Origin: Candidatus Omnitrophota bacterium
GTDB lineage: Bacteria > Omnitrophota > Gorgyraeia > Gygaellales > Profunditerraquicolaceae
Reading direction: 5' to 3'
Length of the DNA stretch: 64,000 nucleotides
NCBI GenBank assembly: GCA_025453395.1
Contig: JALOQK010000002.1
Location: 21,625-85,624, forward strand
Shown here: positions 1 through 64,000 of the stretch, piece by piece
How positions within the stretch are numbered: position 1 is the stretch's first letter
How the letters are laid out: every line of letters starts with the position of its first letter
Translations under genes and position numbers: made by a program
Notes under the pieces: generated by a model
Seen by the model: only the letters and a program-made list of their open reading frames with translations
Databases searched by the model: none
Told to the model about the DNA's origin: nothing

Positions 1-1
1 T

Positions 2-490
2 AACTATAGAAGCGGGAAAGAGCCAGTTTTTAGCAAGGTTGATGGTTTGTATCGTGAGATACCCACAAAAGACGCCGAAAGCGTTTTAATCAGCTGGACT
101 TTAAGGATTGAGGGGGCAACGGGTTCTTCGGTTAAGCCCGAACAAGAGTCGCGGCTTTGTAGCGGAGCATGGACTGGGACCGTCATGGAAAGTTTTAAAG
201 GAGGGCAGGTCTATTCTAAGGCTTACGTAGCTTACGGCAATAGCAATGATTATCAGCCTATTGGTCAGGATGCGGCAATGACCGTGCCTGATGGTGGATC
301 GGTAACTGTAACCGCTCCGCCTCCTGTTTTTGACCCCACGCATACAGGAAGCTGTACTTTAAAGGTACCTGAAAATACAGATAAGATTAAGGTCCAGATC
401 TATTGGAAGAATGACACGGCTCTTAATATCACCAGTAAAGCGGACTATCAGGATTTGATGGTCACGGTTTTGCCTAAAGGGCATAAATAG
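2..490 (+). CDS. secreted protein of unknown function, paralog A; 5' end cut by window edge
   Basis: Frame-2 ORF runs from the window edge. It aligns residue by residue with the C-terminal two thirds of the 498..1202 product (KVDGL.., TWTLR.EGA.., GGQVYSKAY.AYGNS.NYQP.GQDAAMTVPDGGS, THTGSCTLKVPENTDKIKVQIYWKNDTALNITSKADYQ). Confidence 0.5.
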   Translation, partial: NYRSGKEPVFSKVDGLYREIPTKDAESVLISWTLRIEGATGSSVKPEQESRLCSGAWTGTVMESFKGGQVYSKAYVAYGNSNDYQPIGQDAAMTVPDGGSVTVTAPPPVFDPTHTGSCTLKVPENTDKIKVQIYWKNDTALNITSKADYQDLMVTVLPKGHK

Positions 491-497
491 CGGGGAG

Positions 498-1202
498 GTG
501 TACAATATGAGATTATTGGTTTTGTTAATACTTGCCATATTTTCCTTTTCATCTTTGGTAAAGGCGGCAGAGGAAACTGGCCTTAAGGCTAAGGTAGAGG
601 CTGTTCCGAAGATACTGCAGAAGTCCGGAGCAAGGACTGCTACTTTGAAGGCTTCAAGATGGCCGGATTTCTCTAATTGTAACGGCGAGAGCTCTTGTTG
701 CGATAAACTTAAGGCTATTAAATTTCCAGATAACTATAGAGGCGGGAGAGATCCGGTTTTTAGTAAAGTTGACGGTCTGCATCTTGAAGTGCCCACTAAA
801 AATGCCCAGAGTGTTTTTATAACCTGGACTTTGAGGGTGGAAGGTGCCGGTGAAATAATAAACCCATGGCAGAATATTTGTAGTGCTTGGCATGGCTCGG
901 TTACGGAAAGCTTTAGAGGCGGACAGGTATACTCCAAGGCCTACATAGCTTACGGCAATAGTGATAATTATCAGCCCGTCGGGCAGGATGCGGCAATGAC
1001 TGTGCCAGACGGCGGTTCAGCTGTTTCAAATAATCCGTCTGACCCCACGCATACAGGAAGCTGTACTTTAAAGGTACCTGAAAACACAGATAAGATTAAG
1101 GTCCAGATCTATTGGAAGAATGACACGGCTCTTAATATCACCAGTAAAGCTGACTATCAGAACCTGATGGTCACGGTTTTACCTAAGGGTAGAAATGATT
1201 AG
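498..1202 (+). CDS. secreted protein of unknown function, paralog B, with Sec-type signal peptide
   Basis: N-terminal signal peptide MRLLVLLILAIFSFSSLVKA-AEE. Tandem paralog of the upstream gene. Cys-containing mature domain. Tightly linked to the downstream pseudopilin genes. Confidence 0.55.
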   Translation: MYNMRLLVLLILAIFSFSSLVKAAEETGLKAKVEAVPKILQKSGARTATLKASRWPDFSNCNGESSCCDKLKAIKFPDNYRGGRDPVFSKVDGLHLEVPTKNAQSVFITWTLRVEGAGEIINPWQNICSAWHGSVTESFRGGQVYSKAYIAYGNSDNYQPVGQDAAMTVPDGGSAVSNNPSDPTHTGSCTLKVPENTDKIKVQIYWKNDTALNITSKADYQNLMVTVLPKGRND

Positions 1203-2058
1203 CAGGCCCGTTAGAGAACCGGGGTTATCCGGTTTAGGGATCAAGGGTTTTACCCTTGTTGAGATCATTGTTTCTCTTATTCTGGTCGGCATAGGATTGT
1301 TTCTCTGCACTAAAATCTTTATCGTATCTAAATATCTGAACAAAGAGGCAGAAAACAAGGCCCGGGCCATGGAATTGGTTTCTGCCTTGATTAATGAACG
1401 CCTAGCGCAGTCTTACTTAAGCCTTTCTGGTGACGCTGTGGATAGCTATGACGGCGGTTTCTTCAACTGTACTACTACTATCAATGAGAAGCAAATGCCT
1501 GCCGGGTCTTCCGGAAAAGACGATATACCATATAAAGAGATAGAAGTTATCTGCGGATACCAGGATAAAAACGCTAACGGCCAATCTACTCCTAGGAGCG
1601 TGCGTTTGGTTAATATTGTGCCGTACCCCCGGATGCATTTTTTTAGCGCGGAAGATTCTCCGGGCGTTTTAGTCAGACAGTTTGCCAATTCTACCGTTGC
1701 TAACAAAGACCTTAACGCCAGGATACTTGAATTTAATTTTGACATAGCCGTAAAAAGCGACTATAGTGTTTTCTATAATATAGCAACTGAGTTTGGCGAT
1801 ATAAGCGCAGTGGCAGATACGGACCTTATTTATTCTGCCTGTCTTCTTATAAATAAAAATACAAAAAAGGAACATTGGGCGGATTTGCAGACAGGCACTC
1901 CCATTCGTACACAACCGACTATTAACAGTGCTGTGACTATTGAGAATATCCCCAAGGGTTCTTATATTTTCAGGTTAATCTGGTGGAAGCAATTTGATCG
2001 GGGAGAAATAAGGGCCAAAAGGGTCAATATGGTCATAGAGCAGGTGGAATCGGAATAA
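1195..2058 (+). CDS. type IV pilin-like protein (pseudopilin / minor pilin)
   Basis: Class III signal motif KG-FTLVEIIVSLILVGIGL with Glu at +5 followed by a hydrophobic helix. Its start overlaps the stop of the upstream gene. Confidence 0.65.
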   Translation: MISRPVREPGLSGLGIKGFTLVEIIVSLILVGIGLFLCTKIFIVSKYLNKEAENKARAMELVSALINERLAQSYLSLSGDAVDSYDGGFFNCTTTINEKQMPAGSSGKDDIPYKEIEVICGYQDKNANGQSTPRSVRLVNIVPYPRMHFFSAEDSPGVLVRQFANSTVANKDLNARILEFNFDIAVKSDYSVFYNIATEFGDISAVADTDLIYSACLLINKNTKKEHWADLQTGTPIRTQPTINSAVTIENIPKGSYIFRLIWWKQFDRGEIRAKRVNMVIEQVESE

Positions 2059-2067
2059 TACTAATAT

Positions 2068-2646
2068 ATGAATGTGAAAGCGCTGACTTTAATAGAGCTT
2101 ATAATAACACTTATCATTATAAGCATAGTTATGGTTCTTATATCAGCCAGCCTTTTCTTTTTTATCGCCCAATTTCAGAGCAATGTGGAAAGGAGCCAGC
2201 TTTATGCTCAGATGAATTACGCCATGGAAGATGTAAAGATGCGTTGTCCAAGCGCCATAGATCTGGGAAGCTATTTTGACGTTAGATTCCCTTCGGGCGG
2301 TAACAAGGATACAAAAGACAAGCTTATTTTTTGGGGAGAGAAAGACCAGGCAAATGTTACTCCTGACGATAAATCCGATAACCTGTGGTATAAATATTAT
2401 ATTAATCCATCCGGTGACTTTGTGATCAAGGAGTGCGTAAATTCATCTTGCAACGCGGGATCCGAGGATATATTAATTGATAAAGACTTTCAACCTAAAA
2501 TAGAATTCATTTATGAAAAGGATTCCGCGCCGAATTTTCTTAAAGTTTTATTAACTGCCCAGAATAAGAAACCTGCTTTGGGATCTCAGGCCCAGATTGT
2601 AAAAGAAGCAGGTTTGAGATTCTGGTTTATTGACATAGCCAAATGA
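2068..2646 (+). CDS. pilin-like protein with non-canonical junction (A-LTLIE)
   Basis: N-terminus MNVKALTLIELIITLIIISIV resembles a prepilin but has Ala in place of Gly at -1. Hydrophobic helix follows. Confidence 0.5.
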   Translation: MNVKALTLIELIITLIIISIVMVLISASLFFFIAQFQSNVERSQLYAQMNYAMEDVKMRCPSAIDLGSYFDVRFPSGGNKDTKDKLIFWGEKDQANVTPDDKSDNLWYKYYINPSGDFVIKECVNSSCNAGSEDILIDKDFQPKIEFIYEKDSAPNFLKVLLTAQNKKPALGSQAQIVKEAGLRFWFIDIAK

Positions 2647-2963
2647 TAGCCATAATATCTTCTGTAATTGTTATAATTAGTTCTATTGTGGTCACGCTTG
2701 TAAGTTTTAATCCTAATTTCCACAGTATGATGGAAAATGATTTCAAGCGTTCCGCGTTTAATAATGCATACCTATATAGCTGGGAGATAGCACAGCTTAA
2801 GGTGCGTTCTGGTCAGCTTACAAACACGAAAACCAAGATTAATGACTTGCCGCTTGGCTATTTAACTAAAAAAGGCGGTACTGAAGTGCAGAAATTCAAG
2901 ACCGATATAACCTTAAAGCCTGCCGATGGATCGCTTACTATCATTGTAGAGGAAGACAATTGA
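2643..2963 (+). CDS. small membrane-anchored protein, possibly a minor pseudopilin
   Basis: N-terminal hydrophobic segment IAIISSVIVIISSIVVTLV. Overlaps the upstream stop, so it is operonic with the pseudopilins. No Glu5. Confidence 0.3.
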   Translation: MIAIISSVIVIISSIVVTLVSFNPNFHSMMENDFKRSAFNNAYLYSWEIAQLKVRSGQLTNTKTKINDLPLGYLTKKGGTEVQKFKTDITLKPADGSLTIIVEEDN

Positions 2964-2996
2964 CAAGTCTCGCCTCTTTTCGTATAATAATTTTTC

Positions 2997-3605
2997 ATGA
3001 GAATAAAAGACTGTAAATCTTTGAGTTTGCTTTTGTTAGGTTTTTTCTTGTTGCCTGCATTGTTAACAGCCCAAGAAGCGCCTCAACGCTCTTTAGAGGC
3101 AATAGAGTTTTTTGCGGGTTACGGCTGGAATCAATTAAAGCCTTTCAAAGCTGGAGAACCAAGAAAAGATTACCGCCAAATCCCTTTATTAGCAGATTTT
3201 GATTTCAATCTTAAGAACTTCACCAAGAAAGTGGGGGTTAATCCTCCCGGTTTACTGCAATTTCAGGTTGAGCCATTTTTTTCTTTTGTTACAAGCCCGG
3301 ATAGAAATATAGAAACCGGCACCTCGTTTTTTATAAAAATCGGGATATTGCCCCAAACTTCCCGTATACAACCTTATATCAAAGCCGGGCCCGGTATGGT
3401 TTATATGACCCAGAATACCGCAGAACAGGGTACGAAATTTAATTTTATTGAAACCGGCGCTGCCGGATTTCATTTTTTCATAAATAAAAACACAGCCTTT
3501 AGCGCGGAATACAGGTTTCGCCATCTCTCCAATGCCGGGATAAAAGAACCTAACGGAGGCATTAATTCCCGTTTTGTCTTAGCCGGCGTAACATACCAAT
3601 ATTAA
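2997..3605 (+). CDS. outer-membrane beta-barrel protein, PagL-like lipid A deacylase candidate
   Basis: Signal peptide LLLLGFFLLPALLTAQEA. C-terminal ..EYRFRHLSNAG.. (H-x-S-N-A resembles the PagL catalytic motif). Ends in an aromatic residue (VTYQY), typical of OM barrels. Confidence 0.45.
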   Translation: MRIKDCKSLSLLLLGFFLLPALLTAQEAPQRSLEAIEFFAGYGWNQLKPFKAGEPRKDYRQIPLLADFDFNLKNFTKKVGVNPPGLLQFQVEPFFSFVTSPDRNIETGTSFFIKIGILPQTSRIQPYIKAGPGMVYMTQNTAEQGTKFNFIETGAAGFHFFINKNTAFSAEYRFRHLSNAGIKEPNGGINSRFVLAGVTYQY

Positions 3606-3610
3606 TAATC

Positions 3611-4588
3611 TTGAAGGATATTAAAATGCCTCTTTGTATAGGAAAATTAAAAATTCCTTCGCGGCTTATCTTAGCCCCTATGGCAGGAGTTACAGATTTT
3701 CCTTTTCGTTCTCTTAACCGCAGGTTTGGCTGTGAGTTTGCTTTTGTGGAGATGATCAATGTGCGCTCTTTAAGCCATAAAAGCAAAAAAACCAAATCCA
3801 TGCTTTTTTCGGATAATAAGGATTCGCCTTTGGGAGTGCAGATATTAGGCTGTGAGTCAGAATACATTCTAAAGGGCATGGAGGTTTTGGCTAATTATAA
3901 GTATGATCTATTGGATTTTAATTCTGCCTGCCCCGCAAAAAAGATCGTGCGCAGGCATGAGGGATCGTATCTGATGCGTACCCCAAAGAAATTGGCGAAA
4001 TTGCTAAAGCTTGTGGTTAAAAATTCCAAAGTTCCGGTAACAGTTAAAATCCGTTCCGGATGGGATAAGGATTCTATTAATGCTGCGGATGTAGCGCTTG
4101 CTTGCCAGGACGCAGGGGTGTCGTGTGTTTTTATGCATGGCCGAAGCAGAATGCAGGAGTATTCCGGAAACGTGGATTATAAAATTATTAAACAAACCAA
4201 GAAAGTTTTACAGATTCCGCTAGTAGCAAGCGGAGATATTTTTGACGCAAGGTTAGCTAAAAAGATGTTTGATGAGACCGGATGCGATGGTTTGGCGGTT
4301 GCGCGCGGCGCGTTAGGGAATCCATGGCTATTTAATCAGATAGGCAAATATTTAGATAAAGGGATTTTGATTGATCAGCCCAAGGTAGAGGAAATTAAAA
4401 AGGTTATGCGGGAACACCTTGATGGTTGCGTGAAATTTTACAACGCAAAACCCGCGGTAATAATCTTTCGGAAATTCTTTGTCTGGTATACCAAGGGCCT
4501 GCGTGATATAAGGAAAATCCGGCAGGATGCTATGAGCATAACTTCTCTTGATAAAATGCAGAAAATTATAGATGGGCTTGAAGAATAA
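3611..4588 (+). CDS. dus: tRNA-dihydrouridine synthase
   Basis: LAPMAGVTDFPFR near the N-terminus and a TIM-barrel Dus-family signature through the protein. Confidence 0.8.
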   Translation: MKDIKMPLCIGKLKIPSRLILAPMAGVTDFPFRSLNRRFGCEFAFVEMINVRSLSHKSKKTKSMLFSDNKDSPLGVQILGCESEYILKGMEVLANYKYDLLDFNSACPAKKIVRRHEGSYLMRTPKKLAKLLKLVVKNSKVPVTVKIRSGWDKDSINAADVALACQDAGVSCVFMHGRSRMQEYSGNVDYKIIKQTKKVLQIPLVASGDIFDARLAKKMFDETGCDGLAVARGALGNPWLFNQIGKYLDKGILIDQPKVEEIKKVMREHLDGCVKFYNAKPAVIIFRKFFVWYTKGLRDIRKIRQDAMSITSLDKMQKIIDGLEE

Positions 4589-4598
4589 AGATATAATA

Positions 4599-4691
4599 TC
4601 AGCTATCAGCTTTCAGCTAAAAGCGTAAAGCTTAAAGCGAAAAACTAAAACTTAAAGCGAAAAATGAAAAGCAAAAACTAAAAGCGAAAAA
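4599..4691. repeat. heptanucleotide-periodic simple repeat (ATCAGCT / AAAAGCG / TAAAGCT units)
   Basis: Sequence reads atcagct atcagct ttcagct aaaagcg taaagct taaagcg aaaaact .. with strict 7-nt phase. Intergenic between dus and the next gene. The same units recur inside recG. Confidence 0.8.
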
Positions 4692-4697
4692 GGAAGA

Positions 4698-5177
4698 ATG
4701 GATATGAAAAAAATAGAATTAATGTTAACGGCATTCATTGCGGCAGGGATTTTCTTGTCTAGCGCGCAGGCTTCGGAAATAAAAGTAGAGGCGCAGGTGG
4801 ATAAGAAAGCAATGACTACGGATGAAGCGCTTACCTACAAAATAAGCGTTTCTTCTTTGGAAAACAAGCTTCCCGAAATAAAGCTTCCTGATTTTGCAGG
4901 CTTCACAGTAATTTCGCAGGCGCAATCAAGCTCATTTAACTTTTCTTCTGGAAAGGCCAATAATAGCGCGGTATTTATATATGTTTTAGCTTGTTTGAAG
5001 GTAGGGAAATTGGAGATCAAACCAGCTTCAGTAAAAATAGGAAAAGATACATTTACCACAGAATCTTTTGTTATAGAAGTAAAGCAAGGTAAGAATCCCT
5101 TAAGATCAAGGCCAGAAAAGCAAGATAATGCTTTGCCGGAAGAATTTACTTCTGACCGCCCGCAATACGCATTATAA
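4698..5177 (+). CDS. secreted protein, BatD-like N-terminal domain candidate
   Basis: Signal peptide followed by a pattern resembling the BatD N-domain (..LPEIKLPDFAGFTVISQAQSSS..KVGKLEIKPASVKIG..). Weak call. Confidence 0.3.
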   Translation: MDMKKIELMLTAFIAAGIFLSSAQASEIKVEAQVDKKAMTTDEALTYKISVSSLENKLPEIKLPDFAGFTVISQAQSSSFNFSSGKANNSAVFIYVLACLKVGKLEIKPASVKIGKDTFTTESFVIEVKQGKNPLRSRPEKQDNALPEEFTSDRPQYAL

Positions 5178-5182
5178 AGCTT

Positions 5183-7321
5183 ATGGAAAATAATCCGCTT
5201 GAGCAGTCTGTCCAGTATCTAAAAGGGGTCGGCCCGGCACGCCTTAAATTGCTGCAGAAAATAGGGGTTAATTCTTTAGAAGACCTTTTGTATTATTTCC
5301 CCCGCCGCTATCAAGACCGCAGGAATTTTATTCCAATAGCAGCTTTAGAGCAAGGCCAAGTTCAGGCAATTAGAGCTAAGATTATTTCTTGTTATCAGCG
5401 CAGTTCTTTTTACCGCCGCGGGTTTAAGATAACTGAAATCGTTGCCGCAGATAAAAGCGGGAAAATTACCTGTGTCTGGTTTAACCAGCCCTACATTAAA
5501 AATTATTTGAAGATCGGCGAGGAAGCTATTTTCTACGGCAGAGTGGGGAGTTTTGGCAAGAAACTGCAGATGCACTCTCCGGAATTTGAAGTCTTATCTG
5601 TTGGCGAAGATGCGCAAGCAAATAGCGACAGCCTTATGCCGGTGTATTCTTTGCCGGATTCTATCACCCAGAGATATTTCCGGGATCTTATAAAATTAGT
5701 GATAGATGCCTATTTGCCAAAGCTGCATGATTTTATTCCTTATAGTATGCGTCAGCGTAATAATTTGTTAAACCTTGCCAAGGCGCTGGTAAGTATTCAT
5801 TTTCCTGCTGATCAAGAGGCGCGGGCCTTAGCCTATCAACGCTTGGCCTTTGATGAATTCCTGTTTTTCCAAATACCGCTGGCTTTAAGAAAACATCGCA
5901 GGAAAGAAGAACAGGGTATCGCCCATAAAACAGAAGGGGGCTTAGTGGATTGTTTCCTGCGCGGGTTAGGTTTTAAGCTAACTTCTTCGCAGGAGCAGGT
6001 TTTAAAAGAGATCAAGAAAGATATGGCCAGCCCTCAAGTTATGCAGCGGCTTTTACAGGGCGATGTTGGTTCAGGCAAGACCGTGGTAGCTACAGCTTCT
6101 TGCCTAATGGCTGTTCAGGGAGGCTTTCAGGCGGCATTTATGGTGCCTACGGAAATCTTGGCGAGACAGCATTATGAGAAAATAAGCTCTCAGCTTTCAG
6201 CTATCAGCCGTCAGCCTTCAGCTATCAGCCGTCAGCCTTCAGCTATCAGCTTTCAGCTAAAAGCAATAAAAGTGGCTTTACTAACTAGTGCGTTGAATAA
6301 GAAAGAAAAAGAGAAAATATATCAAGGCATAAAAAATGGAGCAATAAATTTGGTGATTGGCACGCACGCTTTACTGCAGCAACAGGTTGAATTTAAGAAT
6401 CTGGGGCTGGTGGTTATTGATGAACAGCATAAATTCGGCGTGGGTCAGCGAGCGTTATTGCCGCAAAAAGGAAAAAGCCCGGATATTCTGATCATGACCG
6501 CCACCCCTATCCCGCGGACTTTAGCAATTACCATTTATGGGGATTTGGATGTTTCTGTTATTTCGGAGTTACCTGCGGGCAAGGGCAAGATTAAGACCAT
6601 GAATTTTTCCGTCGGGCAAGAAAAAGCGGCCTATAGTTTGGCTAAAAAAGAGCTTGAGGCAGGCCGTCAGGCGTATATTATTTATCCGGTTATTGAAGAG
6701 TCTTATGCTTTGGATATGGAGGGCGCCAAGAAAAAATACGCGCAATTAAGTTCCGGAGATTTTAAACAATACCGCTTAGGGCTTATCCATGGCAGGCTTG
6801 ATGACAAACAGCAGAATCAATTGATGCAGGATTTCCGGGATAAGAAATTAGACATTCTTGTTTCTACCACTATTCTGGAAGTCGGGATTGATATCCCCAA
6901 TGCTACCTGTATAATCATTGAGAATGCCGAACGTTTTGGCTTGTCGCAGTTACATCAATTGCGGGGGCGGGTAGGAAGAGGCAAAGATGACGCCTATTGT
7001 TTATTGATTGCCAATACTTCTACTGTTGAAGCCAAGGCGCGCATGGAGGCAATGGTAAATTATAGCGATGGTTTTCATATTTCCGAGGAAGATTTAAGAA
7101 TCCGGGGGCCGGGTGAATTCTTCGGCATGCGCCAGCATGGCCTAAGCCAGCTTAAGATCGCCAATCCTCTGACCCAGATGCAGCTTTTAAAGAAGGCGCG
7201 TGATGAGGCACTGCGTTTGATTAATGACGATGCGGGGCTTGTTGCCAAAGACAATGTCTTGATCAGGCAGCGTTTATTCAAGGCCTTTCCGGAATATGAA
7301 AATTTAATACTCACGGGATAA
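5183..7321 (+). CDS. recG: ATP-dependent DNA helicase RecG
   Basis: Wedge domain, Walker A GDVGSGKT, DEQHKFGV, and QLHQLRGRVGRG helicase motif VI. Carries an in-frame repeat-derived insert at 6181..6262. Confidence 0.9.
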   Translation: MENNPLEQSVQYLKGVGPARLKLLQKIGVNSLEDLLYYFPRRYQDRRNFIPIAALEQGQVQAIRAKIISCYQRSSFYRRGFKITEIVAADKSGKITCVWFNQPYIKNYLKIGEEAIFYGRVGSFGKKLQMHSPEFEVLSVGEDAQANSDSLMPVYSLPDSITQRYFRDLIKLVIDAYLPKLHDFIPYSMRQRNNLLNLAKALVSIHFPADQEARALAYQRLAFDEFLFFQIPLALRKHRRKEEQGIAHKTEGGLVDCFLRGLGFKLTSSQEQVLKEIKKDMASPQVMQRLLQGDVGSGKTVVATASCLMAVQGGFQAAFMVPTEILARQHYEKISSQLSAISRQPSAISRQPSAISFQLKAIKVALLTSALNKKEKEKIYQGIKNGAINLVIGTHALLQQQVEFKNLGLVVIDEQHKFGVGQRALLPQKGKSPDILIMTATPIPRTLAITIYGDLDVSVISELPAGKGKIKTMNFSVGQEKAAYSLAKKELEAGRQAYIIYPVIEESYALDMEGAKKKYAQLSSGDFKQYRLGLIHGRLDDKQQNQLMQDFRDKKLDILVSTTILEVGIDIPNATCIIIENAERFGLSQLHQLRGRVGRGKDDAYCLLIANTSTVEAKARMEAMVNYSDGFHISEEDLRIRGPGEFFGMRQHGLSQLKIANPLTQMQLLKKARDEALRLINDDAGLVAKDNVLIRQRLFKAFPEYENLILTG
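6181..6262 (+). repeat. heptanucleotide repeat array embedded in frame in recG
   Basis: Sequence cagcttt cagctat cagccgt cagcctt cagctat cagccgt cagcctt cagctat cagcttt cagctaa, encoding ..SQLSAISRQPSAISRQPSAISFQLKA.. The 21-nt (3-unit) block is duplicated. The terminal agctatcagctttcagctaaaagc is identical to the intergenic element at 4599. Confidence 0.85.
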
Positions 7322-7324
7322 CAG

Positions 7325-7879
7325 ATGCGTATTACAAGCGGCATTTACAAGAATCGTAAGCTTAAGATGCCTGCAGGTATTCGTCCGACACAGGAGAAAA
7401 CCCGCAAGGCCATATTTGATATTATGGGCGATATATCGGGCTTGAGGTTTTTGGAGCTTTTTGCCGGGTCAGGGGCGGTAGGTTTTGAGGCTTTGTCGCG
7501 GCAAGTTGAAGAGGTGGTCTTAGTGGAAGATAGCCGCGCCTGCCAAAAGGTGATTCAGGAGGCTATCCGGGATTGGAAAATCCCGAATTGTTCGCTTTTG
7601 CCTTTGCCTGTTCCCAAAGCCATAGAAATACTGGTGAAAAATAACGATAGATTTGATATTATCTTTATGGACCCCCCGTATTACCAGGATTGGGCAAAAA
7701 AAATCTTGCAAAGCCTATCCTCTTGTGATATATTAGCGCCCAATGGTTTTGTGGTTGCCCAGACGCACAAAACAGAGAATCTCCCTGATTGTCAGGGAGG
7801 TTTAATTTTGTTTAAGCGCTCTGTTTATGGAGATACGGTTCTTTGGTTCTATAAAAACAAGTTAAATGAGGTTACATAA
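7325..7879 (+). CDS. rsmD: 16S rRNA (guanine966-N2)-methyltransferase RsmD
   Basis: ..KTRKAIFDIMG.. LFAGSGAVGFEALSR .. DPPY motif. Confidence 0.8.
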   Translation: MRITSGIYKNRKLKMPAGIRPTQEKTRKAIFDIMGDISGLRFLELFAGSGAVGFEALSRQVEEVVLVEDSRACQKVIQEAIRDWKIPNCSLLPLPVPKAIEILVKNNDRFDIIFMDPPYYQDWAKKILQSLSSCDILAPNGFVVAQTHKTENLPDCQGGLILFKRSVYGDTVLWFYKNKLNEVT

Positions 7880-7960
7880 GGTTACATGGGGTTAATTGAG
7901 GTTGCCTTTGCAACGTCATGTAACATCATTTAACATCATGCAACTTCAGATAACCTATAT
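7855..7960. repeat. palindromic element built from ~10-bp GGTTACATGA-type units (family B, copy 1)
   Basis: Left arm gttaaatgag gttacataag gttacatggg gttaattgag gttgcc, then its approximate reverse complement tgcaacgtca tgtaacatca tttaacatca tgcaacttca. Confidence 0.75.
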
Positions 7961-7964
7961 TATT

Positions 7965-8456
7965 ATGTGTAAAACAGCGATTTACCCGGGCAGCTTTGAC
8001 CCGGTAACTTATGGCCATATTGATTTAATCAAGAGGGCAAAGGAAGTCTTTCCGGATTTGATAGTGGCCGTAGCCTATAACGCCCATAAAAAGCCTATTT
8101 TTAGCGTTAAAGAGCGAGTTGATATGCTTAAAAAAGCTACCGCTGGAATTGAAGGGGTAGAGATCACTTCCTTTGACGGCCTGGTTGTGGATTTTGCCCG
8201 TAAGCACAAATCCGCTGTGATCATCCGGGGATTGCGCATGATCTCAGATTTTGAATATGAGTTTCAGATGGCTTTGACCAACCGCAAACTTGCCCCTGAT
8301 ATTGAAACGATCTTTCTTATGCCGCAGGAAGCCTATAGTTATGTTTCTTCCCGGCTTTTAAAAGAAGCATCCTCCTTGGGCGCTAATTTAGGCGCGTTTA
8401 TCCCGGATTTCGTGGAAAAGGCCTTGAGGGATAAATTAAGGCTTGGCAAGAAATAA
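7965..8456 (+). CDS. coaD: phosphopantetheine adenylyltransferase
   Basis: AIYPGSFDPVTYGHIDLIKRA. I chose the start at MCKTAIYPG; the upstream in-frame extension lies inside the repeat element. Confidence 0.85.
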   Translation: MCKTAIYPGSFDPVTYGHIDLIKRAKEVFPDLIVAVAYNAHKKPIFSVKERVDMLKKATAGIEGVEITSFDGLVVDFARKHKSAVIIRGLRMISDFEYEFQMALTNRKLAPDIETIFLMPQEAYSYVSSRLLKEASSLGANLGAFIPDFVEKALRDKLRLGKK

Positions 8457-8462
8457 GCCAGA

Positions 8463-8870
8463 ATGAAGATTAACATCCATCAGATCCCGCAAGATGGAAT
8501 ATACATAGAAGAAAAAATCGACCCGCGCCACTGGGAATTAGACGCTGCCCATGTGCGTTTTACGGGTGATGTTCTTTTAAAGGCGCATTTAAACAAAATA
8601 ACCAACGCCATAAGCGCCAAGATCAGCGTTTCCGGGAAAGCGTTAATGACCTGCGGCAGATGCTTAGGCGATTACCGGGTTAGCCTGAATAAAGATTTTC
8701 AGCTGGATTTTCCGGTTGACGAAAAGGAACAGTTTTTAGTTTTAGACGATAAGATACGCGATGAAATAATAATAGATTTTCCCATCAAGCCTTTATGCAA
8801 AGAAAATTGCAAAGGATTGTGCGTTTCCTGCGGCGTAAATTTAAATGAAAACAAATGCAATTGCAGGTGA
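8463..8870 (+). CDS. yceD: YceD/DUF177 family protein
   Basis: Cys-rich C-terminus CGRCLGDY..CKENCKGLCVSCGVNLNENKCNC. Sits in the conserved position upstream of rpmF-plsX. Confidence 0.7.
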   Translation: MKINIHQIPQDGIYIEEKIDPRHWELDAAHVRFTGDVLLKAHLNKITNAISAKISVSGKALMTCGRCLGDYRVSLNKDFQLDFPVDEKEQFLVLDDKIRDEIIIDFPIKPLCKENCKGLCVSCGVNLNENKCNCR

Positions 8871-8888
8871 AATTGAAAGGAGCAAAAG

Positions 8889-9092
8889 GTGCCATTACCC
8901 AAAAGGAGACATTCCAAGACGCGCGGCAGAAAACGCCGTACGAATTGGAAGATAGCTAAAGCCAATCTTATTCTGTGCCCTCAATGTAAAAGCCTGAGAG
9001 TTCCTCATCGTGTTTGCGCGGTTTGCGGGTATTATGCCGGCAACAAGGTTCTGGAAATCAAGGTTAAAGAGAAGAAAAACAAAAAAGCCTAA
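8889..9092 (+). CDS. rpmF: 50S ribosomal protein L32
   Basis: MPLPKRRHSKTRGRKRR.. and a CxxC..CxxC zinc ribbon. Confidence 0.9.
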   Translation: MPLPKRRHSKTRGRKRRTNWKIAKANLILCPQCKSLRVPHRVCAVCGYYAGNKVLEIKVKEKKNKKA

Positions 9093-9100
9093 GATAAACC

Positions 9101-10084
9101 ATGAGAATAATCGTAGACGCGATGGGCGGTGATTACGCGCCACAAGTAGTGATAGAAGGCGCGATTGCCGCGGTTAAGGAATACGGTAAAGAAGTGGTTT
9201 TAGTGGGAGACCAGCAGAAAGTTGAAGCCCTGCTTGGCAAGCATCGTTATTCTGGGGATAAGATCTCTGTTGTGCATGCTGCGGATGCCATTGAAATGCA
9301 TGAGCCGGCAGCTAATAGCGTGCGCAGGAAACGCAATTCTTCCATTGTTATCGGCCTTAATCTTATTAAAGAAGGCAAAGGCGACGCTTTTTTCAGCGCC
9401 GGCAATACCGGAGCGGTAGTTTGCGCGGCTACTTTATCTTTAGGGCTCTTGCCCGGCATTGAAAGGCCAGGCATTGCCATAGTCACGCCTACCTTAAAGG
9501 GGATTTCCCTTATTGTGGATGTGGGCGCCAATATTACTGCTAAGCCGGAGCATCTCTTGCAATACGGCATTATGGCCGCGGCTTACAGCAAATTCATTTT
9601 GAATAAACCCAACCCTACCATCGGGCTTTTAAATGTAGGCGAAGAGGAGTCTAAGGGTACAGATTTTCTAAAAGAAACCTTTGAGCTTTTAAGCAAAAGC
9701 AAAGTCAATTTTATCGGCAATGTTGAGGGGAAAGATTTATTTTCCGGCAGGGTAGATGTTATTGTTTGCGACGGTTTTGTGGGCAATGTCGCTTTAAAGG
9801 TCATTGAAAGCACCGCCGAAGCCATTCAGATATTCTTAAAAAGGCACCTTCAGAAAAGCAGCATCTTCGGAAAATTCGGGCTGTTGCTTTTGCGGCCTAC
9901 CTTTATTCGTTTCAAAAAAGATATGGATTATTCAGAATATGGAGGGGCGCCGTTGTTGGGAGTAAACGGCGTAGTCATCATCGGCCACGGCAGGTCTAAT
10001 GCCAAGGCGATCAAGAATGCCATTCGTATTGCCGCGGAAGAAGTAGAGCGCAAAGTAAATGATAAGATCTTAGAGTCTTTGTGA
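9101..10084 (+). CDS. plsX: phosphate acyltransferase PlsX
   Basis: MRIIVDAMGGDYAP.. PlsX signature. Canonical rpmF-plsX-fabH context. Confidence 0.9.
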   Translation: MRIIVDAMGGDYAPQVVIEGAIAAVKEYGKEVVLVGDQQKVEALLGKHRYSGDKISVVHAADAIEMHEPAANSVRRKRNSSIVIGLNLIKEGKGDAFFSAGNTGAVVCAATLSLGLLPGIERPGIAIVTPTLKGISLIVDVGANITAKPEHLLQYGIMAAAYSKFILNKPNPTIGLLNVGEEESKGTDFLKETFELLSKSKVNFIGNVEGKDLFSGRVDVIVCDGFVGNVALKVIESTAEAIQIFLKRHLQKSSIFGKFGLLLLRPTFIRFKKDMDYSEYGGAPLLGVNGVVIIGHGRSNAKAIKNAIRIAAEEVERKVNDKILESL

Positions 10085-10116
10085 CCCGCGCATAATCAAG
10101 TTATCCCGGAGAGAAA

Positions 10117-11094
10117 ATGAATAGTGTCGGAATAATCGGAATAGGAAAATACCTGCCGAAAAAGGTCCTTACAAATCAGGACTTGGAAAAAATGGTGGAT
10201 ACTTCCGATGAATGGATTACTACCCGCACCGGAATTCAAGAAAGGCGTATTGCCGCGAAGAATGAAGCGTGTTCGGATTTAGCTTTAAAAGCAGCGCAGG
10301 ACGCTTTAAGTGATTCCAAAATAAACCCTTTAGATTTAGATCTGATTATTGTGGCAACTGTTACCGCGGATATGCATTTCCCTTCGGTGGCCTGTATTGT
10401 GCAAAGCAATCTGGGGGCTAAAAACGCTATTTGTTTTGATGTAAGCGCTGCCTGTGCCGGGTTTATCTACGCGCTTATAGTCGCCAAGCAATTTATTGCC
10501 CGCGGAAGCGTTAAGCATGCTTTAGTCATCGGAAGCGAGGTAATGTCTTATATTACTGATTGGACAGACAGAAATACTTGTGTTCTTTTCGGGGATGGTT
10601 CAGCGGCAGCAGTCTTGGGGCAGGTTAAGTCTGGGGGGATTATCGCCAGCCACTTAGGCTCTGATGGCTCAGTGCATGATATCTTAAATGTCCCTGCCGG
10701 AGGGTCCCGGATGCCTTTGACCAAGGATAATATTGATAAAAACATGCAATATATTAAGATGCGCGGCAATGAATTATTTAAGATGGCGGTTAATGCCATG
10801 AGCGACGCGGCTAAAAAGGCCCTGGAAAAGGCGCATTTAAAAGTAGAGGATGTGAATTTACTTATTCCGCATCAGGCGAATCAGCGCATTATTGCCGCGG
10901 TAGCCAAAAAATTGAACTTGAGCATGGATAAAGTATACCTTAATATAGCCCGTTACGGTAATATGTCTTCGGCTTCTGTGGCTGTGGCTTTATGCGAAGC
11001 GGTAAAAGAAGGCCGGATTAAGAAAGGCGATATCATTGTTTTAGATTCTTTTGGCGCGGGGCTTGTTTGGGCAGCTTGTGTTATAAAATGGTGA
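10117..11094 (+). CDS. fabH: 3-oxoacyl-ACP synthase III
   Basis: Active-site Cys in AACAGF, His/Asn motifs, ..GAGLVW.. C-terminus. Confidence 0.9.
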   Translation: MNSVGIIGIGKYLPKKVLTNQDLEKMVDTSDEWITTRTGIQERRIAAKNEACSDLALKAAQDALSDSKINPLDLDLIIVATVTADMHFPSVACIVQSNLGAKNAICFDVSAACAGFIYALIVAKQFIARGSVKHALVIGSEVMSYITDWTDRNTCVLFGDGSAAAVLGQVKSGGIIASHLGSDGSVHDILNVPAGGSRMPLTKDNIDKNMQYIKMRGNELFKMAVNAMSDAAKKALEKAHLKVEDVNLLIPHQANQRIIAAVAKKLNLSMDKVYLNIARYGNMSSASVAVALCEAVKEGRIKKGDIIVLDSFGAGLVWAACVIKW

Positions 11095-11104
11095 TTTTGT
11101 ATTT

Positions 11105-11139
11105 GCTGATAGCTGATAGCTGATGACTGAAAGCTGATA
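11105..11139. repeat. heptanucleotide repeat (GCTGATA units)
   Basis: gctgata gctgata gctgatg actgaaa gctgata. This is the reverse-complement orientation of the ATCAGCT family. Confidence 0.75.
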
Positions 11140-11141
11140 AT

Positions 11142-12077
11142 ATGGATAAATGCGCATTTTTATTCGCTGGGCAGGGCAGTCAATATATAGGCATGGGCAA
11201 GGACCTTTATGAATCTTTCCCGGCAAGCCGGCAGATCTTTGACCGGGCCGAAGAGGTCTTAGGTTTTGACTTGAAAAGGCGCGTATTTGAAGGGCCGCAG
11301 GAATTGCTGCGCATGACAAGCGTCTCGCAGCCAGCAATTCTTACTGTAAGTTTAGCTTGTTATGAAGCTTTTAAATCATCTGACATCTGTCCTCTGTCCT
11401 CTGTGCAGTATACAGCAGGACTAAGTCTAGGTGAATACACTGCTTTAATAGCAGCAGGCAGTATTTCCTTTAAAGACGGGATTCTTTTGGTGAGAAAAAG
11501 AGGGGAATTAATGGAGGAGGCGGCAACTAAACATCCCGGAAAGATGGCCGCAGTGCTAGATCTTTCTTTGGATGCCTTAAAAGAAATCTGCGCTAAAACG
11601 CATGCTGAAATCGCCAATCTTAATTGCCCGGGACAGGTAGTTATTTCCGGAAAAGCTGAAGCTGTGGACAAGGCCATGGAACTATGTGTCCAGGCGCAAG
11701 CCAAGAGGGTTATTCCTCTTGAAGTAAGCGGCGGTTTTCATTCTTCGCTTATGAAAGAGGCGTCCGTAGAGTTTAGTAAGGTTTTGGATACGGTAGAGAT
11801 ACTCCCGGCTAAGATACCGGTGGTTAGTAATTATACCGCGTCTGTGCAGGCTCAGCCCGGAGAGATCAAGGCTAATCTAGTGGCGCAGATGTATTCTTCG
11901 GTGCGCTGGGAAGAGTCTATGCGGTTTATGATCGCTGAAGGGGTTTCAAAGTTTTACGAATTTGGCCCGGGCAAGGTATTAAAAGGTTTAGCCCGCAAGA
12001 TTGACGCGCAAGCAAATGTGCTAAACATAGAAAAAAGAGATGATGTTATTAACCTTCAAAAGGATGAGGTGAAATAA
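11142..12077 (+). CDS. fabD: malonyl CoA-ACP transacylase
   Basis: FAGQGSQYIGMG and the GLSLGEY active-site serine motif. Confidence 0.9.
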   Translation: MDKCAFLFAGQGSQYIGMGKDLYESFPASRQIFDRAEEVLGFDLKRRVFEGPQELLRMTSVSQPAILTVSLACYEAFKSSDICPLSSVQYTAGLSLGEYTALIAAGSISFKDGILLVRKRGELMEEAATKHPGKMAAVLDLSLDALKEICAKTHAEIANLNCPGQVVISGKAEAVDKAMELCVQAQAKRVIPLEVSGGFHSSLMKEASVEFSKVLDTVEILPAKIPVVSNYTASVQAQPGEIKANLVAQMYSSVRWEESMRFMIAEGVSKFYEFGPGKVLKGLARKIDAQANVLNIEKRDDVINLQKDEVK

Positions 12078-12820
12078 TGGACCTTAACGGCAGGGTAGCT
12101 TTTATTACTGGAGGCGCTCAAGGCATAGGAAGACAGATAGTTTTAGCTTTTGCTAAAGCAGGCGCGGATATTGCTATTGGCGATGTGAACATGGAAAAGG
12201 CAGCTCAAACCGTAAAAGAGGTTGAGGTTTTGGGTAGAAAAGCCATCGCTGTAGAGCTTAATGTCACGGATATCAAACAGGTGGAGCAGGCTTTAAACAA
12301 AATTCTTGACAAATTTACAAGGGTTGATATATTAGTTAACAATGCCGGCATCACTCGCGACAATTTGATGCTTAGAATCAGCGACGCAGACTGGGATGCG
12401 GTAATAAATGTTAACCTTAAGGGCACATTTAACTGCACCAAAGCAGTCTCAAAGGTTATGATTAAGCAACGGCAGGGTAAGATAGTAAATATCGCTTCGA
12501 TCATTGGGATAATCGGGAATGCAGGGCAGGCTAATTATGCTGCTTCTAAGGCAGGGATAATCGCTCTTACCAAGACTACGGCAAAAGAATTCGCCAGCCG
12601 TAACATAAACGTAAACGCGATTGCTCCCGGGTTTATCCAGACGGATATGACCGCAAAACTGCCTGAAGAAGTAAGAACAAAAATGCTTGCTGCTATTCCG
12701 TTGAATAGATTTGGACAGCCGCAGGATGTTGCCAATTTGTGCTTGTTTTTAGCTAGTGAAGAATCAAGCTACATTACCGGGCAGACAGTAGTTATTGACG
12801 GCGGCATGGTGATGGCATAA
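12077..12820 (+). CDS. fabG: 3-oxoacyl-ACP reductase
   Basis: TGGAQGIGR Rossmann motif, NNAG, and the YAASKAG catalytic motif. Confidence 0.9.
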   Translation: MDLNGRVAFITGGAQGIGRQIVLAFAKAGADIAIGDVNMEKAAQTVKEVEVLGRKAIAVELNVTDIKQVEQALNKILDKFTRVDILVNNAGITRDNLMLRISDADWDAVINVNLKGTFNCTKAVSKVMIKQRQGKIVNIASIIGIIGNAGQANYAASKAGIIALTKTTAKEFASRNINVNAIAPGFIQTDMTAKLPEEVRTKMLAAIPLNRFGQPQDVANLCLFLASEESSYITGQTVVIDGGMVMA

Positions 12821-12850
12821 ACATAAGGACAATATAAAGGAGGAACCAGA

Positions 12851-13087
12851 ATGGCAGTGCAAGAAAAAGTGAAGTCCATAATCGCTGAACAGCTTGGTGT
12901 AAAACCAGAAGAGGTAACTCCGGAAGCATCTTTTGTGGATGACCTGGGTGCTGATTCTTTGGATACTGTGGAATTGGTTATGGCGTTAGAAGAAGAATTC
13001 GGTGTTGAGATCCCGGATGGGGACGCGGAAAAAATCACTACCGTAGGAGACGCGATCAAATATATTGAAGAAAAATCCGCTAAATAA
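12851..13087 (+). CDS. acpP: acyl carrier protein
   Basis: [21 protein letters not shown] with the phosphopantetheine-attachment Ser. Confidence 0.9.
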
Positions 13088-13112
13088 CGTGTAGATAATA
13101 ACAAAAAATAAT

Positions 13113-13151
13113 GTTACCCCGCCTTTATTTATCATGGCGGGGTAACTTTTG
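13113..13151 (+). terminator. rho-independent terminator candidate after acpP
   Basis: Perfect 11-bp stem gttaccccgcc / ggcggggtaac, 12-nt loop, followed by tttt. Confidence 0.6.
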
Positions 13152-13178
13152 TAAGGTTAAAAGGGGCAAAAAAAGATT

Positions 13179-14426
13179 ATGCAGCAAAGAAAAGTAGCAG
13201 TTACAGGTTTAGGGGTTATCTCGCCAGTGGGTAATGACGTAGCTAGCTTTTGGGGAGCTTTAAAAGAAGGCAAAAGCGGCATTGGCCCTTTAACTACCTT
13301 TGACGCATCCAAGTTTGATTCGCGCATTGCCGGAGAAGTAAGGAATTTTGACCCGACCTTGTATGGCATTTCTTTAAAAGATACCAGGCGTATGGATCGT
13401 TTTGTGCAATATGCTGTGGCGGCAGCAAAGCAGGCCTTGGTGGATTCAGGCCTTGATATGGCAGAAGAAAACGCAAATCGTATTGGAGTTATCATGGGCT
13501 CAGGTATCGGAGGTTTGGATACCATTGAGAAAGAGCACAGTATTTACCTTAATAAGGGCCCGTCACGGCTTTCCCCATTTTTGATCCCGATGCTTATTAT
13601 TAATGAAGCTGCCGGACAGGTCGCGATTAATTTTGGGTTTAAAGGCCCTAATTCCTGCGTGGCTACCGCTTGCGCATCAGGCTCGCATTCTATCGGGGAT
13701 GCTTTTCGCCTGATTGAGCATGGCGACGCTGACATTATGTTTGCCGGAGGCACGGAAAGCTGTATCGTTCCTACAGGTGTTGGCGGGTTCTGCGCTCTAA
13801 AAGCGCTTTCTACTCGTAATGACCGTCCGCAGCAGGCCAGCCGCCCTTTTGAGCGCGACCGCGACGGTTTTATTATGGCTGAAGGATGCGGGGTAGTGGT
13901 CCTGGAAGAATTGGAACGCGCTAAGAAAAGAAACGCTCATATTTATGGCCAGATCATAGGATATGGGATGTCTTGTGACGCGTATCATATTACTGCTCCT
14001 GATCCGCAGGGCGATGGCGCTTGCCGGGCGATGCTTCTTGCCCTTGAGGATGGCGCGATCAATCCCGAAGAAATAAGTTATATTAACGCCCATGGCACTT
14101 CTACTAAGCTGAATGATAAACTGGAAACCTTGGCGATTAAGAGGGCTTTGGGGGATTATGCCAATAAAGTAATGGTTTCTTCCACAAAATCCATGACCGG
14201 GCATTTATTAGGCGCCGCAGGAGGAGTAGAATTTATTGTGTGTTGTTTGGCGATCAAAGACCAGGTTGTCCCTCCCACTATTAATTATGATAATCCCGAT
14301 CCGGAATGTGATTTGGATTATGTGCCTAACATTGCGCGTAAATGCAATGTAAATATCTGCATGTCTAATTCCCTCGGGTTTGGCGGGCATAATGCCAGTC
14401 TGGTAGTAAAAAAATTTAAGGGTTAA
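13179..14426 (+). CDS. fabF: 3-oxoacyl-ACP synthase II
   Basis: KAS I/II fold with active-site Cys in ..ATACASGSH.. and His motifs. Confidence 0.9.
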   Translation: MQQRKVAVTGLGVISPVGNDVASFWGALKEGKSGIGPLTTFDASKFDSRIAGEVRNFDPTLYGISLKDTRRMDRFVQYAVAAAKQALVDSGLDMAEENANRIGVIMGSGIGGLDTIEKEHSIYLNKGPSRLSPFLIPMLIINEAAGQVAINFGFKGPNSCVATACASGSHSIGDAFRLIEHGDADIMFAGGTESCIVPTGVGGFCALKALSTRNDRPQQASRPFERDRDGFIMAEGCGVVVLEELERAKKRNAHIYGQIIGYGMSCDAYHITAPDPQGDGACRAMLLALEDGAINPEEISYINAHGTSTKLNDKLETLAIKRALGDYANKVMVSSTKSMTGHLLGAAGGVEFIVCCLAIKDQVVPPTINYDNPDPECDLDYVPNIARKCNVNICMSNSLGFGGHNASLVVKKFKG

Positions 14427-14466
14427 GCCTGTCTGCCGGTAGGCGGGGGGTTAAGGGGTATGGGTT

Positions 14467-15762
14467 ATGGGCTATACAATAGCTGAAAAAATCTTAATGG
14501 CGCACGCCGGAAAAAAGGATATTCATCCGGGTGAGTTTATTGAAGCCAAAGTCGATATCGCTTTAGGCAATGATATTACCGCGCCTTTGGCGATTGAAGA
14601 ATTTAAGAAGACAGGAGTAAAGAAAGTATTCGATAATAAGAAAATAGTTCTGGTGCCGGATCATTTTGCCCCTGCTAAAGATTTAAAAAGCGCCAATCAA
14701 TGCAAAATTCTGGCTAATTTTGCCCAAGAGCAAAAGATCAAGAATTATTTTGAGGTAGGTTGTATGGGCATAGAGCATGCCCTCTTGCCGGAAAAAGGGA
14801 TAGTCGGGCCCGGATATTTGGTGATCGGGGCCGATTCTCATACCTGTACCTATGGGGCCTTAGGCGCTTATGCTACTGGGGTTGGCTCAACGGATTTAGC
14901 GCGCGCTTTCATAGACGGGGAATGCTGGTTTAAAGTTCCGGCATCGGTTAAATTTGTTTATAAAGGAAAATTAAAGAAGTGGGTTGGCGGGAAAGACCTT
15001 ATACTTTTTACTATTGGGCAGATCGGTGTTGATGGGGCCCTGTACAAAGCAATGGAATTTACCGGCCCTGTTATAGATAAGCTTCCCATGGATGATCGTT
15101 TTTCTATGTCAAATATGGCCATAGAAGCCGGAGCCCGGGCAGGGTTGATTAACCCGGACGAGATTACTTTAAGTTATATGGAAGAAAGTCAAAAGTCAAA
15201 AGTCAAAAGTCAAAAGTTCAGAGCAAAAGTTAAAAGCTTAAGATCAGATGATGATGCTGTATATGAGAAAGTTTATGATTGGGATGTGAGTAATTTAGAG
15301 CCGCAGGTCGCCTGTCCGCATTTACCAAGCAACACTAAACCTGTGGGAGAGTTGAGTAATATTACTGTTGACCAGGTAGTCATTGGTTCTTGCACTAACG
15401 GCAGGATTGCTGATTTGCGCACCGCAGGCAAGATTCTAAAGGGCAAGAAAATAAAACCTGGTTTGCGTTTGATTGTTATCCCGGCAACCCAGAAAATCTA
15501 TCTGGAAGCAGTCCAAGAGGGTTTGGCAGAAATATTTGTCAAAGCAGGCGGGGTTTTCTCTACGCCTACCTGCGGCCCGTGTTTAGGCGGACATATGGGT
15601 ATTTTAACTGAAGGCGAAAGGTGCCTGGCCACAACCAATAGAAATTTTATTGGCAGGATGGGGCATCCTAAATCCGAGGTTTATTTGTCAAGCCCCGCGG
15701 TCGCCGCCGCAGCGGCAGTTACAGGAAGGATTACGCATCCCGAAGAAATAAATAAACAATAA
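14467..15762 (+). CDS. leuC: 3-isopropylmalate/homoaconitate-type dehydratase large subunit (short archaeal-type LeuC)
   Basis: [17 protein letters not shown].., aconitase-family Cys ligands (GSCTNGR, CGPCLG). A small-subunit gene follows. Carries an in-frame heptamer repeat insert. Confidence 0.75.
15183..15240 (+). repeat. AAAAGTC heptamer repeat array in frame inside leuC
   Basis: aaagtc aaaagtc aaaagtc aaaagtc aaaagtt cagagca aaagtta aaagctt, encoding ..[18 protein letters not shown].. Confidence 0.8.
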
Positions 15763-15862
15763 CCAATACCCAAATCTGTTTGGTCAATTGGTTATTGATT
15801 ATTGGGTATTGTTTGGTGTTTCCAGATTTGGTGTTTGGTGATTAAATAAACAGGTATAGCTA
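15763..15862. other. structured ~100-bp spacer between leuC and leuD with inverted repeats
   Basis: ccaatacccaaatctg .. cagatttgg and ttgggtattg segments are mutually complementary. This is unusual for a large/small subunit pair, which are normally translationally coupled. Confidence 0.4.
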
Positions 15863-16351
15863 ATGATTATTAAAGGTAACGCTCATAAATTTGGTGATGA
15901 CATTAATACCGATGATATTATTGCCGCTAAGTATTTGGTGACTACAGATGCCAAGGAATTAGGCAGCCGCTGTATGGAAACTATCCAGCCGGATTTTGTG
16001 AAAAAAGTCAAAGAAGGCGATATTATTGTTGCCGGGAAGAATTTCGGATGCGGCTCTTCAAGAGAGCACGCCCCATTGGCAATTAAAGGATGCGGGATAA
16101 AAGCAGTGATTGCCAAAAGTTTCGCCGGAATATTCTTTAGAAACGCCATTAACATAGGATTGCCATTCTTAGAATCAGAAGCTGTTGAAGAATTAAAACA
16201 AGGTGATTTGCTGGAAATAGATCTATCAAGCGGGGTAATTAAGAATTTAACTGAAGGTAAAGATTATAAGGCCCAAGGTTTCCCGCAGTTTTTGCAGGAT
16301 ATCGTTAAACATGGCGGGCTTTTAAATTATGTAACAAAGAAAGGCAGATAG
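15863..16351 (+). CDS. leuD: 3-isopropylmalate dehydratase small subunit
   Basis: GDDINTDDII .. GKNFGCGSSREHAP aconitase swivel-domain motif. Confidence 0.8.
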   Translation: MIIKGNAHKFGDDINTDDIIAAKYLVTTDAKELGSRCMETIQPDFVKKVKEGDIIVAGKNFGCGSSREHAPLAIKGCGIKAVIAKSFAGIFFRNAINIGLPFLESEAVEELKQGDLLEIDLSSGVIKNLTEGKDYKAQGFPQFLQDIVKHGGLLNYVTKKGR

Positions 16352-16353
16352 GT

Positions 16354-17403
16354 ATGCATAAAATAGCGGTAATACCCGGAGACGGCACCGGGCCAGAGGT
16401 TGTGCGTGAAGGCTTGAAGGTTTTGGAAGAGGCTTCCAAGAAATTTGGTTTTGCATACGAAACCAAGACTTTTGATTTTGGAGCAGCAAGATACCTGAAA
16501 TCCGGCAAGACCATTGATGATAATGATATTGTTGAACTGAAGAAGTATTCGGCAATTTTCTTAGGCGCTATTGGGCATCCGGATGTAAAACCCGGAATAC
16601 TTGAAACAGGGATATTATTGAAGCTTCGTTTCGCGCTTGATCAATATATCAACCTGCGCCCGGTGAAATTGTATAATCCTGATTTTTGCCCTTTGAAGGA
16701 TAAAAAGCCAGAGGATATAGATTTTGTGGTAGTAAGGGAAAATTCTGAAGGGCTTTACAAGGGCATGGGTGAGTTTCAGAATAAAGGCACAAAAGATGAA
16801 GTGGCGATCCAGCTTTCCTATAATACCAAGAAGGGCGTGGATAGGTGTCTTCGCTATGCCTTTGATTATACCAGAGCCAGAAACAAGAGAAAGAAACTTA
16901 CGCTTTGCGGAAAGACTAATGTTTTAACTTACGCCTGGGATCTTTGGGAACGCAGCTTTTATGAGGTAGCAAAAGAATACCCGGATGTTACTGTTGATTA
17001 TGCCCACGTGGATGCCACGACTATGTGGTTTGTAAAGAATCCGGAATGGTTTGATGTGATTGTTACCGACAACATGTTTGGCGATATTATCACGGATTTA
17101 GGCGCGATGATCCAGGGAGGCATGGGTATTGCCGCCGGAGGCAATATTAATCCCCAAGGCGTCTCTATGTTTGAGCCTATTGGCGGAAGCGCCCCTAAAT
17201 ATACCGGGAAAGACGTGATTAACCCATTGGCGGCAATCTGCGCCTGTGGCATGATGCTTGAGTCATTGGGAGAAACAAAAGCCGCTCTGGCGATAGAAAA
17301 AGCGGTGATTAAAATTGTCGCGGAGAAATTAAAAAGCCTTGCCGCAGGTAAAATGGGGTATTCTACAAGTCAAATCGGTGATATGGTGGCAGAGCGCCTT
17401 TAA
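16354..17403 (+). CDS. leuB: 3-isopropylmalate dehydrogenase (isocitrate/isopropylmalate dehydrogenase family)
   Basis: IAVIPGDGTGPEVV N-terminus and NMFGDIITDLGA motif. Sits next to leuCD. Confidence 0.7.
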   Translation: MHKIAVIPGDGTGPEVVREGLKVLEEASKKFGFAYETKTFDFGAARYLKSGKTIDDNDIVELKKYSAIFLGAIGHPDVKPGILETGILLKLRFALDQYINLRPVKLYNPDFCPLKDKKPEDIDFVVVRENSEGLYKGMGEFQNKGTKDEVAIQLSYNTKKGVDRCLRYAFDYTRARNKRKKLTLCGKTNVLTYAWDLWERSFYEVAKEYPDVTVDYAHVDATTMWFVKNPEWFDVIVTDNMFGDIITDLGAMIQGGMGIAAGGNINPQGVSMFEPIGGSAPKYTGKDVINPLAAICACGMMLESLGETKAALAIEKAVIKIVAEKLKSLAAGKMGYSTSQIGDMVAERL

Positions 17404-17421
17404 AATATTTAGGAGAGAAAG

Positions 17422-18435
17422 ATGAAAAAGTATAATGTCGCAGTAGTGGGGGTTGGCGTAGTAGGCCTTGAAATGTTAAAGGTCCTCGGCCAGCGTAATT
17501 TTCCTGTCGGCCATTTAAAGGTATTAGCGCGTTCCGCGCGTGAAATAGAGCTGGATGGGCGTAAATATTCCGTGGAGGCGATTTCATCGGATTCTTTTAA
17601 GGGGGTAAATATTGCTTTATTCGCCGGCACCGAAGGCGAAAAAGGCGCGGCAGTTACTTATGCCAAGGATGCCATTAAGCATGGCGCGGTTGTGATTGAT
17701 AATGGAGCAGATTTTCGTATGGACCCAAAAGTTCCTTTGGTCGTGCCGGAGGTAAACGCTAAAGATGCCAAGAAGCACCACGGTATTATCGCAAATCCTA
17801 ATTGTTCTACTATCCAGATGGTCGTAGCCTTGGCGCCTATTTATAAAAAGGCCGGGATCAAAAGGGTCATCGTTACCACTCTTCAGGCGTCCAGCGGCGC
17901 AGGAAGAGGTGCGGTTGAGCAATTAAAGGATGAGGTTTCTCTTATTTCCGGAGTGGGGTTTGGCAATGTGCATGTAAATACAGAGAACAAGGCTATGCCG
18001 CAGCAGTTGGCATATAATGTTTTTCCTCATATCGGCAGTTTCGCGGAACTGGATTACACAAGTGAAGAATGGAAGCTTGTCAAAGAAACCCATAAGATCA
18101 TGCATGATGATTCCATTAATATTTCCGCTACTACCGTGCGTGTTCCGGTTAGGACCGGGCACTCCGAATCCATATATATAGAAACAGAGAAAACTGTATC
18201 TGCGGAAAAGGCAAGAGATATTTTAACCAAGGCTGCGGGGATAAAAGTTATTGATGACCCTAAAAATAATCTGTATCCCATGCCTAAAGATGTTGAAGGC
18301 AAAGATGAAACCTTTGTCGGGCGCATCCGTAAAGACCCGTTTGTGAAAAATGGGCTATGGCTTTGGGTTGTCGCGGATAATTTGCGCAAAGGCGCAGCCA
18401 CCAATGCGGTGCAGATCGCAGAATGCCTGATTTAA
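17422..18435 (+). CDS. asd: aspartate-semialdehyde dehydrogenase
   Basis: VAVVGVGVVG Rossmann motif and the NPNCSTI active-site Cys motif. Confidence 0.9.
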   Translation: MKKYNVAVVGVGVVGLEMLKVLGQRNFPVGHLKVLARSAREIELDGRKYSVEAISSDSFKGVNIALFAGTEGEKGAAVTYAKDAIKHGAVVIDNGADFRMDPKVPLVVPEVNAKDAKKHHGIIANPNCSTIQMVVALAPIYKKAGIKRVIVTTLQASSGAGRGAVEQLKDEVSLISGVGFGNVHVNTENKAMPQQLAYNVFPHIGSFAELDYTSEEWKLVKETHKIMHDDSINISATTVRVPVRTGHSESIYIETEKTVSAEKARDILTKAAGIKVIDDPKNNLYPMPKDVEGKDETFVGRIRKDPFVKNGLWLWVVADNLRKGAATNAVQIAECLI

Positions 18436-19172
18436 AACGTAATCTCAGGATACTTTTAGAATACGACGGTACGCGTTATCAGGGCTGGCAAAAACAAAAA
18501 CACACCCAAGATACTATCCAGCAGGTTTTAGAGGCTGCCCTGCAAAAGCTTTTTAAGCAAAAAATAGCAGTTTATTCTTCCGGAAGAACCGACGCTGGAG
18601 TCCACGCTTTAAACCAAACCGCAAATTTTATCGTCAGCACAAAAATACCCAATAAAAGGATTTTATTAGGCGTTAACGCGTTTTTGCCTAAAGACATCGT
18701 GGTTAAAAAAGTAACCGATGCGCCTTCTTCTTTTCATAGCCGTTTTTCCTGCCGTTACAAAACTTACCGTTATGCTATCGTTAATCGTCATTATCACGCG
18801 GCTTTGGCCAGGCATTATAGTTACTTGTATCCCTGGAAACTGGATCTTGAGTTTATGCGCAAAGAATCCAAGGCGCTTATCGGCAGGCACGATTTCCGTT
18901 CGTTTTGCAGCTCAAATACGCTTAAGCAAAATTGCGTTAGAACCATAAAGAAGATCGCTATAACAAAGGATAAAGATAAAGTGTATATAGATGTACAAGC
19001 CGATGGATTCCTTTATAATATGGTGCGAAGTATTGTCGGGACACTTCTTCTTGCGGGAAGGGGTAAGTTAAAAAGAGGGCGTTTATTAGAGATATTGAAA
19101 TCAAAAGACAGGAAAAAAGCCGGGCCGGTTGTTCCGGCAAAAGGCTTATGCCTTATCAGAGAGCAATATTAA
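18423..19172 (+). CDS. truA: tRNA pseudouridine synthase A
   Basis: LEYDGTRYQGWQKQ .. GRTDAGVHA catalytic Asp motif. Confidence 0.85.
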   Translation: MPDLKRNLRILLEYDGTRYQGWQKQKHTQDTIQQVLEAALQKLFKQKIAVYSSGRTDAGVHALNQTANFIVSTKIPNKRILLGVNAFLPKDIVVKKVTDAPSSFHSRFSCRYKTYRYAIVNRHYHAALARHYSYLYPWKLDLEFMRKESKALIGRHDFRSFCSSNTLKQNCVRTIKKIAITKDKDKVYIDVQADGFLYNMVRSIVGTLLLAGRGKLKRGRLLEILKSKDRKKAGPVVPAKGLCLIREQY

Positions 19173-19173
19173 C

Positions 19174-20733
19174 ATGCCAAAAAGGAATTTATATTTTCTA
19201 GATTGGGATTATTTTTCTTGCGTGATGATAGCGCTTTTTTTTACCATGCAAGTTGTGCGCTGGCAGATTTTGCCGCAATTCATGGATATCTATTATCATC
19301 TGCATACTGCGTGGGGTTTTTTGCAGGCAGGCGGCTATAGCGGCTGGGATTTCTGGCAGTATGCCCCATATGGCCGGGAGCATATCTATCCGCCATTTTT
19401 CCATATTATCTTAGCTATATTCATGAAACTTGGCGTAAAAGCAATGATCTTAGCCAAAGTCCTTGAAATTACCGTTACAATATTTTTCTTTCTTTCTCTA
19501 TGGTTGTTCACTAAGAGGAATTTCTCAAGCCGCGTGGGGTTTTTTAGCCTCTTGGTTAGTGTTTCTTCGTATTCTTTCTTGCCTAGCCTTACCAACCATC
19601 TGCCAGCGACTGTTGCCTTGATCTTGGGGCTTTGGGCGATGGATGCGCTTTTAAGCAAGAGGTTTATTTTAGCAATTGTTTTCTTAACCTTATGTTTTTA
19701 TACGCATATCGGTGCCTCATTCTTTATGGCCGCGGCAATTCTTATTTTTAGCTTTTTAAATAAAGGATACAGGAAAATGTCCTGGTTTATTTTATTTTCT
19801 GCTTTCATCTTAAGCCTGCCTATTTTAATTAAAGAAATACTTGTTTCCAGGCATATATCCAGCATGGGGTTTAATTTAAATGAAAGGTATAATTGTGAAA
19901 TTAAAATAATAGAATACATAATGGCTTGTTTTGGAGTATATCTTTCGTTTAAGATGAAGAATAAAAATAATCTGACCGGCTTTTGTCTTTTTGCCGCAAG
20001 CCTTATTTTTGTTTCTTATCCTTACCGGCTTTTTTCCGCGGAGGGCTATTTGGGGGTGGTCTTGCCAGCTTCTTTGGCCTTAGATTTTATATATCAGAAA
20101 ATACGCCAGGATTTTAAGATGCCAAGGATGATTTCTCTGGGCGTTATTCTAATCTTTGTCTTAATCTCTCCGTCTTTCTTGATCAGGCGCACTGTTGATA
20201 CGCGAGGGGAAACTTTTTATAGAGTAAAACCATTTAATTCTGCCCTAAGCGCTATGCTGATTCCGGCGCTTAATAAACCCGCCGGCCTTTGGTTCCCGGA
20301 ACATTATTCTTTTGCCGCGGACTGGATAAGGGCTAATTCTTCAGAAACTGATATTATTTATTGCTCTATTAACTGCGCGGGAGTTGCTTTGGCAGCTTTA
20401 TCCGGCAGGCCTACTTCAAACGCGCTTTTGCCGGAAATCGGGCCAGTTAATCCGCAGGATCCATTTTTGTTCTCAAGGGTTATTGTTTTAGCTAAAGATG
20501 AACAAGATGAATATGTCCAATATGTAAAAGAGAAGTATTCGCTGGTTAAGTCCGGGGAAGATAAACTTTTCCCTTTCTATATGAATAATAAGCCGTTGGG
20601 TAAATATTCTAAAAGGCCGGCCGCAGTCAGTTTCACGGTTATTTATCTTCTTTTATTTTTAGCTATTTTTTTATCAATAGCCTCCCGCAGGCTGGAAAGA
20701 TTTCTTAGGCAAAAATCAGGCATATTAATATGA
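19174..20733 (+). CDS. polytopic membrane protein of unknown function (possibly a glycosyltransferase-like fold)
   Basis: About 12 predicted TM helices. Start chosen at MPKRNLYF immediately after the truA stop. No recognisable catalytic motif. Confidence 0.4.
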   Translation: MPKRNLYFLDWDYFSCVMIALFFTMQVVRWQILPQFMDIYYHLHTAWGFLQAGGYSGWDFWQYAPYGREHIYPPFFHIILAIFMKLGVKAMILAKVLEITVTIFFFLSLWLFTKRNFSSRVGFFSLLVSVSSYSFLPSLTNHLPATVALILGLWAMDALLSKRFILAIVFLTLCFYTHIGASFFMAAAILIFSFLNKGYRKMSWFILFSAFILSLPILIKEILVSRHISSMGFNLNERYNCEIKIIEYIMACFGVYLSFKMKNKNNLTGFCLFAASLIFVSYPYRLFSAEGYLGVVLPASLALDFIYQKIRQDFKMPRMISLGVILIFVLISPSFLIRRTVDTRGETFYRVKPFNSALSAMLIPALNKPAGLWFPEHYSFAADWIRANSSETDIIYCSINCAGVALAALSGRPTSNALLPEIGPVNPQDPFLFSRVIVLAKDEQDEYVQYVKEKYSLVKSGEDKLFPFYMNNKPLGKYSKRPAAVSFTVIYLLLFLAIFLSIASRRLERFLRQKSGILI

Positions 20734-22592
20734 AAAAGTATGTATTGGGTATTTTCTTATCTTATGTGTTTTTATTCTCCTGCGTGGCGTATTTAAAATA
20801 CAGGGCGTTTCTTTACAATGACATTGATCTTACAGGCATGATGCTTGTTTTAAGTAACATGGCGCGGGGAAACTGGTTTTCTTCTTCTTATGGAACAGCT
20901 ACTTTGTTTGGAGGCGGGCACATCCCGCTTACCAATTCTATCTTTCATCTTTCGTTTATTAATTTTATTTTCCTGCCGTTTTACATGCTTTTTACCTCAT
21001 CTGTTTTTTTGCTTATTTTGCAGGTGTTATTTATAGGCTCTGGGATTATCGGGGTATATCTTATCGCCAAACACGTGCTTGGCGATAAGTGGGCGCTGTA
21101 CATAGCTTTGCTCTACGCGGTTTACCCCGCGGTAAATTATATTAATCTTTATGAGGCGCATTATATCGCTTTTAGCATACCGCTACTTTTGTTCATGTTT
21201 TATTTTTACCTTCAAAGCCGTTACGGCCTATTTGTTTTATTCATGTGTTTATCTTTATCTTGCAGGGAAGATGTGGCGTTGGCGGTGTTGGGCATGGGCG
21301 CATACTTATTGTTGCGTTCCACGAAAAAAAACGGCCCGCCTCTGAAGTGGGCGGCAACTGCTTTCAGCATAACAGCGGTTTTTATTTCCGCGTTCTTCTG
21401 GGCGGAGCATTCTTCTAAGAATGCCTTATCGTGCAATCCGGCAATGGTTAATTTTAGCTCAGCGTCTTTTTATAACTGGATGGGGGATTCTTGGCGGGAA
21501 GTGTTCAATAATTTCTCTACCCGTTCGGGTTATATCTTTGAGAATATTTTTACCGCGCATAAAATTAAATACTTGATGCAGCTTTTTTCTCCCTGTTTAT
21601 TTATTTGTTTCTTGGATGTTTCTTTTATCATGGTTTTAGCCGGGCTCCCTCAAGTTTTGCTTTCAAGCTGGCAGTTTCACTCTGACATACATTATCAGCA
21701 TGCTTCAATTGTGGTACCGTTTATTTTTATTTCTTTTATTTTTGGCATAAATAAGATTATAAATTTACGGATAAATATTCTGATCAAGAAAGCGGTTTTT
21801 TTCTTTGTGGTAGTAATAGGGGTGGGGCTGGCTTTATATATTGGCCCGTTGCCTATGTTATTATCTGGCCTGGCGGATTTGCGAAAAGCAGCTTTTTCTG
21901 ATTATTCCCGGATAAAAGAATCATTGGTTAAGCTTGTCCCGGATGAAGAGCCGTTAATCAGCACCTTTTCTTTATCCAATCATCTTATAAAGCGCAGTGT
22001 TTTAGTCCCGTTTCACACCTTTACCTACAAAAAAGCTTTAGCTTATATTCCGAAAGCTCAAGAATGTACCGCAGCTATAGTAGATTTTGAGGATGCCTTG
22101 ACGTTTCACCCTGTTTTTTATAATGCCGCGAAAGGTCTTTTTAAAAAGTGTTTCTTTGTCCAGTCCAAAGACTGGGGACTTGTGCAGAGTATAAATAATA
22201 TCGCTGTCTACAGGAAAGGGGTTTCGGGCGGCGGCGGGTTAGTAGAGATTTTAGGCCTTAAGCCGGAATTTAAAGACCCCGCAAACGGTGATCTAAGGGT
22301 GCTGAAGTATGATGTTTCTAAGGTTGTGATCGCGGGTTTTCCTTGCCTTAAAGTAAGCTTTGACCTTCTTAAGAACCGCAATACAGACTTAGATTACCTG
22401 CCCGGGCTTCAAATTGTGAATAAGAAATGCGAAGAATTCAGATTTTACTTTATTGCTTCTCACAGATTGTATCCTTTCCGCGGTTACAAGGATGGGCAGC
22501 TTGTCAGGACCAGGGCCAACGTTTTTGTGCCGGCAGGCTTTAGGGATCCTGATGCCAGAATCAACCTTTTTTTTGAGAAAATTAATCATTAA
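20730..22592 (+). CDS. large polytopic membrane protein with ~200-aa C-terminal soluble domain, unknown function
   Basis: Many TM helices in the first ~400 aa, then a hydrophilic C-terminal domain. Overlaps the upstream stop, so it is operonic. Confidence 0.4.
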   Translation: MKKYVLGIFLSYVFLFSCVAYLKYRAFLYNDIDLTGMMLVLSNMARGNWFSSSYGTATLFGGGHIPLTNSIFHLSFINFIFLPFYMLFTSSVFLLILQVLFIGSGIIGVYLIAKHVLGDKWALYIALLYAVYPAVNYINLYEAHYIAFSIPLLLFMFYFYLQSRYGLFVLFMCLSLSCREDVALAVLGMGAYLLLRSTKKNGPPLKWAATAFSITAVFISAFFWAEHSSKNALSCNPAMVNFSSASFYNWMGDSWREVFNNFSTRSGYIFENIFTAHKIKYLMQLFSPCLFICFLDVSFIMVLAGLPQVLLSSWQFHSDIHYQHASIVVPFIFISFIFGINKIINLRINILIKKAVFFFVVVIGVGLALYIGPLPMLLSGLADLRKAAFSDYSRIKESLVKLVPDEEPLISTFSLSNHLIKRSVLVPFHTFTYKKALAYIPKAQECTAAIVDFEDALTFHPVFYNAAKGLFKKCFFVQSKDWGLVQSINNIAVYRKGVSGGGGLVEILGLKPEFKDPANGDLRVLKYDVSKVVIAGFPCLKVSFDLLKNRNTDLDYLPGLQIVNKKCEEFRFYFIASHRLYPFRGYKDGQLVRTRANVFVPAGFRDPDARINLFFEKINH

Positions 22593-22598
22593 AAATAT

Positions 22599-22626
22599 TT
22601 GACTAAATACAAAAATATGATATACT
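22599..22626 (+). promoter_or_regulatory. sigma70-like promoter for rplM-rpsI
   Basis: TTGACT, 16-nt spacer, TATACT, located about 55 nt upstream of rplM. Confidence 0.5.
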
Positions 22627-22681
22627 TATCCTTTCCATAAAACAGGTATGTAAAGAGGGTATGAAAGAGCAGGGGATTAAA

Positions 22682-23116
22682 ATGTTGAAGACTTATATGG
22701 CAAAGAAGCAGGAAGTTAAGAGAAAATGGTATCTTATAGACGCCAAGGATAAGATCTTGGGCCGGGTAGCGACCAAGGCTGCCACTATTCTAAGGGGCAA
22801 GCATAAAACTATTTATACCCCCCATGTTGATACAGGCGATTATGTGATTATTACCAACGCATCTTTAGTTAAGGTAACCGGCCGCAAGATGAGCGATAAG
22901 ATCTACCGCAGGTATTCCGGCTATCCGGGAGGCTTAAGAGAGGTTACATTGGATACAATGTTAACCAAAAGGCCTGCCACGGTAATGCAGTTAGCGGTTC
23001 AACGCATGCTTCCGGCAGGATCATTGGCTAAGCAGATGGTCAAAAAGCTTAAAATTTATGCTGATGGTAAGCATGCTTTTGAAGGCCAGAAAATAGAAGT
23101 TTTGGAGGTTAAATAA
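22682..23116 (+). CDS. rplM: 50S ribosomal protein L13
   Basis: [42 protein letters not shown] matches L13. Start chosen at MLKTY. Confidence 0.85.
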
Positions 23117-23118
23117 GC

Positions 23119-23514
23119 ATGGAACAGAAAGAAAAATATCCCGCAACAGGAAGAAGAAAAGAAGCAACCGCCAGGGTCCAGCTTATTCCGGGCAAGGGCT
23201 TGATCAGGGTGAATAAAAGGGCTTTTGAAGATTATTTTAAGCGTGAGACTGACAGGATCATCGTGCAGCAGCCGCTTACCACAACCAATACCTTCAGTAA
23301 ATACGATGTGTTGGCTAATATAGCCGGCGGTGGCTTAACCGGGCAGGCAGGGGCTTTAAGGCATGCTATTTCAAGGGCGCTTCTTTTGGTTGAGCCGTCA
23401 TTAAAGGAATTATTAAGGAAAAGCGGATTTTTAACCCGCGACCCGCGCATGAAGGAAAGAAAGAAATACGGGCAGAAAGGGGCACGCAAGCGCTTCCAGT
23501 GGACTAAACGTTAA
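23119..23514 (+). CDS. rpsI: 30S ribosomal protein S9
   Basis: [14 protein letters not shown] .. [19 protein letters not shown] .. [10 protein letters not shown]. Confidence 0.9.
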
Positions 23515-23534
23515 AGAAACATCGCTTTTATATG

Positions 23535-23573
23535 ATCCCGCCAGGCCTTCAGTGCCCGGCGGGATTTTTTTTA
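23535..23573 (+). terminator. rho-independent terminator after rpsI
   Basis: Stem atcccgcc .. ggcgggat followed by an 8-T run. Confidence 0.65.
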
Positions 23574-23593
23574 TTCTACGACGGATAAAATGC

Positions 23594-23622
23594 TTGACGC
23601 ATAGTTATTTTTGCCTTATTAT
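23594..23622 (+). promoter_or_regulatory. sigma70-like promoter ahead of argC
   Basis: TTGACG, 17-nt spacer, TATTAT, about 40 nt upstream of the argC start. Confidence 0.5.
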
Positions 23623-23660
23623 GTTAGCATTATCGACTAAGAAGAGAAAGGTTTTACAAT

Positions 23661-24686
23661 ATGATCAATGCCGGAATTGTCGGGGCAAGCGGTTATACCG
23701 GAGAAACCCTTTTAGGTATTCTTCTGAAGCACCCCTTTGTGCGCTTAAGTTATCTTTCCCGGGGCCAGGATAAAGAACAGAAGATATCTGAGCTGTTTCC
23801 TAAATTTGAGAAAATAAGCGGCCTCTCCTGCGGGCCGACGGATATCAAGCAAATAAAAGAAAAATGCGATGTGGTTTTCTTGGCTATGCCGCATACCGCT
23901 TCCATGAGCCTGGTGCCGAAGCTTATTTCTTGCGGCAAAAAGGTCATAGATTTAAGCGCGGATTATCGCATAACCGATTATAGGCTTTACGAGAAATCTT
24001 ATCAGGTTAAGCATACGGATAAGGCCAATTTAAAGCAGGCAGTTTACGGACTGCCGGAGCTTTATCGCAATAAAATAAAAACCGCCAGTTTAATCGCCAA
24101 CCCCGGATGTTATCCCACAGCGGCAGTTTTGGCATTAGCGCCGCTTTTGGGCCTTGGGGTTATAGAAAAAGACAATATTATTATAGACGCTAAGTCCGGG
24201 ATAAGCGGCGCAGGGAAGAAAATGTCGGAGGGATTTTTGTTTAACGAGGCCAATGAGGATTTTAAGGCCTATAAGGTAAACAGCCATCAGCATGCTCCGG
24301 AGATAAATCAGATCTTGTCACGGCTGACAGGCAGGAAGACAGAAATTATTTTTGTGCCGCATCTTTTGCCTTTGTATAGGGGGATATTGGAAACTATATA
24401 TGTAAAGAGGTCGGAAGTCAGAGGTCGGAAGTCAAAAGGCAATATAATCGAGTTGTATAAGAAATTCTATAAGGATGAGCCGTTTGTCAGGATTAAGAAG
24501 GACGCGGAATTCCCGCGCCTAAAAGATGTGCAGGGGACAAATTTCTGCGATATCGGGATAAAGGATTGCGGAAGTAATATTATTATTATTTCTGCTATTG
24601 ATAACCTGATCAAGGGGGCTTCTGGACAGGCAGTGCAGAATATGAATATTATGTATAACTTTCCTCAAGAGACCGCGCTTCTATGA
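23661..24686 (+). CDS. argC: N-acetyl-gamma-glutamyl-phosphate reductase
   Basis: AGIVGASGYTGETL .. active-site Cys region PGCYPTA. Carries an in-frame heptamer insert at 24417..24441 (RSEVRGRKSKG). Confidence 0.9.
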   Translation: MINAGIVGASGYTGETLLGILLKHPFVRLSYLSRGQDKEQKISELFPKFEKISGLSCGPTDIKQIKEKCDVVFLAMPHTASMSLVPKLISCGKKVIDLSADYRITDYRLYEKSYQVKHTDKANLKQAVYGLPELYRNKIKTASLIANPGCYPTAAVLALAPLLGLGVIEKDNIIIDAKSGISGAGKKMSEGFLFNEANEDFKAYKVNSHQHAPEINQILSRLTGRKTEIIFVPHLLPLYRGILETIYVKRSEVRGRKSKGNIIELYKKFYKDEPFVRIKKDAEFPRLKDVQGTNFCDIGIKDCGSNIIIISAIDNLIKGASGQAVQNMNIMYNFPQETALL

Positions 24687-25822
24687 TAAAGTTTTATTCA
24701 AAAGCTATTCTTCCGGCTGGATTCAAGGCCAATGCTGTTTCTTGCGGGCTGAAGAAAAGCGGCAAGCCGGATTTGGCTTTTTTCTATTCCAATGTTCCGG
24801 CAAAGGCAAGCTGTGTGTTTACCTCTAATACCCTAGCGGCAGCGCCAGTTATTTTATCCCGTAGGTTTCTTAAAGAAAATAAGTCTGGCTATTATGGGAT
24901 CATTGTTAATAGCGGCAATGCCAATTGTTTTACCGGTAAAAACGGCATGCAGGATGCCTTGAACATGGCCTCTTATTCTGCGCAGAATTTGGGGGTAGAT
25001 AAAGAAAGTGTCCTTGTTGCTTCTACCGGTATTATTGGCAAGAGACTTGATATTGCTAAAATCAAAAAGGCGCTGCCTAATTTAATTGGCGGCTTATCGC
25101 TTCGCGGCATGGATTTTGCCAAGAAGGCGATTATGACTACTGATACTTTTGCCAAAGAGGTTACCGCGGTAATAAATATTGGCAAAGAAAAGGTTGCTAT
25201 CTGTGCAATAGCCAAAGGCGCGGGGATGATCGCTCCGGACATGGCGACGATGCTCTGTTTTATTTTTACTGACGCGGATATCAAACAAAAAACATTGGAT
25301 AAAAGCTTGGCGCGTGCTATAGAGAAATCTTTTAATTGTATAAGCGTTGATGGGTGCATGAGCACGAATGACAGCGTTATGGTTTTGGCTAATGGTTGTT
25401 CTTGTAGAGTAGATAAAAATAAGAGATCATTGGAGTTATTTAGCCAAGCGCTGGATAAGGTATGCCTGGAATTAGCCAAGATGATTGTCAAAGACGGCGA
25501 AGGGGCAACTAAATTCATTCAGATTGATGTAACAGGCGCATCCTCGGGAAAAGAAGCAAAGGTCGCAGCTTTAGCGATTGCTAATTCCGCGTTATTTAAA
25601 ACCGCGATGTATGGGTGTAATCCTAATTTTGGCAGGGTTGTATCTGCGGTTGGTTCTTGCGGGATAAAAGTTGATGAAGCTAAGTTGCAAGTTAAGTTAA
25701 GCCCGCTTGATCAAAAGAATATCAAGGTGTCAGTTGATTTAGGAAAAGGCAAGGCAAAAAGCACTGTTTATACCTGCGATATGACGCCTGCTTATGTTAG
25801 AATAAACGCAGAATATAATTAA
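24683..25822 (+). CDS. argJ: bifunctional ornithine acetyltransferase / N-acetylglutamate synthase
   Basis: ATMLCFIFTDA self-cleavage motif of ArgJ. Confidence 0.9.
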   Translation: MIKFYSKAILPAGFKANAVSCGLKKSGKPDLAFFYSNVPAKASCVFTSNTLAAAPVILSRRFLKENKSGYYGIIVNSGNANCFTGKNGMQDALNMASYSAQNLGVDKESVLVASTGIIGKRLDIAKIKKALPNLIGGLSLRGMDFAKKAIMTTDTFAKEVTAVINIGKEKVAICAIAKGAGMIAPDMATMLCFIFTDADIKQKTLDKSLARAIEKSFNCISVDGCMSTNDSVMVLANGCSCRVDKNKRSLELFSQALDKVCLELAKMIVKDGEGATKFIQIDVTGASSGKEAKVAALAIANSALFKTAMYGCNPNFGRVVSAVGSCGIKVDEAKLQVKLSPLDQKNIKVSVDLGKGKAKSTVYTCDMTPAYVRINAEYN

Positions 25823-25837
25823 TCGGAAAGGGATATT

Positions 25838-26692
25838 ATGGAAGAAGCAATTAGAAAGGCGCATGTTTTAATCGAGGCATTGCCATATATCAAGAGGTTC
25901 CATAAGAAAACCATAGTGATAAAATACGGCGGCAGTATTTTAGGCGATGATAAGATCCGCCACGCAGTATTGGAAGATATAGTTTTTTTGAATTTTATGG
26001 GCTTGCGCCCGGTTTTAGTGCATGGCGGCGGGCCAAATATAAGCGAGCGCATGCGTTCTACCGGGAAGAAAGCGGAATTTGTAGAAGGTATGCGCGTAAC
26101 TGATAAAGAAACCCTTGAAGTCGTGGAAGAAGAATTGCGCAAGCTAAACGATATGATCGTTGAGGAAATAATCGCTATGGAGGCAAAGGCTGTAGGCTTA
26201 AACGGCAAGAATGATATTATACAGGCGGTGAAGAAACAGGCGGCAGTGGATTTAGGTTTTGTCGGAGATATTAAATCCGTAAACCCGGAACATATTTTAG
26301 ATGCTTTGCGTTCTGATAAAATCCCGGTTATTTTGCCCATGGGCAAAGGAAGCGATAAGCATACCTATAATATCAATGCTGATGAAACCGCATCCCAGGT
26401 AGCCTGTTTTCTTAAGGCGGAGAAACTGGTGCTTTTAACTAACGTCAAAGGCATTATGCGTAATTCCGAAGACGCGCATTCTTTTATCTCCACAATTACT
26501 ACCCGCGAGGTTGAGGGTTTGATAAAAGAAAATATCATCCAGCAGGGCATGATACCTAAGGTCAATGCCTGTATCCAGGCATTGCAAGCAGGGGTTAAGA
26601 AGACGCATATTATTGACGCCAGGACCCAGCATGCATTGTTGCTTGAAATCTTCACTGATCAGGGCATTGGAACAGAAATAATACAGGAGTAA
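25838..26692 (+). CDS. argB: acetylglutamate kinase
   Basis: IVIKYGGS .. VLVHGGGP amino-acid kinase motifs. Confidence 0.9.
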   Translation: MEEAIRKAHVLIEALPYIKRFHKKTIVIKYGGSILGDDKIRHAVLEDIVFLNFMGLRPVLVHGGGPNISERMRSTGKKAEFVEGMRVTDKETLEVVEEELRKLNDMIVEEIIAMEAKAVGLNGKNDIIQAVKKQAAVDLGFVGDIKSVNPEHILDALRSDKIPVILPMGKGSDKHTYNINADETASQVACFLKAEKLVLLTNVKGIMRNSEDAHSFISTITTREVEGLIKENIIQQGMIPKVNACIQALQAGVKKTHIIDARTQHALLLEIFTDQGIGTEIIQE

Positions 26693-26693
26693 T

Positions 26694-27875
26694 ATGAAGT
26701 TAGAGGAAGTATTTCAATCTTACAGCGATTTTATAATGCCTACTTACGCTAAAACCCCGCTTGTCTTTGTCAAGGGCAAGGGCAGTTTTCTTTGGGATAT
26801 CCATAGCAAGAAATATTTGGATTTTTTCCCGGGATGGGGCGTAGGAAGCATGGGCCATTGCCATGCTAAGGTGGTGCAGGCGATAAGGGAGCAGGCCGCG
26901 AAACTTATTTTTGTGCCTAATAATTATTATACCCTGGCGCAGGCAAAGTTAGCAAAAAAACTTGTTAGTTTAGCCTTTCCCTCTAAAGTATTTTTCTGCA
27001 ATTCTGGGGCTGAAGCCAATGAAGCCGCGATAAAGTTTAGCCGTAAGTTCGGCAATGGAAGATATGAGATCATAACCTTTCAGGATTCTTTCCACGGGCG
27101 CACCGCTGGGGCATTGGCTGCCACGGGCCAGAAAAAATATCAAGAAGGTTTTCAGCCGCTTTTATCAGGCTTTAAGCTGGCGCAGTTTAATAATTTAGAT
27201 TCGGTGAAATCTCTGATTAATCCCGATACGGTTGCGATTATGTTGGAGCTTATCCAGGGAGAGGGCGGAGTTAACGTTGCCGGTTTAGATTTTATCAAGG
27301 CCTTAAGGGAAATTTGCGACCAGAATAAGCTTCTTTTGATCGTGGACGAAGTGCAAACTGGGATTGGCAGGACGGGGAAGTTTTTTGCTTATCAGCATTA
27401 TGGGATAATCCCTGATATAATTACTTTAGCCAAGGCCTTAGGCGCAGGTTTGCCGATAGGGGCTATGTTAGTCAAAAAAGAAATTGCTGATATATTAACA
27501 TCCGGAACACACGCTTCTACTTTTGGCGGGGGTGCGGTAGTTTGCGCCTCAAGCCTGGCGGTTTTAAAGGCCATGCGCGATGAAGATATTCTTAGTAATG
27601 TGCGTGATGCAGGGGAATATCTTTTTGAGATGGCTTTTAAGTTAAAGGAAAAATATAATATTATCCAAGATGTCAGAGGCAGGGGATTGATGCTAGGCAT
27701 ACAGCTTAAATGCCCGGGTAAGGATATTGTTGCAAAATGCATGCAGAAGGGGCTTCTTATTAATTGCACGCATGATACAGTATTACGGTTAATGCCGGCC
27801 CTTAATGTTACCAAGAAACAGATAGGCCAGGGGATGAGAATATTAGAAGACGTAATTAAGAAAGCGAAAAGTTAA
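26694..27875 (+). CDS. argD: acetylornithine aminotransferase
   Basis: Class III aminotransferase: DEVQTGIGRTG, PLP-Lys in TLAKALGAG. Sits inside the arg gene string. Confidence 0.85.
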   Translation: MKLEEVFQSYSDFIMPTYAKTPLVFVKGKGSFLWDIHSKKYLDFFPGWGVGSMGHCHAKVVQAIREQAAKLIFVPNNYYTLAQAKLAKKLVSLAFPSKVFFCNSGAEANEAAIKFSRKFGNGRYEIITFQDSFHGRTAGALAATGQKKYQEGFQPLLSGFKLAQFNNLDSVKSLINPDTVAIMLELIQGEGGVNVAGLDFIKALREICDQNKLLLIVDEVQTGIGRTGKFFAYQHYGIIPDIITLAKALGAGLPIGAMLVKKEIADILTSGTHASTFGGGAVVCASSLAVLKAMRDEDILSNVRDAGEYLFEMAFKLKEKYNIIQDVRGRGLMLGIQLKCPGKDIVAKCMQKGLLINCTHDTVLRLMPALNVTKKQIGQGMRILEDVIKKAKS

Positions 27876-27900
27876 AAGCGTAAAGCGAAAAGCGAAAAAA
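27871..27900. repeat. AAAAGCG heptamer repeat
   Basis: aaaagcg taaagcg aaaagcg aaaaaat. Confidence 0.7.
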
Positions 27901-27923
27901 TAAAACAAATACGAGGCAAAGAC

Positions 27924-28844
27924 ATGAAAAAAGATTTAATTTCCATAAAAGATTTATCATCTGCAGAGATAAATCAGCTTTTTGATTTGACTGCGCAATT
28001 AAAAAGGAACAAGAATAAATTCTCTCGGGTTTTAAGCGGAAAGACTTTGGCCCTGATTTTCCAAAAGCCCTCAAACCGCACGCGGGTTTCTTTTGAAGTG
28101 GGGATGTATCAGCTGGGAGGAAATTCCATATATTTATCCCCGGGAGAGATAAACCTTGGGGTCAGGGAATCTATCCCGGATGCGGCTAAAACTCTTTCCC
28201 GTTATGTGGATGGGATTGTTTTAAGGACTTTTGCGCATAAAAACGTGATTGAATTGGCTAAATATGCGGATATCCCTGTAATAAACGGTTTATCGGATTT
28301 TTCTCATCCCTGCCAGGCGCTGGCGGATATCTATACGGTTGTTGAGAAATTAGAAAATGTGAAGGGAAAAACCTTAGCTTATGTGGGCGACGGAAACAAT
28401 GTTTGTAATTCGCTTTTATTTATTTGCGCCAAGACCGGCATGAACATTAATGTTGCTGCGCCTGTTGGCTATAAGCCTGATAGAGCGGTGGTGGAGCAAG
28501 CAGAAAATATCGCCCTGCCCAATAAAAGCAAAGTTAGCATTTTTAGCGATCCCTTAAAGGCTGTTAAGGGCTCGGATGTTATTTATACCGATGTTTGGAC
28601 CAGCATGGGGCAGGAAAAAGAGGCCTTAAACAGGCTCAAGGCTTTTAAAGGCTTTCAGATTAATCAGCGGCTTTTGGCGCATGCCAAGAAGGGTGTCCTT
28701 GTTATGCATTGCCTGCCCGCGCACAGAGGCGAGGAAATTACCGGAGAAGTTATGGACAGCAAAAATTCAGTAGTTTTTGATCAGGCGGAAAACCGCATGC
28801 ACGTGCAGAAAGCAGTGTTGATTAAACTGTTAAAACAGCTGTAA
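27924..28844 (+). CDS. argF: ornithine carbamoyltransferase
   Basis: STRTR carbamoyl-phosphate motif and the HCLPAHRGEE motif. Confidence 0.85.
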   Translation: MKKDLISIKDLSSAEINQLFDLTAQLKRNKNKFSRVLSGKTLALIFQKPSNRTRVSFEVGMYQLGGNSIYLSPGEINLGVRESIPDAAKTLSRYVDGIVLRTFAHKNVIELAKYADIPVINGLSDFSHPCQALADIYTVVEKLENVKGKTLAYVGDGNNVCNSLLFICAKTGMNINVAAPVGYKPDRAVVEQAENIALPNKSKVSIFSDPLKAVKGSDVIYTDVWTSMGQEKEALNRLKAFKGFQINQRLLAHAKKGVLVMHCLPAHRGEEITGEVMDSKNSVVFDQAENRMHVQKAVLIKLLKQL

Positions 28845-28892
28845 GCTGTAAGCTATAAGCTGTAAGCTGAAGACTGATAGCTGACAGCTGGA
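28836..28892. repeat. GTAAGCT / GATAGCT heptamer repeat
   Basis: gtaagct gtaagct ataagct gtaagct gaagact gatagct gacagct. Overlaps the argF stop. Confidence 0.75.
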
Positions 28893-28900
28893 AAGGTCTT

Positions 28901-30082
28901 ATGAAGAAAGTTGTATTAGCTTATTCGGGCGGTTTAGACACTTCTTGTATCGTGCGTTGGCTAAAGGATAAGGGTTATGAAGTTATTTGTTTTACCGCGG
29001 ATTTGGGCCAGGGTTTAGGCAGCGGCGAGGATTTATCGGCAATTGAAAAAAGAGCATACGCTGCCGGGGCAAGCAAGTTCTTTATTAAAGACCTGCAGGA
29101 TGAATTTGTCCGGGATTTTGTTGCTCCAGCCTTAAAGGCCAATGCCATATATGAAGGCAAATACCTTTTGGCTACCGCATTAGGCAGGCCTTTAATTGCC
29201 AAGCATCTGGTAGAGTTGGCGCATAAAGAAAAGGCTCAGGCAATCGCCCATGGCTGTACCGGCAAAGGCAACGATCAGGTCAGGCTTGAAGTTGCCGCTT
29301 CTATACTGGATCCCAAGCTTGAGATTATCGCCCCGGTGCGTGATTGGGAATTTAAATCCCGCGAAGAAGAAATAGACTACGCGCTTAAAAATAGCATTCC
29401 GATAGATGTTACCAAAAAAAAGCCTTACAGCATTGACCGCAATATTTGGGGGATCAGCATTGAGTCCGGGATATTAGAAAATTTGCAGCAGGAGCCACCG
29501 GAGGATGCGTATCTTATCACTAAGACTCAAAGCGGCGGTTCCAGCTATCCTAAATACATAGAAATTTATTTTGAAGATGGAGTGCCTAAGAAAATAGAAG
29601 GCAAAAGTTATAAATTAAAAGATCTGATCAGCCAGCTTAATGAAACCGGCGGCGCCTATGGCGTGGGCAGGTCGGATGTGATTGAAAACCGCCTTGTGGG
29701 CATTAAGTCCCGGGAAATTTATGAAGCCCCTGCTGCGACAATGCTTCATATCGCGCATCGCGAGCTGGAGTCGCTTGTTCTGGATAGAGAGTTGGCGCAT
29801 TTTAAAGAAATAATCGCTTTAAAATATTCAGAGCTTGTCTATTACGGCTTATGGTATTCTCCTTTAAAAGAGGCGCTCGATGGCTTTATTGAATCTACCC
29901 AAAAATTGGTAACCGGTTCAATAAAGTTGAAGCTTTTTAAGGGCAGCTGTGTTGCGGTAGGCAGGTCTTCTAAAAATTCTTTGTATAGAAAAGAATTAGC
30001 TACATACGGGAAAGAAGATAAGTTTGATCAAAAGTTAGCAGAAGGTTTTATTAAGATTTGGGGAATGCCGTATAAGAGATGA
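28901..30082 (+). CDS. argG: argininosuccinate synthase
   Basis: VVLAYSGGLDTS PP-loop. Confidence 0.9.
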   Translation: MKKVVLAYSGGLDTSCIVRWLKDKGYEVICFTADLGQGLGSGEDLSAIEKRAYAAGASKFFIKDLQDEFVRDFVAPALKANAIYEGKYLLATALGRPLIAKHLVELAHKEKAQAIAHGCTGKGNDQVRLEVAASILDPKLEIIAPVRDWEFKSREEEIDYALKNSIPIDVTKKKPYSIDRNIWGISIESGILENLQQEPPEDAYLITKTQSGGSSYPKYIEIYFEDGVPKKIEGKSYKLKDLISQLNETGGAYGVGRSDVIENRLVGIKSREIYEAPAATMLHIAHRELESLVLDRELAHFKEIIALKYSELVYYGLWYSPLKEALDGFIESTQKLVTGSIKLKLFKGSCVAVGRSSKNSLYRKELATYGKEDKFDQKLAEGFIKIWGMPYKR

Positions 30083-30084
30083 AA

Positions 30085-30200
30085 AAAATGGGTGAGGTTG
30101 TATAAGGTTACATGAGGTTAAATGATGTTACATGAGGTTGCAAAAAGCTTTAAAGCAACTTCATGTAACCTTCGGTAACTTCATGCAACTTTAATTAACC
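30085..30200. repeat. family B palindromic element (copy 2)
   Basis: aggttacatg aggttaaatg atgttacatg aggttgcaaaaagc ttt aaagcaactt catgtaacct tcggtaactt catgcaactt. Confidence 0.75.
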
Positions 30201-30224
30201 TTATAATTACGGAGGTTTTTATAC

Positions 30225-31577
30225 ATGGCTAAGAAATTATGGGGGGGAAGGTTTAAGAAGCAGATAGACGCTGATTTCTATAATTTCCAGAAGTCTATTC
30301 AGTATGACTATAAGCTTGCTGAATATGATATCTACCACTCCATGATCCATATCAATGCCCTGGCGCATACGGGAGTGTTAAACCCTTCTGAAGCCAAGAG
30401 ACTGCGGGCGGGATTAAGCGCGGTTCTTTCGGAGGTTAAAAGCGGCAATTTTAAATATGACCCTGCCTGCGAAGATATCCATACTTATATTCAGAATAAA
30501 CTTGAAAGCAAGGTAGGGGAAGTCGCGCTTAAAATGCACAGTTTTCGTTCCAGAAATGATCAGGTGGTTTTTGATGAAAAATATTATTGCCTTTCGCAGG
30601 GATCAAGGATATTTAAACTCTTAACAGAGTTAAAAAAGTCGTTTTTATGGCTTGCTAACGCTTATAAGTATGATTATTTTGTTGGTTATACCCATACCCA
30701 GCGGGCGCAGATCGTGAAATTTTCTGATTATCTGCTCAGCTTCCTGGAAATGTTTAATCAGGACGCAGAGAGGCTTCAGATATATCTGGATAATCTGAAG
30801 GTTTATATCGGATCAGGCGCTTTAGCCGGAAGCTTCATCAAGAAAGATGATTATCAGAAGGCGATCAAGGAGTGCGCGGATAAGATCTCACAGGACCTGC
30901 CGCTTAGGATATCATCGGCGCACAACTCTTTGAATAACGTCAGCAACCGGGATTTTATCATTGAGCTATTAAGTATCTTTGCTATTTTGCAGATGCATCT
31001 GTCGCGTTTAGCCGAGGATTTTATCCTTTATTCCACAAGAGAATTTAATTACCTGAACCTGCCCGAAGAATTTTGCACTGGCTCAAGCTTGATGCCGCAC
31101 AAGAAGAATCCAGATTTCTTAGAATTGGTACGCGGGTATACCGGTAAAGTATATGGGGATCTGTTTTCCTTATTGACTACGATGAAGGGTTTGCCGCTTA
31201 CTTATAACCGGGATATGCAGCTTGATAAAGAGCCGCTTTTTTCTTCAACGCAAGTTGTCTTGGAAGAGCTTTTGATCATGTCTAAGTTCGTCAAAAAGGT
31301 CACCTTAAACAAAGAAGCTGTTACGCGCGCGCTAGAAGATGAGACTCTTTATGCCACTGAAATCGCGGAATATTTAGTTTCTAAGGGCGTCCCCTTTAGG
31401 ACTGCGCATGAAATAGTAGGCAAGATCATCCGTTATTGCGAGGATAACAATATAAAGATACAACATTTAAGCGATGACCCTTTAAAGAATTTCTCGCAGT
31501 ATTTGAGTTCACAAAAGATCAAGAAAATCTTTGATCCGGGTTATGCCACAAGTTTAAAAAGGTCAACAAAGGATTAA
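30225..31577 (+). CDS. argH: argininosuccinate lyase
   Basis: Fumarate-lyase family signature GSSLMPHKKNPD. Confidence 0.9.
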   Translation: MAKKLWGGRFKKQIDADFYNFQKSIQYDYKLAEYDIYHSMIHINALAHTGVLNPSEAKRLRAGLSAVLSEVKSGNFKYDPACEDIHTYIQNKLESKVGEVALKMHSFRSRNDQVVFDEKYYCLSQGSRIFKLLTELKKSFLWLANAYKYDYFVGYTHTQRAQIVKFSDYLLSFLEMFNQDAERLQIYLDNLKVYIGSGALAGSFIKKDDYQKAIKECADKISQDLPLRISSAHNSLNNVSNRDFIIELLSIFAILQMHLSRLAEDFILYSTREFNYLNLPEEFCTGSSLMPHKKNPDFLELVRGYTGKVYGDLFSLLTTMKGLPLTYNRDMQLDKEPLFSSTQVVLEELLIMSKFVKKVTLNKEAVTRALEDETLYATEIAEYLVSKGVPFRTAHEIVGKIIRYCEDNNIKIQHLSDDPLKNFSQYLSSQKIKKIFDPGYATSLKRSTKD

Positions 31578-31578
31578 G

Positions 31579-32856
31579 ATGCATTATTTCCAATATAAAA
31601 ATAACCGCCTTTTTTGCGAAGACGCTGATATCCAGGAGCTGGCTGTTAAACACGGCACTCCGCTGTATCTGTACAGCTATAAGACTTTAGTCGACCACTT
31701 TGTGAAATTAACAGATGCCTTCAGTGAAATTGACGCGCTTATTTGTTATTCGGTGAAAGCAAATTCAAACTTAAGCATTCTAAAGGCGCTTGTCAAGAAA
31801 GGCGCAGGGCTTGATATAGTTTCAGGAGGAGAATTGTTCCGCGCGCTTCGTGCCGGCTGTCCCCCTGAAAGGATCGTCTATGCATCGGTGGGCAAAACCG
31901 CTCAGGAGATAAAACAGGCTTTACAGAAAGGTATTTTATTCTTTAATGTGGAATCTATCCCGGAGCTTGAGAATATTAACCGCATAGCAGGTAATTTAAA
32001 TAAAACTGCCCGGGTAGCTCTGCGTATCAATCCCGACGTTGAAGCCAAGACCCATAAATACATTACTACCGGAAAACTTACCAATAAATTCGGTATTGAC
32101 CTTGAAAGCGCGCGCAGGATATTCGGCAGGTCAGCTGAATTTCCTAATCTGCGCATTTGCGGTATTCACATCCACATCGGCTCTCAAATCACTCAAAGCG
32201 CTCCGTTTGTGGCGGCGATAAGGAAAATAGCAGTGTTTATCGATTCCTTGAAGAAAGACGGCATTTGTCTGCAGTATTTGAACATTGGAGGGGGTTTAGG
32301 CATTGTTTATAATAAAGAAACTCCGCAGACAGCCGCTATATACGCTAGCAAGGTTATGGGTTTGCTTAAGAAGACAGGTTTGAAGATTATTCTGGAGCCG
32401 GGAAGGTTTATCGTCGGTAATAGCGGGATATTATTGGCAAAGGTTTTGTATGTCAAAAAAACATTTAAGAAGAATTTTATTATTGTGGATGCGGCAATGA
32501 ATGACTTGATAAGGCCGGCCCTTTATGAAGCGTATCACGAAATCCTGCCGTTGGTAAGATTTCAAGGTGGAAAGCCAAAAGCCAAAAGTCAAAAGTTTGA
32601 TGTGGTCGGCCCTATTTGCGAGAGCGGGGATTATTTTGCCAAAGGCCGCCTATTGCCACAAATTAAAGAGGGCGATTATTTGGCGATTATGAGCGCCGGC
32701 GCCTATGGTTTTAGCATGTCCAGCAATTATAATTCCCGCTGCCGCGCCCAAGAAGTAATGGTAGTCGGCAAAAAAGATTTTGTGATTAGAAATAGAGAGA
32801 TTCGCGAGGATCTAATACGTAACGAGAAAATCCCGCAGTTCTTAAGGCGAAAATGA
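31579..32856 (+). CDS. lysA: diaminopimelate decarboxylase
   Basis: Fold-III PLP decarboxylase (..YSVKAN.., ..HIHIGSQ.., ..GPICESGD..). Carries an in-frame heptamer insert at 32571..32598 (KPKAKSQK). Confidence 0.85.
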   Translation: MHYFQYKNNRLFCEDADIQELAVKHGTPLYLYSYKTLVDHFVKLTDAFSEIDALICYSVKANSNLSILKALVKKGAGLDIVSGGELFRALRAGCPPERIVYASVGKTAQEIKQALQKGILFFNVESIPELENINRIAGNLNKTARVALRINPDVEAKTHKYITTGKLTNKFGIDLESARRIFGRSAEFPNLRICGIHIHIGSQITQSAPFVAAIRKIAVFIDSLKKDGICLQYLNIGGGLGIVYNKETPQTAAIYASKVMGLLKKTGLKIILEPGRFIVGNSGILLAKVLYVKKTFKKNFIIVDAAMNDLIRPALYEAYHEILPLVRFQGGKPKAKSQKFDVVGPICESGDYFAKGRLLPQIKEGDYLAIMSAGAYGFSMSSNYNSRCRAQEVMVVGKKDFVIRNREIREDLIRNEKIPQFLRRK

Positions 32857-33689
32857 GAAAAATAAAATTTACAAAAATGGTCGCATCTGGTAATGATTTT
32901 GTCGTTGTTGATAAGCTTAAAGCTTATAGCTTAAAGCTTAAAGCTTTTTCTAAATCTATTTGTGACAGAAAATATGGAGCTGGGGCTGATGGGCTGCTAA
33001 TTTTGTCACAGCTTGTATTATCTCATGGCAAGCGTTCCGCTTCCTGCGGTATGCGTATTTTTAATGCCGATGGCTCTGAAGCCCAGATGTGCGGCAATGG
33101 GGCTAGGTGCGCGGCGTTGTATTTCAGCTGTCAGCTGTCAGCTGTCAGCTGTCAGCAAAAGATAAAAATAGAAACCAAAGCAGGGGATATACATTCTTTA
33201 GTAAACGGTAATAATGTAAAGATTAAATTAACTGATCCCAAAGGTTTAAGATTAAACATTCCAATTAAGCTTAATGGCAGAACGCTTAAGGTTAATTTTA
33301 TTAATACCGGGGTCCCGCATGCGGTTATTTTTGTGGAGGGCCTTGATAAAATTGACGTGGATAATTTAGGCAGAGCTATTCGTTATCATCAGGTTTTCAA
33401 GCCGCAAGGCGCGAATGTAAATTTTGTGGAAGTTTTGAATAATACTTCTATCAGGATAAGGACTTATGAAAGAGGCGTAGAGGGCGAAACTTTAGCCTGC
33501 GGTACCGGCTCTGTTGCTTCGGGTTTGCTTACCGCTTACAACTTACCGCTTACAGCTAATATTATAAATGTCCACACCCGGGGCGGCCAGATATTAAAAG
33601 TTGATTTTCAAAAATCAGGCGATGGTTTCAAGGATGTCTGGTTAGAGGGCAAAGCAAAAATTGTATACCAAGGAGAATACTATGTTTAG
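32853..33689 (+). CDS. dapF: diaminopimelate epimerase
   Basis: ..ASGNDFVVVD.. N-terminus, GNGARC catalytic Cys motif, second Cys in ..LACGTGS... Contains two internal heptamer repeat arrays. Confidence 0.85.
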   Translation: MRKIKFTKMVASGNDFVVVDKLKAYSLKLKAFSKSICDRKYGAGADGLLILSQLVLSHGKRSASCGMRIFNADGSEAQMCGNGARCAALYFSCQLSAVSCQQKIKIETKAGDIHSLVNGNNVKIKLTDPKGLRLNIPIKLNGRTLKVNFINTGVPHAVIFVEGLDKIDVDNLGRAIRYHQVFKPQGANVNFVEVLNNTSIRIRTYERGVEGETLACGTGSVASGLLTAYNLPLTANIINVHTRGGQILKVDFQKSGDGFKDVWLEGKAKIVYQGEYYV

Positions 33690-34557
33690 AGGATCAATTG
33701 TGGCTATGGTCACGCCATTTAAAGACGAAAAAATTGACGAGAAGAGATTCAGAAGTTTAATTGATTTTCAGATTGAAAACGGCACTTCCGGCATCGTCCC
33801 CTGCGGCACTACAGGTGAATCCGCGACATTGTCGGTTAAAGAGCACCAGCGTTTGATTGAATTGGCCATAGAGCAGGTGAATAAGCGCGTGCCGGTAATT
33901 GCCGGTACAGGTTCCAACTCTACGGATGAGGCGATCACTTTAACGAAGCACGCTTTTCATGCGGGCGCAGATGCTTCTTTGCAGGTAGCTCCGTATTATA
34001 ACCGCCCTACCCAGACCGGGTTATACCAGCATTTTAAGAAAATAGCCCAAGCAGTAGATATCCCGATCATTGTTTATAATATTGCTTCCCGCACAGGGGT
34101 TAATATCGAGCCGGAAACTATCGCGAAGCTGGCCTCTGAATGTAAGAATATTGTAGGAGTGAAAGAGGCATCCGGAAATCTTGAGCAGATGTCTCGTATC
34201 TTAAGTCTTACTCCAGCAGGATTTATTCTTCTTTCAGGAGATGATGCGCTCACACTTCCTGTTTTAAGCATCGCAGGAGCAGGGGTAATTTCTGTGGTGG
34301 CTAATATTGTTCCAAAAGATGTTTCCAGGCTGGTAAATGTCTTTGAAGATGGCGACATCCAAAAGGCGCAAGATATGCATTACAAACTTTTTCCGCTTGT
34401 CAAAGCTATGTTTATTGAAACAAATCCTATACCGGTTAAAACCGCGATGGGCCTGTTAAAGATGTGTTCACCGGAACTTCGTCTTCCGATGTCAGAAATG
34501 CTTCCTGACAATGTAGAGAAACTTAAGAAGGCGTTGAAAAATTACGGGTTATTATAA
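33682..34557 (+). CDS. dapA: 4-hydroxy-tetrahydrodipicolinate synthase
   Basis: MFRGSIVAMVTPF .. GTTGES; Schiff-base Lys in GVKEASGN. Start chosen at MFRG (aggaga ribosome-binding site 6 nt upstream). Confidence 0.85.
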   Translation: MFRGSIVAMVTPFKDEKIDEKRFRSLIDFQIENGTSGIVPCGTTGESATLSVKEHQRLIELAIEQVNKRVPVIAGTGSNSTDEAITLTKHAFHAGADASLQVAPYYNRPTQTGLYQHFKKIAQAVDIPIIVYNIASRTGVNIEPETIAKLASECKNIVGVKEASGNLEQMSRILSLTPAGFILLSGDDALTLPVLSIAGAGVISVVANIVPKDVSRLVNVFEDGDIQKAQDMHYKLFPLVKAMFIETNPIPVKTAMGLLKMCSPELRLPMSEMLPDNVEKLKKALKNYGLL

Positions 34558-34660
34558 AGGAAGTTAAATAAGGTTACATGAAGTTACCGTAGGTTAAATT
34601 AGGTTGCTTAAAAGCTTTTTGCAACTTCATTTAACATCATTTAACCTCAATTAACCTTAA
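34558..34660. repeat. family B palindromic element (copy 3)
   Basis: aagttaaata aggttacatg aagttaccgt aggttaaatt aggttgcttaaaagctttttgcaa cttcatttaa catcatttaa cctcaattaa. Confidence 0.75.
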
Positions 34661-34674
34661 ATGGAGGAGTTTTT

Positions 34675-35385
34675 ATGATAAAGCTTGGTATATCAGGCGC
34701 CTGCGGAAAAATGGGCAGGCGTATCTATGAGTTAGCTGCGCACGATAAAGATATAGAGGTGACGCTTTTATTGGAGAAAAAAGGCACTCCTCTGATCGGA
34801 AGGGAAGTAGGGAAACTGAAGGTTTCTTCTAATTCGGACGGGATATTCTTGATTGATGTCTTGGTTGATTTTACTTTGCCTGAATCTATAGAGGCAACCC
34901 TTGATTATGTGGCGCGTTATAAAAAGGCGCTTGTTTTAGGCACTACCGGATTAAGCCAAGAGCAGATTAAGAAAGTGGAAGAAGTTTCTGCTGTAGTGCC
35001 GGTTGTTTTTACTCCTAATATGTCTATCGGAGTAAATGTTTTGTTTTCTATTCTCCCAGAAATTGCCAAACGCTTGGGCAAAGATTATGATATTGAAGTT
35101 GTGGAGGCGCATCATAAGTTTAAGAAAGACGCCCCCTCGGGGACGGCCAAGAAAATAGTCTCGATCTTAGAAGAGTCAACCGGGAAGAAAATCCCCGCGC
35201 ATGCTGTACGTTTGGGAGACATCGTTGGAGACCATACCATTATTTTCTGCGGAAATTCCGAACGCATTGAAATCAAACATCAGGCGCATACACGGGATTT
35301 ATTTGCCGTAGGTGCGGTAAAAGCCGCCAAGTGGGTTGCCGGAAAGCCTGCCGGGCTATATACAATGCAGGACGTATTAAAGTAA
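34675..35385 (+). CDS. dapB: 4-hydroxy-tetrahydrodipicolinate reductase
   Basis: LGISGACGKMGRR N-terminus and ..EVVEAHHKFKKDAPSGTA.. motif. Confidence 0.85.
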   Translation: MIKLGISGACGKMGRRIYELAAHDKDIEVTLLLEKKGTPLIGREVGKLKVSSNSDGIFLIDVLVDFTLPESIEATLDYVARYKKALVLGTTGLSQEQIKKVEEVSAVVPVVFTPNMSIGVNVLFSILPEIAKRLGKDYDIEVVEAHHKFKKDAPSGTAKKIVSILEESTGKKIPAHAVRLGDIVGDHTIIFCGNSERIEIKHQAHTRDLFAVGAVKAAKWVAGKPAGLYTMQDVLK

Positions 35386-35404
35386 GGGGCAAAAAAGGAG
35401 ATAA

Positions 35405-36565
35405 ATGTTTAAGCTTTCTAAGAAAATTACCAGTTTGCCGCCGTATTTGTTCGTGGAAATTGATAAGGCCAAAAGAAAGGCGCGCGCTGAAGGAAGAGAT
35501 ATTATTGATTTAGGAATTGGCGACCCGGACCAGCCGACCCCCGCGCATGTAATTGAGAGGTTATATCAGGCGGCAAAAGACCCGGCCAATCACCGTTATG
35601 CCTTGGACCAGGGGATGCCTTCTTTGCGTCAAGCCATGTCCAAATGGTATCATAAAAGGTTTAATGTTGTTTTAGACCCGGATACCGAAATACTCCCCCT
35701 CATCGGCTCTAAAGAAGGGATCGCGCACTTCCCGCTGGCATTTTTAAATCCCGGCGACTATTCTTTGATTCCTGATCCTTGCTATCCTCCGTATAAGGGG
35801 GGTACTATTTTAGCTGGGGGCAAGCCGTATTTAATGCCGCTGTTGGAGACGAATAACTTTTTGCCGGATTTAAATAAAATAAGCCGCGCAGTGCTTAAGA
35901 AATCCCGCATAATCTACGTTAATTATCCTAATAACCCCACAGCTAGTATTGCCGGAAAAGAATTTTATCTTAAACTTATAAAGTTCGCCCACAAACATAA
36001 ACTTATCATTGTTTCTGATCTGGCTTATTCAGAAATGGTCTATGATAATTACCGTCCACCAAGCATTCTGGAATTTGACGGCTCAAGGGATGTGGCTATT
36101 GAATTTCATTCTTTATCTAAGACTTACAATATGACTGGATGGCGGGTGGCTTGGGCATGCGGTAATAAGGAATTGATCGCTGGCCTTGCTAAAGTTAAGT
36201 CAAATATTGATTCTGGGATATTCTCTGCTGTGCAAGTAGCAGCCTTATCCGCACTTGAGGGCTCTGATGAGCATGTACTTAAGATGTGTCAGATGTATCA
36301 AAACCGCCGCGATGCTTTAGTTATGGGGTTAAATACATTAGGTTGGAATGTTAAGCCGCAGAAAGCCACTTTTTATTCTTGGATAAAAATCCCCGGTAAA
36401 AAAAGTTCTATAGATTTTGCCGCCAAGATCTTAAAGGAAGCAGATATTATTGTTACCCCGGGAGTTGGTTTTGGGCAGGCTGGCGAAGGCTACATCCGTA
36501 TTGCTTTAACTGTTCCTGTAGATAGAATAAAAGAAGCAGTTAATCGTTTAGCTAAAGTGATTTAA
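35405..36565 (+). CDS. dapL: LL-diaminopimelate aminotransferase candidate (class I aminotransferase)
   Basis: LPPYLFVEIDKAK .. IDLGIGDPDQPTP N-terminal pattern typical of DapL; PLP-Lys in SLSKTYNMTGWR. Sits in the dap gene context. Confidence 0.65.
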   Translation: MFKLSKKITSLPPYLFVEIDKAKRKARAEGRDIIDLGIGDPDQPTPAHVIERLYQAAKDPANHRYALDQGMPSLRQAMSKWYHKRFNVVLDPDTEILPLIGSKEGIAHFPLAFLNPGDYSLIPDPCYPPYKGGTILAGGKPYLMPLLETNNFLPDLNKISRAVLKKSRIIYVNYPNNPTASIAGKEFYLKLIKFAHKHKLIIVSDLAYSEMVYDNYRPPSILEFDGSRDVAIEFHSLSKTYNMTGWRVAWACGNKELIAGLAKVKSNIDSGIFSAVQVAALSALEGSDEHVLKMCQMYQNRRDALVMGLNTLGWNVKPQKATFYSWIKIPGKKSSIDFAAKILKEADIIVTPGVGFGQAGEGYIRIALTVPVDRIKEAVNRLAKVI

Positions 36566-36578
36566 ATTCTTTAAAATT

Positions 36579-36980
36579 ATGGTTACTTGTTATTTGGGCT
36601 TAGGCGCGAACCTTGGCAACAGACACAGCGCAATTAGAAATGCGGTCACCGAGATTTCCCGCATTCCAAAAACGCGCGTCTTGAAGTTGTCACATCTTAT
36701 CAAGACTAAAGCATTGGGCGGGCCAAAAGACCAGCCGGATTTCTTAAACGCTGCTTTAAAGATCAAGACCGCACTTACACCCTTAGAGTTGTTGGATAAT
36801 CTAAAAACAATAGAAAAGAAATTAGGCAGAAAAAAGACTGTGCGCTGGGGGCCGCGCGCAATTGATCTGGATATTCTTTTTTATTCAAATCGGGTAGTCA
36901 ATAATAAAAGGCTTAAAGTCCCGCATCCCAGGGTGTTTGAGCGGTTGTTTGTTTTAAAACCGCTTATTGAGGTTATTTAA
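36579..36980 (+). CDS. folK: 2-amino-4-hydroxy-6-hydroxymethyldihydropteridine pyrophosphokinase
   Basis: YLGLGANLGN .. RWGPRAIDLDIL. Confidence 0.8.
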   Translation: MVTCYLGLGANLGNRHSAIRNAVTEISRIPKTRVLKLSHLIKTKALGGPKDQPDFLNAALKIKTALTPLELLDNLKTIEKKLGRKKTVRWGPRAIDLDILFYSNRVVNNKRLKVPHPRVFERLFVLKPLIEVI

Positions 36981-36983
36981 GTT

Positions 36984-37826
36984 ATGCTTATTGCAAAAAA
37001 TATCCGGCAGGCCAGGAAGTTTCTGAATAAGTACAGGCTTCTTAGGAAATCTGTGGGTTTTGTACCGACCATGGGAGCTTTACATCAGGGGCATTCCAGC
37101 CTTATTAGGCTTGCCCGCAAAGAAAACGATATAGTGGCAGTAAGTATCTTTGTTAATCCTGCGCAATTTGCGCCTCATGAAGACTTAAAGAAATACCCGC
37201 GCGATCTTAACTCTGACGCGCGAGTCTGCGCCAAAGAAAAGGTGGATCTTATTTTTTATCCCCGCCCTGAAGAAATGTATCCTAAAGGTTATAAAACATT
37301 TGTTAAGGTGGAGGGGTTATCAGAAGTCCTTTGCGGGAAATTCCGCCCCGGGCATTTCCGCGGCGTCTCAACGGTAGTCTTGAAACTTTTTAACATTATC
37401 CTTCCGGATAAAGCCTATTTTGGGCAGAAAGACGCTCAACAGGCGGCAATAATTAAAAAGATGGCGGAAGACCTAAATGTCCCGACACAGATAAAAATTG
37501 TCCCGACAGTAAGAAGCGAAGATGGCTTGGCGTTAAGTTCCCGCAACAATTATTTATCTGGCAGGGAAAAAGAAAAAGCCCTTATTTTATGCTCAAGCCT
37601 TTCTTTGGCCAGAGAAATGGTTAAATCTGGCGTGCGCGATGCGAAAACGATCATAGGCCAAATGCGCAAATTGATTGTCCGGGTAAAAGAAGCGAAAATA
37701 GATTATGTGGCCATTGTTGATCCGGCGACTTTGCAGGATGTCCTGTTTGTTAAAAAAGGCGATTTGGTCTGTTTGGCGGTTTGGATCGGGAAGACGCGTT
37801 TGATTGATAACCTATTGGTGGATTAA
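36984..37826 (+). CDS. panC: pantoate--beta-alanine ligase
   Basis: VPTMGALHQGHSSLI HIGH-type motif; ..GQKDAQQ... Confidence 0.85.
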   Translation: MLIAKNIRQARKFLNKYRLLRKSVGFVPTMGALHQGHSSLIRLARKENDIVAVSIFVNPAQFAPHEDLKKYPRDLNSDARVCAKEKVDLIFYPRPEEMYPKGYKTFVKVEGLSEVLCGKFRPGHFRGVSTVVLKLFNIILPDKAYFGQKDAQQAAIIKKMAEDLNVPTQIKIVPTVRSEDGLALSSRNNYLSGREKEKALILCSSLSLAREMVKSGVRDAKTIIGQMRKLIVRVKEAKIDYVAIVDPATLQDVLFVKKGDLVCLAVWIGKTRLIDNLLVD

Positions 37827-38650
37827 TGCGAAAGAAAATAAGGATCGGGATTGTCGGATGCGGAGCGATCGGCTCTTCTTTGGCAAAAGCTATAACTAAA
37901 GAATTTTCTGCAGATGCTTACGTGTCGGCATTGTTTGACACTCAGCCCGATAAGGCGCAGCTTTTATCTGTGGCGCTTCGCAAAGATATTTCTTTGGCAG
38001 TTTCTTCCCTTAAAGACCTGATCAGCTTCTCTGATTTTATAATAGAATCTTCAAGCGCTCAGGCCTCAGGCGGAATCTGCCGTCAGGCTGTCAATAACGG
38101 CAAGGATATATTGGTGATGAGTGTGGGAGGGCTTCTGAAGAGTTATCCGCGGATATTTAATTTAGCTAAAAAGAAAAAGGTGAAAGTCTATATCCCAAGC
38201 GGAGCTATCGGCGGGGTTGATGCCTTAAAGGCCCTGAATCTGTCAGATGTCAAAAAGGTCACGCTTACTACCACTAAAAACCCTATCGCTTTTAAGAAAG
38301 TGGAATATTTGATTAAGAAGCGCATTGTGCTTTCCGAAATTAAGAGTAAAAAAGTTTTATTTTACGGAAACGCTTTAAGGGCAGTGCGTTGTTTTCCGCA
38401 GAATATCAATGTGGCGGCTGTTTTATCATTAGTTGGAATAGGCGCGAAGCAAACAAAAGTAAAGATCGTTGCTTCTCCAAAGGTTAACAAGAACATACAT
38501 GAAGTGCAAATAATTTCCCGGGCCGGTAATTTTTATAGCCGTTCGGAGAATGTATTGCATCCGGGCAACCCAAAGACCAGCTACTTGGCTTTTTTATCGG
38601 CAAAGGCGCTGTTGCGCGATATTTTTCTGCCGGTTAAAATAGGCACATAA
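37826..38650 (+). CDS. nadX: L-aspartate dehydrogenase candidate
   Basis: IGIVGCGAIGSSLAKAI Rossmann N-terminus, ~270 aa, C-terminal ..HPGNPKTSYLAFLSA... A family-level guess only. Confidence 0.5.
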   Translation: MRKKIRIGIVGCGAIGSSLAKAITKEFSADAYVSALFDTQPDKAQLLSVALRKDISLAVSSLKDLISFSDFIIESSSAQASGGICRQAVNNGKDILVMSVGGLLKSYPRIFNLAKKKKVKVYIPSGAIGGVDALKALNLSDVKKVTLTTTKNPIAFKKVEYLIKKRIVLSEIKSKKVLFYGNALRAVRCFPQNINVAAVLSLVGIGAKQTKVKIVASPKVNKNIHEVQIISRAGNFYSRSENVLHPGNPKTSYLAFLSAKALLRDIFLPVKIGT

Positions 38651-38820
38651 TAGATGTTAAATGAAGTTACATGAAGTTAAATAAGGTTAAATGAAGTTGC
38701 TCGAAGAATGTTACATGAAGTTGCATGAGGTTACATAAAGTTACATGACGTTGCAAAATAATTTCTTTTATGCAACCTCACGTAACATCATTTAACCTCA
38801 TGCAACCTCAATTAACTTCA
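38651..38820. repeat. family B palindromic element (copy 4, longest)
   Basis: At least eight direct units (gttaaatgaa gttacatgaa gttaaataag gttaaatgaa gttgctcgaa .. gttacatgaa gttgcatgag gttacataaa gttacatgac gttgcaaaataatttcttttatgcaa), then inverted units cctcacgtaa catcatttaa cctcatgcaa cctcaattaa. Confidence 0.8.
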
Positions 38821-38845
38821 AAAAGAGAGGGGGTGAATACAGAAT

Positions 38846-39088
38846 ATGGCGAAGAAATTAGCGAAGGTCGGTATCAAGAGGGAAAAAGGTTTCCTCTATT
38901 ACGTCGACAAGCAAGGTGACATTTCCTGCGCGAAGATGGCCAGAGGCAACAAAAAAGGCGGAAGCCCCAAGAAAGTTGCTAAATGCGGCATCAAGAGACA
39001 GGAAGGTTACTTGTATTTCGTTGACAAAAATGGAGACATCTCCTGCGCGGTAATGAAAAGAGGCGGGAAAAAGAAGAAAAAGAAGTAA
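38846..39088 (+). CDS. small highly basic protein made of two tandem ~33-aa modules with a poly-Lys tail
   Basis: Module 1 AKVGIKREKGFLYYVDKQGDISCAKMARGNKKG. Module 2 AKCGIKRQEGYLYFVDKNGDISCAVMKRGGKKKKKK. Ribosome-binding site gagagggggtg upstream. Confidence 0.5.
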   Translation: MAKKLAKVGIKREKGFLYYVDKQGDISCAKMARGNKKGGSPKKVAKCGIKRQEGYLYFVDKNGDISCAVMKRGGKKKKKK

Positions 39089-39099
39089 AACAAAAACAA

Positions 39100-39165
39100 G
39101 GGGACGGTTCTATTTTTAAATAACTATTAAAGGTAGAAAAATAGAACCGTCCCCAAGTTTTCTTT
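39100..39165 (+). terminator. long hairpin terminator after the small basic gene
   Basis: 18-bp perfect stem ggggacggttctattttt / aaaaatagaaccgtcccc followed by a T-rich tract. Confidence 0.65.
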
Positions 39166-39170
39166 CTAAT

Positions 39171-41996
39171 ATGACTTCCAATATCATCATTCGCGGCGCC
39201 AAGGAACATAACTTAAAAAACATTTCTTTAGAGCTTCCGCGCAATAAATTGATTGTGGTTACCGGTTTATCCGGCTCAGGTAAATCAAGCCTTGTGTTTG
39301 ATACTATCTATGCCGAAGGCCAGCGCCGCTATGTGGAAAGCCTTTCCAGCTACGCCCGGCAGTTTTTAGGTCAGCTTCAGAAACCGGATGTGGAGTATAT
39401 TGAAGGCCTTTCTCCGGCAATTGCTATTGAACAAAGGACTGCTGGCGGTAACCCCCGTTCCACGGTAGCTACCCAAACCGAAATCTACGATTATTTGCGC
39501 CTTCTTTTTGCGCGTATCGGAGAGGTATCCTGTTATCAATGCGGCAGGTTTGTGAAGCGCCAGAGCGCCCAAGAGATCGTCCAGCAGGTTATGGAATTAG
39601 GCGAAGGCGCAAGCATTCAGATTTTAGCAAAAGTAATAAGCGGTAGAAAAGGGCAATATCGGCAGGAGTTTTCAAATCTTAAGAAGGCAGGTTTTATCCG
39701 CGCGCGCGTCGATGGTAAAATATATGAGTTGGATCAAAAAATAAATTTAGATAAATATAAAGCGCATAACATAGAAGTTCTGGTAGACAGGCTGACCATT
39801 GCGCCGGCTGTAAAGCCGCGGCTTACTGATTCCATAGAAACCGCGTTAAAGGCAGGCCAAGGCATTGTGGTTGTTGCCGCCAAGCTTTCTAGCGGTAAAG
39901 AAGCCGAATCAGTATATAGCCAGCACTATGCCTGCACAAACTGCGGCATAAGTTATACGGAAGTCCAGCCGCGCATTTTTTCTTTTAATTCTCCTTATGG
40001 GGCCTGCCCGGAATGTAACGGCTTGGGTACAAAATTTGAGTTTGACCTGGATTTGATCATCCCGGAGAAAGATAAATCTATCAATCAGGGCGCGCTTGCC
40101 GTCTGGAGGAGAGGCGGACGAGGCTATATTATGTATTACCGCTGGCTTTTGCGCGAGTTATCGCGCGAACTGGGGTTTAGTCTGGACACGCCTTTTAATA
40201 AGCTTAAGAAAGACACCCAGAAAGCGATCCTTTATGGTACGGATATCGAAATCGGCAGTAAGCCTTTTGAGGGGGTTATCCCGCACTTAGAAAGGCTTTT
40301 TAGGGACACCGACAGCGATTATTTAAAGCATGAAATATCCAAATTTATGTCTACGCTTGCCTGTCCGGGCTGTAATGGCGCGCGCCTTAAGAAAGAAAGC
40401 CTCAGCGTTAAGATAAAGGGCAAGAATATTTGGGAAGTAGCTCAGATGCCGATAAATAAGGCAAAGGAATTTTTCTCTTCCCTTAATTTAAGCGCCAAAG
40501 ATAAACTTATTGCCGCAGAATGCTTGAAACAGATAAATCAGCGTTTGCAGTTTTGTATTGATGTGGGGCTTGATTATTTAACTTTAGAGAGAAAAAGTTC
40601 CACTCTTTCCGGAGGAGAGGCGCAGCGAATCCGGCTTGCCACTCAAGTGGGTTCGCGCTTGGTAGGAGTTTTGTATGTTTTAGACGAGCCCAGTATCGGC
40701 CTGCACCAGCGGGATAATATTAAGCTTCTTTCAACATTGGAATCTTTGAGGGATTTAGGCAATACGGTATTAGTGGTGGAGCATGATGAATATACCATAA
40801 GAGCCGCTGACTATGTTGTGGATTTAGGCCCGGGCGCGGGGCTTCATGGAGGGCATGTAGTTTTTGCCGGTACCAATAAACAATTGCTGGAGAATAAACA
40901 GTGCTTAACCGCTAAATATTTACGCCGCGAATTGGATATTCCCATTCCAGAAAGCCGCCGCACTTTTGATCCTAATAGGGCCATTGAAATTAAAGGCGCC
41001 CGGCAGCATAACTTAAAGAATATTGATGTCAAATTTCCCATAGGCGCTTTTATTGCTGTGACAGGCGTTTCCGGTTCGGGGAAATCAACGCTTATAGAGG
41101 ATATACTGTATCGGGGGTTGAATCAGAAGATCTACAGTTCCCGCGAGAAACCCGGAGCGCACGATGAACTATTAGGGGCAGACCTTATAGACAAGGTTAT
41201 TGTCGTGGATCAGTCGCCTATTGGAAGAACGCCCCGTTCCAACCCCGCTACTTACACAGCAGTGTTTAGCCATATCCGTGATTTATTCAGCCGGCTTCCG
41301 GAAGCTAAGATGCGCGGATATAAGCCGGGAAGGTTTTCTTTTAATGTTAAAAGCGGGCGCTGTCAGGCATGCATGGGAGATGGAATCAAGAAAATAGAGA
41401 TGCATTTCTTGCCGGATGTCTATGTGAAATGCGATATCTGCAAGGGCAGGCGTTTTAATGATGCTACTTTAGAGGTTAAATATAAAGGAAAATCCATTGC
41501 TGATGTCTTGGAGATGACCGTCGAAGAAGCGGTTGTATTGTTTGAGAATATCCCGGTAATTAAAAATACCCTGTCATATCTGTATGATGTGGGTTTGGAA
41601 TATGTTCAATTGGGCCAGTCCTCCACTACTCTTTCCGGAGGCGAGGCGCAAAGAATTAAGCTTGCCAGTGAATTAAGCAAGCGTTCAACCGGGAAGACCT
41701 TATATATACTTGATGAGCCGACCACGGGCTTACATTTCGCGGATGTGCATAAGCTTATTACTGTGCTGCAGCGGCTGGTGGATAAAGGCAATACGGTTAT
41801 TGTTATTGAACATAATTTGGAAGTAGTAAAATGCGCGGATTATATTATTGATTTAGGGCCTGAAGGCGGCGATAAGGGGGGAGAGCTTGTTTTTTGCGGA
41901 ACCCCGGAAGATTTAGCAGGGTCAAAGAAATCCTATACGGGAGAGTTTTTAAGAAAGATATTGAAGGCGGGAAAAGGAAGTGATATAGTGAAATAA
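39171..41996 (+). CDS. uvrA: excinuclease ABC subunit A
   Basis: Two ABC ATPase modules ([20 protein letters not shown]), zinc fingers, LSGGEAQR signatures. 941 aa. Confidence 0.95.
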
Positions 41997-42000
41997 GTAA

Positions 42001-42030
42001 AAAGTCAAAAGTAAAAAGTCAAAAGTAAGA
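42001..42030. repeat. AAAAGTC heptamer repeat (intergenic)
   Basis: aaagtc aaaagta aaaagtc aaaagta agaag. Confidence 0.7.
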
Positions 42031-42044
42031 AGATTAAATTAAAA

Positions 42045-44552
42045 ATGAAAAGAAAGAATTTTATAATAAATATATTAATCACTCTAGGGGTGTTTCTATT
42101 TTCTAGTGTATACTGCGTAGCTTCTTATGCCCAGACTCAAGCTCAAAACTCCGAAGACAAAGAAGAAGAGGCGCTTTTTGTCGCCAAAAGAGCTTTGGAA
42201 GACGGATTTTATGACGTTTCTTTGGAGTTGTCAGAAAGGTTCCTCAAGAATTATCCGCAATCTGCCAAGCTGGCCAAAGCCCACCTTATCATCGGGCAGT
42301 CGTATTTCTATAAAAACGATTTTATTGCTGCTTTGCAGAAATTTGAATGGCTTATACAGCAGCCTTTTGCATCCGAGGTTAAAGATGAGATAATTTACTG
42401 GATAGCGGAAGTGCATTTCCGGGGAAATGATTTTATCAAGGCATCCTCTTATTATAAACAGATCGTGGATGGCTATCCTAATTCCAAATATCTGGGATTG
42501 GCGTATTATTCGCTTGGTTGGTGCGATTTTCAGGCTCAGGAATATAAGAGTGCCCTTTCTTATTTTAAAACTGTTGAAGAAAAATTCCCCCAGGATACTT
42601 TCTGGAGGGAGGCAAGTTTTAAAATATTCGAATGTTTATATAACTTAAAAGATTACAGGCTTCTTAAGGAGAAAATTGACGCGAATGTCAAGTCGTACTC
42701 CAAAGATAGCGCTAAGTCTGGTTACCTGTATTTTTATCTGGCAGAATCAGATTATTATTTAGGCGATTTTGCCGCTTCTCTCGAGGCTTACCAGAAGGTT
42801 TTATCTTTATCAGGCGACGATAAGATGCAAGGTTTATCTAAGCTGGGCATGGGATGGGCGTATCTTAAATTAAAAAAATACAAAGAGGCAAAAGAGGTTT
42901 TAGAAAGCATCCCTTTTGATAAGCTTGAGAAAGCCAGCCAAAATGCCTTGTATCTTGCCAAAGGCATTCTTATGATAGAGACAGAAGAATATGGCCAGGC
43001 AAGGGATATTTACGACAAGCTTATTCTGGAGGCTTCTGATCCGGTAGTGCTTATCCAGGGGTATATAGGAAAAGCCGATGCCTTGTATAACTTGGGGGAT
43101 TATAAGGGTGCGGTTGATGTTTATCAGGAGGCGCAGGGGAAATTGCCAGAAGGCCTCTCAAGCGACATAAGCGATAAATTTCATTATGGTTTTGCCTGGG
43201 CCTATCTTAAAGAAGGAAAATTCAAGGCAGCCATAGGCCAGTTCCAGAGGATAGTTAAACAAAGCGAAGATAAGACGATCAAAGTCTCCGCGCTGTGCCA
43301 AATAGGAGATGCTTATTTTGAGCAGGGTGACTACGCAAAAGCGCAGGAAGCCTATAATAGCATACTTAAAGATTACCGGGGAAGTTTCTATGAGGATTAT
43401 GTGCAATATCAGCTGGGCCTGACTATGTTAAAAACTTCTAATTACGATTCCGCGGCGGTTGTTTTCCAGAACCTGAAAAGCAAGTATCCGGATTCCAAAC
43501 TTCTTGATGATGCTTCTTATGCTTTGGGTTTAAGTTATTTCCAGCGTGAAAATTATCAGGCCAGCAAAGAAATTTTCTCTAAGTTCCAAGATGAATTTAA
43601 AGACAGCCCATTAGCTTCTCAGGCAATGTATTTATGGGCAGTAAGCCTGTATAACCTGGGCTCTTACAATGAAGCGATAGAGGTATTTAAGAATATTATT
43701 CGCGTTTACAATCAGGATATCCAGCTTCTTCAAAAATCAGAATATCAAATAGCGGATTGCTTGTACCATCTGGGCGACGAGAAAGAGGCAATGCAGCGTT
43801 TTAATGCCTTGCGCACAAAATACCCGGATTCATCGCTTACCTCGGAAGTGGTTTGGTGGCTGGCGGAATATTATTACCGCAATAATGACTTGAATATGGC
43901 TAAGCGCTATTTTGCTTCATTGACCCAGGATTTTCCTAAAGCAAGTTTAGCCCCCAATGCTTACTATGCGTTAGGCGCCATTTATGACCAGGAAGGCAAT
44001 TACGACGAAGCGATTAAGAATTTTCAAAAGGTCGTAGAGTTTGGCAAATCTGAATTATCTGCCACCGCTTCAGTAGCCATAGCAGACCTTTATTTGAAAG
44101 AAAAAAAGACTGAAACGGCGGTTAAGGCCTACAACCAGGTCTTGCAAGATTATCCCAATCTTTCAGGCCTTGTTTATCCTAAGATCGCTCAAGGCTATCA
44201 GGACCAGGGTAATTACGATGAGGCGGTGAATTTCTACCATAAGAGCCAGGAGGTGGTCCCTTCAAGCGAGATGGCCTCAATCCAGTTTAAAATAGCCGAG
44301 ATTGATGAAGTAAGAGGCAGGTATGACCAGGCTATTGAAGAATATTTGAAGCTGGCTTATTTGTATCCCGATGATGTAAAATTAAGCCTAAAGGCGCTTT
44401 TAAGGGTAGCGGCCATTTACGAGAATAAGGAAGATTTTGAGCAGGCAGTCAGCACTTACAAAAAAATATCCGCGATGAATGTGGATGAAAGCAAATATGC
44501 CGATGAAAGAATAGGTTTTATCAATAAACAATATCTAAAAAAGGAGCAGTAA
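42045..44552 (+). CDS. secreted tetratricopeptide (TPR) repeat protein
   Basis: Signal peptide, then numerous 34-aa TPR-like repeats (..AYYSLGWCDFQAQEYKSALSYFK.., ..GDYAKAQEAYN..). 835 aa. Sits immediately upstream of exbB-exbD. Confidence 0.7.
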   Translation: MKRKNFIINILITLGVFLFSSVYCVASYAQTQAQNSEDKEEEALFVAKRALEDGFYDVSLELSERFLKNYPQSAKLAKAHLIIGQSYFYKNDFIAALQKFEWLIQQPFASEVKDEIIYWIAEVHFRGNDFIKASSYYKQIVDGYPNSKYLGLAYYSLGWCDFQAQEYKSALSYFKTVEEKFPQDTFWREASFKIFECLYNLKDYRLLKEKIDANVKSYSKDSAKSGYLYFYLAESDYYLGDFAASLEAYQKVLSLSGDDKMQGLSKLGMGWAYLKLKKYKEAKEVLESIPFDKLEKASQNALYLAKGILMIETEEYGQARDIYDKLILEASDPVVLIQGYIGKADALYNLGDYKGAVDVYQEAQGKLPEGLSSDISDKFHYGFAWAYLKEGKFKAAIGQFQRIVKQSEDKTIKVSALCQIGDAYFEQGDYAKAQEAYNSILKDYRGSFYEDYVQYQLGLTMLKTSNYDSAAVVFQNLKSKYPDSKLLDDASYALGLSYFQRENYQASKEIFSKFQDEFKDSPLASQAMYLWAVSLYNLGSYNEAIEVFKNIIRVYNQDIQLLQKSEYQIADCLYHLGDEKEAMQRFNALRTKYPDSSLTSEVVWWLAEYYYRNNDLNMAKRYFASLTQDFPKASLAPNAYYALGAIYDQEGNYDEAIKNFQKVVEFGKSELSATASVAIADLYLKEKKTETAVKAYNQVLQDYPNLSGLVYPKIAQGYQDQGNYDEAVNFYHKSQEVVPSSEMASIQFKIAEIDEVRGRYDQAIEEYLKLAYLYPDDVKLSLKALLRVAAIYENKEDFEQAVSTYKKISAMNVDESKYADERIGFINKQYLKKEQ

Positions 44553-44553
44553 T

Positions 44554-45186
44554 ATGGAATTGTATAAAATGAGCCTATGGAATATCTTTTTGGCTGGCGG
44601 CCCGGTAATGTGGCCGATACTTCTGTGTTCTATCTTTGCCTTGGCTATTATTCTGGAAAAGCTTTGGGACCTGCGCCGGATGAAGATAGACGAAGAGGGT
44701 ATCTTAAAAGGCATCTTGGATAAGATGAAGCATCATCAGGTCAAGGAGGCGCTGGAAATCTGCGATAAGACGGAAAGCCCGGTTACTAATATTTTAAAAG
44801 CCGGCATCCTGAAATATGACCGCCCCAGGGCCCAGATCAAAGAGGCCATTGAAGACGCTTCTTTGCATGAAATGCCGCGGCTGGAAAAGAACCTTTCCGC
44901 GTTAGCCACTATCGCGCATATATCCCCGCTTTTAGGGCTTTTAGGGACAGTTACCGGAATGGTCAGGTGCTTTCAGACTATCCAAGCTAAGGCTACAAGT
45001 TTTCATCCTGTGTCTCCTGGAGACCTGGCAGGGGGGATTTGGGAAGCGCTTCTTACTACTGTGGCAGGGTTGATCGTGGCGATACCGGCGTTTGTCGCTT
45101 ACAACTATCTGGTCAATAAGGTAAACAATTTTATTTTTGAAATGGAAAAAGCGGCCACGGAATTGGTAAATTTCTTAACCGAATAA
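44554..45186 (+). CDS. exbB: MotA/TolQ/ExbB family proton channel
   Basis: Three TM helices with the LLGLLGTVTGM signature. tolQ vs exbB cannot be distinguished. Confidence 0.8.
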   Translation: MELYKMSLWNIFLAGGPVMWPILLCSIFALAIILEKLWDLRRMKIDEEGILKGILDKMKHHQVKEALEICDKTESPVTNILKAGILKYDRPRAQIKEAIEDASLHEMPRLEKNLSALATIAHISPLLGLLGTVTGMVRCFQTIQAKATSFHPVSPGDLAGGIWEALLTTVAGLIVAIPAFVAYNYLVNKVNNFIFEMEKAATELVNFLTE

Positions 45187-45196
45187 AAGGCCGCTA

Positions 45197-45231
45197 TGCG
45201 TACCTTTGCCTATCTGAAGGCAAAGTACGCA
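45197..45231 (+). other. stable hairpin between exbB and exbD
   Basis: tgcgtacctttgcc tatctga ggcaaagtacgca, a 13-bp stem with one bulge and no T-run after it. Confidence 0.4.
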
Positions 45232-45259
45232 TTCACAAAGTCTATAGAAAGGTTTAACT

Positions 45260-45661
45260 ATGCGCTTTAGAAAACATATGAAATTAGAGCATGGGCTTAA
45301 GCAGATAGATATAGCCCCGCTTATAGATGTTGTTTTCCAGCTTCTTATATTTTTCATGCTTACTTCAAGTTTCGTGATACAGCCGGGGATCAAGGTAAAC
45401 CTGCCTAAGGCGGTGACAAGCGAGACACTGAAGGCGGAAAATATCGACATAGTTGTTTCTAATGAAAATGTGGTTTACTTAGACGGGAAAGTAGTTACCT
45501 TAGCGGAGCTAAAGAATATATTTAAGCGCGCCAGTTCCAAGAACAATTCTGTGTTGATTAAATCCGACAGAAGGGCATCTTTAGGCAGGATAGTTGAGAT
45601 TTGGGACATGGCCAGAGACGGCGGGATAACCCAGATTAATATCGCCACCAATCAGGAATGA
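45260..45661 (+). CDS. exbD: ExbD/TolR family protein
   Basis: IDIAPLIDVVFQLLIFFML single TM and a periplasmic domain. Confidence 0.8.
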   Translation: MRFRKHMKLEHGLKQIDIAPLIDVVFQLLIFFMLTSSFVIQPGIKVNLPKAVTSETLKAENIDIVVSNENVVYLDGKVVTLAELKNIFKRASSKNNSVLIKSDRRASLGRIVEIWDMARDGGITQINIATNQE

Positions 45662-46296
45662 GCGTTTGCCTTTGTTCCAGAAAAAGTTTTATTTTTTCAT
45701 TGGCAGGCCACATTTTTGTTTTTGCCGCTTTTTCATTTTCATTCGGCAGAATTCCGGTTGATTTAAGAGGTTTTAATGTTTCTTCTTTTGGGGGCATACT
45801 TAATAGATATGATTTGGCAGCTGAAGTTAAGCGCCCCTATCTGGATGTAAAGAAAGCTTTCTTGAAATCCCATTATTTTGTCCCCGCGCCAAGAATGGAA
45901 AACGCGGAAAACTTTTTAAATAACTACCACCTAAAACCCGCAGTTAAGCAGGGACTTATTTTTAGCTCTAATAAATCTTTTGCAGGGCTTTCAGGATCAG
46001 CCTCTTGCCCATATAAAAGAAAGATTCAGACTTCAACAGTAATACTGTATCCGCAGCTGCCGCATTACTTCGGTATTTATTTCCGCAATCAGCAAAAGGC
46101 GCACATTGAATTGGAGTATATGGTTACCCCCAGACAGATGGCCGGCTTTATTACCGTAAGGCGGAAGATCTCTTCCGGGGATTTGGAGATGGACCTTTTG
46201 TGCGCGCGTTATATAAGCCAGTATCTTTCTACCCAGCAGGATAAAATCTCGTCCGGTGTTTGGCATAAGGTAAAGATAGAATTGGGGGCTAAGTAA
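45658..46296 (+). CDS. membrane-anchored hypothetical protein in the TonB/TolA position
   Basis: N-terminal TM FIFSLAGHIFVFAAFSFSF, then ~180 aa without a Pro-rich linker. Overlaps the exbD stop. Confidence 0.3.
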   Translation: MSVCLCSRKSFIFSLAGHIFVFAAFSFSFGRIPVDLRGFNVSSFGGILNRYDLAAEVKRPYLDVKKAFLKSHYFVPAPRMENAENFLNNYHLKPAVKQGLIFSSNKSFAGLSGSASCPYKRKIQTSTVILYPQLPHYFGIYFRNQQKAHIELEYMVTPRQMAGFITVRRKISSGDLEMDLLCARYISQYLSTQQDKISSGVWHKVKIELGAK

Positions 46297-46517
46297 TGTT
46301 CACTTTGGATTTTTCATTAGCGCTTGGCTTGTATTGTTTGCTTTTCACGGTTGTGTCCCTGGTTTTCTGGCTTTGGAATAAGGCCCCTAAGAAACGCGTG
46401 CTTTCTCTGGAGGAGAAATATATCTGGTTTTGTTCTGTTTGCACGTACACTTATGTTAATACTAAAGAAGAGTTTATATCTATCTGCCCGCGTTGCGGCA
46501 ATTATAATAAAAAATAG
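46296..46517 (+). CDS. small membrane protein with C-terminal zinc ribbon
   Basis: TM LALGLYCLLFTVVSLVFWLW, then CSVC ..16 aa.. CPRC. Confidence 0.35.
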   Translation: MFTLDFSLALGLYCLLFTVVSLVFWLWNKAPKKRVLSLEEKYIWFCSVCTYTYVNTKEEFISICPRCGNYNKK

Positions 46518-46547
46518 TTGACGCGTCCGCTCGAAGTAGCTTATAAT
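46518..46547 (+). promoter_or_regulatory. near-consensus sigma70 promoter
   Basis: TTGACG, 17/18-nt spacer, TATAAT, about 50 nt upstream of the 46596 gene. Confidence 0.5.
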
Positions 46548-46595
46548 AAAACCAATATCAAAGGGATTCTTCACGAAAGATAAGGAGGAATTTTA

Positions 46596-46802
46596 ATGAT
46601 CACTGAAATCGGAATTATTGCCGGAGATATCTGGCATTTCCTTGACCAGCACGGAGAGGTTTCTTTGGAAAATCTTGTCAAGGGCATAGATAAATCTCGT
46701 GATAATGTGCTGATGAGTTTAGGTTGGCTTGCCCGTGAGGGTCATGTCCTTGTGCAATCGCAAGGAAGCGGCTATACCGTGTGCTTAAGGAAAAATGATT
46801 AG
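46596..46802 (+). CDS. small winged-helix-like protein (DUF2582-like)
   Basis: 68 aa. IAGDIWHFLDQHGEVSLENLVKGI .. SLGWLAREGHV pattern recalled from small wHTH proteins. Ribosome-binding site aaggagg upstream. Confidence 0.4.
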   Translation: MITEIGIIAGDIWHFLDQHGEVSLENLVKGIDKSRDNVLMSLGWLAREGHVLVQSQGSGYTVCLRKND

Positions 46803-47193
46803 GGTCCATCTCCAAAGATCAAGCGTGCTGCTTGTTACCTTATTTATTGTGCTTATCGCGGTGATCTTGGCGCAGGTTATGTTATCTATTCTAAGAAGCC
46901 ACTCCCGCCTTTCCCATCATCAAGTAAGCAGGATCCAGGCCCAGTATGCTGCCATGGCAGGGGTGGTTTATGCTTATGATAGCTTAAGAAGTGGGCATTT
47001 GTCATCTAGCGATTGCCCAGAAGGTAATTCAAATCCAAAGTGCCGGGTAGATGATAATAATTTCCCCGTTTGCATAAAGGATAAAAGAGTAAAAATTATT
47101 CTTTGCCCCGCAGGCGCCACCTGTGCGGGTAAAACCTGCCCTGTCTCAAATAATCTCTGCATCTATTCTACCGCAGAGTATACCTATAATTAA
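46795..47193 (+). CDS. membrane-anchored Cys-rich protein of unknown function
   Basis: N-terminal TM VLLVTLFIVLIAVILAQV. C-terminal domain with 8 Cys (CPEGNSNPKC .. CIKD .. CPAGATCAGKTCP .. C). Confidence 0.35.
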   Translation: MIRVHLQRSSVLLVTLFIVLIAVILAQVMLSILRSHSRLSHHQVSRIQAQYAAMAGVVYAYDSLRSGHLSSSDCPEGNSNPKCRVDDNNFPVCIKDKRVKIILCPAGATCAGKTCPVSNNLCIYSTAEYTYN

Positions 47194-47290
47194 GTCTAAG
47201 TAAGTCTAAGTAAATCTATCGTATTTCTGTTAGTCATCTTTTCCGGCGGAGTATACTGCTATAAGTAAGTCCAAGTAAGTCTGCATAAAA
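47194..47290. repeat. TAAGTC-based short tandem repeats
   Basis: taagtctaagtaagtctaagtaaatcta .. taagtaagtccaagtaagtctg. Unit length differs from the 7-nt family. Confidence 0.6.
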
Positions 47291-47296
47291 AAACAC

Positions 47297-47325
47297 TTGA
47301 CAAAATAAGTTTTTGATGTTTTAAT
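47297..47325 (+). promoter_or_regulatory. sigma70-like promoter of the pilus assembly operon
   Basis: TTGACA, 17-nt spacer, TTTAAT, about 50 nt upstream of the HTH gene. Confidence 0.5.
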
Positions 47326-47375
47326 GAACTCCACTGTTATTTGAATAAGAATAAAGCAGAATACATAGGGATTAT

Positions 47376-47564
47376 ATGCCAAGACTTATAGACATTGATG
47401 AGTTAGCAGAATATCTGAAATTAAAGAAGCAGACGATTTATAATTGGCTGCACGAAAGAAAGATTTCAGGTATTAAGGTTGGCGGGGTCTGGAGATTTGA
47501 CCGCCGCGAGGTAGACGCCTGGCTTAGGAGCAGACGGCGTTTATCTACAACAGGAGATAAATAA
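47376..47564 (+). CDS. helix-turn-helix DNA-binding protein (excisionase/MerR-like HTH_17 family)
   Basis: LIDIDELAEYLKLKKQTIYNWLHERKISGIKVGGVWRFDRREVDAWL. Its stop overlaps the pilM start. Confidence 0.6.
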   Translation: MPRLIDIDELAEYLKLKKQTIYNWLHERKISGIKVGGVWRFDRREVDAWLRSRRRLSTTGDK

Positions 47565-49108
47565 TGGCCAATTCATTAGGGATTTATTTTGGCACAAGCC
47601 TTATAGCTTTAATAGAGGTAAAAGGGAAAAAGATCATTAAACAGATCAATATCCCACGCGCGCTTATTTCCGGGAAAGATCTGGAAGAAAAGGTCCCCGA
47701 AGAAGTTAAGATCGTGGCTTTCTTAAAAGAAGAATTACGCCGCAACAAAATTGAAGCCAAAGAAGCGATTATGTCATTGTCTGGGCAAGATATGATAATC
47801 CGCACCTTTGAAACGCCCGTTCTTCCTGCTGGTGAACTTGCCAGCGTGGTTAATTTTGAAGTCAAGAAGTACATCCCCTTTAAGACTGAAGATCTGGTAT
47901 CGGATTTTCAGGTCAAATTTGACCGCGCCAACCGCAAGAACAATGTATTATATACAGGCATTAAAAAAGAATCTTTGAATAAATACTTGGCGGTGGTGGA
48001 GCAGCTGGGGTTAAAGCTTATTAATATTGAATATGGGGGTTTTAGCCTCTTAAGGTTCATGCGCCTGACTAATCTTATGCAAAAAGGGATAGTAGGCGTA
48101 TTGAGCATGGATTTTTCTGAAGATGAAGAGATTAATTTCACGGTTGTCGAGGATGGATTCCCGCTTTTTAGCAGGGATATTACTCTTTCGTCGGTTAGCG
48201 AGGACTTGACCAGAAAAACTGAAATGTCCATGCCGCAGATAATAGAGAAATTAAAGACAGAGATCAGGATTTCTCTGGATTATTATAACCGGAAATTTCA
48301 GTCACGCAAAATCCAGAAGATGCTTTTCTTGTGCAATGATGAACAGCGGCATGATCTGGAACTATTGCTTAAAGAGATGCTTGTCCCGGCTGTTTTTGTG
48401 GACAGCCATAGGTATATCGGAAAGGCCAGGCATTACAGCTTAAGTTTTATAAAATGTTATGGCACCGCGATCATGAAATGCATCAAGGACAATATTAAGG
48501 TAAATATAATCTCGGCTAAGTCCAAGGCTTTTACGCAGAAAGAAAGAGAAATTGAAGATCAACTTGATTTCGGCGCGTTCTTCAGCGATTTTCAGGTTGA
48601 CCCAAAGTTTATCGCAATAGGCGTATTAGCTTGTTTGGGGATTTGGGGCTTGGGGCAATACCAGCAGTTTCCCGTAAGGCATGACCTTGATACGGTGATC
48701 TCTTTGAGGCCTCAGTTACCCAGTGTGGGCCCAAGCGCCACTTTGCAGAGTTTAGTTGATATGGAGCAGGAGAGCAAAAATAAAATTAATGCTTTGCACA
48801 AAGCAGTGATGCAGCAGCTATATCTTACGGATACCCTGGATGTCCTGCCGCGGCTTATCCCGGATGATATAATGCTTACGCGCATAAATTACAGAAAAGG
48901 TGAAAATAGCACAGAAGTAAACATTGACGGGATTGTTTTCTTAGGCGATAGCGACAAAGAGCGCAAGGAAGTTAACGCCTTTTTGGCAGCCTTAAAGCAG
49001 GATCCGTCTTTGAGCAGGGTTTTTAAGGAAATGTCTATTACCTATATAGACCATGCTACAATGGAAAAGGCCGAAGTCACAAAATTTAATCTTTTATTAA
49101 AAGGTTAG
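47564..49108 (+). CDS. pilM: type IV pilus assembly PilM-PilN fusion protein
   Basis: N-terminal actin-like ATPase fold pattern of PilM (~340 aa). Then TM helix FIAIGVLACLGIWGLGQY and a ~150-aa periplasmic PilN-like tail. Confidence 0.65.
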   Translation: MANSLGIYFGTSLIALIEVKGKKIIKQINIPRALISGKDLEEKVPEEVKIVAFLKEELRRNKIEAKEAIMSLSGQDMIIRTFETPVLPAGELASVVNFEVKKYIPFKTEDLVSDFQVKFDRANRKNNVLYTGIKKESLNKYLAVVEQLGLKLINIEYGGFSLLRFMRLTNLMQKGIVGVLSMDFSEDEEINFTVVEDGFPLFSRDITLSSVSEDLTRKTEMSMPQIIEKLKTEIRISLDYYNRKFQSRKIQKMLFLCNDEQRHDLELLLKEMLVPAVFVDSHRYIGKARHYSLSFIKCYGTAIMKCIKDNIKVNIISAKSKAFTQKEREIEDQLDFGAFFSDFQVDPKFIAIGVLACLGIWGLGQYQQFPVRHDLDTVISLRPQLPSVGPSATLQSLVDMEQESKNKINALHKAVMQQLYLTDTLDVLPRLIPDDIMLTRINYRKGENSTEVNIDGIVFLGDSDKERKEVNAFLAALKQDPSLSRVFKEMSITYIDHATMEKAEVTKFNLLLKG

Positions 49109-49121
49109 AACAGAGGGTTTT

Positions 49122-49643
49122 ATGCCGGTAAAAGATGCAAGCAAATATAAAGATTACCTGATCAATATAGTGGTTTTGGCTATTGCCGCGATTATTGGTT
49201 TTAAAATTTATATAAAGAGCAATCAGGATATAGATGCTTTAAAGAAAAGCATTGAAGAAGAAAAAAGCAAGAATAAGGTGCTGGCAAGCCTTGAGGAAAA
49301 AGAAAAAGAAATAAACGCCTACCGCAAATATCTTAATAGCAAAGAGATCACCGGCATTCTGGATGTTATTGGCGATATCGCGCGGGAGTCGGATATTGAG
49401 ATTGATTCTATGCGTCCTTCAGGAGAAAACAAATACTCTTTTTTCAAGAAATACTTATTTGATATAAGATGCTCCGCAGGCAGCTACCATGATATTGCCA
49501 GATTCATAAGCTATCTTGAGAGCAATAAAAATGTCTTTACGGTAGAAAGCGTGTCTTTAAGCCCCGAAGGATCAGGCGTGCAAAGACGGGTGGGTAGGGT
49601 TTTTGTGGAGATTTCCTTAAGCACAATTGTTTTGGTAAATTAA
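49122..49643 (+). CDS. pilO: PilO-like inner-membrane pilus alignment protein
   Basis: TM LINIVVLAIAAIIGF, a coiled-coil KKSIEEEKSKNKVLASLEEKEKE, then a ~100-aa periplasmic domain. Position is after pilMN. Confidence 0.5.
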   Translation: MPVKDASKYKDYLINIVVLAIAAIIGFKIYIKSNQDIDALKKSIEEEKSKNKVLASLEEKEKEINAYRKYLNSKEITGILDVIGDIARESDIEIDSMRPSGENKYSFFKKYLFDIRCSAGSYHDIARFISYLESNKNVFTVESVSLSPEGSGVQRRVGRVFVEISLSTIVLVN

Positions 49644-49653
49644 AGGTTAAGAT

Positions 49654-50154
49654 ATGGGAAAATATCCGGTCAAATTAAATTTTATAAATGAAATTATATT
49701 ATTTTGCATAATTTTGGGGATAGGTTCCACTGTTTTTGCCAATACTACTTCTAACACTATGAAGAAACTTATTGAAGGCGACGAAGAAAAAGAGGAAAAG
49801 GCCTATGATGTTAAGCGGCCGGCGGCTGAATATAAAGCTGCCAATTATAGAGATCCTTTCAGATTACAGCGCCAGGAGAAAGAAGAAACTAAAGAAACAA
49901 AGAAATACCAGGAGGAAGAGATAATCCCTCCGGATTTAGTCATACAGGGCGTGGTTTGGGGGGCCGCTACTCCGCAGGCGATAGTTAATGATAAAGTAGT
50001 CAAAAAAGGCGACATTATACAGGATGCGCATATTTTGGATATTACAAAAGAGGGTATAGATATTTTCTATCAGGGGGCACAGTTTCATATTTCCGCTCCG
50101 GCATCCGGAAGCGGCATATCCAAAAAGAAAAAAGAGGGAGGCACAAATGAATAA
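49654..50154 (+). CDS. pilP: PilP-like periplasmic/lipoprotein component
   Basis: Signal/anchor ILFCIILGIGSTVFA. Size and position between pilO and the secretin. Weak sequence evidence. Confidence 0.4.
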   Translation: MGKYPVKLNFINEIILFCIILGIGSTVFANTTSNTMKKLIEGDEEKEEKAYDVKRPAAEYKAANYRDPFRLQRQEKEETKETKKYQEEEIIPPDLVIQGVVWGAATPQAIVNDKVVKKGDIIQDAHILDITKEGIDIFYQGAQFHISAPASGSGISKKKKEGGTNE

Positions 50155-51649
50155 CCGCCGGAAATCATATATAAGCTTATTTTTTATCCTCGCGCTTATT
50201 TTCGCGCCTTCGGGGTTAAACGCGCAAATGGATATCCCGTTTGACAATCCTAATATTTTTATCTCCATGGATTTCCAGAATGCCTCTTTAAAAGATATTC
50301 TAAAGATTTTCTCTGTGCAGTCCGGGCTTAATTTTATCGCCTCGGAAAACGTGCAAGACAGAAAAGTGACCCTTTATATGGATAAGGTTGGGGTTAAAGA
50401 CGCCATGGATAAGATTTTTACCGCTAATAATCTTGTTTATGAGCTGGACAGGGAATCCAATATTTTTATCGTCAAGGACCTGGGAAAGCCCAAGACTGAA
50501 ACCGAAACCAAGGTTTTTCCGCTTAAATATGCCACGGTTTCAGGGTCAGCTTTTAACCGCGAAAAAAGCAGTGTTTCTACTACGGCAGGGGCAGCCGCAG
50601 GAGGATCTTCAGGCATTGCCGCGGCGGTAGCCAAGATAGTTACTGAGAATGGTTCAGTTATGGAAGATATCCGCACCAACAGCATTATTGTTACGGATGT
50701 GCCTAAGAATATGCCCAATATTATTCAGCTTGTGAATGCCCTGGATGTTTCAGTGCCGCAGGTGCTTTTGGAAGTGGAGATGTTGGACGTGAATAAAAAC
50801 TTGAGCGAAGCTTTGGGTGTAAAATACGGGCAGTCGCCCATGACTTTAAACGCGCTTTTTAAAGGCGGGACATTTCTCTCTAAATTTCCTTCAGGCAGCC
50901 CGTTCGGCACCGGGCAGAAAACTGGTTTTGGGTCTTTTGAAGTAAATAGCGGCAATGATGGCTCTGATATTAGCACTTATCAGGTGGTCTTAGATTTTCT
51001 AAAATCCCAGACCGATACTAAATTTCTTGCGCGGCCTAAGATCTTGACTTTAGACAATGAAACCGCGGAAATAAAGATCTCTACCCAGGAATCTGTGGGC
51101 ATTATTAATTCTACTACTAATACCGGCAATAGCTCCACAAGCACTACTACCAAAGAAGCGGAAAGATATGAAACCGGCGTAATCTTGAGGGTAACTCCAC
51201 AGGTCAACTTTAAAACCGGTGAAATTACCATGTTTGTTAATCCTAAGGTAAGCGAGGCTATTGCCGGCAATAGCATAACCGAAGGTAATACTGTTTATAC
51301 TTACCGCGACCCGGAAGAAAGAAGCACTAAATCTGTAGTCAGGATCCAAGATGGAGAAACCGTAGTTTTGGGAGGGCTTATCCGTAAAGAAAAAACAGAA
51401 ACTATCACTAAGCTGCCGTTTTTAGGGGATATTCCGGTTTTAGGGGCTTTGTTCCGCCATAAAAATATTTCCAAGGACAAGGAAAGAGAACTGCTTGTTT
51501 TTATCACTCCACACATCGTTAAAGACGCAAGCACCCAGCTTGCCAACGCGCAAGTTAAGCAAACCGGCTCTGCGTTAGGGGCCCCTGGCAATAAACGCGA
51601 GGCGATTATTACCGCAAGCCTGAATGCCTTTGAAAAGAAGAAAAGGTGA
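50147..51649 (+). CDS. pilQ: secretin (PilQ/GspD family), compact form
   Basis: Signal peptide, N0/N1-like domains, and secretin C-domain motifs VVLGGLIRKEKTETITKLPFLGDIPVLGALFRHK ..LLVFITPHIV. No AMIN domains. Confidence 0.8.
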   Translation: MNNRRKSYISLFFILALIFAPSGLNAQMDIPFDNPNIFISMDFQNASLKDILKIFSVQSGLNFIASENVQDRKVTLYMDKVGVKDAMDKIFTANNLVYELDRESNIFIVKDLGKPKTETETKVFPLKYATVSGSAFNREKSSVSTTAGAAAGGSSGIAAAVAKIVTENGSVMEDIRTNSIIVTDVPKNMPNIIQLVNALDVSVPQVLLEVEMLDVNKNLSEALGVKYGQSPMTLNALFKGGTFLSKFPSGSPFGTGQKTGFGSFEVNSGNDGSDISTYQVVLDFLKSQTDTKFLARPKILTLDNETAEIKISTQESVGIINSTTNTGNSSTSTTTKEAERYETGVILRVTPQVNFKTGEITMFVNPKVSEAIAGNSITEGNTVYTYRDPEERSTKSVVRIQDGETVVLGGLIRKEKTETITKLPFLGDIPVLGALFRHKNISKDKERELLVFITPHIVKDASTQLANAQVKQTGSALGAPGNKREAIITASLNAFEKKKR

Positions 51650-53394
51650 TCCCTGCTAAAATAAACAGTATGCCCAAAGAAAAATATTTAAGGTTAGGCG
51701 AGCTTCTGGTTAAAGAGGGCCTGATTACTCCTGCCCAGCTTGAGAAGATCATTATTATCCAGCGGCAGGAGGGCGGGCGCATGGGGGAACTTTTGATCCG
51801 CGAAGGCATGATCAAAGAAGAGCAGTTTGTGGTGGTTTTGGGCAAGCAGTTAGGCATACCTTTTTTTACCTTTGGTACCGGGATGTTAAAGCCGTCGGTC
51901 GATCAGGGGCTTGAAAGGCTTATCTCGCAGGATTTTGCTTTAAAAAACCTGGTTATCCCGCTTTCGCGCACGCTTAATTCTCTAAGTGTAGCTATGGTTG
52001 ACCCGCTGGATCTAATCTTAATAGACAATCTTAAAAAGCTTACCGGATGTGACATCAATCCGGTAATTGCCACTCGTTCTGATATTTTAAAATCAATAGA
52101 AGAATTCTATGGCAAGACCGGGATGTTAAACCGCGCGGTTCAGGATACTTATGATGACCAGTCCCAAGATAATAGGGTGAACACAATTGACCTTGCGGAT
52201 GAAGAATTAAGCTTAGATAAATTAGTTGCCCGCGCTGAAGAGGCGCCAGTTGTAAAGCTGGTGGATTTGATTATTCGTCAGGCCATAGATGAGCGCGCAT
52301 CGGATATTCATATTGAGCCGTTTAAGGACAGGATTTCCCTTCGTTATCGCATTGACGGCAAGCTCTATGAAATCCCCCCTCCGGCAAAATACCTGCACTT
52401 GCCGATCATCTCGCGTATTAAAATATTAAGTAAAATGGATATTGCCGAGAAAAGATTGCCGCAAGACGGCACGTTTCTGGTAAAAATGGAGGACAGGGTT
52501 GTAGATCTAAGAATTTCTACAATTCCTACTATCTACGGAGAAAAGATTGTTTTAAGAATCCTGGACCGAGGCTCTGTAGTTCTGGATTTAAATGTTTTAG
52601 GTATGGACGCCAAACAGCTGGAGGCGGTGCGCGCAGCTGCCGCTATGCCCTATGGCCTGATTTTTCTTACCGGCCCCACTGGAAGCGGCAAGACCACAAC
52701 GCTCTACGCGCTTTTAAACGAAATCAAAAGCCCCTCCAAGAATATAATCACTATTGAAGACCCGGTTGAGTATAAAATAGAGGGCATAAATCAAGTGCAG
52801 GTAAAGCCGGAAATCGGCTTAAATTTCGCAAACGCGCTTCGCTCTTTTCTAAGGCAGGACCCGGATATCATGCTGGTGGGCGAGGTGCGCGATTTAGAGA
52901 CCGCGCAGATTTGTATCCGCTCGGCATTAACCGGGCACTTGGTTTTAAGCACCCTTCACACCAATGACGCGCCTTCAGCAGTAAGCCGGCTTATGGACAT
53001 CGGGATTGAGTCGTATCTTTTGGCGCCGTCTCTTCTTTTAATCGTCGCCCAAAGGCTTATCCGCAGGCTCTGTCCGGACTGTAAAGAAGCTTATGAGCCT
53101 ACCCCGGAGCAGGTTAAGAAATTTAAGCTTACCGCCGAGCTTATTTATAAGCCAAGAGGCTGTTCCAAGTGCGCTCAAATCGGCTACAAGGGCAGGATAT
53201 CTGTGGCAGAGGTAATGAATACCAATGATGAATTAAAAACTTTGATTAATGAAGGGGTCCCCTATCAGAAGATCCGCGATGCCGCTAAAAAAGCCGGCAT
53301 GCAGACTTTGTATGATTCCGCGATCAAGAAAGTGGAGATGGGGCTTACTTCTTTGGAAGAGGCGCTTTCAGTTGCTATTGCCGCTGACTACTAG
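51646..53394 (+). CDS. pilB: type IV pilus / type II secretion assembly ATPase (PilB/GspE family)
   Basis: N-terminal T2SSE_N-like domain (LGELLVKEGLITPAQLEKIIIIQ..). Walker A GPTGSGKTTT, VGEVRD, and a tetracysteine motif CPDC..CSKC. Confidence 0.85.
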   Translation: MIPAKINSMPKEKYLRLGELLVKEGLITPAQLEKIIIIQRQEGGRMGELLIREGMIKEEQFVVVLGKQLGIPFFTFGTGMLKPSVDQGLERLISQDFALKNLVIPLSRTLNSLSVAMVDPLDLILIDNLKKLTGCDINPVIATRSDILKSIEEFYGKTGMLNRAVQDTYDDQSQDNRVNTIDLADEELSLDKLVARAEEAPVVKLVDLIIRQAIDERASDIHIEPFKDRISLRYRIDGKLYEIPPPAKYLHLPIISRIKILSKMDIAEKRLPQDGTFLVKMEDRVVDLRISTIPTIYGEKIVLRILDRGSVVLDLNVLGMDAKQLEAVRAAAAMPYGLIFLTGPTGSGKTTTLYALLNEIKSPSKNIITIEDPVEYKIEGINQVQVKPEIGLNFANALRSFLRQDPDIMLVGEVRDLETAQICIRSALTGHLVLSTLHTNDAPSAVSRLMDIGIESYLLAPSLLLIVAQRLIRRLCPDCKEAYEPTPEQVKKFKLTAELIYKPRGCSKCAQIGYKGRISVAEVMNTNDELKTLINEGVPYQKIRDAAKKAGMQTLYDSAIKKVEMGLTSLEEALSVAIAADY

Positions 53395-53411
53395 AATAAA
53401 AGGAATAAATT

Positions 53412-54650
53412 ATGGCAAAATTTTTCTATACTGTGCGCGATTCAAGAGGGGTAAAGCATAGCGGCACTGAAGAAGGCACCAATGAGGAAGATGTAGTAAG
53501 CCGGCTTCAGGCAAAAGGTTTTCTAGTGGTAGGCCTTGTGCATGAAAGCAAGCAATCTGCCGCAGGGTTGCAGGCGGATAAAACTCCTACAAGTAGAGGT
53601 AAGTTTAAGCATTACGGGGTTTCAGGCGATGACTTGGTGCTTTTTTGCCGGCAGTTGGCCACGCTTTTAGGAGCAGGCGTAACTATTCTAAAAAGTGTTG
53701 ATATAATTTGCCTGCAGATTTCAAGCCGGGGTTTATATAAAGTATTGAAAAAGGTTTCTTCGGATATGCAGGCAGGTTTAAGCCTGCACGAAGCGCTCTC
53801 TCGGCATCCGCAGGTTTTTTCTGAACTTTGGGTTAACCTGGTAGAAAGTGGAGAGGCAAGCGGTAACTTGGCAATGGTGCTTTCGCGTTTGGCAGGATAC
53901 CTTGAAAGAAACGCCGCCTTTAGAAGAAGGATAATCTCCGCTCTTCTGTATCCTATTATTCTTATGGTTGCCGGCTTAGGCGCGCTATTATTTCTAACCC
54001 TTAAAATAATCCCCACTTTCGCCGAGTTGTTTAAGGGGTTTAATGTGGAGCTTCCTTTTCTTACTAAGGTCCTTATATCTTTTAGTGAAGGCCTGCGGCA
54101 TAGTTTCCTATTTATTATCGTCGTAGCTGTATTAGGCGGGTATCTTTTAAGAAAATACCTCAAAACCAGAAAAGGCCGCAGGCAGTATGAAGAGCTTCTT
54201 TTTAAATCTCCGATTTTCGGGGATTTTATCAAGGGGCTGGTGGTGGAGCGGTTTTCTTCAGAGATGTCAACGCTTGTGGAAAGCGGAGTGCCGATACTTT
54301 ATTCGCTTGAAATTGCCGAGCATAGCGTGGGCAACTTAGTTATGGCGGATATTATCCATCAAATTAAAGAAGATGTCAGAGACGGCAAGCCTTTAAGTTA
54401 TCCTCTTGAGAAAAGTAATTTCTTTGAGCCGATGGTGATTCAAATGGTGGCTATCGGAGAAGAAATAGGAGAACTGCCGCAGATGTTCAAGAAAATAAAT
54501 CTTTTTTACCAGGAATATGTGGAGACATTCTTGACCCGTTTTGCTTCTATGTTTGAGCCGATCATGCTTATTGTGATGGGGGTGATTATCGGGGTTATTG
54601 TTATCGGGATGTTCTTGCCAATATTTAGCATAAGCAGGATTGGCGGGTAA
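53412..54650 (+). CDS. pilC: platform protein PilC/GspF
   Basis: Two GspF repeats and three TM segments. Position is after the ATPase. Confidence 0.85.
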   Translation: MAKFFYTVRDSRGVKHSGTEEGTNEEDVVSRLQAKGFLVVGLVHESKQSAAGLQADKTPTSRGKFKHYGVSGDDLVLFCRQLATLLGAGVTILKSVDIICLQISSRGLYKVLKKVSSDMQAGLSLHEALSRHPQVFSELWVNLVESGEASGNLAMVLSRLAGYLERNAAFRRRIISALLYPIILMVAGLGALLFLTLKIIPTFAELFKGFNVELPFLTKVLISFSEGLRHSFLFIIVVAVLGGYLLRKYLKTRKGRRQYEELLFKSPIFGDFIKGLVVERFSSEMSTLVESGVPILYSLEIAEHSVGNLVMADIIHQIKEDVRDGKPLSYPLEKSNFFEPMVIQMVAIGEEIGELPQMFKKINLFYQEYVETFLTRFASMFEPIMLIVMGVIIGVIVIGMFLPIFSISRIGG

Positions 54651-54672
54651 AGGTAAAAGGTTAATTAAGGTA

Positions 54673-54700
54673 TTGACAACAAAGAATTTAAGGTTAAAAT
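54673..54700 (+). promoter_or_regulatory. sigma70-like promoter ahead of the pilin genes
   Basis: TTGACA, 16-nt spacer, TAAAAT. An additional gttataat lies downstream. Ribosome-binding site aaggag. Confidence 0.5.
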
Positions 54701-54755
54701 ATATTTTAGGTAAACGTTATAATAAAATAGAAATTAACATAAGAAAGGAGTAGTT

Positions 54756-55169
54756 ATGAAAAAAGGTTTTACGCTGTTGGAATTAATTGTAGTTATCATC
54801 ATCATCGGGGTTTTGGCAACATTGGGGTTTGTGCAGTATGTTAATATGATTGAAAAAGGCAGAAGAGCTGAAGCGCGCACGAATTTGGGTATGTTGCGTA
54901 CTTTGCAGATGGCTTATCATCAGGAGCATAGTACTGCCTACGCGGCAATAGGTGATTTGCAATCTGGTTTACCTGCTGCAACCGGTACTGGCGATCACAC
55001 TTGTACTAATGCTAATTTCTATTTTGAATATTTTTGTGATGCTACTGGTGGCACTGTTCCTGGTACCTGTTATGCAATGAGATGTGCCTCGGGCGGTAAG
55101 GATCCTGTAACTGGCACTACTTCTGTAATTTCGCTTAGTGTAGATGGAGCAGGTGGAAACGATTGGTAA
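54756..55169 (+). CDS. type IV pilin (candidate major pilin)
   Basis: MKKG-FTLLELIVVIIIIGVLA canonical class III signal with Glu5. 137 aa. Four C-terminal Cys (disulfide-bonded region). Confidence 0.75.
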   Translation: MKKGFTLLELIVVIIIIGVLATLGFVQYVNMIEKGRRAEARTNLGMLRTLQMAYHQEHSTAYAAIGDLQSGLPAATGTGDHTCTNANFYFEYFCDATGGTVPGTCYAMRCASGGKDPVTGTTSVISLSVDGAGGNDW

Positions 55170-55176
55170 TCAATGG

Positions 55177-55596
55177 ATGAGTATGAAATCGCGTGGTTAC
55201 ACGCTACTTGAAATCGTCATAGTGGTTGTGATTGTGGGGATTTTGGTAAGCTTAGGTTTGGTTAATTACACCAATGTCCGGGAAAGGGCTCTGGGCAAAG
55301 AGGCAAGGGCGACCTTGAAGCTTATTGCCGCGGCAGAGAGAATCTACCGTATGGAAACAGGGCTGTATCTTATTCCAGGAAATGCTGTTCCAGCTAGGGC
55401 AGCTAATGATTTAGCTTACATTAATAGTATGCTAAAGCTTGCCATCCCTCAATCAAACAACGCTTGGGGATATAGTATTACTTCAACTACTAATCCTGCT
55501 ATTTCTGAATTTGACGCGCAGGCCGCAAGAGCAGCGTGCACCTATAAGATGACTCAAGGTGATGATGAACCCAGTGATTCGGGGACATGTTATTAA
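55177..55596 (+). CDS. type IV pilin-like protein with G-YTLLE junction
   Basis: MSMKSRG-YTLLEIVIVVVIVGILV with Tyr at +1. C-terminal Cys pair. A terminator hairpin follows. Confidence 0.65.
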   Translation: MSMKSRGYTLLEIVIVVVIVGILVSLGLVNYTNVRERALGKEARATLKLIAAAERIYRMETGLYLIPGNAVPARAANDLAYINSMLKLAIPQSNNAWGYSITSTTNPAISEFDAQAARAACTYKMTQGDDEPSDSGTCY

Positions 55597-55618
55597 AGTT
55601 TTGTTAGTTTAAACAAAT

Positions 55619-55654
55619 AAAGGGGGTATCGTAAGATGCCCCCTTTATTATTAT
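55619..55654 (+). terminator. terminator-like hairpin after the second pilin gene
   Basis: aaaggggg tatcgtaagat cccccttt followed by attattat. Confidence 0.5.
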
Positions 55655-55666
55655 GGGTAGAATTAT

Positions 55667-56026
55667 ATGAAGAATAAAGCCATGACCTTACTTGAAATCT
55701 TAATCGCGGTTTTGATTATCGCCATTACCGTCGGAGGGCTGGTTGCTGTTTTTGTAAGTTCCCGCGGGTTCATAGAGCATTCCCGTTCCCGTTTGCAGGC
55801 AGCGCAGTTATCCAAATACTATATTGATCAATTACATGGGTTTGTGCGCCAGGATTCATGGAATACCGCAAGTAACCAGCTATATGATGGAGCTGCTCCT
55901 TCCTATTCAACAACTTTTTCCGGGGTAACATATAATGTGACTTCTGTAGTGGACGCTGTTGATCCCGTAAATCCGGGAGGGTTGCGCCGGGTAGTCACAA
56001 AAATAAAGTGGACAGAGCCAAAATGA
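55667..56026 (+). CDS. minor pilin-like protein (A-MTLLE junction)
   Basis: MKNKA-MTLLEILIAVLIIAITVGGLVAV with Glu5 present but Ala at -1 and Met at +1. Confidence 0.55.
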   Translation: MKNKAMTLLEILIAVLIIAITVGGLVAVFVSSRGFIEHSRSRLQAAQLSKYYIDQLHGFVRQDSWNTASNQLYDGAAPSYSTTFSGVTYNVTSVVDAVDPVNPGGLRRVVTKIKWTEPK

Positions 56027-56679
56027 AGATTAACCCTAATAGGTCAGTTACTCTTTTGGAATTATTGATGAGCCTGCTTATCATGAGTATTGTTTTAGCC
56101 GCCTTAACAAGTATCAATACTTTTATTAATCACAACGCTTTATCCAGTGACAGAAGATCTAAGCTGCAGAATGAAGTATCTTATACTTTAGAGCATATGA
56201 CTAAAGAAATAGGCAAGGCGCGGGGCAATGAGGTTGCTTCTGGCGCGGGCAAGGTTTTAGCAATTACGGCAAGCGCTTCTGCAGGGGGGCAAGTAATAAG
56301 GTTTTTAGCTAATGATAATGATTATGCTGTTCCGGGAAACTGGGCAGCGTATCTTTACATTCCTCAGGGTTATCCAAATAGTTATCAAATACGTTATTGT
56401 GAGAAGTGCGCTGATACGGATTGTAATTCTTGCAGTTTTCCTGCTTCCTGGGCAGCTTTACCTGCTAATTACATTATCGCCCGGAAGGTAAAAGTATTTG
56501 TGCCTGATAAGCCGATGATAAATGACCCTTCTGATCAACGTTTGAATCAAAATTATTTTAGCGTTAGGATTACTTCTTGTTGGGATCCGGCGCTTGCTTC
56601 TCCGCCTGACGGCACATCGGAAAATCCCTGCATTACCATGGAAACCCGCATGAAGATGCCCTCGGTTTCTACCCATTAG
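56023..56679 (+). CDS. minor pilin-like protein (S-VTLLE junction)
   Basis: MKINPNRS-VTLLELLMSLLIMSIVLAAL. ATGA start/stop overlap with the upstream gene. Several Cys in the C-terminal domain. Confidence 0.55.
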   Translation: MKINPNRSVTLLELLMSLLIMSIVLAALTSINTFINHNALSSDRRSKLQNEVSYTLEHMTKEIGKARGNEVASGAGKVLAITASASAGGQVIRFLANDNDYAVPGNWAAYLYIPQGYPNSYQIRYCEKCADTDCNSCSFPASWAALPANYIIARKVKVFVPDKPMINDPSDQRLNQNYFSVRITSCWDPALASPPDGTSENPCITMETRMKMPSVSTH

Positions 56680-56680
56680 A

Positions 56681-56900
56681 AAAGCGCAAAACTAAAAGCG
56701 CAAAGCGTAAATCGATAATCCAAAATTCAAAATTTTTAATTTTACGCTATAGTTTTACCTGCCTGCCGGCAAGGCAGGCGTTTTTCGCTTTACATTTTAC
56801 GCTATATAAGACAAAAATCGTCTAACTTTTATGTATTTGGCTGATAGCTGAAAGCTGATAGCTGATAGCTGAAAGCTGATATAATTTGACTGAACTTATG
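56681..56900. repeat. family A heptad-periodic palindromic element plus GCTGATA repeats (copy 1)
   Basis: aaaagcg caaaact aaaagcg caaagcg taaatcg ataatcc aaaattc aaaattt ttaattt tacgcta tag .., inner hairpin ctgcctgccggcaaggcaggcg, then gctgata gctgaaa gctgata gctgata gctgaaa gctgata. Confidence 0.8.
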
Positions 56901-56958
56901 CCTTATGTTATATTGTTTTCTATATTGAGCGGATTTTAAGTGATAAATTGATTAAATT

Positions 56959-57031
56959 GGGGCTGTAGCTCAGTTGGGAGAGCGCCTCGTTCGCAACGAG
57001 GAGGCCAGCGGTTCGATCCCGCTCAGCTCCA
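56959..57031 (+). tRNA. tRNA-Ala (anticodon CGC)
   Basis: 73-nt cloverleaf with 7-bp acceptor stem including G3:U70, D-loop agttggga, anticodon loop ttCGCaa, T-loop ttcgatc. CCA is not encoded. Confidence 0.9.
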
Positions 57032-57162
57032 CTTAATGAGCCCAAAACTTACGGAAGCGATAGCGACGTAAGTTTTATGGGCGAATTAACTCCGACGAAT
57101 GCCCGAAAATTTACGTAAGGAAATTTTCGGAGCGTTTATGAGTCGGAGCAGATAATAGCGTA

Positions 57163-58644
57163 GTGGCAAGTCAGTGCGACGCCACGACCCATCTAATCCC
57201 TATGCGTCACATTTTTTTTATTTTATCTTTATTATTCCTAAACATCTCTTTTGCCCAAGAAGTAAAACTTCCCGATGCCGCAGGAGGATTTTATCCGGAT
57301 GACCCCAAGCAATTATCCGACATGATAGATGCCTGCCTTAAAGATGCAAATCCTAAAACGCCAGAGGGTAGAATTCTTGCCATTATTGCCCCGCACGCAG
57401 GATACGGCTTTTCTGCTGGCACCGCCGCCTTTTCCTATAAGCTTGTAGAGGGCACGCCTTATAAAACAGTGATTATAATCGGCCCCAGCCACTTTTATTC
57501 TTTTGCGGGTGTTTCAGTTTATCCATCCGGGGTTTTTCGCACTGCCTTAGGCGATGTCCCAGTTGACAGTGATTTTACCGCTAAGCTTTTAAATCAAAAC
57601 CCGGAAATAATCTTTGATCCTAAGGCCTTTGAAAAAGAACATTCTGTTGAGGTACAGCTTCCATTCTTACAAAAGACATTGGTAGATTTTAAGATTGTTC
57701 CCATTGCTATGGGTGATTGCACTTTGGGCGCCTGTCAGAAGCTTTCAGATTTTTTAAGCGCGGCAATTGGAGCAAGGGATGATGTTTTGGTGGTAGTTTC
57801 AAGCGACCTTTGCCACAGTTATAATTATCATCTTACGGAGAAAACCGACCGCGCTACTTTAGATGCTTTGCTTAAGATGGATGACGAAGCGTTTTATTAT
57901 GGCGTGCGTGACGGTAAATTTCAGGCCTGCGGGGCCTTTCCGATAGTGGTTGCCTTAAAGTTGGCCAAGGCAAAGGGTTTTAAAGATTTAGAAGTTTTAA
58001 AATACACTAATTCAACCGAGGTTATTTCTAAGAAAGAAAAAGGCGTATGGTCCGTAGGATATGCCGCGTCCGTTATAAGCGCTAAACCGGAGGGTGAAAA
58101 TATGTTAGACACAAAACAGCAAAAGCGGTTGCTTCAGATTGCCCGTCAGGCAATAATAGAACATTTTAAAGGCAAGAAGGCAGAAGAAATCAAAGAAACT
58201 GACCCGGATTTATCCAAGCCAATGGGGTCTTTTGTAACTTTGCATAATAAGGGCAAGCTTCGCGGATGTATCGGTAATATCATCGGCGGAAAACCGCTTT
58301 ATCTGACGGTAAGGGACATGGCAATTGCCGCCAGCACCCAGGATTATCGTTTTTCTCCAGTTGAGGAAGCAGAACTAAAGGATATAGATATTGAAATTTC
58401 AGTTTTATCTGTTCCGCAGAGAGTCGCTTCCGCAGAAGAAATTCAATTGGGGAAACACGGAGTAATCGTTAAGCGCGATGGCCACAATGGAGTATTCTTG
58501 CCTCAAGTTGCTACAGAGACCGGATGGACAAAAGAGGAATTTTTGTCAGAGTTGTGCCAGCAGAAGGCAGGCCTTGCGCCTAGCGCTTGGAAAGATCCGC
58601 AAACCGAACTTTATATTTTTACCGCGCAGGTGTTTAAGGAGTAG
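57163..58644 (+). CDS. Memo-like (AmmeMemoRadiSam system protein B) fused to AMMECR1 domain, with apparent signal peptide
   Basis: N-terminal half FYPDDP..ILAIIAPHAGYGFSAG..VIIIGPSHF (Memo/DUF52-type). C-terminal half ..MGSFVTLHNKGKLRGCIGNIIG.. (AMMECR1 RGCIG motif). The probable true start MRHIFFILSLLFLNISFAQE at 57202 looks like a Sec signal. Confidence 0.7.
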   Translation: MASQCDATTHLIPMRHIFFILSLLFLNISFAQEVKLPDAAGGFYPDDPKQLSDMIDACLKDANPKTPEGRILAIIAPHAGYGFSAGTAAFSYKLVEGTPYKTVIIIGPSHFYSFAGVSVYPSGVFRTALGDVPVDSDFTAKLLNQNPEIIFDPKAFEKEHSVEVQLPFLQKTLVDFKIVPIAMGDCTLGACQKLSDFLSAAIGARDDVLVVVSSDLCHSYNYHLTEKTDRATLDALLKMDDEAFYYGVRDGKFQACGAFPIVVALKLAKAKGFKDLEVLKYTNSTEVISKKEKGVWSVGYAASVISAKPEGENMLDTKQQKRLLQIARQAIIEHFKGKKAEEIKETDPDLSKPMGSFVTLHNKGKLRGCIGNIIGGKPLYLTVRDMAIAASTQDYRFSPVEEAELKDIDIEISVLSVPQRVASAEEIQLGKHGVIVKRDGHNGVFLPQVATETGWTKEEFLSELCQQKAGLAPSAWKDPQTELYIFTAQVFKE

Positions 58645-58650
58645 CCTAAT

Positions 58651-59385
58651 ATGAGAAGATTTTTCTGCCCTTCGGAGAATATCAGGAATAATAAAATATG
58701 CATTAGTGACAAAGATACGCTTCATCATATAAAAGATGTCTTGCGCATGAAGCCAAAAGACGAAGCAGTTATTTTTAGTGAAAAATCCGATGAATTTAAA
58801 GCCTGTCTGGAATCTGTGGATGAAGAAAAGGCCCAGTTTTTTATTAAGCAAGCTTTGATGCCCTCAAAAGAGCAGTTACTTAAGATTACGGTTTGTTGCG
58901 CTATTCCCAAAAAAGCCAAGATGGATGAAATTGTGGATAAGCTTACTCAGCTTGGTGTAGAGAAGATTATTCCGTTAGCCAGCGACCATGTGATCGGGCG
59001 CATGGACAAACAAAGGCAAAAGGAAAAAGTCGCGCGCTGGCAAAGGATCGCTAAAAGCGCCAGCCTCCAAAGCCAGAGGAATATCATACCGGTTGTAGAA
59101 GAGATTAAAACCGTGGATGAGGCGCTTAAAGAAAACAATGCTTTTGACCTTAAGGTCATTGCTAATTTAGCCAATCGCCCCAAATTCCTAAAAGATGTTT
59201 TTTCCCCGGATAAGCACAAGAGGATTCTTGTTTTTATCGGTCCAGAAGGTGATTTTTCCGCGCGGGAAATAAATTTGGCCTTAGAAAATTCCTGTGTTGC
59301 GGTTTCCCTGGGAGAAACTACCCTTAGGGTGGATACCGCGGCGATTGCGGTGGTAAGTTATATAAAGCTTAGTAACGCGTGTTAG
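58651..59385 (+). CDS. rsmE: 16S rRNA (uracil1498-N3)-methyltransferase RsmE
   Basis: RFF.. N-terminus, PUA-like domain, C-terminal SPOUT knot motif VFIGPEGDFSAREI .. SLGETTLRVDTAAIA. Confidence 0.75.
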   Translation: MRRFFCPSENIRNNKICISDKDTLHHIKDVLRMKPKDEAVIFSEKSDEFKACLESVDEEKAQFFIKQALMPSKEQLLKITVCCAIPKKAKMDEIVDKLTQLGVEKIIPLASDHVIGRMDKQRQKEKVARWQRIAKSASLQSQRNIIPVVEEIKTVDEALKENNAFDLKVIANLANRPKFLKDVFSPDKHKRILVFIGPEGDFSAREINLALENSCVAVSLGETTLRVDTAAIAVVSYIKLSNAC

Positions 59386-59390
59386 CTAAA

Positions 59391-59480
59391 AATTAAAAGC
59401 GCAAAGCGTAAAACGATAATCCAAAATTCAAAATTTTTAATTTTACGCTATAGCTTTTCGCTTTTCGCTTTACGCTTTTA
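59391..59480. repeat. family A heptad-periodic palindromic element (copy 2)
   Basis: aaaagcg caaagcg taaaacg ataatcc aaaattc aaaattt ttaattt tacgcta tagcttt tcgcttt tcgcttt acgcttt. Left and right arms are reverse complements. Confidence 0.8.
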
Positions 59481-59488
59481 GCTTATTT

Positions 59489-60724
59489 ATGAAAAAGACC
59501 ATTAAATTTTATACCCTCGGCTGTAAGGCCAACCAATACGAAACACAGAGCATAAGAGAATACTTTTTGAATAATGGTTTTAGCGAGAAAGAAGGTAGCG
59601 CTAAAGCAAATGTCTATGTTATTAATACCTGTACGGTAACTTCCAAGGCTGACAGCCAATCGCTTAATATTATCCGCCGCCTGCGCAAGGAAAATCCAAA
59701 GGCTAAAATTATTGTTACCGGGTGTTTGACTGAATTAGACGCGGATAAAATTAAACAAGCCTGCCAGGTTGATTCCATTATTAAGAATAAAGACAAAAAT
59801 AAGATTTCCCAATCCATTTCATATTTTAAAAACCATACCCGCGCTTTCTTAAAAGTGCAAGACGGCTGTAATTATTTCTGTTCGTATTGTAAAGTGCCTT
59901 TGGTGCGCGGGCGTTCTCAAAGCCGGGATTTTAATCAGATCATTTCCGAAGCCGAGAGGCTTTCGGCCAATGGCTATAAGGAAATTGTTTTAACCGGCAT
60001 TTGCCTGGGCTCTTATCAGGATTTGGCAAAATTAGTAAGCACTTTAGAGAAAATCCCTGGGTTGCTGCGTTTAAGATTAAGCTCCATTGAGCCGCAAGAT
60101 ATAAAAGATGATCTAATAAAAGTTATCAAGAATTCTTCGGTTTTATGCCGGCATTTGCATATTCCGTTACAAAGCGGAGATGATAGTATTCTAAAGAAAA
60201 TGCGCCGGCGTTACAGCAGCAAAGATTTTTTGCGGTTAGTTAAGAAAATCCGCAAGAATATCCCCGGCATTGCCATTACTACCGATTGTTTAGTGGGGTT
60301 TCCCGGCGAAACAAAAGAGAATTTTCAGAATACTGTAAAATTGATAAAAGAAATAAATCCTCTTAAGGTGCATATCTTTCCGTATTCGCCGCGGCCAGGC
60401 ACGCAAAGCTACCTAAAATATAAAACGCAAGTTGATTTAGAAGAAGTAAAAGAAAAATGCCGCATGCTTGAGGCAGTAAACTCTAATCAAGCCAAGAAAT
60501 ACTTACGTAAATTCTTAAATAAGCCGATGGATGTTCTAATAGAGGGCAAGGTTAAAGGCGCAAGCGAATTTTGGCAGGGGCATACTTCAAATTACATAAA
60601 AGTGCTTGTGGATTCCAAGGAAAATTTGTATAATAAAATAATAAAAGTTGCGCCTAATAAGCTTAAGAATGAGTGTTTGCAAGCTATAAGCTATAAGCGT
60701 AGAGCGAAAAATGCAAAACCATAA
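59489..60724 (+). CDS. MiaB-like tRNA/ribosomal methylthiotransferase (MTTase domain + radical SAM + TRAM)
   Basis: N-terminal MTTase Cys triad (LGCKAN, NTCTV, TGCL), radical-SAM CNYFCSYC, C-terminal TRAM-like domain. 411 aa. Confidence 0.75.
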   Translation: MKKTIKFYTLGCKANQYETQSIREYFLNNGFSEKEGSAKANVYVINTCTVTSKADSQSLNIIRRLRKENPKAKIIVTGCLTELDADKIKQACQVDSIIKNKDKNKISQSISYFKNHTRAFLKVQDGCNYFCSYCKVPLVRGRSQSRDFNQIISEAERLSANGYKEIVLTGICLGSYQDLAKLVSTLEKIPGLLRLRLSSIEPQDIKDDLIKVIKNSSVLCRHLHIPLQSGDDSILKKMRRRYSSKDFLRLVKKIRKNIPGIAITTDCLVGFPGETKENFQNTVKLIKEINPLKVHIFPYSPRPGTQSYLKYKTQVDLEEVKEKCRMLEAVNSNQAKKYLRKFLNKPMDVLIEGKVKGASEFWQGHTSNYIKVLVDSKENLYNKIIKVAPNKLKNECLQAISYKRRAKNAKP

Positions 60725-60860
60725 TTCAAAACTTAAAATTTTAAATTTTACGCTATAGTTTTACGCTTTGCGCTTTAAGTTTTTAGTTTTTAAGGTTTTG
60801 AATTTTTAATTATGGCTTTTAGCTCTTAGTTTTTAGCTTACAGCTTACAAGGAGGCTGAT
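60725..60860. repeat. family A element (copy 3) with core in both orientations
   Basis: ataattcaaaacttaaaattttaaattttacgctatag .. ttttgaatttttaattatgg (reverse complement of core) .. tagctta cagctta. Confidence 0.75.
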
Positions 60861-61349
60861 ATGTTTAAAAGATTGTTCTGTCTGGTTGTTATTTTTATTC
60901 TTCCGGCAATAGTTTTTGCTTTAGAGGAACAGATTACGGTTACAACTTATTATCCCAGCCCCTATGGCTCATACGCGGAACTGCGTTCAAAGAAAATGGT
61001 AATTGGAGCTACCTATATAAAAGAAAGTACTTTGCCAACTTCTTCTGTTGCGGATAGTAATTTAATAGTAGAAGGAAATGTTGGTATTGGGATAACAGCT
61101 CCGGTAGCAAAGTTGGAGGTGAATGGTGCTGCTATAATTCAGGGTAATGCCGTAATTAATAATGGTGCTAATATCATGAATGGCCTGCAAACTGATCAAC
61201 TTAGAGTTATGAGTACAGTCCAATTCCCTTTCCCCCCACCCGGTCCGGTTGGTTCTAGTATTTTATGTGTAAAAAATGGTGGTTTTATCGGAACCTGTAA
61301 TCCTACTATAAATGGAGGTACTAATACGTTTACATGTATTTGTAACTAA
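60861..61349 (+). CDS. small secreted Cys-containing protein with tail-fibre-like repeat motif
   Basis: Signal peptide LFCLVVIFILPAIVFA. Motif EGNVGIGITAPVAKLEVNG resembles the xVGIGTTxPxxKLxVxG motif of phage tail-fibre / endosialidase-chaperone-associated proteins. C-terminus has 5 Cys. Confidence 0.45.
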   Translation: MFKRLFCLVVIFILPAIVFALEEQITVTTYYPSPYGSYAELRSKKMVIGATYIKESTLPTSSVADSNLIVEGNVGIGITAPVAKLEVNGAAIIQGNAVINNGANIMNGLQTDQLRVMSTVQFPFPPPGPVGSSILCVKNGGFIGTCNPTINGGTNTFTCICN

Positions 61350-61520
61350 TCATTCCAATATAGCCTGCATAGATAAATTTATGCATTTATTTGTAAGATT
61401 GCCTTCTTTTTTGCGTCTAATAGCGTAAGAGAGGAGGTTTTTTATGTCTACCATTAAAGTGTCAAGTTAAATCCCAAATCCAAATAATACCAAATCCCGG
61501 ATTGTCTGGTATGAGTAAAT

Positions 61521-61590
61521 GACGGTAGCGAAAAGTGTAAAGCGAAAAATGTAAAAGTATAATTTAAAATTAAAAACAGAAAGAGAGAAA
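61521..61590. repeat. family A element fragment (copy 4)
   Basis: agcgaaaagtgtaaagcgaaaaatgtaaaagtataatttaaaattaaaaac. Confidence 0.6.
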
Positions 61591-61955
61591 TGAACAGCCA
61601 GAATTTGAAATTAAAAGATAGGGCATATCAGTATTCTGTAAAAATAATTGAGTTTCTGGATATATTACCCAAAGATACATCAACCCAGGTTATTTTGAAG
61701 CAACTATTAAGGTCAGCTACTTCTATAGGAGCAAATATTATTGAAGCACAGGCCTCAAGCTCAAAGAGAGATTTTACTAATTTCTTCAGTTATTCTCTTA
61801 AATCTGCTAATGAGAGTTTGTATTGGTTGAGTTTATTAAAAGATGCTAGGAAAGTAGGTAATCCTCAATTAGGGTATCTTTTGGTTGAAACTCAAGAATT
61901 AGCAAATATACTAGCAGCGAGTATTTTGACCTTAAAAGGTAAGAATAAGTTTTGA
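61590..61955 (+). CDS. four-helix-bundle protein (TIGR02436 / 23S rRNA intervening-sequence protein family)
   Basis: ..AYQYSVKIIEFLDILPKD .. LLRSATSIGANIIEAQ .. SLKSANESLYWLSLLKD pattern of this family. Confidence 0.7.
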   Translation: MNSQNLKLKDRAYQYSVKIIEFLDILPKDTSTQVILKQLLRSATSIGANIIEAQASSSKRDFTNFFSYSLKSANESLYWLSLLKDARKVGNPQLGYLLVETQELANILAASILTLKGKNKF

Positions 61956-62000
61956 ATTTTTAATTATAGTTTTTAGCTTTAAGCTTTAAGCTGAGCATAC
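61951..62000. repeat. family A element fragment (copy 5, core in reverse orientation)
   Basis: ttttgaatttttaattatag tttttagctttaagctttaagctgagc. Confidence 0.6.
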
Positions 62001-62094
62001 AACTTGCAGCTGTTTTTTGCTTTGACAGGGACCAAGAGCTGTCTTATAATAGAACTCTTGTATTGCTATTATCATAATAAAATGGAGGATTTAA

Positions 62095-63144
62095 ATGAGC
62101 GCGGAAAAGAAAAAAGAAGAGCATAAGAAAGAAGAGCACAAGAAGGAAGAGGCCAAAGAATTATCCAATCGTCAAAAGGCGCTGGAGCTGGCGCTTGCCC
62201 AGATTGAGAAACAGTTTGGCAAAGGTTCAATTATGAAAATGGGAAGCGAAACCCGCTTTGATGTGGAGGCTATCCCTACCGGAGCCCTGACTTTAGATTT
62301 AGCTTTAGGTGTTGGAGGCCTGCCAAGAGGAAGGGTCATTGAGATTTTTGGGCCAGAGGCTTCTGGTAAAACGACTCTTACTTTAAGCGTAATTAAAGAG
62401 ATCCAGAAAAAAGGCGGGGTGGCGGCTTTTATTGACGCGGAGCATGCCTTTGATTCCACATATGCCAAAGTCGTGGGTATTAATCTGGATGATCTTTTGA
62501 TTTCCCAGCCTGACACCGGTGAGCAGGCGCTGGAGATTGCCGAGACCCTGGTGCGCTCCAATGCCGTGGATTTAGTGGTCATAGATTCAGTGGCGGCTTT
62601 AACTCCCAGGGCGGAAATTGAAGGCGAGATGGGTGATTCGCATGTGGGGCTGCAGGCGCGGCTTATGTCGCAGGCTTTAAGAAAACTTACCGCGGCTATC
62701 TCTAAATCCCGCACCTGTGTTATTTTCATTAACCAGCTGCGCGAGAAGATCGGGGTAATGTTTGGCTCTCCGGAAACTACTCCCGGAGGCAGAGCCTTAA
62801 AGTTTTATTCTTCGGTCAGGCTTGACTTAAGAAGGATCCAGACTTTAAAACTCGGCGAACAAGTAGTCGGTAACCGCGTCAGGGCAAGGGTAGTTAAGAA
62901 TAAAGTCGCCCCTCCTTTTAGAGAGGCGGAATTTGAGACGCTGCATAACGAAGGAATAGCCAAGGTAAATACCATTTTGGACGCGGCAGTGAATTTAGAG
63001 ATCGTGGAGAAATCCGGCACTTGGCTTTCTTTTGCCGGAGAGAAACTGGGGCAGGGCCGTGACGCGGCAATTAAGCTGTTAAGGGAAAAGTCCAAGATCG
63101 CGGATGATATTGAGAAGGAAGTCAGGAAGAGAATATCTTTGTAG
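62095..63144 (+). CDS. recA: recombinase RecA with Lys/Glu-rich N-terminal extension
   Basis: ..[24 protein letters not shown].. Walker [11 protein letters not shown]1/L2 loops. Extra N-terminal [21 protein letters not shown]. Confidence 0.95.
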
Positions 63145-63250
63145 CGTAAAGTGTAAAGCGAAAAACTAAAAGTTATAATTCAAAATTCAAAAGTTTTTAA
63201 TTTTGCGTTATAGTTTTACGCTTTTAGCTTTAAGTTTTTAGCTATCTAAA
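63145..63250. repeat. family A heptad-periodic palindromic element (copy 6)
   Basis: gcgtaaagtgtaaagcgaaaaactaaaagttataattcaaaattcaaaagtttttaattttgcgttatagttttacgcttttagctttaagtttttagcta. Confidence 0.8.
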
Positions 63251-63264
63251 ACAGTGAGGAGAAA

Positions 63265-64000
63265 ATGAAAAATAAAATATTCCTTTATTTTGCAGTATTT
63301 TCTGTCCTTAGTTTTCTAAATGTTCAAGCTCAGAATCTGCCGGCGGTAAATTCTGCGCAAGGCCAGTTTAGCCTGCAGGATGCGGTTATCAATGTTGCCA
63401 GCACCGTTGGTAAAGCGGTAGTATCTATAAGCACCGAAAAAACCGAGAAGATCGGTGTTCCGGGAAAGTCCAGCCGCAGGTTTTATTTTAACCGCCCTTT
63501 CGGTAATAATCAGTACGGGCAAGGCCAGGAAGAATTCTTTGATCGTTTCTTTGAGGATTTTTTCGGGGATATGCCGGAAAGAGAATTTAAACAAAAAGGG
63601 CTAGGCTCGGGAGTAATCATAAGCGAAGACGGTTTTATTTTAACCAATGAGCATGTGATTAGCGGCGCGGATAAGATCACTGTTACCTTGTCCGACGGCA
63701 GAGAGTTTAAGGCAGAGTTGAAAGGCCAGGATGTGCGCTCGGATTTGGCGGTAATCAAGATTAGCGCCGGCAAGAATATCCCTTACGCGAAATTAGGCAG
63801 TTCCGATAGTTTAAGAATTGGGGAATGGGTGGTGGCGATAGGCAACCCTTATGCTTTTGTGATGCAAAACCCCGAGCCTACGGTAACTACAGGAGTAATA
63901 AGCGCGCTGCATCGTTCTTTAGGAAGGACCATGTCCGGCCAAGACCGGGATTACAATGATTTAATCCAGACTGACGCCGCGATTAATCCGGGGAATTCCG
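63265..64000 (+). CDS. htrA: periplasmic serine endoprotease HtrA/DegP family (3' end beyond window)
   Basis: Signal peptide, then GSGVIISEDGFILTNEHVI (His), DLAVIKI (Asp) and the start of the Ser motif ..TDAAINPGNS. Ribosome-binding site gaggag upstream. No stop codon before the window end. Confidence 0.85.
   Translation, partial: MKNKIFLYFAVFSVLSFLNVQAQNLPAVNSAQGQFSLQDAVINVASTVGKAVVSISTEKTEKIGVPGKSSRRFYFNRPFGNNQYGQGQEEFFDRFFEDFFGDMPEREFKQKGLGSGVIISEDGFILTNEHVISGADKITVTLSDGREFKAELKGQDVRSDLAVIKISAGKNIPYAKLGSSDSLRIGEWVVAIGNPYAFVMQNPEPTVTTGVISALHRSLGRTMSGQDRDYNDLIQTDAAINPGNS

Follow-up and report, generated by a model that had tools for sequence, protein, structure and literature searches.

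In the window, the whole 64,000-nucleotide stretch of DNA analyzed here, which comes from a contig of a Candidatus Omnitrophica MAG, two tandem genes encode related exported proteins, which we call SEC, and these genes lie inside a conserved cassette of pilin genes. Our preferred reading, to which we give a probability of about 0.55, is that SEC, though not a pilin, belongs to a tip complex built of minor pilins and serves as an adhesin or lectin, with lineage-specific tandem copies of its gene in a six-gene cassette. The SEC family is found inside the same ordered, same-strand pilin cassette in 18/18 independent Omnitrophota loci, never elsewhere among those found, and both cassette and family are so far confined to Omnitrophota. 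The order across these loci is a pilin, a Cys-rich exported protein of ~450–520 aa, SEC in one or two copies, a ~290-aa pilin-like protein, a ~190-aa pilin-like protein, and a ~110-aa membrane protein. Flanking genes vary between loci, so we take these six genes to be the conserved unit. The synteny is kept even in deep Omnitrophota lineages where SEC is only 27–31% identical to the window protein. Neighboring cassette genes are at most a few tens of nt apart and overlap by up to 25 nt, several of them at start and stop codons, and in three loci (L008, L009, and L018) a PilMN homologue follows the cassette after ~1.5 kb. The first-pass annotation had tied the secreted proteins to pili, and the fixed cassette together with these nearby PilMN genes strongly supports that link. 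Our literature search found no paper that combines minor pilins with TNF-like proteins, and two Omnitrophota genome papers mention pili but not the six-gene cassette.

The first SEC gene is cut by the window edge, as had been recognized: its 3′ 489 nt lie at 2..490 on the + strand (SEC profile HMM E 4e-64), in a frame that runs off the window start and leaves 162 aa visible. Extending the contig upstream, as the first-pass annotation had proposed, recovered the full gene. In the public contig (locus L001, in which 10225 is window position 1 and the overlap with the window is identical), SEC A (P0002) spans L001 10001-10714, starts 224 nt upstream of the window, and encodes 237 aa. The extension also revealed three more pilin genes and a Cys-rich exported protein of 522 aa (CYS522) upstream of the SEC pair. 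SEC B (P0001; 507..1202, +) encodes 231 aa and not the 234 aa of the ORF from 498, as its true start is ATG 507 with GGAGG 8 nt upstream; the public gene call also uses ATG 507, and the 234-aa version has a GTG start. The pilin-like genes PP287 (1195..2058, +) and PP192 (2068..2646, +) come next, and TM106 (2643..2963, +), which encodes a 106-aa membrane protein, is the final gene of the conserved cassette. The order described earlier, with a small membrane protein gene and then a PagL gene (2997..3605; Pfam E 9e-20), is correct. The pair and the downstream genes had also been described as an operon, and here the linkage stands, but the operon does not begin in the window, since further genes precede the pair upstream of it. 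We exclude PagL from the cassette because it has its own perfect sigma-70 consensus promoter (TTGACA-17-TATAAT; 2960..2988, +; L001 13184-13212), 9 nt upstream of the PagL start, and because other loci have a different gene behind TM106, encoding AsnC-type regulators, an HU-like protein, a putative LipA (from its N-terminal sequence), or BatD. This promoter is likely the 3′ boundary of the pilin operon.

The two SEC proteins agree with their initial description as Sec-secreted, Cys-containing, beta-rich proteins of ~230 aa. Read by rule, both have a Sec-type N-terminus (MRLLVLLILAIFSFSSLVKA-AEE) with neither a lipobox nor a pilin motif, each copy has 5 Cys, and the AF2 model is almost all beta. 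In SEC B the signal peptide covers residues 1–20, an N-terminal elaboration ~30–80, and a jelly roll ~86–226. BLASTP aligns the two copies with 75% identity over 161 aa (E 5e-88), confirming that they are paralogs. The pattern of divergence is not the one first described, with a nearly identical C-terminal ~140 aa and a diverged N-terminal region. Instead, the first 80 aa are not especially diverged, and DNA identity reaches 95–100% in the signal peptide (codons 1–20) and in ~150 nt near the 3′ end (window positions 331–480 in the first copy versus 1040–1189 in the second), with 63–82% in the middle region. The pair has a dN/dS of 0.165 at a dS of 0.76, so purifying selection acts on it and both copies are maintained. 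The differences between them cluster in two loops, 113–127 and 171–178, both of which are indel hot spots family-wide.

Across the SEC family, the N-terminus resembles a signal peptide in 112 of 127 full-length representatives, a pilin motif is absent from all of them, and among these same representatives C64 is conserved in 99% and C125 in 97%. Tandem duplication has at least four independent origins. Tandem pairs also occur in four other MAG lineages, and relics of a lost second copy are present in three loci (L012, L015, and L016). Duplication, relics, maintained copies, and loop change together are typical of the evolution of an exposed recognition protein. The duplication is not an assembly artefact, given the dS between the copies and the pairs in other MAG lineages. 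We also reject a mobile-element or phage origin, as the neighbors are housekeeping genes, a downstream BatD-RecG-...-PlsX-FabH synteny is common to this locus and the distant L003, and no phage genes were seen in the neighborhood examined around the chromosomal SEC locus.

The fold of SEC is predicted to be a TNF/C1q-like jelly roll. The AF2 model of SEC B, built on an 11-sequence alignment, has a pLDDT of 82.5 and a pTM of 0.76, and in a Foldseek search of the PDB its best compact matches are the trimeric TNF-like lectins BC2L-C-Nt and PLTL (TMt 0.65–0.70, probability 1.0, E 4e-5 to 4e-4). On BC2L-C-Nt (2wq4) the model superposes with a TMt of 0.68–0.70 and an rmsd of 3.6–4.4 Å, and on PLTL (9ib7/9ib9) with a TMt of 0.69–0.70. 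Other PDB matches are Chlamydia Pgp3, TNF ligands, and phage receptor-binding and tail-tip proteins, and the BFVD matches are collagen/C1q-type heads and tail fibers; sequence identity to all structural matches is just 8–12%. At the sequence level, membership in the TNF/C1q family was not detected in Pfam, NCBIfam, or PDB sequences. The full paralog matches no family in Pfam or NCBIfam, its strongest match among PDB sequences has E 0.28, and a Cadherin-like Pfam match of the cut copy is sub-threshold (E 0.012) and was discarded as noise. Thus these searches do not place SEC in a known enzyme family unrelated to pili, which is part of what the first-pass annotation had named as evidence against its proposal. 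Structure prediction with a Foldseek search had been suggested there as well, and the predicted fold, being that of trimeric lectins and receptor-binding heads, fits an adhesin.

Downstream of the pair, the first-pass annotation had listed a G-FTLVE pseudopilin that overlaps the second paralog, followed by an A-LTLIE pilin-like gene, and both hold up. PP287 starts 8 nt before the SEC B stop and has an 18-aa leader ending in GIKG-FTLVE; it scores 18.4 bits with TIGR02532 (cutoff 16.3) and just misses the Pfam N_methyl cutoff (20.2 bits versus 21.2). PP192 begins MNVKA-LTLIE, with Ala at −1 and Glu5 present, and behaves in the same way (TIGR02532 16.9 bits, cutoff 16.3; N_methyl 20.0 bits, cutoff 21.2). 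Both proteins thus carry class III signal peptides. Their homologues have precomputed PF07963 matches, the PP287 of L005 scores 26.2 bits, NCBI names one protein noted under PP287 (P0154) “GspH family”, and a PP192 homologue is present in every complete locus. The third gene of the supposed pilin trio is different. TM106 opens directly with a hydrophobic helix (MIAIISSVIVIISSIVVTL; MIAIISSVIV) and has no leader peptide and no Glu5, so it lacks the prepilin motif of the other two. Its start overlaps the PP192 stop (ATGA), and the same −4 overlap is found in 13 loci. TM106 resembles a mature pilin helix in hydrophobicity only, and it may be the equivalent of GspK/PilX. Neither TM106 nor CYS522 had a usable match in Pfam, in NCBIfam, or among PDB sequences.

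PP287 is a large pilin-like protein. Its AF2 model has a long helix (21–70) on an antiparallel pilin beta-sheet (83–152), as in the pilin fold, and an extra C-terminal beta-sandwich (176–284), with a pLDDT of 74 and a pTM of 0.56, so that confidence in the model is moderate. Foldseek matches this C-terminal domain weakly to jelly rolls (BC2L-C-Nt, TMt 0.49–0.54). There is a hint of homology between SEC and this domain: hhalign pairs SEC 141–224 with PP287 212–284 in the same register with small and large profiles, but at E 0.037–0.044 and a probability of ~1%, and the top real hmmsearch score between them is 10.6 bits, barely over the top shuffled score of 8.0. For SEC and the C-terminal domain of CYS522, hhalign gives E 0.13.

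The distant assembly machinery noted earlier is present at 47564..56679 (+), as a type IV filament locus consisting of a PilM-PilN fusion, PilO, a 166-aa ORF, a secretin, a PilB/GspE ATPase with an MshEN domain, a PilC/GspF platform protein, and four further pilin-like genes. This locus presumably assembles the cassette pilins. As it has four pilin-like genes of its own, the cassette is not obviously needed for priming. We do not assign a firm T4aP or T2SS label to the machinery, as the ATPase scores 607 bits with the PilB model and 592 bits with the GspE model, both under cutoff, and PilM and PilN are fused as in GspL. No PilT was seen within the window. Given these three features, the machine might be a non-retractile pseudopilus that secretes SEC. 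In the strongest rival explanation SEC, and perhaps CYS522 too, is cargo: it would fold in the periplasm, be driven through the secretin by the cassette pseudopilins, in the manner of a T2SS substrate or of TcpF in the Vibrio TCP system, and then act on other cells as a free soluble lectin or effector with a TNF-like fold. Along with the T2SS-leaning features, including a single D-E-F-G...-like block, this explanation draws on the occurrence of the same fold in the secreted soluble proteins Chlamydia Pgp3, BC2L-C, and PLTL, and on the fact that the genes of the T4bP-dependent secreted proteins TcpF and CofJ also lie within pilus operons. However, T2SS substrates are seldom fixed between pseudopilin genes phylum-wide, and the spacing from SEC to the next pilin gene (−8 nt in the window locus, −4 nt in L006, and 3–12 nt in several other loci) suggests stoichiometric co-production. 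We regard release as cargo as possible but doubtful, and it is compatible with a tip partner because CofJ is both secreted and tip-bound. Between a tip-associated adhesin and a secreted substrate, we infer the adhesin.

As a tip partner, SEC would be exported by Sec, lose its signal peptide, and fold in the periplasm, where a C64–C125 disulfide would stabilize the jelly roll and the protein would probably trimerize. It may then dock on a complex of the cassette pilin-like proteins that would prime filament assembly on the PilMN/O-platform-ATPase machine, and the tip of the filament would carry SEC out through the secretin. At the tip its variable loops could recognize a ligand, probably a glycan, exposed on the surface of a host cell or a substrate, and tandem duplication with loop divergence would broaden or alter its specificity. 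A much more specific version, which we consider unlikely, is that the tip bears a pilin-tethered heterotrimeric TNF/C1q-like head, analogous to a phage tail-fiber knob, in which the C-terminal jelly roll of PP287 would join two soluble SEC chains (two different chains where the gene is duplicated) as the host-recognition device of ultra-small, host-dependent Omnitrophota.

SEC might instead stay in the periplasm, never exposed at the surface, and help to assemble or align the machine as PilP, GspC, or pilotins do; its export, its high beta content, and its strict co-inheritance with the pilin genes would suit such a role. We find this improbable, since SEC has no lipobox or membrane anchor, the 166-aa ORF already fills the PilP position of the machinery locus, and the SEC gene sits with the pilins and not with the machine; in addition, fast loop divergence, indel-rich loops, and repeated duplication and loss would be unusual in a core assembly part. 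We strongly disfavor an incidental adjacency, with SEC as an unrelated secreted protein such as a jelly-roll polysaccharide lyase or carbohydrate-binding module, because although jelly rolls are indeed found in such enzymes and modules and the SEC profile weakly matches PL7 alginate lyases in the PDB, those matches (E 0.28) are not significant and we treat them as noise, no lyase is in the top 50 Foldseek matches, and the synteny holds in every locus across deep lineages despite the low SEC identity.

Nearly all Omnitrophota, a phylum of uncultured and mostly ultra-small bacteria, have T4a pili, which have been proposed to serve in attachment to hosts or prey (PMC10066038). The cassette, which is strictly conserved and includes two orphan exported proteins, is a candidate recognition module of these pili, and SEC, with its predicted fold of trimeric lectins and phage heads, its repeated duplication, and its loop change, is a candidate pilus-borne recognition protein.

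Among known systems, the Verru_Chthon cassette proteins A–D of the PVC group (TIGR02596/TIGR02599 etc.) are likewise a lineage-specific multi-gene cassette with prepilin motifs from the same superphylum. Two of our cassette proteins weakly match models C and D, in the N-terminal helix only and at 18–20 bits against cutoffs of 70–256, and we know of no equivalent of SEC or CYS522 in that cassette. In fold, SEC is like the secreted bacterial jelly-roll proteins BC2L-C (N-terminal domain; Burkholderia cenocepacia) and PLTL (Photorhabdus laumondii), at 10–12% identity, but it has an extra N-terminal ~60 aa tied to the core by the conserved disulfide, and it is pilus linked whereas these lectins are not. 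The same fold class includes PM2 spike P1, the lambda gpJ C-terminal domain, the T1 tail tip, and giant-virus C1q/collagen-type heads, which rank near the top by E-value in the Foldseek searches; they have no sequence similarity to SEC, and as large multidomain targets they give low TM-scores. The analogy is with a jelly-roll head that sits at a filament end and recognizes a receptor on the cell surface.

The closest parallels in gene arrangement come from pili with non-pilin tip proteins. The T4aP tip carries PilY1/PilC, which are not pilins; they are exported by Sec, and their genes belong to minor-pilin operons. In the fimU-pilVWXY1E operon (Pseudomonas, Neisseria, and Myxococcus), as in our cassette, a gene for a Sec-exported non-pilin protein lies among minor-pilin genes; there the minor pilins and the non-pilin protein form a priming and tip complex in which the latter is the adhesin, and one member of the minor-pilin set (the PilX/GspK class) lacks Glu5, as does TM106. 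The differences are that PilY1/PilC have ~1000 aa or more and a C-terminal beta-propeller, whereas SEC has 231–237 aa, a predicted jelly roll, and no PilY1/PilC Pfam match, and that the cassette has two exported non-pilin proteins, SEC and CYS522. None of the cassette pilin-like proteins reaches the NCBIfam cutoff for PilV or GspG/H, and the PilW, PilX, and GspI-K models have no match. In T4bP, the pilus tip has a trimer of the minor pilin CofB, to which CofJ binds. Both CofJ-CofB (ETEC CFA/III) and TcpF-TcpB (Vibrio cholerae TCP) place the gene of a small Sec-exported protein beside that of a large minor pilin with an extra C-terminal beta-sandwich or lectin-type domain, much as SEC lies beside PP287, and export of CofJ and TcpF is pilus dependent. 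Those are T4b systems, whereas here PilM/N/O and a PilB/GspE-type ATPase make the machinery T4a/T2SS-like. The top 50 Foldseek matches of SEC include neither CofJ nor TcpF, and no sequence similarity to them was detected. If our reading is true, non-pilin partners at the pilus tip would have a third kind of structure in SEC, beside the PilY1 beta-propeller and CofJ/TcpF.

The first 3,000 nt of the window hold five ORFs in succession, all on the plus strand. The first (2..490), whose frame is open to the window edge, is the 3′ part of SEC-A, and the second (ORF 498..1202, whose true start codon is ATG 507, 8 nt downstream of a GGAGG) is SEC-B; over the part of SEC-A visible in the window these two paralogs of an exported protein family, SEC, share 75% identity (161 aa, E 5e-88). 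They are followed by PP287 (1195..2058, 287 aa, motif IKG/FTLVE), PP192 (2068..2646, 192 aa, KA/LTLIE) and TM106 (2643..2963, 106 aa). The first-pass annotation had described a paralog pair linked to three pilin-like genes, and both the pair and the linkage are real. PP287 and PP192 carry the prepilin motif and score 18.4 and 16.9 bits against the TIGR02532 prepilin-domain cutoff of 16.3, each falling slightly under the cutoff of Pfam N_methyl. TM106 differs from them, as it has neither a leader nor Glu5 and opens directly with a hydrophobic helix. The overlap described between the stop of the second paralog and the start of PP287 measures 8 nt. The public JGI gene call starts PP192 63 nt too late (window 2068-2130, L001 12292-12354), giving a protein of 171 aa from which the A/LTLIE motif is therefore missing; in every other locus the homologue retains the longer N-terminus. 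Between TM106 and PagL (2997..3605, E 9e-20) lies a perfect sigma-70 consensus, TTGACA-17-TATAAT (2960..2988), so PagL is probably under a promoter of its own. Dus, BatD and RecG lie downstream of it.

By homology the window matches a MAG of Candidatus Omnitrophica (locus tags MUF05_01205/01210). The public contig of this MAG, L001, is identical to the window where the two overlap, and its position 10225 corresponds to window position 1. Extending upstream along this contig, as had been proposed, gave SEC-A complete at 237 aa and, on the same strand ahead of it, four further genes (L001 6948-9981). Three are pilins, of 150 aa (KKG/FTLIE, above cutoff for Pfam N_methyl and ComP_DUS), 132 aa (KA/FSLIE) and 152 aa (PIL152, KA/VTLLE); the fourth encodes CYS522, a protein of 522 aa that is rich in Cys, begins with a signal peptide that looks cleavable and matches nothing in Pfam, NCBIfam or PDB. 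The operon thus extends beyond what the window showed and begins outside it. An 11/12 promoter match (L001 6867-6895) precedes the 150-aa pilin, and a strong hairpin followed by a T-run (L001 7842-7873) comes after the 132-aa pilin, which suggests from the sequence that these first two are abundantly expressed, major pilins.

Across the window (1-64000), every ORF given a function is on the plus strand and GC skew is positive throughout; housekeeping blocks include fatty-acid, arginine and lysine biosynthesis, L13/S9, UvrA and RecA. At 19129-22592 the AT skew dips sharply (-0.25) and GC is lower (0.40); the genes there are a DUF2079 membrane protein and a 534-aa ORF for which Pfam gives no match. 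Recurrent intergenic elements at 7855-7960, 30093-30199 and 38645-38830 have one arm made of ~10-nt units (GGTTACATGA-like) and the other of their complement. Two of them fold into long imperfect hairpins (MFE -33.3 and -48.7 kcal/mol, z -5.3 and -5.8), and the third is visible as repeat rows only; they are possibly terminators or a genome-specific repeat family. There are also many short tandem arrays of 7-nt period, with units AGCTTTC, AAAGCGA, AGCTGTA, TCAGCTG, GCTGATA and others, among them 4615-4695, 6185-6259, 27861-27905, 28837-28869, 32913-32946, 33124-33156, 41995-42070, 56840-56881 and 59435-59484. Among those checked, at least five are in inter-ORF spacers and three are within ORFs; the array at 6185-6259 is inside recG and encodes repeated SAISRQP peptides.

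To see how far this arrangement is conserved, we searched a SEC profile built from 11 homologues against 1.84 billion representative proteins and found only 144 relatives at E <1e-3 (72 at <1e-30), each of them a single-domain protein 69-367 aa long. When one genome per species was scanned, 15 SEC loci came up, 13 labelled Omnitrophota or 'Candidatus Undivivens', which is a genus of Omnitrophota, one 'bacterium' only and one Planctomycetales. The SEC copies of this last locus group in the neighbour-joining tree with those of L012, L015 and L016, which have Omnitrophota or 'Candidatus Undivivens' labels. HMMs for six families were then run on all ORFs of 20 loci, 18 of them independent, and in 18/18, within contig reach, the order PIL152, CYS522 (413-546 aa), SEC (one or two copies), PP287 (268-315 aa), PP192, TM106 is kept on one strand. 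Intergenic distances lie between -25 and a few tens of nt, and in 13 loci PP192 and TM106 share 4 nt. What flanks the six genes varies among loci, so the six are the unit, which we call the cassette; the two extra small pilins ahead of it occur only in L001, L005 and L006. L008, L009 and L018 each have, ~1.5 kb downstream of the cassette, a gene homologous to the PilM-N fusion of the window (E 5e-25, 8e-19 and 2e-29), and thus in other lineages the cassette is physically tied to an assembly machine. The Omnitrophota genome with locus L019 has a second, partial cassette (PP287 fragment, PP192, TM106) at 15196-16304, 3.6 kb downstream of the first, with several additional pilin-like ORFs between the two (11616-15144).

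A signal-peptide-like N-terminus is present in 112 of 127 full-length SEC representatives and a pilin motif in none of them. C64 is conserved in 99% and C125 in 97%, and W107, R110, P167, D179-P180-T181, G184, W203 and N205 are further family-wide conserved residues. The AF2 model, built from an 11-sequence alignment, is an all-beta sandwich to which the N-terminus adds a short elaboration (pLDDT 82.5, pTM 0.76). Its best compact Foldseek matches in the PDB are TNF-like lectins, the BC2L-C N-terminal domain (TMt 0.65-0.70, rmsd ~4 A) and PLTL, followed by the Chlamydia Pgp3 C-terminal domain and the TNF-family ligands EDA, RANKL and 4-1BBL. The best E-values go to the phage receptor-binding or tail-tip proteins PM2 P1, lambda gpJ and T1, with TM-scores that are low because these proteins are large, and matches in BFVD are collagen/C1q-type heads and tail fibres. 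To our knowledge, nearly all of these structural matches form trimers. Since sequence identity is 8-12% throughout, the TNF/C1q-like assignment of the predicted model is at the level of fold and does not imply family membership.

In full, SEC-A and SEC-B are 78% identical over 230 aa. The C-terminal ~140 aa had been thought nearly identical with a diverged N-terminus; instead, the signal peptide (first 20 codons) has 100% DNA identity, 150 nt close to the 3′ end (331-480 vs 1040-1189) are 95% identical and the middle is 63-82% identical, a mosaic that suggests gene conversion at both ends. Overall, dN is 0.125 and dS 0.757, and the ratio of 0.165 indicates that both copies are under purifying selection. 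Amino-acid differences and indels are concentrated at residues 113-127 and 171-178, which are loops in the model. Family-wide, indel hot spots are likewise loops (61-80, 91-100, 111-130, 171-180, 191-200), and the core strands are conserved. Tandem pairs cluster according to lineage in the neighbour-joining tree (23 copies), with separate origins in L001, L006 and L014 and a single one common to L013 and L019, and thus at least four independent duplications. The SEC-PP287 spacer of L012 (8733-9008), L015 (8085-8293) and L016 (2439-2721) encodes a relic of a second copy (C-terminal 55-77 aa, tblastn E 1e-9 to 1e-17), and the related L014 retains two copies at 91% identity. Copies have therefore been both gained and lost. 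An exposed recognition protein would be expected to vary in this way.

In the PP287 model (pLDDT 74, pTM 0.56), residues 21-70 form a long N-terminal helix and 83-152 a pilin-type sheet, and residues 176-284 make up a second beta-sandwich, which has weak jelly-roll matches (E ~1e-3), including BC2L-C-Nt (TMt 0.49-0.54), PLTL, ExsF/BxpB and CBM6/22. With small and large profiles alike, hhalign matches the strands of SEC 141-224 one by one to those of PP287 212-284 at an E of only 0.037-0.044, and hmmsearch scores are barely above shuffled controls. Common ancestry of SEC and this domain is a lead, not a result.

We favor, at a probability of roughly 0.55, the reading that SEC is a non-pilin partner on a minor-pilin tip complex and binds ligand through its variable loops. 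Its observed basis is the paralogy, export signals, linkage, fold prediction, duplication dynamics and selection. From these we infer that SEC would be exported by Sec, stabilised by a disulfide and probably trimeric, and would dock onto a filament-priming complex made up of cassette pilins. The filament tip would then carry it outward through the secretin to where the loops could bind ligand, and duplication may have diversified that binding.

The main rival, clearly less likely in our view and compatible with a tip partner, is that SEC is the released cargo of a T2SS-like pseudopilus, and it draws on the nature of the machinery locus (47564..56679). This encodes a PilM-N fusion, PilO, a secretin, an ATPase, a platform protein and four pilin-like genes of its own (54756, 55144, 55667, 56008), with a tRNA nearby at 56959-57031. 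The ATPase, which has an MshEN c-di-GMP-binding N-terminal domain, scores 607 bits for PilB and 592 for GspE, both under cutoff; PilM and PilN form one 514-aa protein of GspL-like architecture; and neither PilT nor a prepilin peptidase was seen among the window ORFs examined, which were all except a few smaller ones. Judged by these genes, the machine cannot be classed as T4aP or T2SS because of the ATPase scores, the GspL-like fusion and the lack of PilT in the window. It is unlikely that SEC is instead a periplasmic assembly factor, and also unlikely that its adjacency to the pilins is due to chance.

Seymour et al. 2023 (PMC10066038) found T4a pili almost throughout the Omnitrophota and suggested that they serve in attachment to hosts. 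Neither the cassette nor a TNF-like partner appears in that paper or in a 2026 complete-genome Omnitrophota preprint, and our literature search found no paper joining 'minor pilin' to 'TNF-like'. The type of system, minor pilins with exported partner proteins, is already known. The new components are the TNF/C1q-like partner, the Cys-rich 450-520-aa partner, the leaderless helix protein without Glu5 and the large pilin with an extra sandwich domain; the cassette also appears restricted to Omnitrophota, as far as our searches reached. It does not overturn the current view of type IV filaments, and it offers a specific candidate, open to experiment, for what an uncultured, host-dependent phylum uses as its recognition device. 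Minor-pilin operons with a non-pilin tip protein include fimU-pilVWXY1E with PilY1 and, in T4bP, the pairs CofB/CofJ and TcpB/TcpF, and operons of this kind are the closest working analogy to the cassette.

Follow-up and report, generated by a model that had tools for sequence, protein, structure and literature searches.

A PF05635 gene between inverted heptamer arrays, and STRR-type heptamer repeats, in a Candidatus Omnitrophota genome

Tandem repeats with a 7-nt unit are known from several bacterial lineages. Besides the STRRs of Calothrix and Nostoc, heptameric long SSRs have been described with the units GGGAATC and GGGGAYT in Xanthomonas and Nostoc, including inverted heptamer pairs in Xanthomonas (PMC4692102), and with the unit TAACTGA in Beggiatoaceae and Bacteroidetes (PMC4679880). 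In the intervening sequence (IVS) of the Coxiella 23S rRNA gene, an S23p ORF is enclosed by a terminal inverted-repeat stem that is cut by RNase III, and two to three GACAGAT heptamers, variable in copy number between strains, lie immediately upstream of the ORF (PMC4990558). RAYTs were tied to REPs because one gene was found flanked by inverted copies of the genome's intergenic palindromic repeat (PMC3116915), and Avd, an accessory protein of diversity-generating retroelements, has been placed under PF05635 (PMC10053308). No description of heptamer repeats in the phylum Omnitrophota was found in the literature.

The window analysed here is a 64-kb stretch of a metagenome contig from an uncultured Candidatus Omnitrophota bacterium, with all genes on the plus strand in apparent operons; of the Rfam families, it matched tRNA alone and no rRNA. 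A lag-7 scan, calling a period-7 region at at least 16 of 21 matches, recovered 24 heptamer-periodic regions in the 64 kb, versus 0-1 in 30 third-order Markov shuffles. At a stricter cut-off of 17/21, period 7 retained 18 regions and periods 4, 5, 6, 8, 11, 12 and 13 gave zero, so the 7-nt tandem repeats claimed in an earlier, sequence-only reading of this DNA are genuine. TRF returned about 35 rows with period 7, 14 or 21 at the coordinates of that reading; all 11 of its intergenic sites were re-found, as were its arrays within the coding sequences of recG, leuC, lysA and dapF. Period-7 sequence makes up 616 of 4093 non-coding bases (15%) and 427 of 59907 coding bases (0.7%), an approximately 20-fold non-coding enrichment. 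About 12 of the 27 spacers of at least 25 nt carry arrays, and many arrays finish 0-25 nt from a start codon. An AGC/GCT core, proposed as common to the units, is present in 14 of the 24 consensus units (14.7% expected; binomial P=1e-6), while the remaining units have other cores, such as AAAGTCA, AATAACC, GGGTTAT and TCTGTCC. The idea of one slippage-prone family holds for the AGC-core units, as it does for the unbroken 7-nt register. The repeats are no product of assembly: each is short enough to lie within one sequencing read, and arrays of this kind are present both in independently assembled genomes and on finished plasmids from cultured strains. The direct arrays, and an inverted pair without an AGC core, are as follows.

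About 4589-4697, plus strand: direct array, (ATCAGCT)3 continuing without phase shift as (AAAGCGN)n; TRF and lag-7; RNA z +0.52
11094-11139, plus strand: direct (GCTGATA)5, reverse complement of TATCAGC, between fabH and fabD; TRF and lag-7
15746-15843, plus strand: inverted pair (AATAACC)n/(GGTTATT)n without AGC core, between leuC and leuD; RNA z -2.76
27861-27909, plus strand: direct (AAAGCGA)n overlapping the argD stop, with argF next; TRF and lag-7
28833-28890, plus strand: direct (AGCTGTA)n from the argF stop to argG; TRF and lag-7
41989-42034, plus strand: direct (AAGTAAA/AAGTCAA)n from the uvrA stop to the start of a TPR gene; TRF and lag-7
56836-56884, plus strand: direct (GCTGATA/GCTGAAA)6 between palindrome E1 (see below) and tRNA-Ala; TRF and lag-7

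Arrays within genes were located in five coding sequences.

6185-6258, plus strand: recG, in-frame array of AGCTTTC/AGCTATC/AGCCGTC, 10.6 units with a 21-nt super-period
About 15178-15236, plus strand: leuC, in-frame (AAAGTCA)7.6 in a length-variable loop
24406-24434, plus strand: argC, 14-nt repeat AGAGGTCGGAAGTC x2.1, a weak family member
About 32564-32603, plus strand: lysA, in-frame (AAAGCCA)3.6 in a length-variable loop
32910-33557, plus strand: dapF, three in-frame loop arrays, (AAGCTTA) at 32913-32946, (TCAGCTG) at 33124-33156 and (GCTTACA) at 33527-33557

The in-frame arrays of recG, leuC, lysA and dapF occupy variable surface loops. The recG array encodes SAISRQP three times in the loop between helicase motif I and the following strand; a 21-nt shorter-form array stands at the corresponding offset in three orthologues (L002, L004 and L005), and three others in the orthologue comparison (L006, L007 and L009) have no array. 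The array in recG consists of native ATCAGCT sequence with an expansion of 21 nt in relatives and of 63 nt in the window, which backs the slippage that had been suggested. In 12 related dapF genes, nearly perfect heptamer arrays of different units lie at the identical three loop positions. The argC site, also claimed as heptameric, is a repeat with a weak heptamer substructure.

The organising feature of the locus is a PF05635 gene between two arms, which had previously been overlooked. It is listed here with its apparent relatives.

56680-56810, plus strand: E1, ORF-less palindrome with AAAGCGN arms and an AT-rich core; 0 core mismatches, both arms align, RNA z -3.56
59386-59488, plus strand: E2, ORF-less palindrome; core match, arm alignments, RNA z -2.24
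60681-60795, plus strand: E3, ORF-less palindrome; 57-nt arms, 72% complementary, arm alignments, register, RNA z -3.25
60796-60860, plus strand: E6R, solo right arm; aligns with the cassette right arm, register
61521-61589, plus strand: cassette left arm; alignable with the E1-E4 left arms, in 7-nt register as far as the ATG
61590-61955, plus strand: cassette cargo, PF05635 four-helix-bundle gene, 121 aa (23S rRNA intervening-sequence protein/S23p family)
61947-61998, plus strand: cassette right arm; alignable with the E1-E4 and E6R right arms, register kept
63140-63250, plus strand: E4, ORF-less palindrome; 3 core mismatches, arm alignments, register, RNA z -1.98

The product of the cassette gene matched Pfam PF05635 (E=9.9e-21; 74.4 bits, cut-off 33.8), NCBIfam TIGR02436 (E=6.5e-24) and, as the closest solved structure, PDB 2RLD (E=1.2e-16; five chains in the entry). 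It has more than 5400 homologues, the closest being 75-83% identical. Its neighbours are a 162-aa ORF and recA, and no reverse transcriptase was found next to it in the window. The left arm reads AGCGAAA AGTGTAA AGCGAAA AATGTAA AAGTATA ATTTAAA ATTAAAA ..., and the right arm begins within the last codons of the gene and reads AAGTTTT GAATTTT TAATTAT AGTTTTT AGCTTTA AGCTTTA AGCTG.

Both flanks are homologous to the arms of E1-E4 in the left and right alignments, and E1-E4 have a conserved 24-nt core in common. E2, between an rsmE-like gene (58651-59385) and mtaB, keeps 98 nt of unbroken 7-nt register, and the claim that the register runs through entire palindromic elements, AT-rich core included, was confirmed. 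The left arm of E3 overlaps the mtaB 3' end, E4 begins at the recA stop codon, and the right arm of E1 contains a nested 21-nt G+C-rich terminator-like hairpin (56758-56785). In E6R, the terminal 'GTTTTGA' of a PF05635 gene is retained and (AGCTTAC)n comes after it; solo arms in two related loci (L002 and L154) also retain this gene end, and a third (L102) has an ORF-less palindrome with a matching arm type. The array at about 4589-4697, which fills the spacer upstream of a BatD-like gene, resembles a solo left arm. E1-E4 and several solo arms are most likely derivatives of the cassette; for many arrays, including those of ATCAGCT, AAAGTCA and AATAACC in the window, descent from cassette arms is not demonstrable. 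The direction of derivation could be either ORF loss or insertion of the gene into a pre-existing palindrome.

When the RNA of 61510-62005 is folded, the MFE and centroid structures agree in pairing the two arms with each other around the ORF; the fold z-score of the entire 496-nt cassette RNA is only -1.4. The heptamer stems are A/U-rich and imperfect, and their z-scores are moderate. The earlier expectation of long hairpins stands for a subset of the sites, among them palindromes E1-E4 (RNA z -2.0 to -3.6), and fails for the direct array at about 4589-4697 (z +0.5). The window also holds a second, decamer-based family, likewise overlooked before, whose hairpins are much stronger than the heptamer ones.

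Heptamer arrays are likewise abundant in relatives. In 830 kb of related Omnitrophota loci, 106 period-7 arrays were found, versus at most 8 for periods 4-6, with units varying by lineage; octamer arrays were also enriched (42). All 22 PF05635 cassettes examined, from five phyla (Omnitrophota, Nostocales and other cyanobacteria, Chloroflexota, Bacteroidota and Spirochaetota), are bracketed by heptamer arrays, usually inverted. Both flanks reached at least 9/14 matches at lag 7 in 22/22 cassettes (1 of 360 random position pairs reached 10), and in 18 the units on the two sides are reverse complements of each other (at least 5/7). Eight further Omnitrophota-type cassettes, situated in pyrB/pyrC, PFOR alpha/beta, metG, aroA and proC operons, carry (AAAAGCG/AAAATGT)n ahead of the ATG and (TTTTCGC)n past the stop. 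Similar bracketing, with lineage-specific units, is seen at fourteen PF05635 genes on plasmids, whose hosts are Nostoc, Planktothrix, Dolichospermum, Gloeocapsa, Aulosira, Anabaena, Pseudanabaena, Euhalothece, Bernardetia, Chlorohelix and Treponema. Across 49 kb of the N. punctiforme plasmid pNPUN02, only three heptamer arrays were counted, two of which flank its PF05635 gene. Two distant homologues on gut phage contigs had no heptamer flanks. E1-E4 and all the Omnitrophota cassettes have the same orientation as their flanking genes. At the PFOR site, the cassette gene has diverged about as far (81-82% identity) as the genes beside it (82-86%), consistent with vertical inheritance. Arm copy number showed no variation among near-identical contigs from 3-6 samples, indicating that slippage is not fast.

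The best explanation, to which we give a probability of about 0.6, is an STRR-type, slippage-driven heptamer system joined to an IVS-like PF05635 cassette with RNA-pairing arms. An IVS-like palindromic cassette would have the AAAGCG/CGCTTT-type arrays as its inverted arms, and its full copy holds the PF05635 gene; loss of the ORF would leave the four 100-130-nt palindromes E1-E4, and loss of one arm would leave solo arms that fill operon spacers and often contribute a stop codon or a C-terminal tail to the gene upstream. Slipped-strand mispairing would grow and homogenise arrays genome-wide in 7-nt steps, with hairpin-templated correction between the two arms probably contributing to homogenisation. 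Selection would purge coding arrays unless the net change is a multiple of 3 nt (typically 21 nt, or 7 aa) in surface loops that tolerate insertions. Pairing of the inverted arms in operon transcripts is predicted to give a long imperfect A/U-rich stem around the ORF or around a short AT-rich loop. This topology is that of the 23S rRNA intervening sequences, which are cut by RNase III; by analogy, the elements probably serve in RNA processing or stability, and the cassette could thus be harmless between co-transcribed genes.

Alternatively, the arrays could be a pure mutational by-product of a replicase that slips preferentially by 7 nt, arising independently wherever tolerated, with no element and no function; the PF05635 gene would then merely sit in spacers that fill with arrays like any others. 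This polymerase-footprint idea is credited to a 2007 SSR survey, as cited in PMC4692102. The seeding of the recG array from native coding sequence, the different units between sites and between related genomes, the frequency of arrays in the window spacers and the octamer enrichment in relatives all speak for such an origin. It leaves unexplained, however, the complementary flanking units at PF05635 genes across five phyla, the two of only three plasmid arrays that flank such a gene in Nostoc, the 24-nt core of E1-E4, the gene 3' end kept in solo arms and the AGC-core excess, and we consider it unlikely. We think it less likely again that the arrays are cis-regulatory, serving as protein or ribosome platforms (S1, Csp or Csr type) by start codons or as promoter modules, as proposed for TAACTGA in Beggiatoaceae and for (TTTTGAA)3 and (GACYAAT)8 in Nostoc PCC 7120 (PMC4679880; 10.1101/2022.06.06.494920). 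The many arrays close to start codons, the fit of the conserved core of E1 and E4 to TTCAAA-N16/17-TATAGT (9/12) and the shared orientation with flanking genes agree with this role, but one unit stands upstream of genes in both orientations (ATCAGCT at 4597; GCTGATA at 11105 and 56840), the spacing to the start codon is not constant, arrays also occur in coding loops and at 3' ends, and promoter-like matches exceed the shuffles only modestly (34 versus 22.1, sd 4.6).

The inverted arrays might also end or protect transcripts, as REP-like intrinsic terminators or 3' mRNA-stabilising hairpins. Hairpins do lie immediately 3' of stop codons, right arms are T-rich and the nested G+C-rich hairpin of E1 has a canonical terminator form; however, A/U-rich, imperfect stems inside the apparent operons of an all-plus-strand window, the direct and unstructured nature of half of the arrays, and a number of terminator-like sites not above shuffle expectation (13 versus 10.4) make this role improbable. 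Heptamer SSRs drive phase variation in some pathogens, and the variable heptamer number among Coxiella strains would suit contingency loci in which 7-nt copy-number changes switch genes on and off. Such switching is very hard to credit here, as the in-gene arrays are all in frame in housekeeping enzymes (recG, leuC, lysA and dapF) and the arms are identical among near-identical contigs from up to six samples.

Among the described systems, the STRRs and other heptameric SSRs resemble the window arrays in having approximately 3-10 copies of 7-nt units, a strong period-7 excess, a mostly intergenic location near start or stop codons with occasional copies in ORFs, lineage-specific units and some inverted pairs. 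The analogy with STRRs drawn by the sequence-only reading is apt, but the contrasts it drew do not stand: in Nostoc, Dolichospermum, Aulosira and other cyanobacteria, too, genes lie between inverted heptamer arrays. The differences are instead that the window units are A/T-rich with an AGC core, not G-rich or TAACTGA, that the arms of a gene cassette and of its ORF-less palindromes are built from the main unit family, and that the Omnitrophota arrays recur in fixed loops of housekeeping enzymes across species.

The REPIN-RAYT system (PMC3116915) is alike in that one gene has inverted copies of its genome's intergenic palindromic repeat on both sides, with non-autonomous doublets dispersed. The protein flanked here, however, is a small four-helix bundle without a known catalytic motif rather than a Y1/HUH transposase, and the repeats are tandem heptamers, not 20-40-nt sequences with a GTAG/CGTC tag; evidence of mobility was not obtained for the cassette or palindromes, as no transposase, target-site duplication or empty-site comparison showing movement was found. 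Avd belongs to the same PF05635 family, but the window gene has no adjacent reverse transcriptase. The 23S IVS of Coxiella burnetii and Leptospira (PMC4990558) likewise has a PF05635-family ORF in the loop of an inverted-repeat stem with heptamers upstream, and is co-transcribed with its host gene, the stem being an RNase III substrate in known cases. Unlike the IVS, the window cassette lies between protein-coding genes rather than in rRNA, the arm on either side of it is a tandem heptamer array in its own right, and ORF-less and single-arm derivatives are scattered through the window.

The heptanucleotide repeats of the window are real and are neither a codon nor an assembly artefact. Tandem Repeats Finder returned arrays of period 7, 14 or 21 at every coordinate listed in the sequence-only reading, which had claimed at least 17 sites of NNNAGCN units, and together with a lag-7 scan it detected head-to-tail 7-nt units in at least three copies at many loci. 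With a cut-off of 17/21 matches, the lag-k scan of the window gave 18 regions for period 7 and none for periods 4, 5, 6, 8, 11, 12 and 13; with 16/21 matches it gave 24 period-7 regions, versus 0-1 in 30 third-order Markov shuffles. Period-7 sequence makes up 15% of the non-coding bases versus 0.7% of the coding bases and is thus predominantly intergenic. The AGC core proposed for the units is significantly enriched, AGC or GCT being present in the consensus unit of 14 of the 24 arrays (14.7% expected, P=1e-6), but it is not general, as about ten arrays lack it. The 7-nt register is unbroken across whole elements, AT-rich core included, as had been claimed, and also through a 180-nt composite element and a 21-nt terminator hairpin nested in one copy. 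Two points need qualification: the argC site is repetitive, but as a 14-mer repeat in Tandem Repeats Finder, and some arrays are inverted as described while others are not. The observation is confirmed by the period-7 excess, the non-coding bias, the AGC-core excess and the unbroken register. Codon usage was rejected as a source, because the arrays are 20-fold denser outside genes and those inside genes are insertions relative to orthologues. Mis-assembly was rejected as well, since the arrays are shorter than 110 nt, were found in independent assemblies and are of the same type in finished plasmids of cultured strains.

The window (42.5% G+C) carries ordinary housekeeping operons, including recG, fab genes, leuCD, argCJBDFGH, lysA-dapFAB, uvrA, mtaB and recA. 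Its ~69 credible genes in 64 kb all lie on the + strand with very short spacers, an unusually long co-directional run, and about 16 of the 27 spacers of at least 25 nt contain a heptamer or decamer array. The nearest RecG relatives among GTDB species genomes were Candidatus Omnitrophota MAGs (54-62% identity). Genome and metagenome scans with RecG and DapF found no relative above 57-64% identity for copy-number comparison, and orthologous spacers are therefore not alignable.

Repeat elements of the window (genes on the + strand)
56680-56810, palindrome E1: AAAGCGN left arm, core, NCGCTTT right arm
59386-59488, palindrome E2: same arrangement
60681-60795, palindrome E3: same arrangement
63140-63250, palindrome E4: same arrangement
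60796-60860, solo right arm
61521-61998, cassette: left arm, PF05635/TIGR02436 gene (61590-61955, 121 aa), right arm
4591-4695, direct array, stop codon of one gene to start of the next
11094-11139, direct array, same position
27861-27909, direct array, same position
28833-28890, direct array, same position
41989-42034, direct array, same position
56836-56884, direct array, same position
7854-7954, decamer inverted array
30093-30205, decamer inverted array
34558-34663, decamer inverted array
38651-38820, decamer inverted array

The cassette, located between a 162-aa ORF and recA, encodes a four-helix-bundle protein of PF05635/TIGR02436, a family that owes its name to ORFs of 23S rRNA intervening sequences (IVS). 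Residues 5-109 of 121 score 74.4 bits against the Pfam model (cut-off 33.8), the NCBIfam score is 84.2 bits (cut-off 24), and the closest solved structure is 2RLD. Arm homology connects this gene-bearing cassette with the palindromes and solo arms: the 70 nt upstream of the ORF align with the left arms of E1-E4 (alignment A1), their right arms match a 50-nt stretch that starts within the final codons of the ORF (alignment A2), and the GTTTTGA end of the gene is retained in the solo right arm. In the 496-nt cassette RNA (61510-62005), both MFE and centroid predictions pair the left arm with the right arm around the ORF, the arm duplex having a z of -4.35. Judging from the arm alignments, the retained gene end and the arm-to-arm fold, E1-E4 appear to be the cassette without its ORF, and several of the direct AAAGCG arrays appear to be isolated arms of it. 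Derivation of every array from cassette arms is not supported: units unrelated to the arms make up the ATCAGCT, AAAGTCA and AATAACC arrays, and the same holds for dapF arrays in other genomes. A perfect sigma-70 consensus promoter (62022-62050; TTGACA, 17 nt, TATAAT; 12/12) lies directly downstream of the cassette right arm, 45 nt upstream of recA.

The core AAAATTTTTAATTTTACGCTATAG is conserved in E1-E4 with 0-3 mismatches (chance expectation none), and folding of the four palindromes as RNA beats shuffles (z -2.0 to -3.6); the one direct array that was folded has no structure (z +0.5). Identity as a tRNA or Rfam RNA was rejected, for no element matched any Rfam family and the sole RNA found in the window was tRNA-Ala(CGC) at 56959-57032. 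A G+C-rich, intrinsic-terminator-like hairpin with a T-run (56758-56785) is nested in the right arm of E1; compared with the other copies it adds 21 nt, which leaves the 7-nt register intact. The best-conserved stretch of the ORF-less palindromes (56726-56753, 63186-63214) matches TTCAAA-N16/17-TATAGT, 9/12 to the sigma-70 consensus and oriented toward the downstream genes, and may be a weak candidate outward promoter. Upstream ORFs often run into a heptamer arm, which then supplies their stop codon and the codons just before it: mtaB (60681-60724), argD (27861-27875), uvrA (41989-41996), recA (63140-63144), and porA in three other loci (L165, L177, L178). The resulting lysine-rich C-terminal tails are probably by-products of the repeats that become visible in annotation.

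PF05635 homologues 75-83% identical to the cassette protein are very numerous in metagenomes. Eight further distinct cassettes were found co-oriented within operons (pyrB/pyrC, PFOR alpha/beta in three species, methylase/metG, aroA, proC), and in all eight (AAAAGCG/AAAATGT/AAAACGN)n leads into the ATG, and the gene is followed by TGA and then ATTTTnAAnTAnnG(TTTTCGC)n. Other Omnitrophota loci (L002, L154, L102) contain solo arms and one ORF-less palindrome of the cassette-arm type. In a tblastn search of 72,556 plasmids, the family occurred in only 28 records, of which 15 were from Nostoc and the rest mostly from other cyanobacteria, mainly filamentous. Heptamer arrays with lineage-specific units bracket the gene in all 14 plasmid records inspected.

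Heptamer units flanking PF05635 genes on plasmids (upstream; downstream)
Three Nostoc species: CAATTCG; CGAATTG
Dolichospermum: CGTAATT; AATTACG
Aulosira: TTCAAAA; TTTTGAA
Gloeocapsa: TTTTAGA; TCTAAAA
Planktothrix: CCCCAAT/CGTAAAT; complements of both
Euhalothece: CAGTTAC; GTCACTG
Bernardetia: TTAGTGA (>15 copies); remnants of the complement
Chlorohelix, Treponema: similar arrangements

The arms are thus complementary across phyla. Both flanks reached at least 9/14 matches at lag 7 in 22/22 cassettes, a score of 10 being reached by 1/360 random position pairs, and the upstream unit is the reverse complement of the downstream unit at 5/7 positions or more in 18/22. Within 49 kb of plasmid pNPUN02 (N. 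punctiforme), two of the only three heptamer arrays flank the PF05635 gene; a 50-kb Planktothrix plasmid has seven arrays, four of them around the gene. All stand-alone PF05635 cassettes examined, from five phyla, lie between heptamer arrays, usually inverted, which ties the repeats to a specific, widespread and functionally uncharacterised gene. The association has exceptions, since heptamer flanks are absent from two distant homologues located on gut phage contigs.

PF05635 genes recur inside operons, in the same orientation as the genes on either side; on cyanobacterial plasmids, the sites include defence islands and CRISPR adaptation genes. The contexts comprise PFOR alpha/beta (L165, L177, L178), pyrB/pyrC (L162), cas1 (L191, within the cas2-cas1 gap, and L192), DUF1156/Swt1-HEPN (L189, L195), and a helicase beside a methylase or large ORF (L182, L184, L188). 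The DUF1156/HEPN context and, with it, a TTTTAGA-type unit are common to Gloeocapsa and Chlorohelix, suggesting joint movement of island and cassette.

Arrays inside coding sequence, which had also been claimed, are present in frame within recG, leuC, lysA and dapF. The recG array occupies a loop after helicase motif I and can be followed stepwise: the orthologues in L006, L007 and L009 have no insertion there (L006 DNA: ATC AGC TCG CAG), those in L002, L004 and L005 have 21 extra, heptamer-periodic bases, and the insertion of the window gene measures 63 bases, its 21-nt super-period showing 93% identity. Three arrays in dapF occupy three length-variable loops, and heptamer arrays that are almost perfect recur at these three offsets in 12 related dapF genes, with quite different units, e.g. 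AGTCACA, CACCGCT, GCCAAAA, TATCCGC and TATACGC. The leuC and lysA arrays likewise fall in loops of variable length among relatives. The distribution is consistent with 7-nt duplication and homogenisation that are strong and still under way, with selection retaining arrays that keep the reading frame and lie in tolerant loops. In related metagenome loci totalling 830 kb, 106 period-7 arrays were counted, versus 5, 4 and 8 at periods 4, 5 and 6. Period-8 arrays were also enriched (42 in L082-L161, the same 830 kb, versus at most 8 for periods 4-6; several in some loci), so the tendency of this clade toward short-period repeats is not strictly 7 nt. Units are slightly more alike within loci than between them (mean best match 4.40 versus 4.09, permutation P<0.002), and a genome-specific unit 'flavour' is real but small.

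A second repeat family, absent from the sequence-only reading, occupies four operon spacers and is built of 10-nt units in inverted arrays (GTTACATGAG / CTCATGTAAC). Its RNA hairpins far exceed those of the heptamer elements in strength (z -4.1 to -10.7, down to -51 kcal/mol). The family appears specific to the window genome, because period-10 arrays are nearly absent from the 830 kb of related loci (three in total). Direct decamer repeats (TAAGTAAGTC) at 47180-47223 and 47263-47281 flank a 40-nt segment in the 182-nt spacer after the ORF 46795-47193. Non-periodic hairpins occur at 39086-39168 and 13110-13149; one, with 32-nt arms that are 84% complementary, lies just upstream of uvrA, and the other, which is G+C-rich and follows the acyl-carrier-protein gene, probably serves as an ordinary terminator.

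The arrays are probably generated by slipped-strand mispairing, and the complementarity of the arms would be kept by selection on an RNA stem or by hairpin-templated correction. The palindromes would stem from loss of the ORF, not from entry of a gene into a pre-existing palindrome, and paired arms in operon transcripts might be processed as IVS stems are. Against fast slippage, arms were identical, without copy-number variation, in 3-6 near-identical contigs from several samples. The argument for horizontal mobility from a cassette far more conserved than its host genes was dropped, as relatives also show 67-77% identity in LeuC and LysA and the PF05635 gene at the PFOR site diverges in step with its neighbours. 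L173 has a PF05635 gene and left arm identical to those of L168-L172 and a different right arm and downstream gene; this join could be a second genomic copy, a recombination between copies or a mis-assembly at the repeat.

Heptamer tandem repeats are over-represented in several bacterial groups without an established origin or function (PMC4692102, PMC4679880). In Nostoc PCC 7120, a preprint reported (TTTTGAA)3 upstream of recF and 20 other genes and postulated a heptamer-binding partner, whose identity was not given (10.1101/2022.06.06.494920). The Aulosira gene is flanked by this same unit, TTTTGAA, which also recurs as the inner unit of the window cassette arms. We propose, at roughly one chance in five, that PF05635 four-helix-bundle proteins (S23p, IVS protein or stand-alone Avd-like) are the putative cognate partner of bacterial heptanucleotide tandem repeats: they would bind the arrays on either side of their own gene and take part in maintaining, propagating or exploiting these, and the genome-wide STRR-type arrays of cyanobacteria, Omnitrophota and other phyla would be their dispersed footprint, as REPINs are of RAYTs. 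PF05635 thereby becomes a testable candidate partner for an unexplained repeat class. Our literature search found no published description of heptamer repeats in Omnitrophota, an uncultured phylum that now joins the known carriers and in which heptamer repeats are dense, and only the Coxiella IVS study for a link between PF05635/S23p genes and heptamer arrays; an earlier description in other journals is possible, e.g. in the 2008 study of small dispersed repeats by Elhai et al. In Omnitrophota the repeats have also entered surface loops of essential enzymes at fixed positions, which creates 7-aa insertions in annotated proteins besides the C-terminal tails. Through their arrays PF05635 genes may also act as assembly break points, many homologues being on very short contigs.

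In kind, the window elements join an STRR-like heptamer SSR system to an IVS-like cassette. Their tandem 7-nt units, period-7 excess and intergenic bias are those of heptameric long SSRs of STRR type. They fall outside the STRR, the short tandemly repeated repetitive heptanucleotides of cyanobacteria, in the strict sense: the host is Candidatus Omnitrophota, and units such as AAAGCGN and ATCAGCT presumably differ from the published cyanobacterial ones. Phase-variable contingency SSRs do not fit either, given the identical arms of near-identical contigs and in-gene arrays that are all in frame in full-length housekeeping proteins. Nor does a diversity-generating retroelement, the context of Avd, as the immediate neighbours of the cassette gene are an unassigned ORF and recA. 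In REPIN-RAYT systems the flanked gene is a Y1 (HUH) REP-associated transposase, whereas the one flanked here matches only PF05635. As to a MITE, the window has inverted arms and a related gene-bearing copy but no transposase, and target-site duplications are unreadable in repeat-on-repeat contexts. An rRNA IVS is inserted in a 23S rRNA helix, whereas the window contains no rRNA and its cassette extends the 'intervening sequence' architecture to ordinary operons; the likeness is that its terminal inverted repeats form a predicted stem enclosing the ORF. The ingredients of the window cassette recur in the Coxiella 23S IVS, which combines an S23p ORF with a terminal inverted-repeat stem that RNase III cuts; the GACAGAT heptamers upstream of its ORF differ in number between strains (PMC4990558).

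Follow-up and report, generated by a model that had tools for sequence, protein, structure and literature searches.

An in-frame heptanucleotide repeat array in recG of an Omnitrophota bacterium, probably a near-neutral passenger

An array of heptanucleotide repeats lies in frame within the recG gene of a Candidatus Omnitrophota bacterium (assembly GCA_025453395.1, contig JALOQK010000002.1). The array at 6185-6264 is probably a microsatellite resembling the short tandemly repeated repetitive (STRR) heptamers, and appears to be carried as a near-neutral passenger loop of the protein and not as a phase-variation device. All positions refer to the window, that is, the whole stretch of 64,000 nt analysed here (positions 21,625 to 85,624 of the contig). 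Taken alone, the insert is a curiosity, a repair helicase tolerating 21 extra residues from a DNA microsatellite. The wider pattern in this little-studied phylum is of greater use and comprises dense arrays, the same permissive sites across lineages, length quanta of 21 nt, swaps of the repeat unit at 97-99% identity and genome-specific unit families.

Results

The recG gene and its heptamer array

The recG ORF is intact with its helicase motifs despite the array, as the first-pass annotation had held. The protein matched 1gm5 with E=5.6e-163 (alignment of residues 6-678), and Foldseek returned 1gm5_A as the best match for its structure model (E about 1e-51; 1.2e-51). The Pfam domains RecG_wedge, DEAD, Helicase_C and RecG_dom3_C were detected, the first of these (PF17191, E=2.2e-34) covering the N-terminal wedge (OB) domain at residues 10-174. 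Both hallmarks of RecG, an SF2 branch-migration helicase, are therefore present in the form of the wedge domain and the two RecA-like helicase domains with their motifs. These are motif I (GSGKT), Ia (PTEILAxQH), II (DEQH), III (TATPIPRT), VI (QLRGRVGRG) and the TRG region (RGPGEFFG); all but motif Ia were found to be invariant across 63 RecG orthologues. The window protein forms a cluster of one member from a single contig, and its nearest orthologue is 63% identical.

The heptamers of the array, in order, are AGCTCTC AGCTTTC AGCTATC AGCCGTC AGCCTTC AGCTATC AGCCGTC AGCCTTC AGCTATC AGCTTTC AGCTAAA AGC. Ten consecutive units had been counted at first; eleven AGCNNNC heptamers are present in frame. 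Tandem Repeats Finder reported the array twice, with period 7 at 6185-6258 (10.6 copies, score 78) and with period 21 at 6190-6257 (3.2 copies, 93% matches, score 115). Neighbouring heptamers are never identical, with 1-3 nt of difference between them. Exact period 7 is kept over 13 nt at most, and exact period 21 over 55 nt. The 24-mer AGCTATCAGCTTTCAGCTAAAAGC occurs exactly at 4601 and 6241 and gave no match in 100 shuffles. This identity with the intergenic array, which had been pointed out earlier for 4601-4624, is exact and extends to 26 nt (4599-4624 = 6239-6264). The minus strand holds a third copy (56840-56863), with two mismatches. Folding of the array as DNA was not significant (z=-1.5); as RNA it gave z=-2.9 against shuffles through a ladder of AGCU self-pairs, a weak signal. 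Coordinates of the arrays are collected in Table 1.

Table 1. The recG gene, its repeat array and other heptamer arrays of the window.
Feature	Position	Strand	Remarks
recG ORF, 712 aa, intact	5183..7321	+	wedge domain and helicase motifs I, Ia, II, III, VI, TRG
In-frame heptanucleotide array, 11 AGCNNNC-type units + AGC	6185..6264	+	residues 335-361, SSQLSAISRQPSAISRQPSAISFQLKA
Exact period-21 tract, 55 nt, 2.6 copies of CAGCTATCAGCCGTCAGCCTT	6196..6250	+	read as the latest frame-preserving duplication
26-nt stretch identical to intergenic array 4599-4624	6239..6264	+	
Intergenic heptamer array filling the dus-like/batD-like spacer	4597..4695	+	begins with TCAGCTATCAGCTTTCAGCTAAAAGC of the recG array; decays to A-rich AAAGCGT, AAAACTA
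Intergenic (GCTGATA)x5 array, recG-unit family, between fabH and fabD	11105..11139	-	
fabD, in-frame heptamer array just before the GLSLGEY active-site motif	11377..11404	+	relatives: other units, same site
leuC/hacA-like aconitase-family large subunit, in-frame (AAAGTCA)x7.6	15185..15236	+	relatives: other units, same site
AGCTGTA/AGCTGAn array over the 3' end of ORF 27924-28844	28837..28890	+	array provides the ORF stop codon
lysA (diaminopimelate decarboxylase), in-frame (AAAGCCA) array	32571..32596	+	
dapF, in-frame (AAGCTTA) array	32913..32946	+	point changes abolish the TAA of a perfect unit
dapF, in-frame perfect (TCAGCTG)x4.7 array	33124..33156	+	encodes SCQLSAVSCQ; peptide like those at the recG site of relatives
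dapF, in-frame (GCTTACA) array	33527..33557	+	
Intergenic AGCTATC/AGCTTTC-family array	56840..56881	-	opposite orientation to the recG array; unit then contains TGA

Position of the array in the RecG protein

Opposite the array, the alignment leaves a gap of 19 residues in the RecG proteins of T. maritima and E. coli (1gm5, 9wm0), at a position following helicase motif Ia. The site lies after the helix that follows this motif (PTEILARQH) and before the next beta-strand (VALL), where Thermotoga and E. coli RecG have a connection of 11 residues. The segment compared across orthologues runs from motif Ia (PT..QH) to the IGTHA motif (GTHA); it measures 75 aa in the window and 56 aa, the mode, in 89 of 121 non-Omnitrophota loci. 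The gap and the difference in length bear out the earlier proposal: measured against the RecG family, the array is inserted sequence.

AlphaFold predicted a helix at 324-343, pLDDT below 50 for 344-358 and a strand at 364-367. In this model the first array unit extends the helix and the other residues, about 20, form a low-confidence coil. The surface loop that had been suggested is supported by this model, in which the extra units lie between helix and strand, predicted at the surface of the helicase domain.

The same site in RecG orthologues

Contig scans for recG loci gave about 20 Omnitrophota loci among the 160 matches listed, and the remainder served as outgroup controls. Many Omnitrophota recG genes were found to carry a heptamer array at exactly the site of the window, in most of them amounting to a single 7-aa unit beyond the shortest form, which gives the 61-aa version. 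The segment occurs in versions of 54, 61, 68 and 75 aa (n=10, 53, 4 and 3, respectively, among 117 orthologues), the step of 7 aa corresponding to 21 nt or three heptamers. These versions and the 55-nt tract are consistent with length change in steps of three units, as had been supposed. The window version is the longest among 28 Omnitrophota loci compared as DNA, and the site is read through in frame in all 28, which are consensus assemblies of different species and not reads of one population.

A reading of the array as an intergenic element recently and privately inserted into this recG does not hold, since heptamer arrays are present at the same site in many Omnitrophota recG genes and two orthologues (L003, L006/L085) closely match the 3' end of the window array (CAGCTAAAAG, encoding QLK) at the corresponding position. 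The units differ among relatives: (CAGTTGT)x4-5 in L081 and L083, (AAGGTCAC)x4 in L082, AAAGTCA in L086, AGCTGTC/AGCTATC in L004 and (GGTTCAT)x5 in L162. In 31 of the 117 orthologues at least three of seven residues recur 7 aa further on, compared with none of 1200 control windows. The encoded peptides are unrelated across lineages (SSQLSAL, RYQVSGI, KSQIPNP, SWFMVHG, HQVTRSPG) and differ even between 97-99% identical strains. Because the peptide is wholly different between lineages while the DNA keeps its 7-periodicity, the repeat is a nucleotide-level feature.

Heptamer arrays elsewhere in the window and in related genomes

When strict short-period arrays of periods 4-12 were searched for in the window, ten of period 7 were found (none in shuffles) together with two 10-mer arrays; periods 4-6, 8, 9, 11 and 12 gave none. 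The density of arrays per 10 kb was 3.3 in the window, 2.8 at 26 Omnitrophota loci and 0.64 at 140 other bacterial recG loci. Nine of the 26 other arrays of the window are within one mismatch of the recG unit, in agreement with the earlier remark that the recG array is built from the genome's own heptamer family. Preferred units are genome-specific, the recG array consisting of the AGCTNTC unit of the window genome. A unit was common to 14.8% of array pairs within a genome and to 4.2% between genomes, and none of 2000 permutations reached the observed value.

Of 28 period-7 rows of Tandem Repeats Finder, 20 fall between genes or reach over gene ends, though about 92% of the window is coding. 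The share of heptamer arrays inside genes is about a quarter to a third. Units free of stop codons in all frames make up 6 of 8 coding arrays versus 8 of 15 intergenic ones, which is the expected direction with numbers too small for a claim. At the fabD and leuC sites of L161, L162 and L165 arrays are likewise present, with units different from those of the window. An Rfam scan of the window yielded nothing but a tRNA at 56959-57031, and no paper on repeats in Omnitrophota was found in the literature collection covered.

A GC hairpin within the arrays of relatives

The hairpin CCTGCCTGCCGGCAGGCAGG, allowing up to 3 edits, occurs in 12 copies in 0.40 Mb of Omnitrophota sequence versus 7 in 2.19 Mb of other bacteria, a density about 9 times higher. 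It is kept across genomes whose RecG proteins are only about 60% identical, and is mostly embedded in heptamer arrays. The hairpin forms a clean 21-nt insertion in the recG array of L161 (compared with L162) and in the fabD array of L162. It is present in relatives and in intergenic copies of the window, and absent from the window recG array. As a GC-rich conserved palindrome that is dispersed and present or absent between close strains, it resembles a REP/SDR-like element.

A model in which heptamer arrays are accumulated 7-bp target-site duplications of the hairpin found no support and was rejected. The array length in L161 is unchanged (39 nt) with respect to L162, and in L002 removal of 21 nt restores the short form exactly.

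Replacement of arrays between strains

L162 and L164 have 96.8% nucleotide identity, and carry at the recG site (GGTTCAT)5 and an AGCTGTC array with hairpins, respectively. Between L166 and L167 identity is 99.0%, yet at this site L166 has the allele of L084, whose overall identity is 85%. The replacement in L166 is explained by homologous recombination, the sole replacement process that was directly seen.

In-situ point mutation with 21-nt slippage was rejected as the sole process. It cannot bring all three codon phases to identity, as seen in (CAGTTGT)x5, or exchange the unit of strains that are 97-99% identical. Since 21-nt slippage alone is insufficient for the homogeneity of arrays and for unit swaps, a further process must act, be it ectopic copying, recombination or another.

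Discussion

Origin and maintenance of the array

Comparisons between species suggest slippage during replication, or unequal exchange, as the source of changes in array length. As 7 and 3 have no common factor, selection for a functional RecG would let only changes of three units (21 nt) persist. The window allele may have arisen from the common 61-aa form through at least two gains of 21 nt, the last of which would still be visible as a perfect duplication. Fast replacement of array content between strains would proceed by homologous recombination with diverged alleles. Copying between arrays of one genome probably adds to it; the recG array shares 26 nt with the array lying 1.6 kb upstream, which fits such copying. 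The loop itself is inferred to be near-neutral for RecG, as argued from the unconserved peptide and from the low-confidence model. That an array has persisted at one site throughout the clade could instead reflect selection at the DNA or RNA level.

A broader reading is put forward tentatively and must be regarded as doubtful. The Omnitrophota may harbour a micro-repeat system of self-propagating heptamer (sometimes octamer or decamer) arrays, often nucleated at a GC hairpin of about 20 nt and rewritten by a putative copying process at fixed permissive sites in spacers and in RecG, FabD and LeuC; the window recG array would be one of its products. Such a system, if real, would imply genome-specific unit families and protein loops that are hypervariable at strain level.

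The arrays show, as a natural map, which loops of conserved proteins tolerate insertions, and they offer a strain-typing marker for uncultured Omnitrophota. They also provide a tractable case for the within-genome homogenisation of dispersed short tandem repeats, a question which, to our knowledge, has stayed open for the cyanobacterial STRRs since 1990. Some caution is needed, as arrays of this kind can disrupt assemblies and gene calls, and there is a risk of taking them for phase-variation switches.

Alternative explanations

The arrays might be written by putative machinery of their own (a REP/RAYT-like nuclease, for example, or an enzyme that copies from a template) that places them, often with a conserved GC hairpin of about 20 nt in the middle, into fixed permissive sites, with no recourse to passive slippage. 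The unit families are genome-specific, the recG array has 26 nt in common with the neighbouring array, and in three lineages (the window, L081 and L161/L162) the unit of the recG array is matched by spacer arrays close by. Entire arrays are replaced between near-identical strains, and the conserved hairpin, with its roughly 9-fold higher density than in other bacteria, its embedding in arrays and its clean 21-nt insertion, would also be expected of such an element. This explanation is nevertheless considered unlikely: at least one strain-level replacement is accounted for by ordinary homologous recombination, gene conversion between arrays together with mutational bias could yield genome-specific families with no dedicated machinery, and the sample amounts to about 0.4 Mb from about 20 genomes.

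Alternatively, the loop could be an adaptation of the protein, a flexible linker or a surface for interactions, selected for tuning the activity of RecG. An insert is kept at the site in most of the 117 Omnitrophota orthologues; the inserts are in frame, free of stops and modelled as coil on the surface of the helicase domain, and the tandem repeats of Borg elements, which create disordered regions, are believed to be selected (PMC9879509). A selected peptide is hard to reconcile with sequences that are unrelated between lineages and even between 97-99% identical strains, with the 10 orthologues that have the short 54-aa form and no insert, and with the equal presence of arrays in unrelated enzymes, all of which makes this account improbable.

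The first-pass annotation had proposed a contingency or mutator mechanism. On this view recG would be shifted out of frame, and back again, through slippage of one or two heptamers, giving rise to subpopulations defective in recombination repair. The 7-nt unit is indeed not divisible by 3, it lies inside codons 335-361 of recG, and a change of one unit in either direction would truncate RecG after motif Ia. In some relatives perfect (CAGTTGT)x4-5 or (GGTTCAT)x5 tracts would be better substrates for slippage, and L154, a contig of low coverage, breaks off precisely where the array starts, possibly a sign of heterogeneity in the population. The window array itself has no identical adjacent units (they differ by 1-3 nt) and no exact period-7 tract beyond 13 nt, and its 55-nt period-21 tract favours in-frame change. 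All 28 Omnitrophota loci are in frame, with length classes that are multiples of 7 aa apart. Equivalent arrays occur in the housekeeping genes fabD, leuC, lysA and dapF, where switching on and off would harm; recG is thus not singled out. A search of the literature found no contingency locus built of 4-11 imperfect 7-mers. The proposal is not supported and is considered highly improbable.

An assembly artefact, in which the array or its copy number was produced by repeat mis-assembly, can practically be dismissed: the source is a metagenome-assembled genome, a 26-nt repeat common to another locus can confuse assemblers and one related contig breaks at the array site, but the array (80 nt) and the common tract (26 nt) are both below the usual read or k-mer length, the ORF remains in frame, and arrays are found at the same site in independent assemblies from many samples and pipelines.

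Comparison with known repeat systems

For a passenger microsatellite in recG, the closest known system is that of the STRR heptamers of cyanobacteria. Such heptanucleotides were reportedly described in heterocystous cyanobacteria by Mazel et al. in 1990, and STRRs inside the RNase P RNA gene are said to have been found by Vioque in 1997. In both systems units of 7 nt are arranged in tandem, and within one genome a small number of unit families is spread over many loci, mostly between genes, while being tolerated within a functional gene at a structurally permissive spot. The differences are that the host is an Omnitrophota genome and not a heterocystous cyanobacterium, and that the units (AGCTNTC, AAAGCGN, AAAGTCA) are not the canonical STRR1-3. 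Furthermore, the Omnitrophota arrays lie in protein-coding sequence, where they are read in all three frames and held to 21-nt steps, and they recur at the same sites of several housekeeping proteins with lineage-specific units. Three heptanucleotides are mentioned for Calothrix (PMC4692102).

Heptameric simple sequence repeats are, according to a summary of earlier work, over-represented in prokaryotes (Mrazek et al. 2007, via PMC4692102), and intergenic GGGAATC and GGGGAYT arrays occur in Xanthomonas and Nostoc (Rehm et al. 2015, PMC4692102). Those arrays resemble the present ones in the prominence of period 7 among long repeats, in length and sequence that vary strongly between close relatives, in inverted arrangements and in the proposal of polymerase slippage as their cause. 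They are G-rich, prone to form G-quadruplexes and intergenic, whereas the Omnitrophota arrays are not G-rich and lie partly inside genes.

Heptanucleotide repeats control hmw1A, a contingency locus of Haemophilus influenzae (PMC8262952, PMC12721329). The likeness consists in a repeat unit that is not a multiple of 3, placed where copy number could alter expression. Contingency loci have long perfect tracts and alleles one unit apart; the recG site has imperfect units, steps of three units and only ON alleles, and such sites lie in housekeeping genes. Unit and location at the recG array are thus those of a contingency locus, but neither an uninterrupted tract of identical units nor single-unit or OFF alleles were found.

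In Borgs, tandem repeats create intrinsically disordered protein regions and are reported within ORFs as perfect amino-acid tandem repeats (PMC9879509). The Omnitrophota arrays are likewise pervasive and fast-evolving, are both intergenic and coding, and in coding sequence add segments that are probably disordered. The repeat units inside Borg ORFs are said to be divisible by 3 in nucleotides. The recG unit is 7 nt long and the 7-aa periodicity is a by-product of three units restoring the frame, which places the array outside the Borg type.

Very small mobile repeats include the SDR elements of cyanobacteria, as outlined in a secondary source (Elhai et al. 2008, via PMC4390886), and the REP/REPIN elements (PMC3116915). 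The hairpin of the relatives, with its 20-21 nt, conserved GC palindrome, presence or absence between strains and insertion into another repeat, is reminiscent of both. This likeness covers the relatives and the intergenic copies of the window but not the window recG array, which is without the hairpin.

Much of the diversity among strains of one species lies in small variable segments, for which illegitimate and homeologous recombination are named as explanations (Touzain et al. 2010, PMC2884548). The Omnitrophota segment differs from these in always being a heptamer array at a fixed site.

Heptamer array in recG

The open reading frame that carries the array was aligned to T. maritima RecG (1gm5) over residues 6-678 (E=5.6e-163), and contains RecG_wedge, DEAD, Helicase_C and RecG_dom3_C domains. 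From 6185 the array reads AGCTCTC AGCTTTC AGCTATC AGCCGTC AGCCTTC AGCTATC AGCCGTC AGCCTTC AGCTATC AGCTTTC AGCTAAA AGC and encodes SSQLSAISRQPSAISRQPSAISFQLKA, residues 335-361. Tandem Repeats Finder detected 10.6 copies of a 7-nt period at 6185-6258 and 3.2 copies of a 21-nt period, with 93% matches, at 6190-6257. The 24-mer described in the first-pass annotation has exact copies at 4601 and 6241, where chance predicts none, and the identity between the recG and intergenic arrays extends to 26 nt (4599-4624 = 6239-6264). Thus, the sequence, ORF, domain and 24-mer checks confirm all that was stated there as fact about the insert (array, frame, 712-aa ORF and shared 24-mer).

Segment length was measured from motif Ia (PT..L..QH) to the IGTHA motif. 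Among the matches listed, non-Omnitrophota recG has a mode of 56 residues (89/121 loci), and the main values at 28 Omnitrophota loci are 54, 61, 68 and 75, the window RecG with 75 being the longest of the 28. The 117 Omnitrophota proteins fall into length classes of 54 (10), 58 (10), 61 (53), 62 (15), 68 (4) and 75 (3). When the window RecG is aligned to both solved RecG structures, a 19-residue gap falls exactly at the array. The AlphaFold model of the protein, built on 63 orthologues (mean pLDDT 78), matches 1gm5_A in fold (E=1e-51) and shows a helix at 324-343, a coil with pLDDT <50 at 344-358 and a strand at 364-367. Since the modelled helix spans 324-343, the native helix would be lengthened by the first unit of the array; for the extra units the prediction is a disordered loop, after motif Ia and before Ib. 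The gap, the low-pLDDT coil and the excess over the mode support the earlier claim of an in-frame loop insertion, and a native segment of equal length is not the rule in unrelated lineages.

recG site in other Omnitrophota

The window RecG is encoded in a 'Candidatus Omnitrophica bacterium' MAG, and its nearest orthologues are ~63% identical. In an alignment of 120 orthologues the stretch from QHYEKI to IKVGLLTSS is hypervariable and usually includes a 7-aa unit repeated ~1.5 times. The units are lineage-specific (SSQLSAL-SSQ, RYQVSGI-RYQ, KSQIPNP-KSQ, SCQLSVV-SCQ, GSWFMVH-GSWFMV), and 8-aa units are present in some lineages. Repetition of >=3/7 residues at a lag of 7 aa was seen in 31/117 orthologues and in 0/1200 control windows elsewhere in the proteins. 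The DNA of orthologous loci carries heptamer arrays, confirming that the peptide repeats are nucleotide repeats translated in three frames. In the 54-aa short forms the proto-repeat ATCAGNTNNCAGNTAAAG alone remains. Two orthologues (L003, L006/L085) carry, at the matching position, sequences much like CAGCTAAAAG, the QLK-encoding 3' end of the window array. The arrays of the orthologues show that an array at this site is old, or recurrent, within an Omnitrophota clade; the window allele is an expanded one that exceeds the short form by three 7-aa units. A recent insertion of the intergenic element into recG is contradicted by the arrays of relatives at the identical site.

Origin and turnover of recG-site alleles

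Neighbouring heptamers of the window array differ by 1-3 nt with no identical adjacent pair, and no exact period-7 tract exceeds 13 nt. The exact period-21 tract is 55 nt (6196-6250). In its outer units (AGCTNTC) the array is similar to the 61-aa form common among relatives, and the inner block AGCTATC AGCCGTC AGCCTTC occurs twice, followed by another AGCTATC. In the simplest history, the allele would have gained 21 nt at least twice, most recently by a duplication young enough to be still perfect. A frame-shifting gain or loss of one or two units was not found in any of the 28 Omnitrophota loci listed. The 7-aa spacing of length classes and the 55-nt tract uphold the suggested change in three-unit steps, and 21-nt slippage explains the recG length classes. 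Slippage alone fails for unit replacement and for perfect arrays like (CAGTTGT)x5.

RecG pairs 94-99% identical outside the site may have unrelated site sequences. Over 2.7 kb the L162 and L164 loci share 96.8% identity, and their flanks do not differ up to the array edge; L162 carries (GGTTCAT)5, and L164 carries (AGCTGTC)3, a 30-nt double mini-hairpin and a further AGCTGTC. A GTTCA-family spacer array downstream is present in L162 and absent from L164. L166 and L167 share 99.0% identity across 3.6 kb, and the L166 site with ~60 nt of flank is the allele of L084, a locus of 85% overall identity. Homologous recombination thus transfers recG-site alleles between lineages. Ectopic copying between arrays is inferred in addition, and a dedicated mechanism may lie behind array replacement and perfection.

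In L165, L166 and L167 a hairpin element of ~55-60 nt, (A)CCCCGTTAGAAAT...ATTTCTAACGGGG, lies at differing places in or near batD, upstream of recG. Its placement varies among strains 92-99% identical (alignment columns 100-200, 500-600), and in one case a predicted protein of 175 aa thereby becomes one of 185 aa. The element looks like a MITE tolerated in coding sequence.

Heptamer arrays across the genome

The window holds 10 strict arrays at period 7, none at periods 4-6, 8, 9, 11 and 12, and none in shuffles; two 10-mer arrays are the only others of short period. Period-7 density (TRF, per 10 kb) is 3.3 in the window, 2.8 in 26 Omnitrophota loci and 0.64 in 140 recG loci of other bacteria, the loci being those among the matches listed. 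Nine of the 26 other window arrays (e.g. 4597, 11105, 28837, 33124, 56840) match the recG unit with <=1 mismatch. Unit sharing (<=1 mismatch, any rotation or strand) between array pairs of ten genomes is 14.8% within a genome and 4.2% between genomes, a within-genome value reached by 0/2000 label permutations; it is 13.7% after dropping neighbours <300 nt apart. In L161, a GTTCA family occurs in recG, leuC and two spacers. These sharing figures show that the recG array is built from the genome's own unit family, as had been suspected, and some process must copy units from locus to locus or homogenise them.

recG is not singled out as an array host. The fabD, leuC, lysA and dapF arrays (the second in dapF encodes SCQLSAVSCQ) add just 0-4 residues relative to solved homologues, and mostly overwrite variable surface segments, adding little length. 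The fabD site directly precedes the GLSLGEY active-site motif and its units differ by lineage, as do those of leuC. An in-frame CTACCTA/CTACCTG array is present in rsmD of L166, L167 and L084, where the protein has 221 aa; its length is 178-184 aa for the window, L161, L162 and L165.

A-rich arrays (AAAGCGA, AAAACTA, AAGTAAA) occupy spacers just 5' of start codons and extend into the Shine-Dalgarno region; such spacers are many in the window, and may be unstructured translation leaders. Other arrays overlap ORF 3' ends and provide the stop codon, so a change in copy number would alter protein C-termini.

Coordinates and units of repeat features (L, recG loci of other genomes or metagenome contigs; P, RecG orthologue protein)
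Feature	Locus	Coordinates	Strand	Details
recG ORF	window	5183..7321	+	712 aa; heptamer array in frame
recG site	L081, L083			(CAGTTGT)x4-5, perfect
recG site	L082			(AAGGTCAC)x4
recG site	L086			AAAGTCA units
recG site	L004			CAGCTGT/CAGCTAT
recG site	L162			(GGTTCAT)x5
recG site	L003			TATCAGC TATCAGC TTTAAGC GGTAAGC TAAAAG; like window's intergenic array
recG double mini-hairpin	L164 (P0013)	1382-1411		CCCGCCGCAGGCGGG TCCGCCTCCGGCGGA; inside AGCTGTC array, encodes PAAGGSASGG
fabD in-frame array	window	11377-11404		CATCTGT/CCTCTGT
fabD site	L161			GGCTCAA
fabD site	L162			CGTGGTT + hairpin
fabD site	L165			CCGCTAT
leuC/hacA-like large subunit in-frame array	window	15185-15236		(AAAGTCA)x7.6
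lysA in-frame array	window	32571-32596
dapF in-frame arrays, three	window	32913-32946, 33124-33156, 33527-33557
rsmD (Cons_hypoth95) array	L167	gene 3498-4163
rsmD (Cons_hypoth95) array	L166/L167	alignment columns 3230-3265
rsmD (Cons_hypoth95) array	L084	3084-3119
GC mini-hairpin	window	56756-78; 14428-47		second copy degenerate
GC mini-hairpin	L161	3135-57
GC mini-hairpin	L162	11253-75
GC mini-hairpin	L002	2253-74
GC mini-hairpin	L081	2605-27
GC mini-hairpin	L001	12907-27, 20021-42
A-rich spacer arrays	window	4620-4695, 27861-27905, 41995-42070, 61527-61575		just 5' of start codons
Arrays at ORF 3' ends	window	28837-28869, 41995-42032, 15751-15773		provide stop codon
10-mer array + inverted array	window	7861-7954, 30093-30199, 34555-34657, 38656-38820		intergenic; GTTACATGAG-like
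Heptamer array + inverted array	window	15751-15840, 60681-60849
Heptamer array + inverted array	L161-L163			recG-rsmD spacer; TAGTTCA... / ...TGAACTA
tRNA gene	window	56959-57031		Rfam RF00005, 67.7 bits; ~80 nt 3' of GCTGATA array

Mini-hairpins and inverted arrays

A conserved GC mini-hairpin of ~20 nt, CCTGCCTGCCGGCAGGCAGG, is common to Omnitrophota genomes whose RecG is just ~60% identical, and is nearly always embedded in heptamer arrays (12 copies/0.40 Mb in Omnitrophota, 7/2.19 Mb in other bacteria). In L161 recG the hairpin CCTGCCTGCCGGCAGGCAGGG is a clean 21-nt in-frame insertion inside the array relative to L162, and in L162 fabD the GC mini-hairpin is likewise cleanly inserted (21 nt, in frame). 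It also encodes the 'ACRQAG'-type peptides in RecG of P0012, P0082, P0093, P0104 and P0054. Near-identical hairpins (CCTGCCTACCGGCAGGCAGG and similar) were seen in L118, L125, L132 and L148, non-Omnitrophota groundwater/sediment contigs. Such copies in a few unrelated uncultured bacteria hint at a wider distribution or horizontal spread. The 10-mer arrays followed by their reverse complement form long periodic spacer hairpins, e.g. between rsmD and coaD, and heptamer arrays have inverted partners too.

Function of the recG array

As RNA the recG array folds better than shuffles through AGCU self-pairing (z=-2.9); as DNA it folds no better than shuffles (z=-1.5), and an Rfam scan gave no family matching it. 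A protein-level function of the loop is unlikely: the peptide is unconserved even among strains that are nearly identical, and the insert is missing from the ten orthologues of the short 54-aa class. The array may act as nucleic acid. That copy-number change makes recG a contingency or mutator switch is highly improbable: a 7-nt unit within a CDS, perfect arrays in some relatives and a low-coverage contig that stops exactly at the array start would favour it, but the window array repeats inexactly at period 7 and exactly just at period 21, every allele seen is in frame with main length classes multiples of 7 aa apart, biosynthetic housekeeping genes have equal or better slippage substrates, and recG is marked out by nothing. 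Thus, three points of the first-pass annotation stand: the array is a loop insertion that keeps the frame, it belongs to a shared repeat family, and it changes in steps of three units. A recent insertion and the mutator switch are not upheld.

The contig in question (L154; ERZ1026800 NODE_10838, coverage 2.4) has its 3' end at the first array bases (..ERQSYERI/AG), which may stem from heterogeneity of the population at the array or from nothing more than low coverage. Its RecG has a degenerate Walker A region (LQLDSASGKTFVAD).

Relation to known repeats

The closest analogues of the Omnitrophota arrays are the STRR heptanucleotides of heterocystous cyanobacteria, for which the RNase P RNA gene is also a tolerated location; the recG array is classified as an STRR-like heptamer SSR. 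Bacteria in general have an excess of heptameric SSRs, and one studied case is that of the Xanthomonas and Nostoc arrays (PMC4692102). A limited literature search found no account of such Omnitrophota arrays, which does not establish that they are new. What seems new is the location within protein-coding sequence with 21-nt quanta of variation, the recurrence at corresponding positions of several housekeeping proteins (each lineage with its own units), the genome-specific unit families and the conserved hairpin associated with the arrays. The recG case alone is modest; the surrounding heptamer-array phenomenon carries greater weight.

The mini-hairpin resembles REP/REPINs (PMC3116915) and the SDR elements of cyanobacteria (Elhai 2008, as cited in PMC4390886). 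Borg tandem repeats likewise add disordered protein segments but are reported as perfect amino-acid repeats within ORFs, unlike the Omnitrophota arrays (PMC9879509).

Strand bias in the window is extreme, 63/64 non-overlapping ORFs >=100 aa being on the + strand. Each 2-kb bin has a positive GC skew, and the cumulative skew therefore climbs monotonically.
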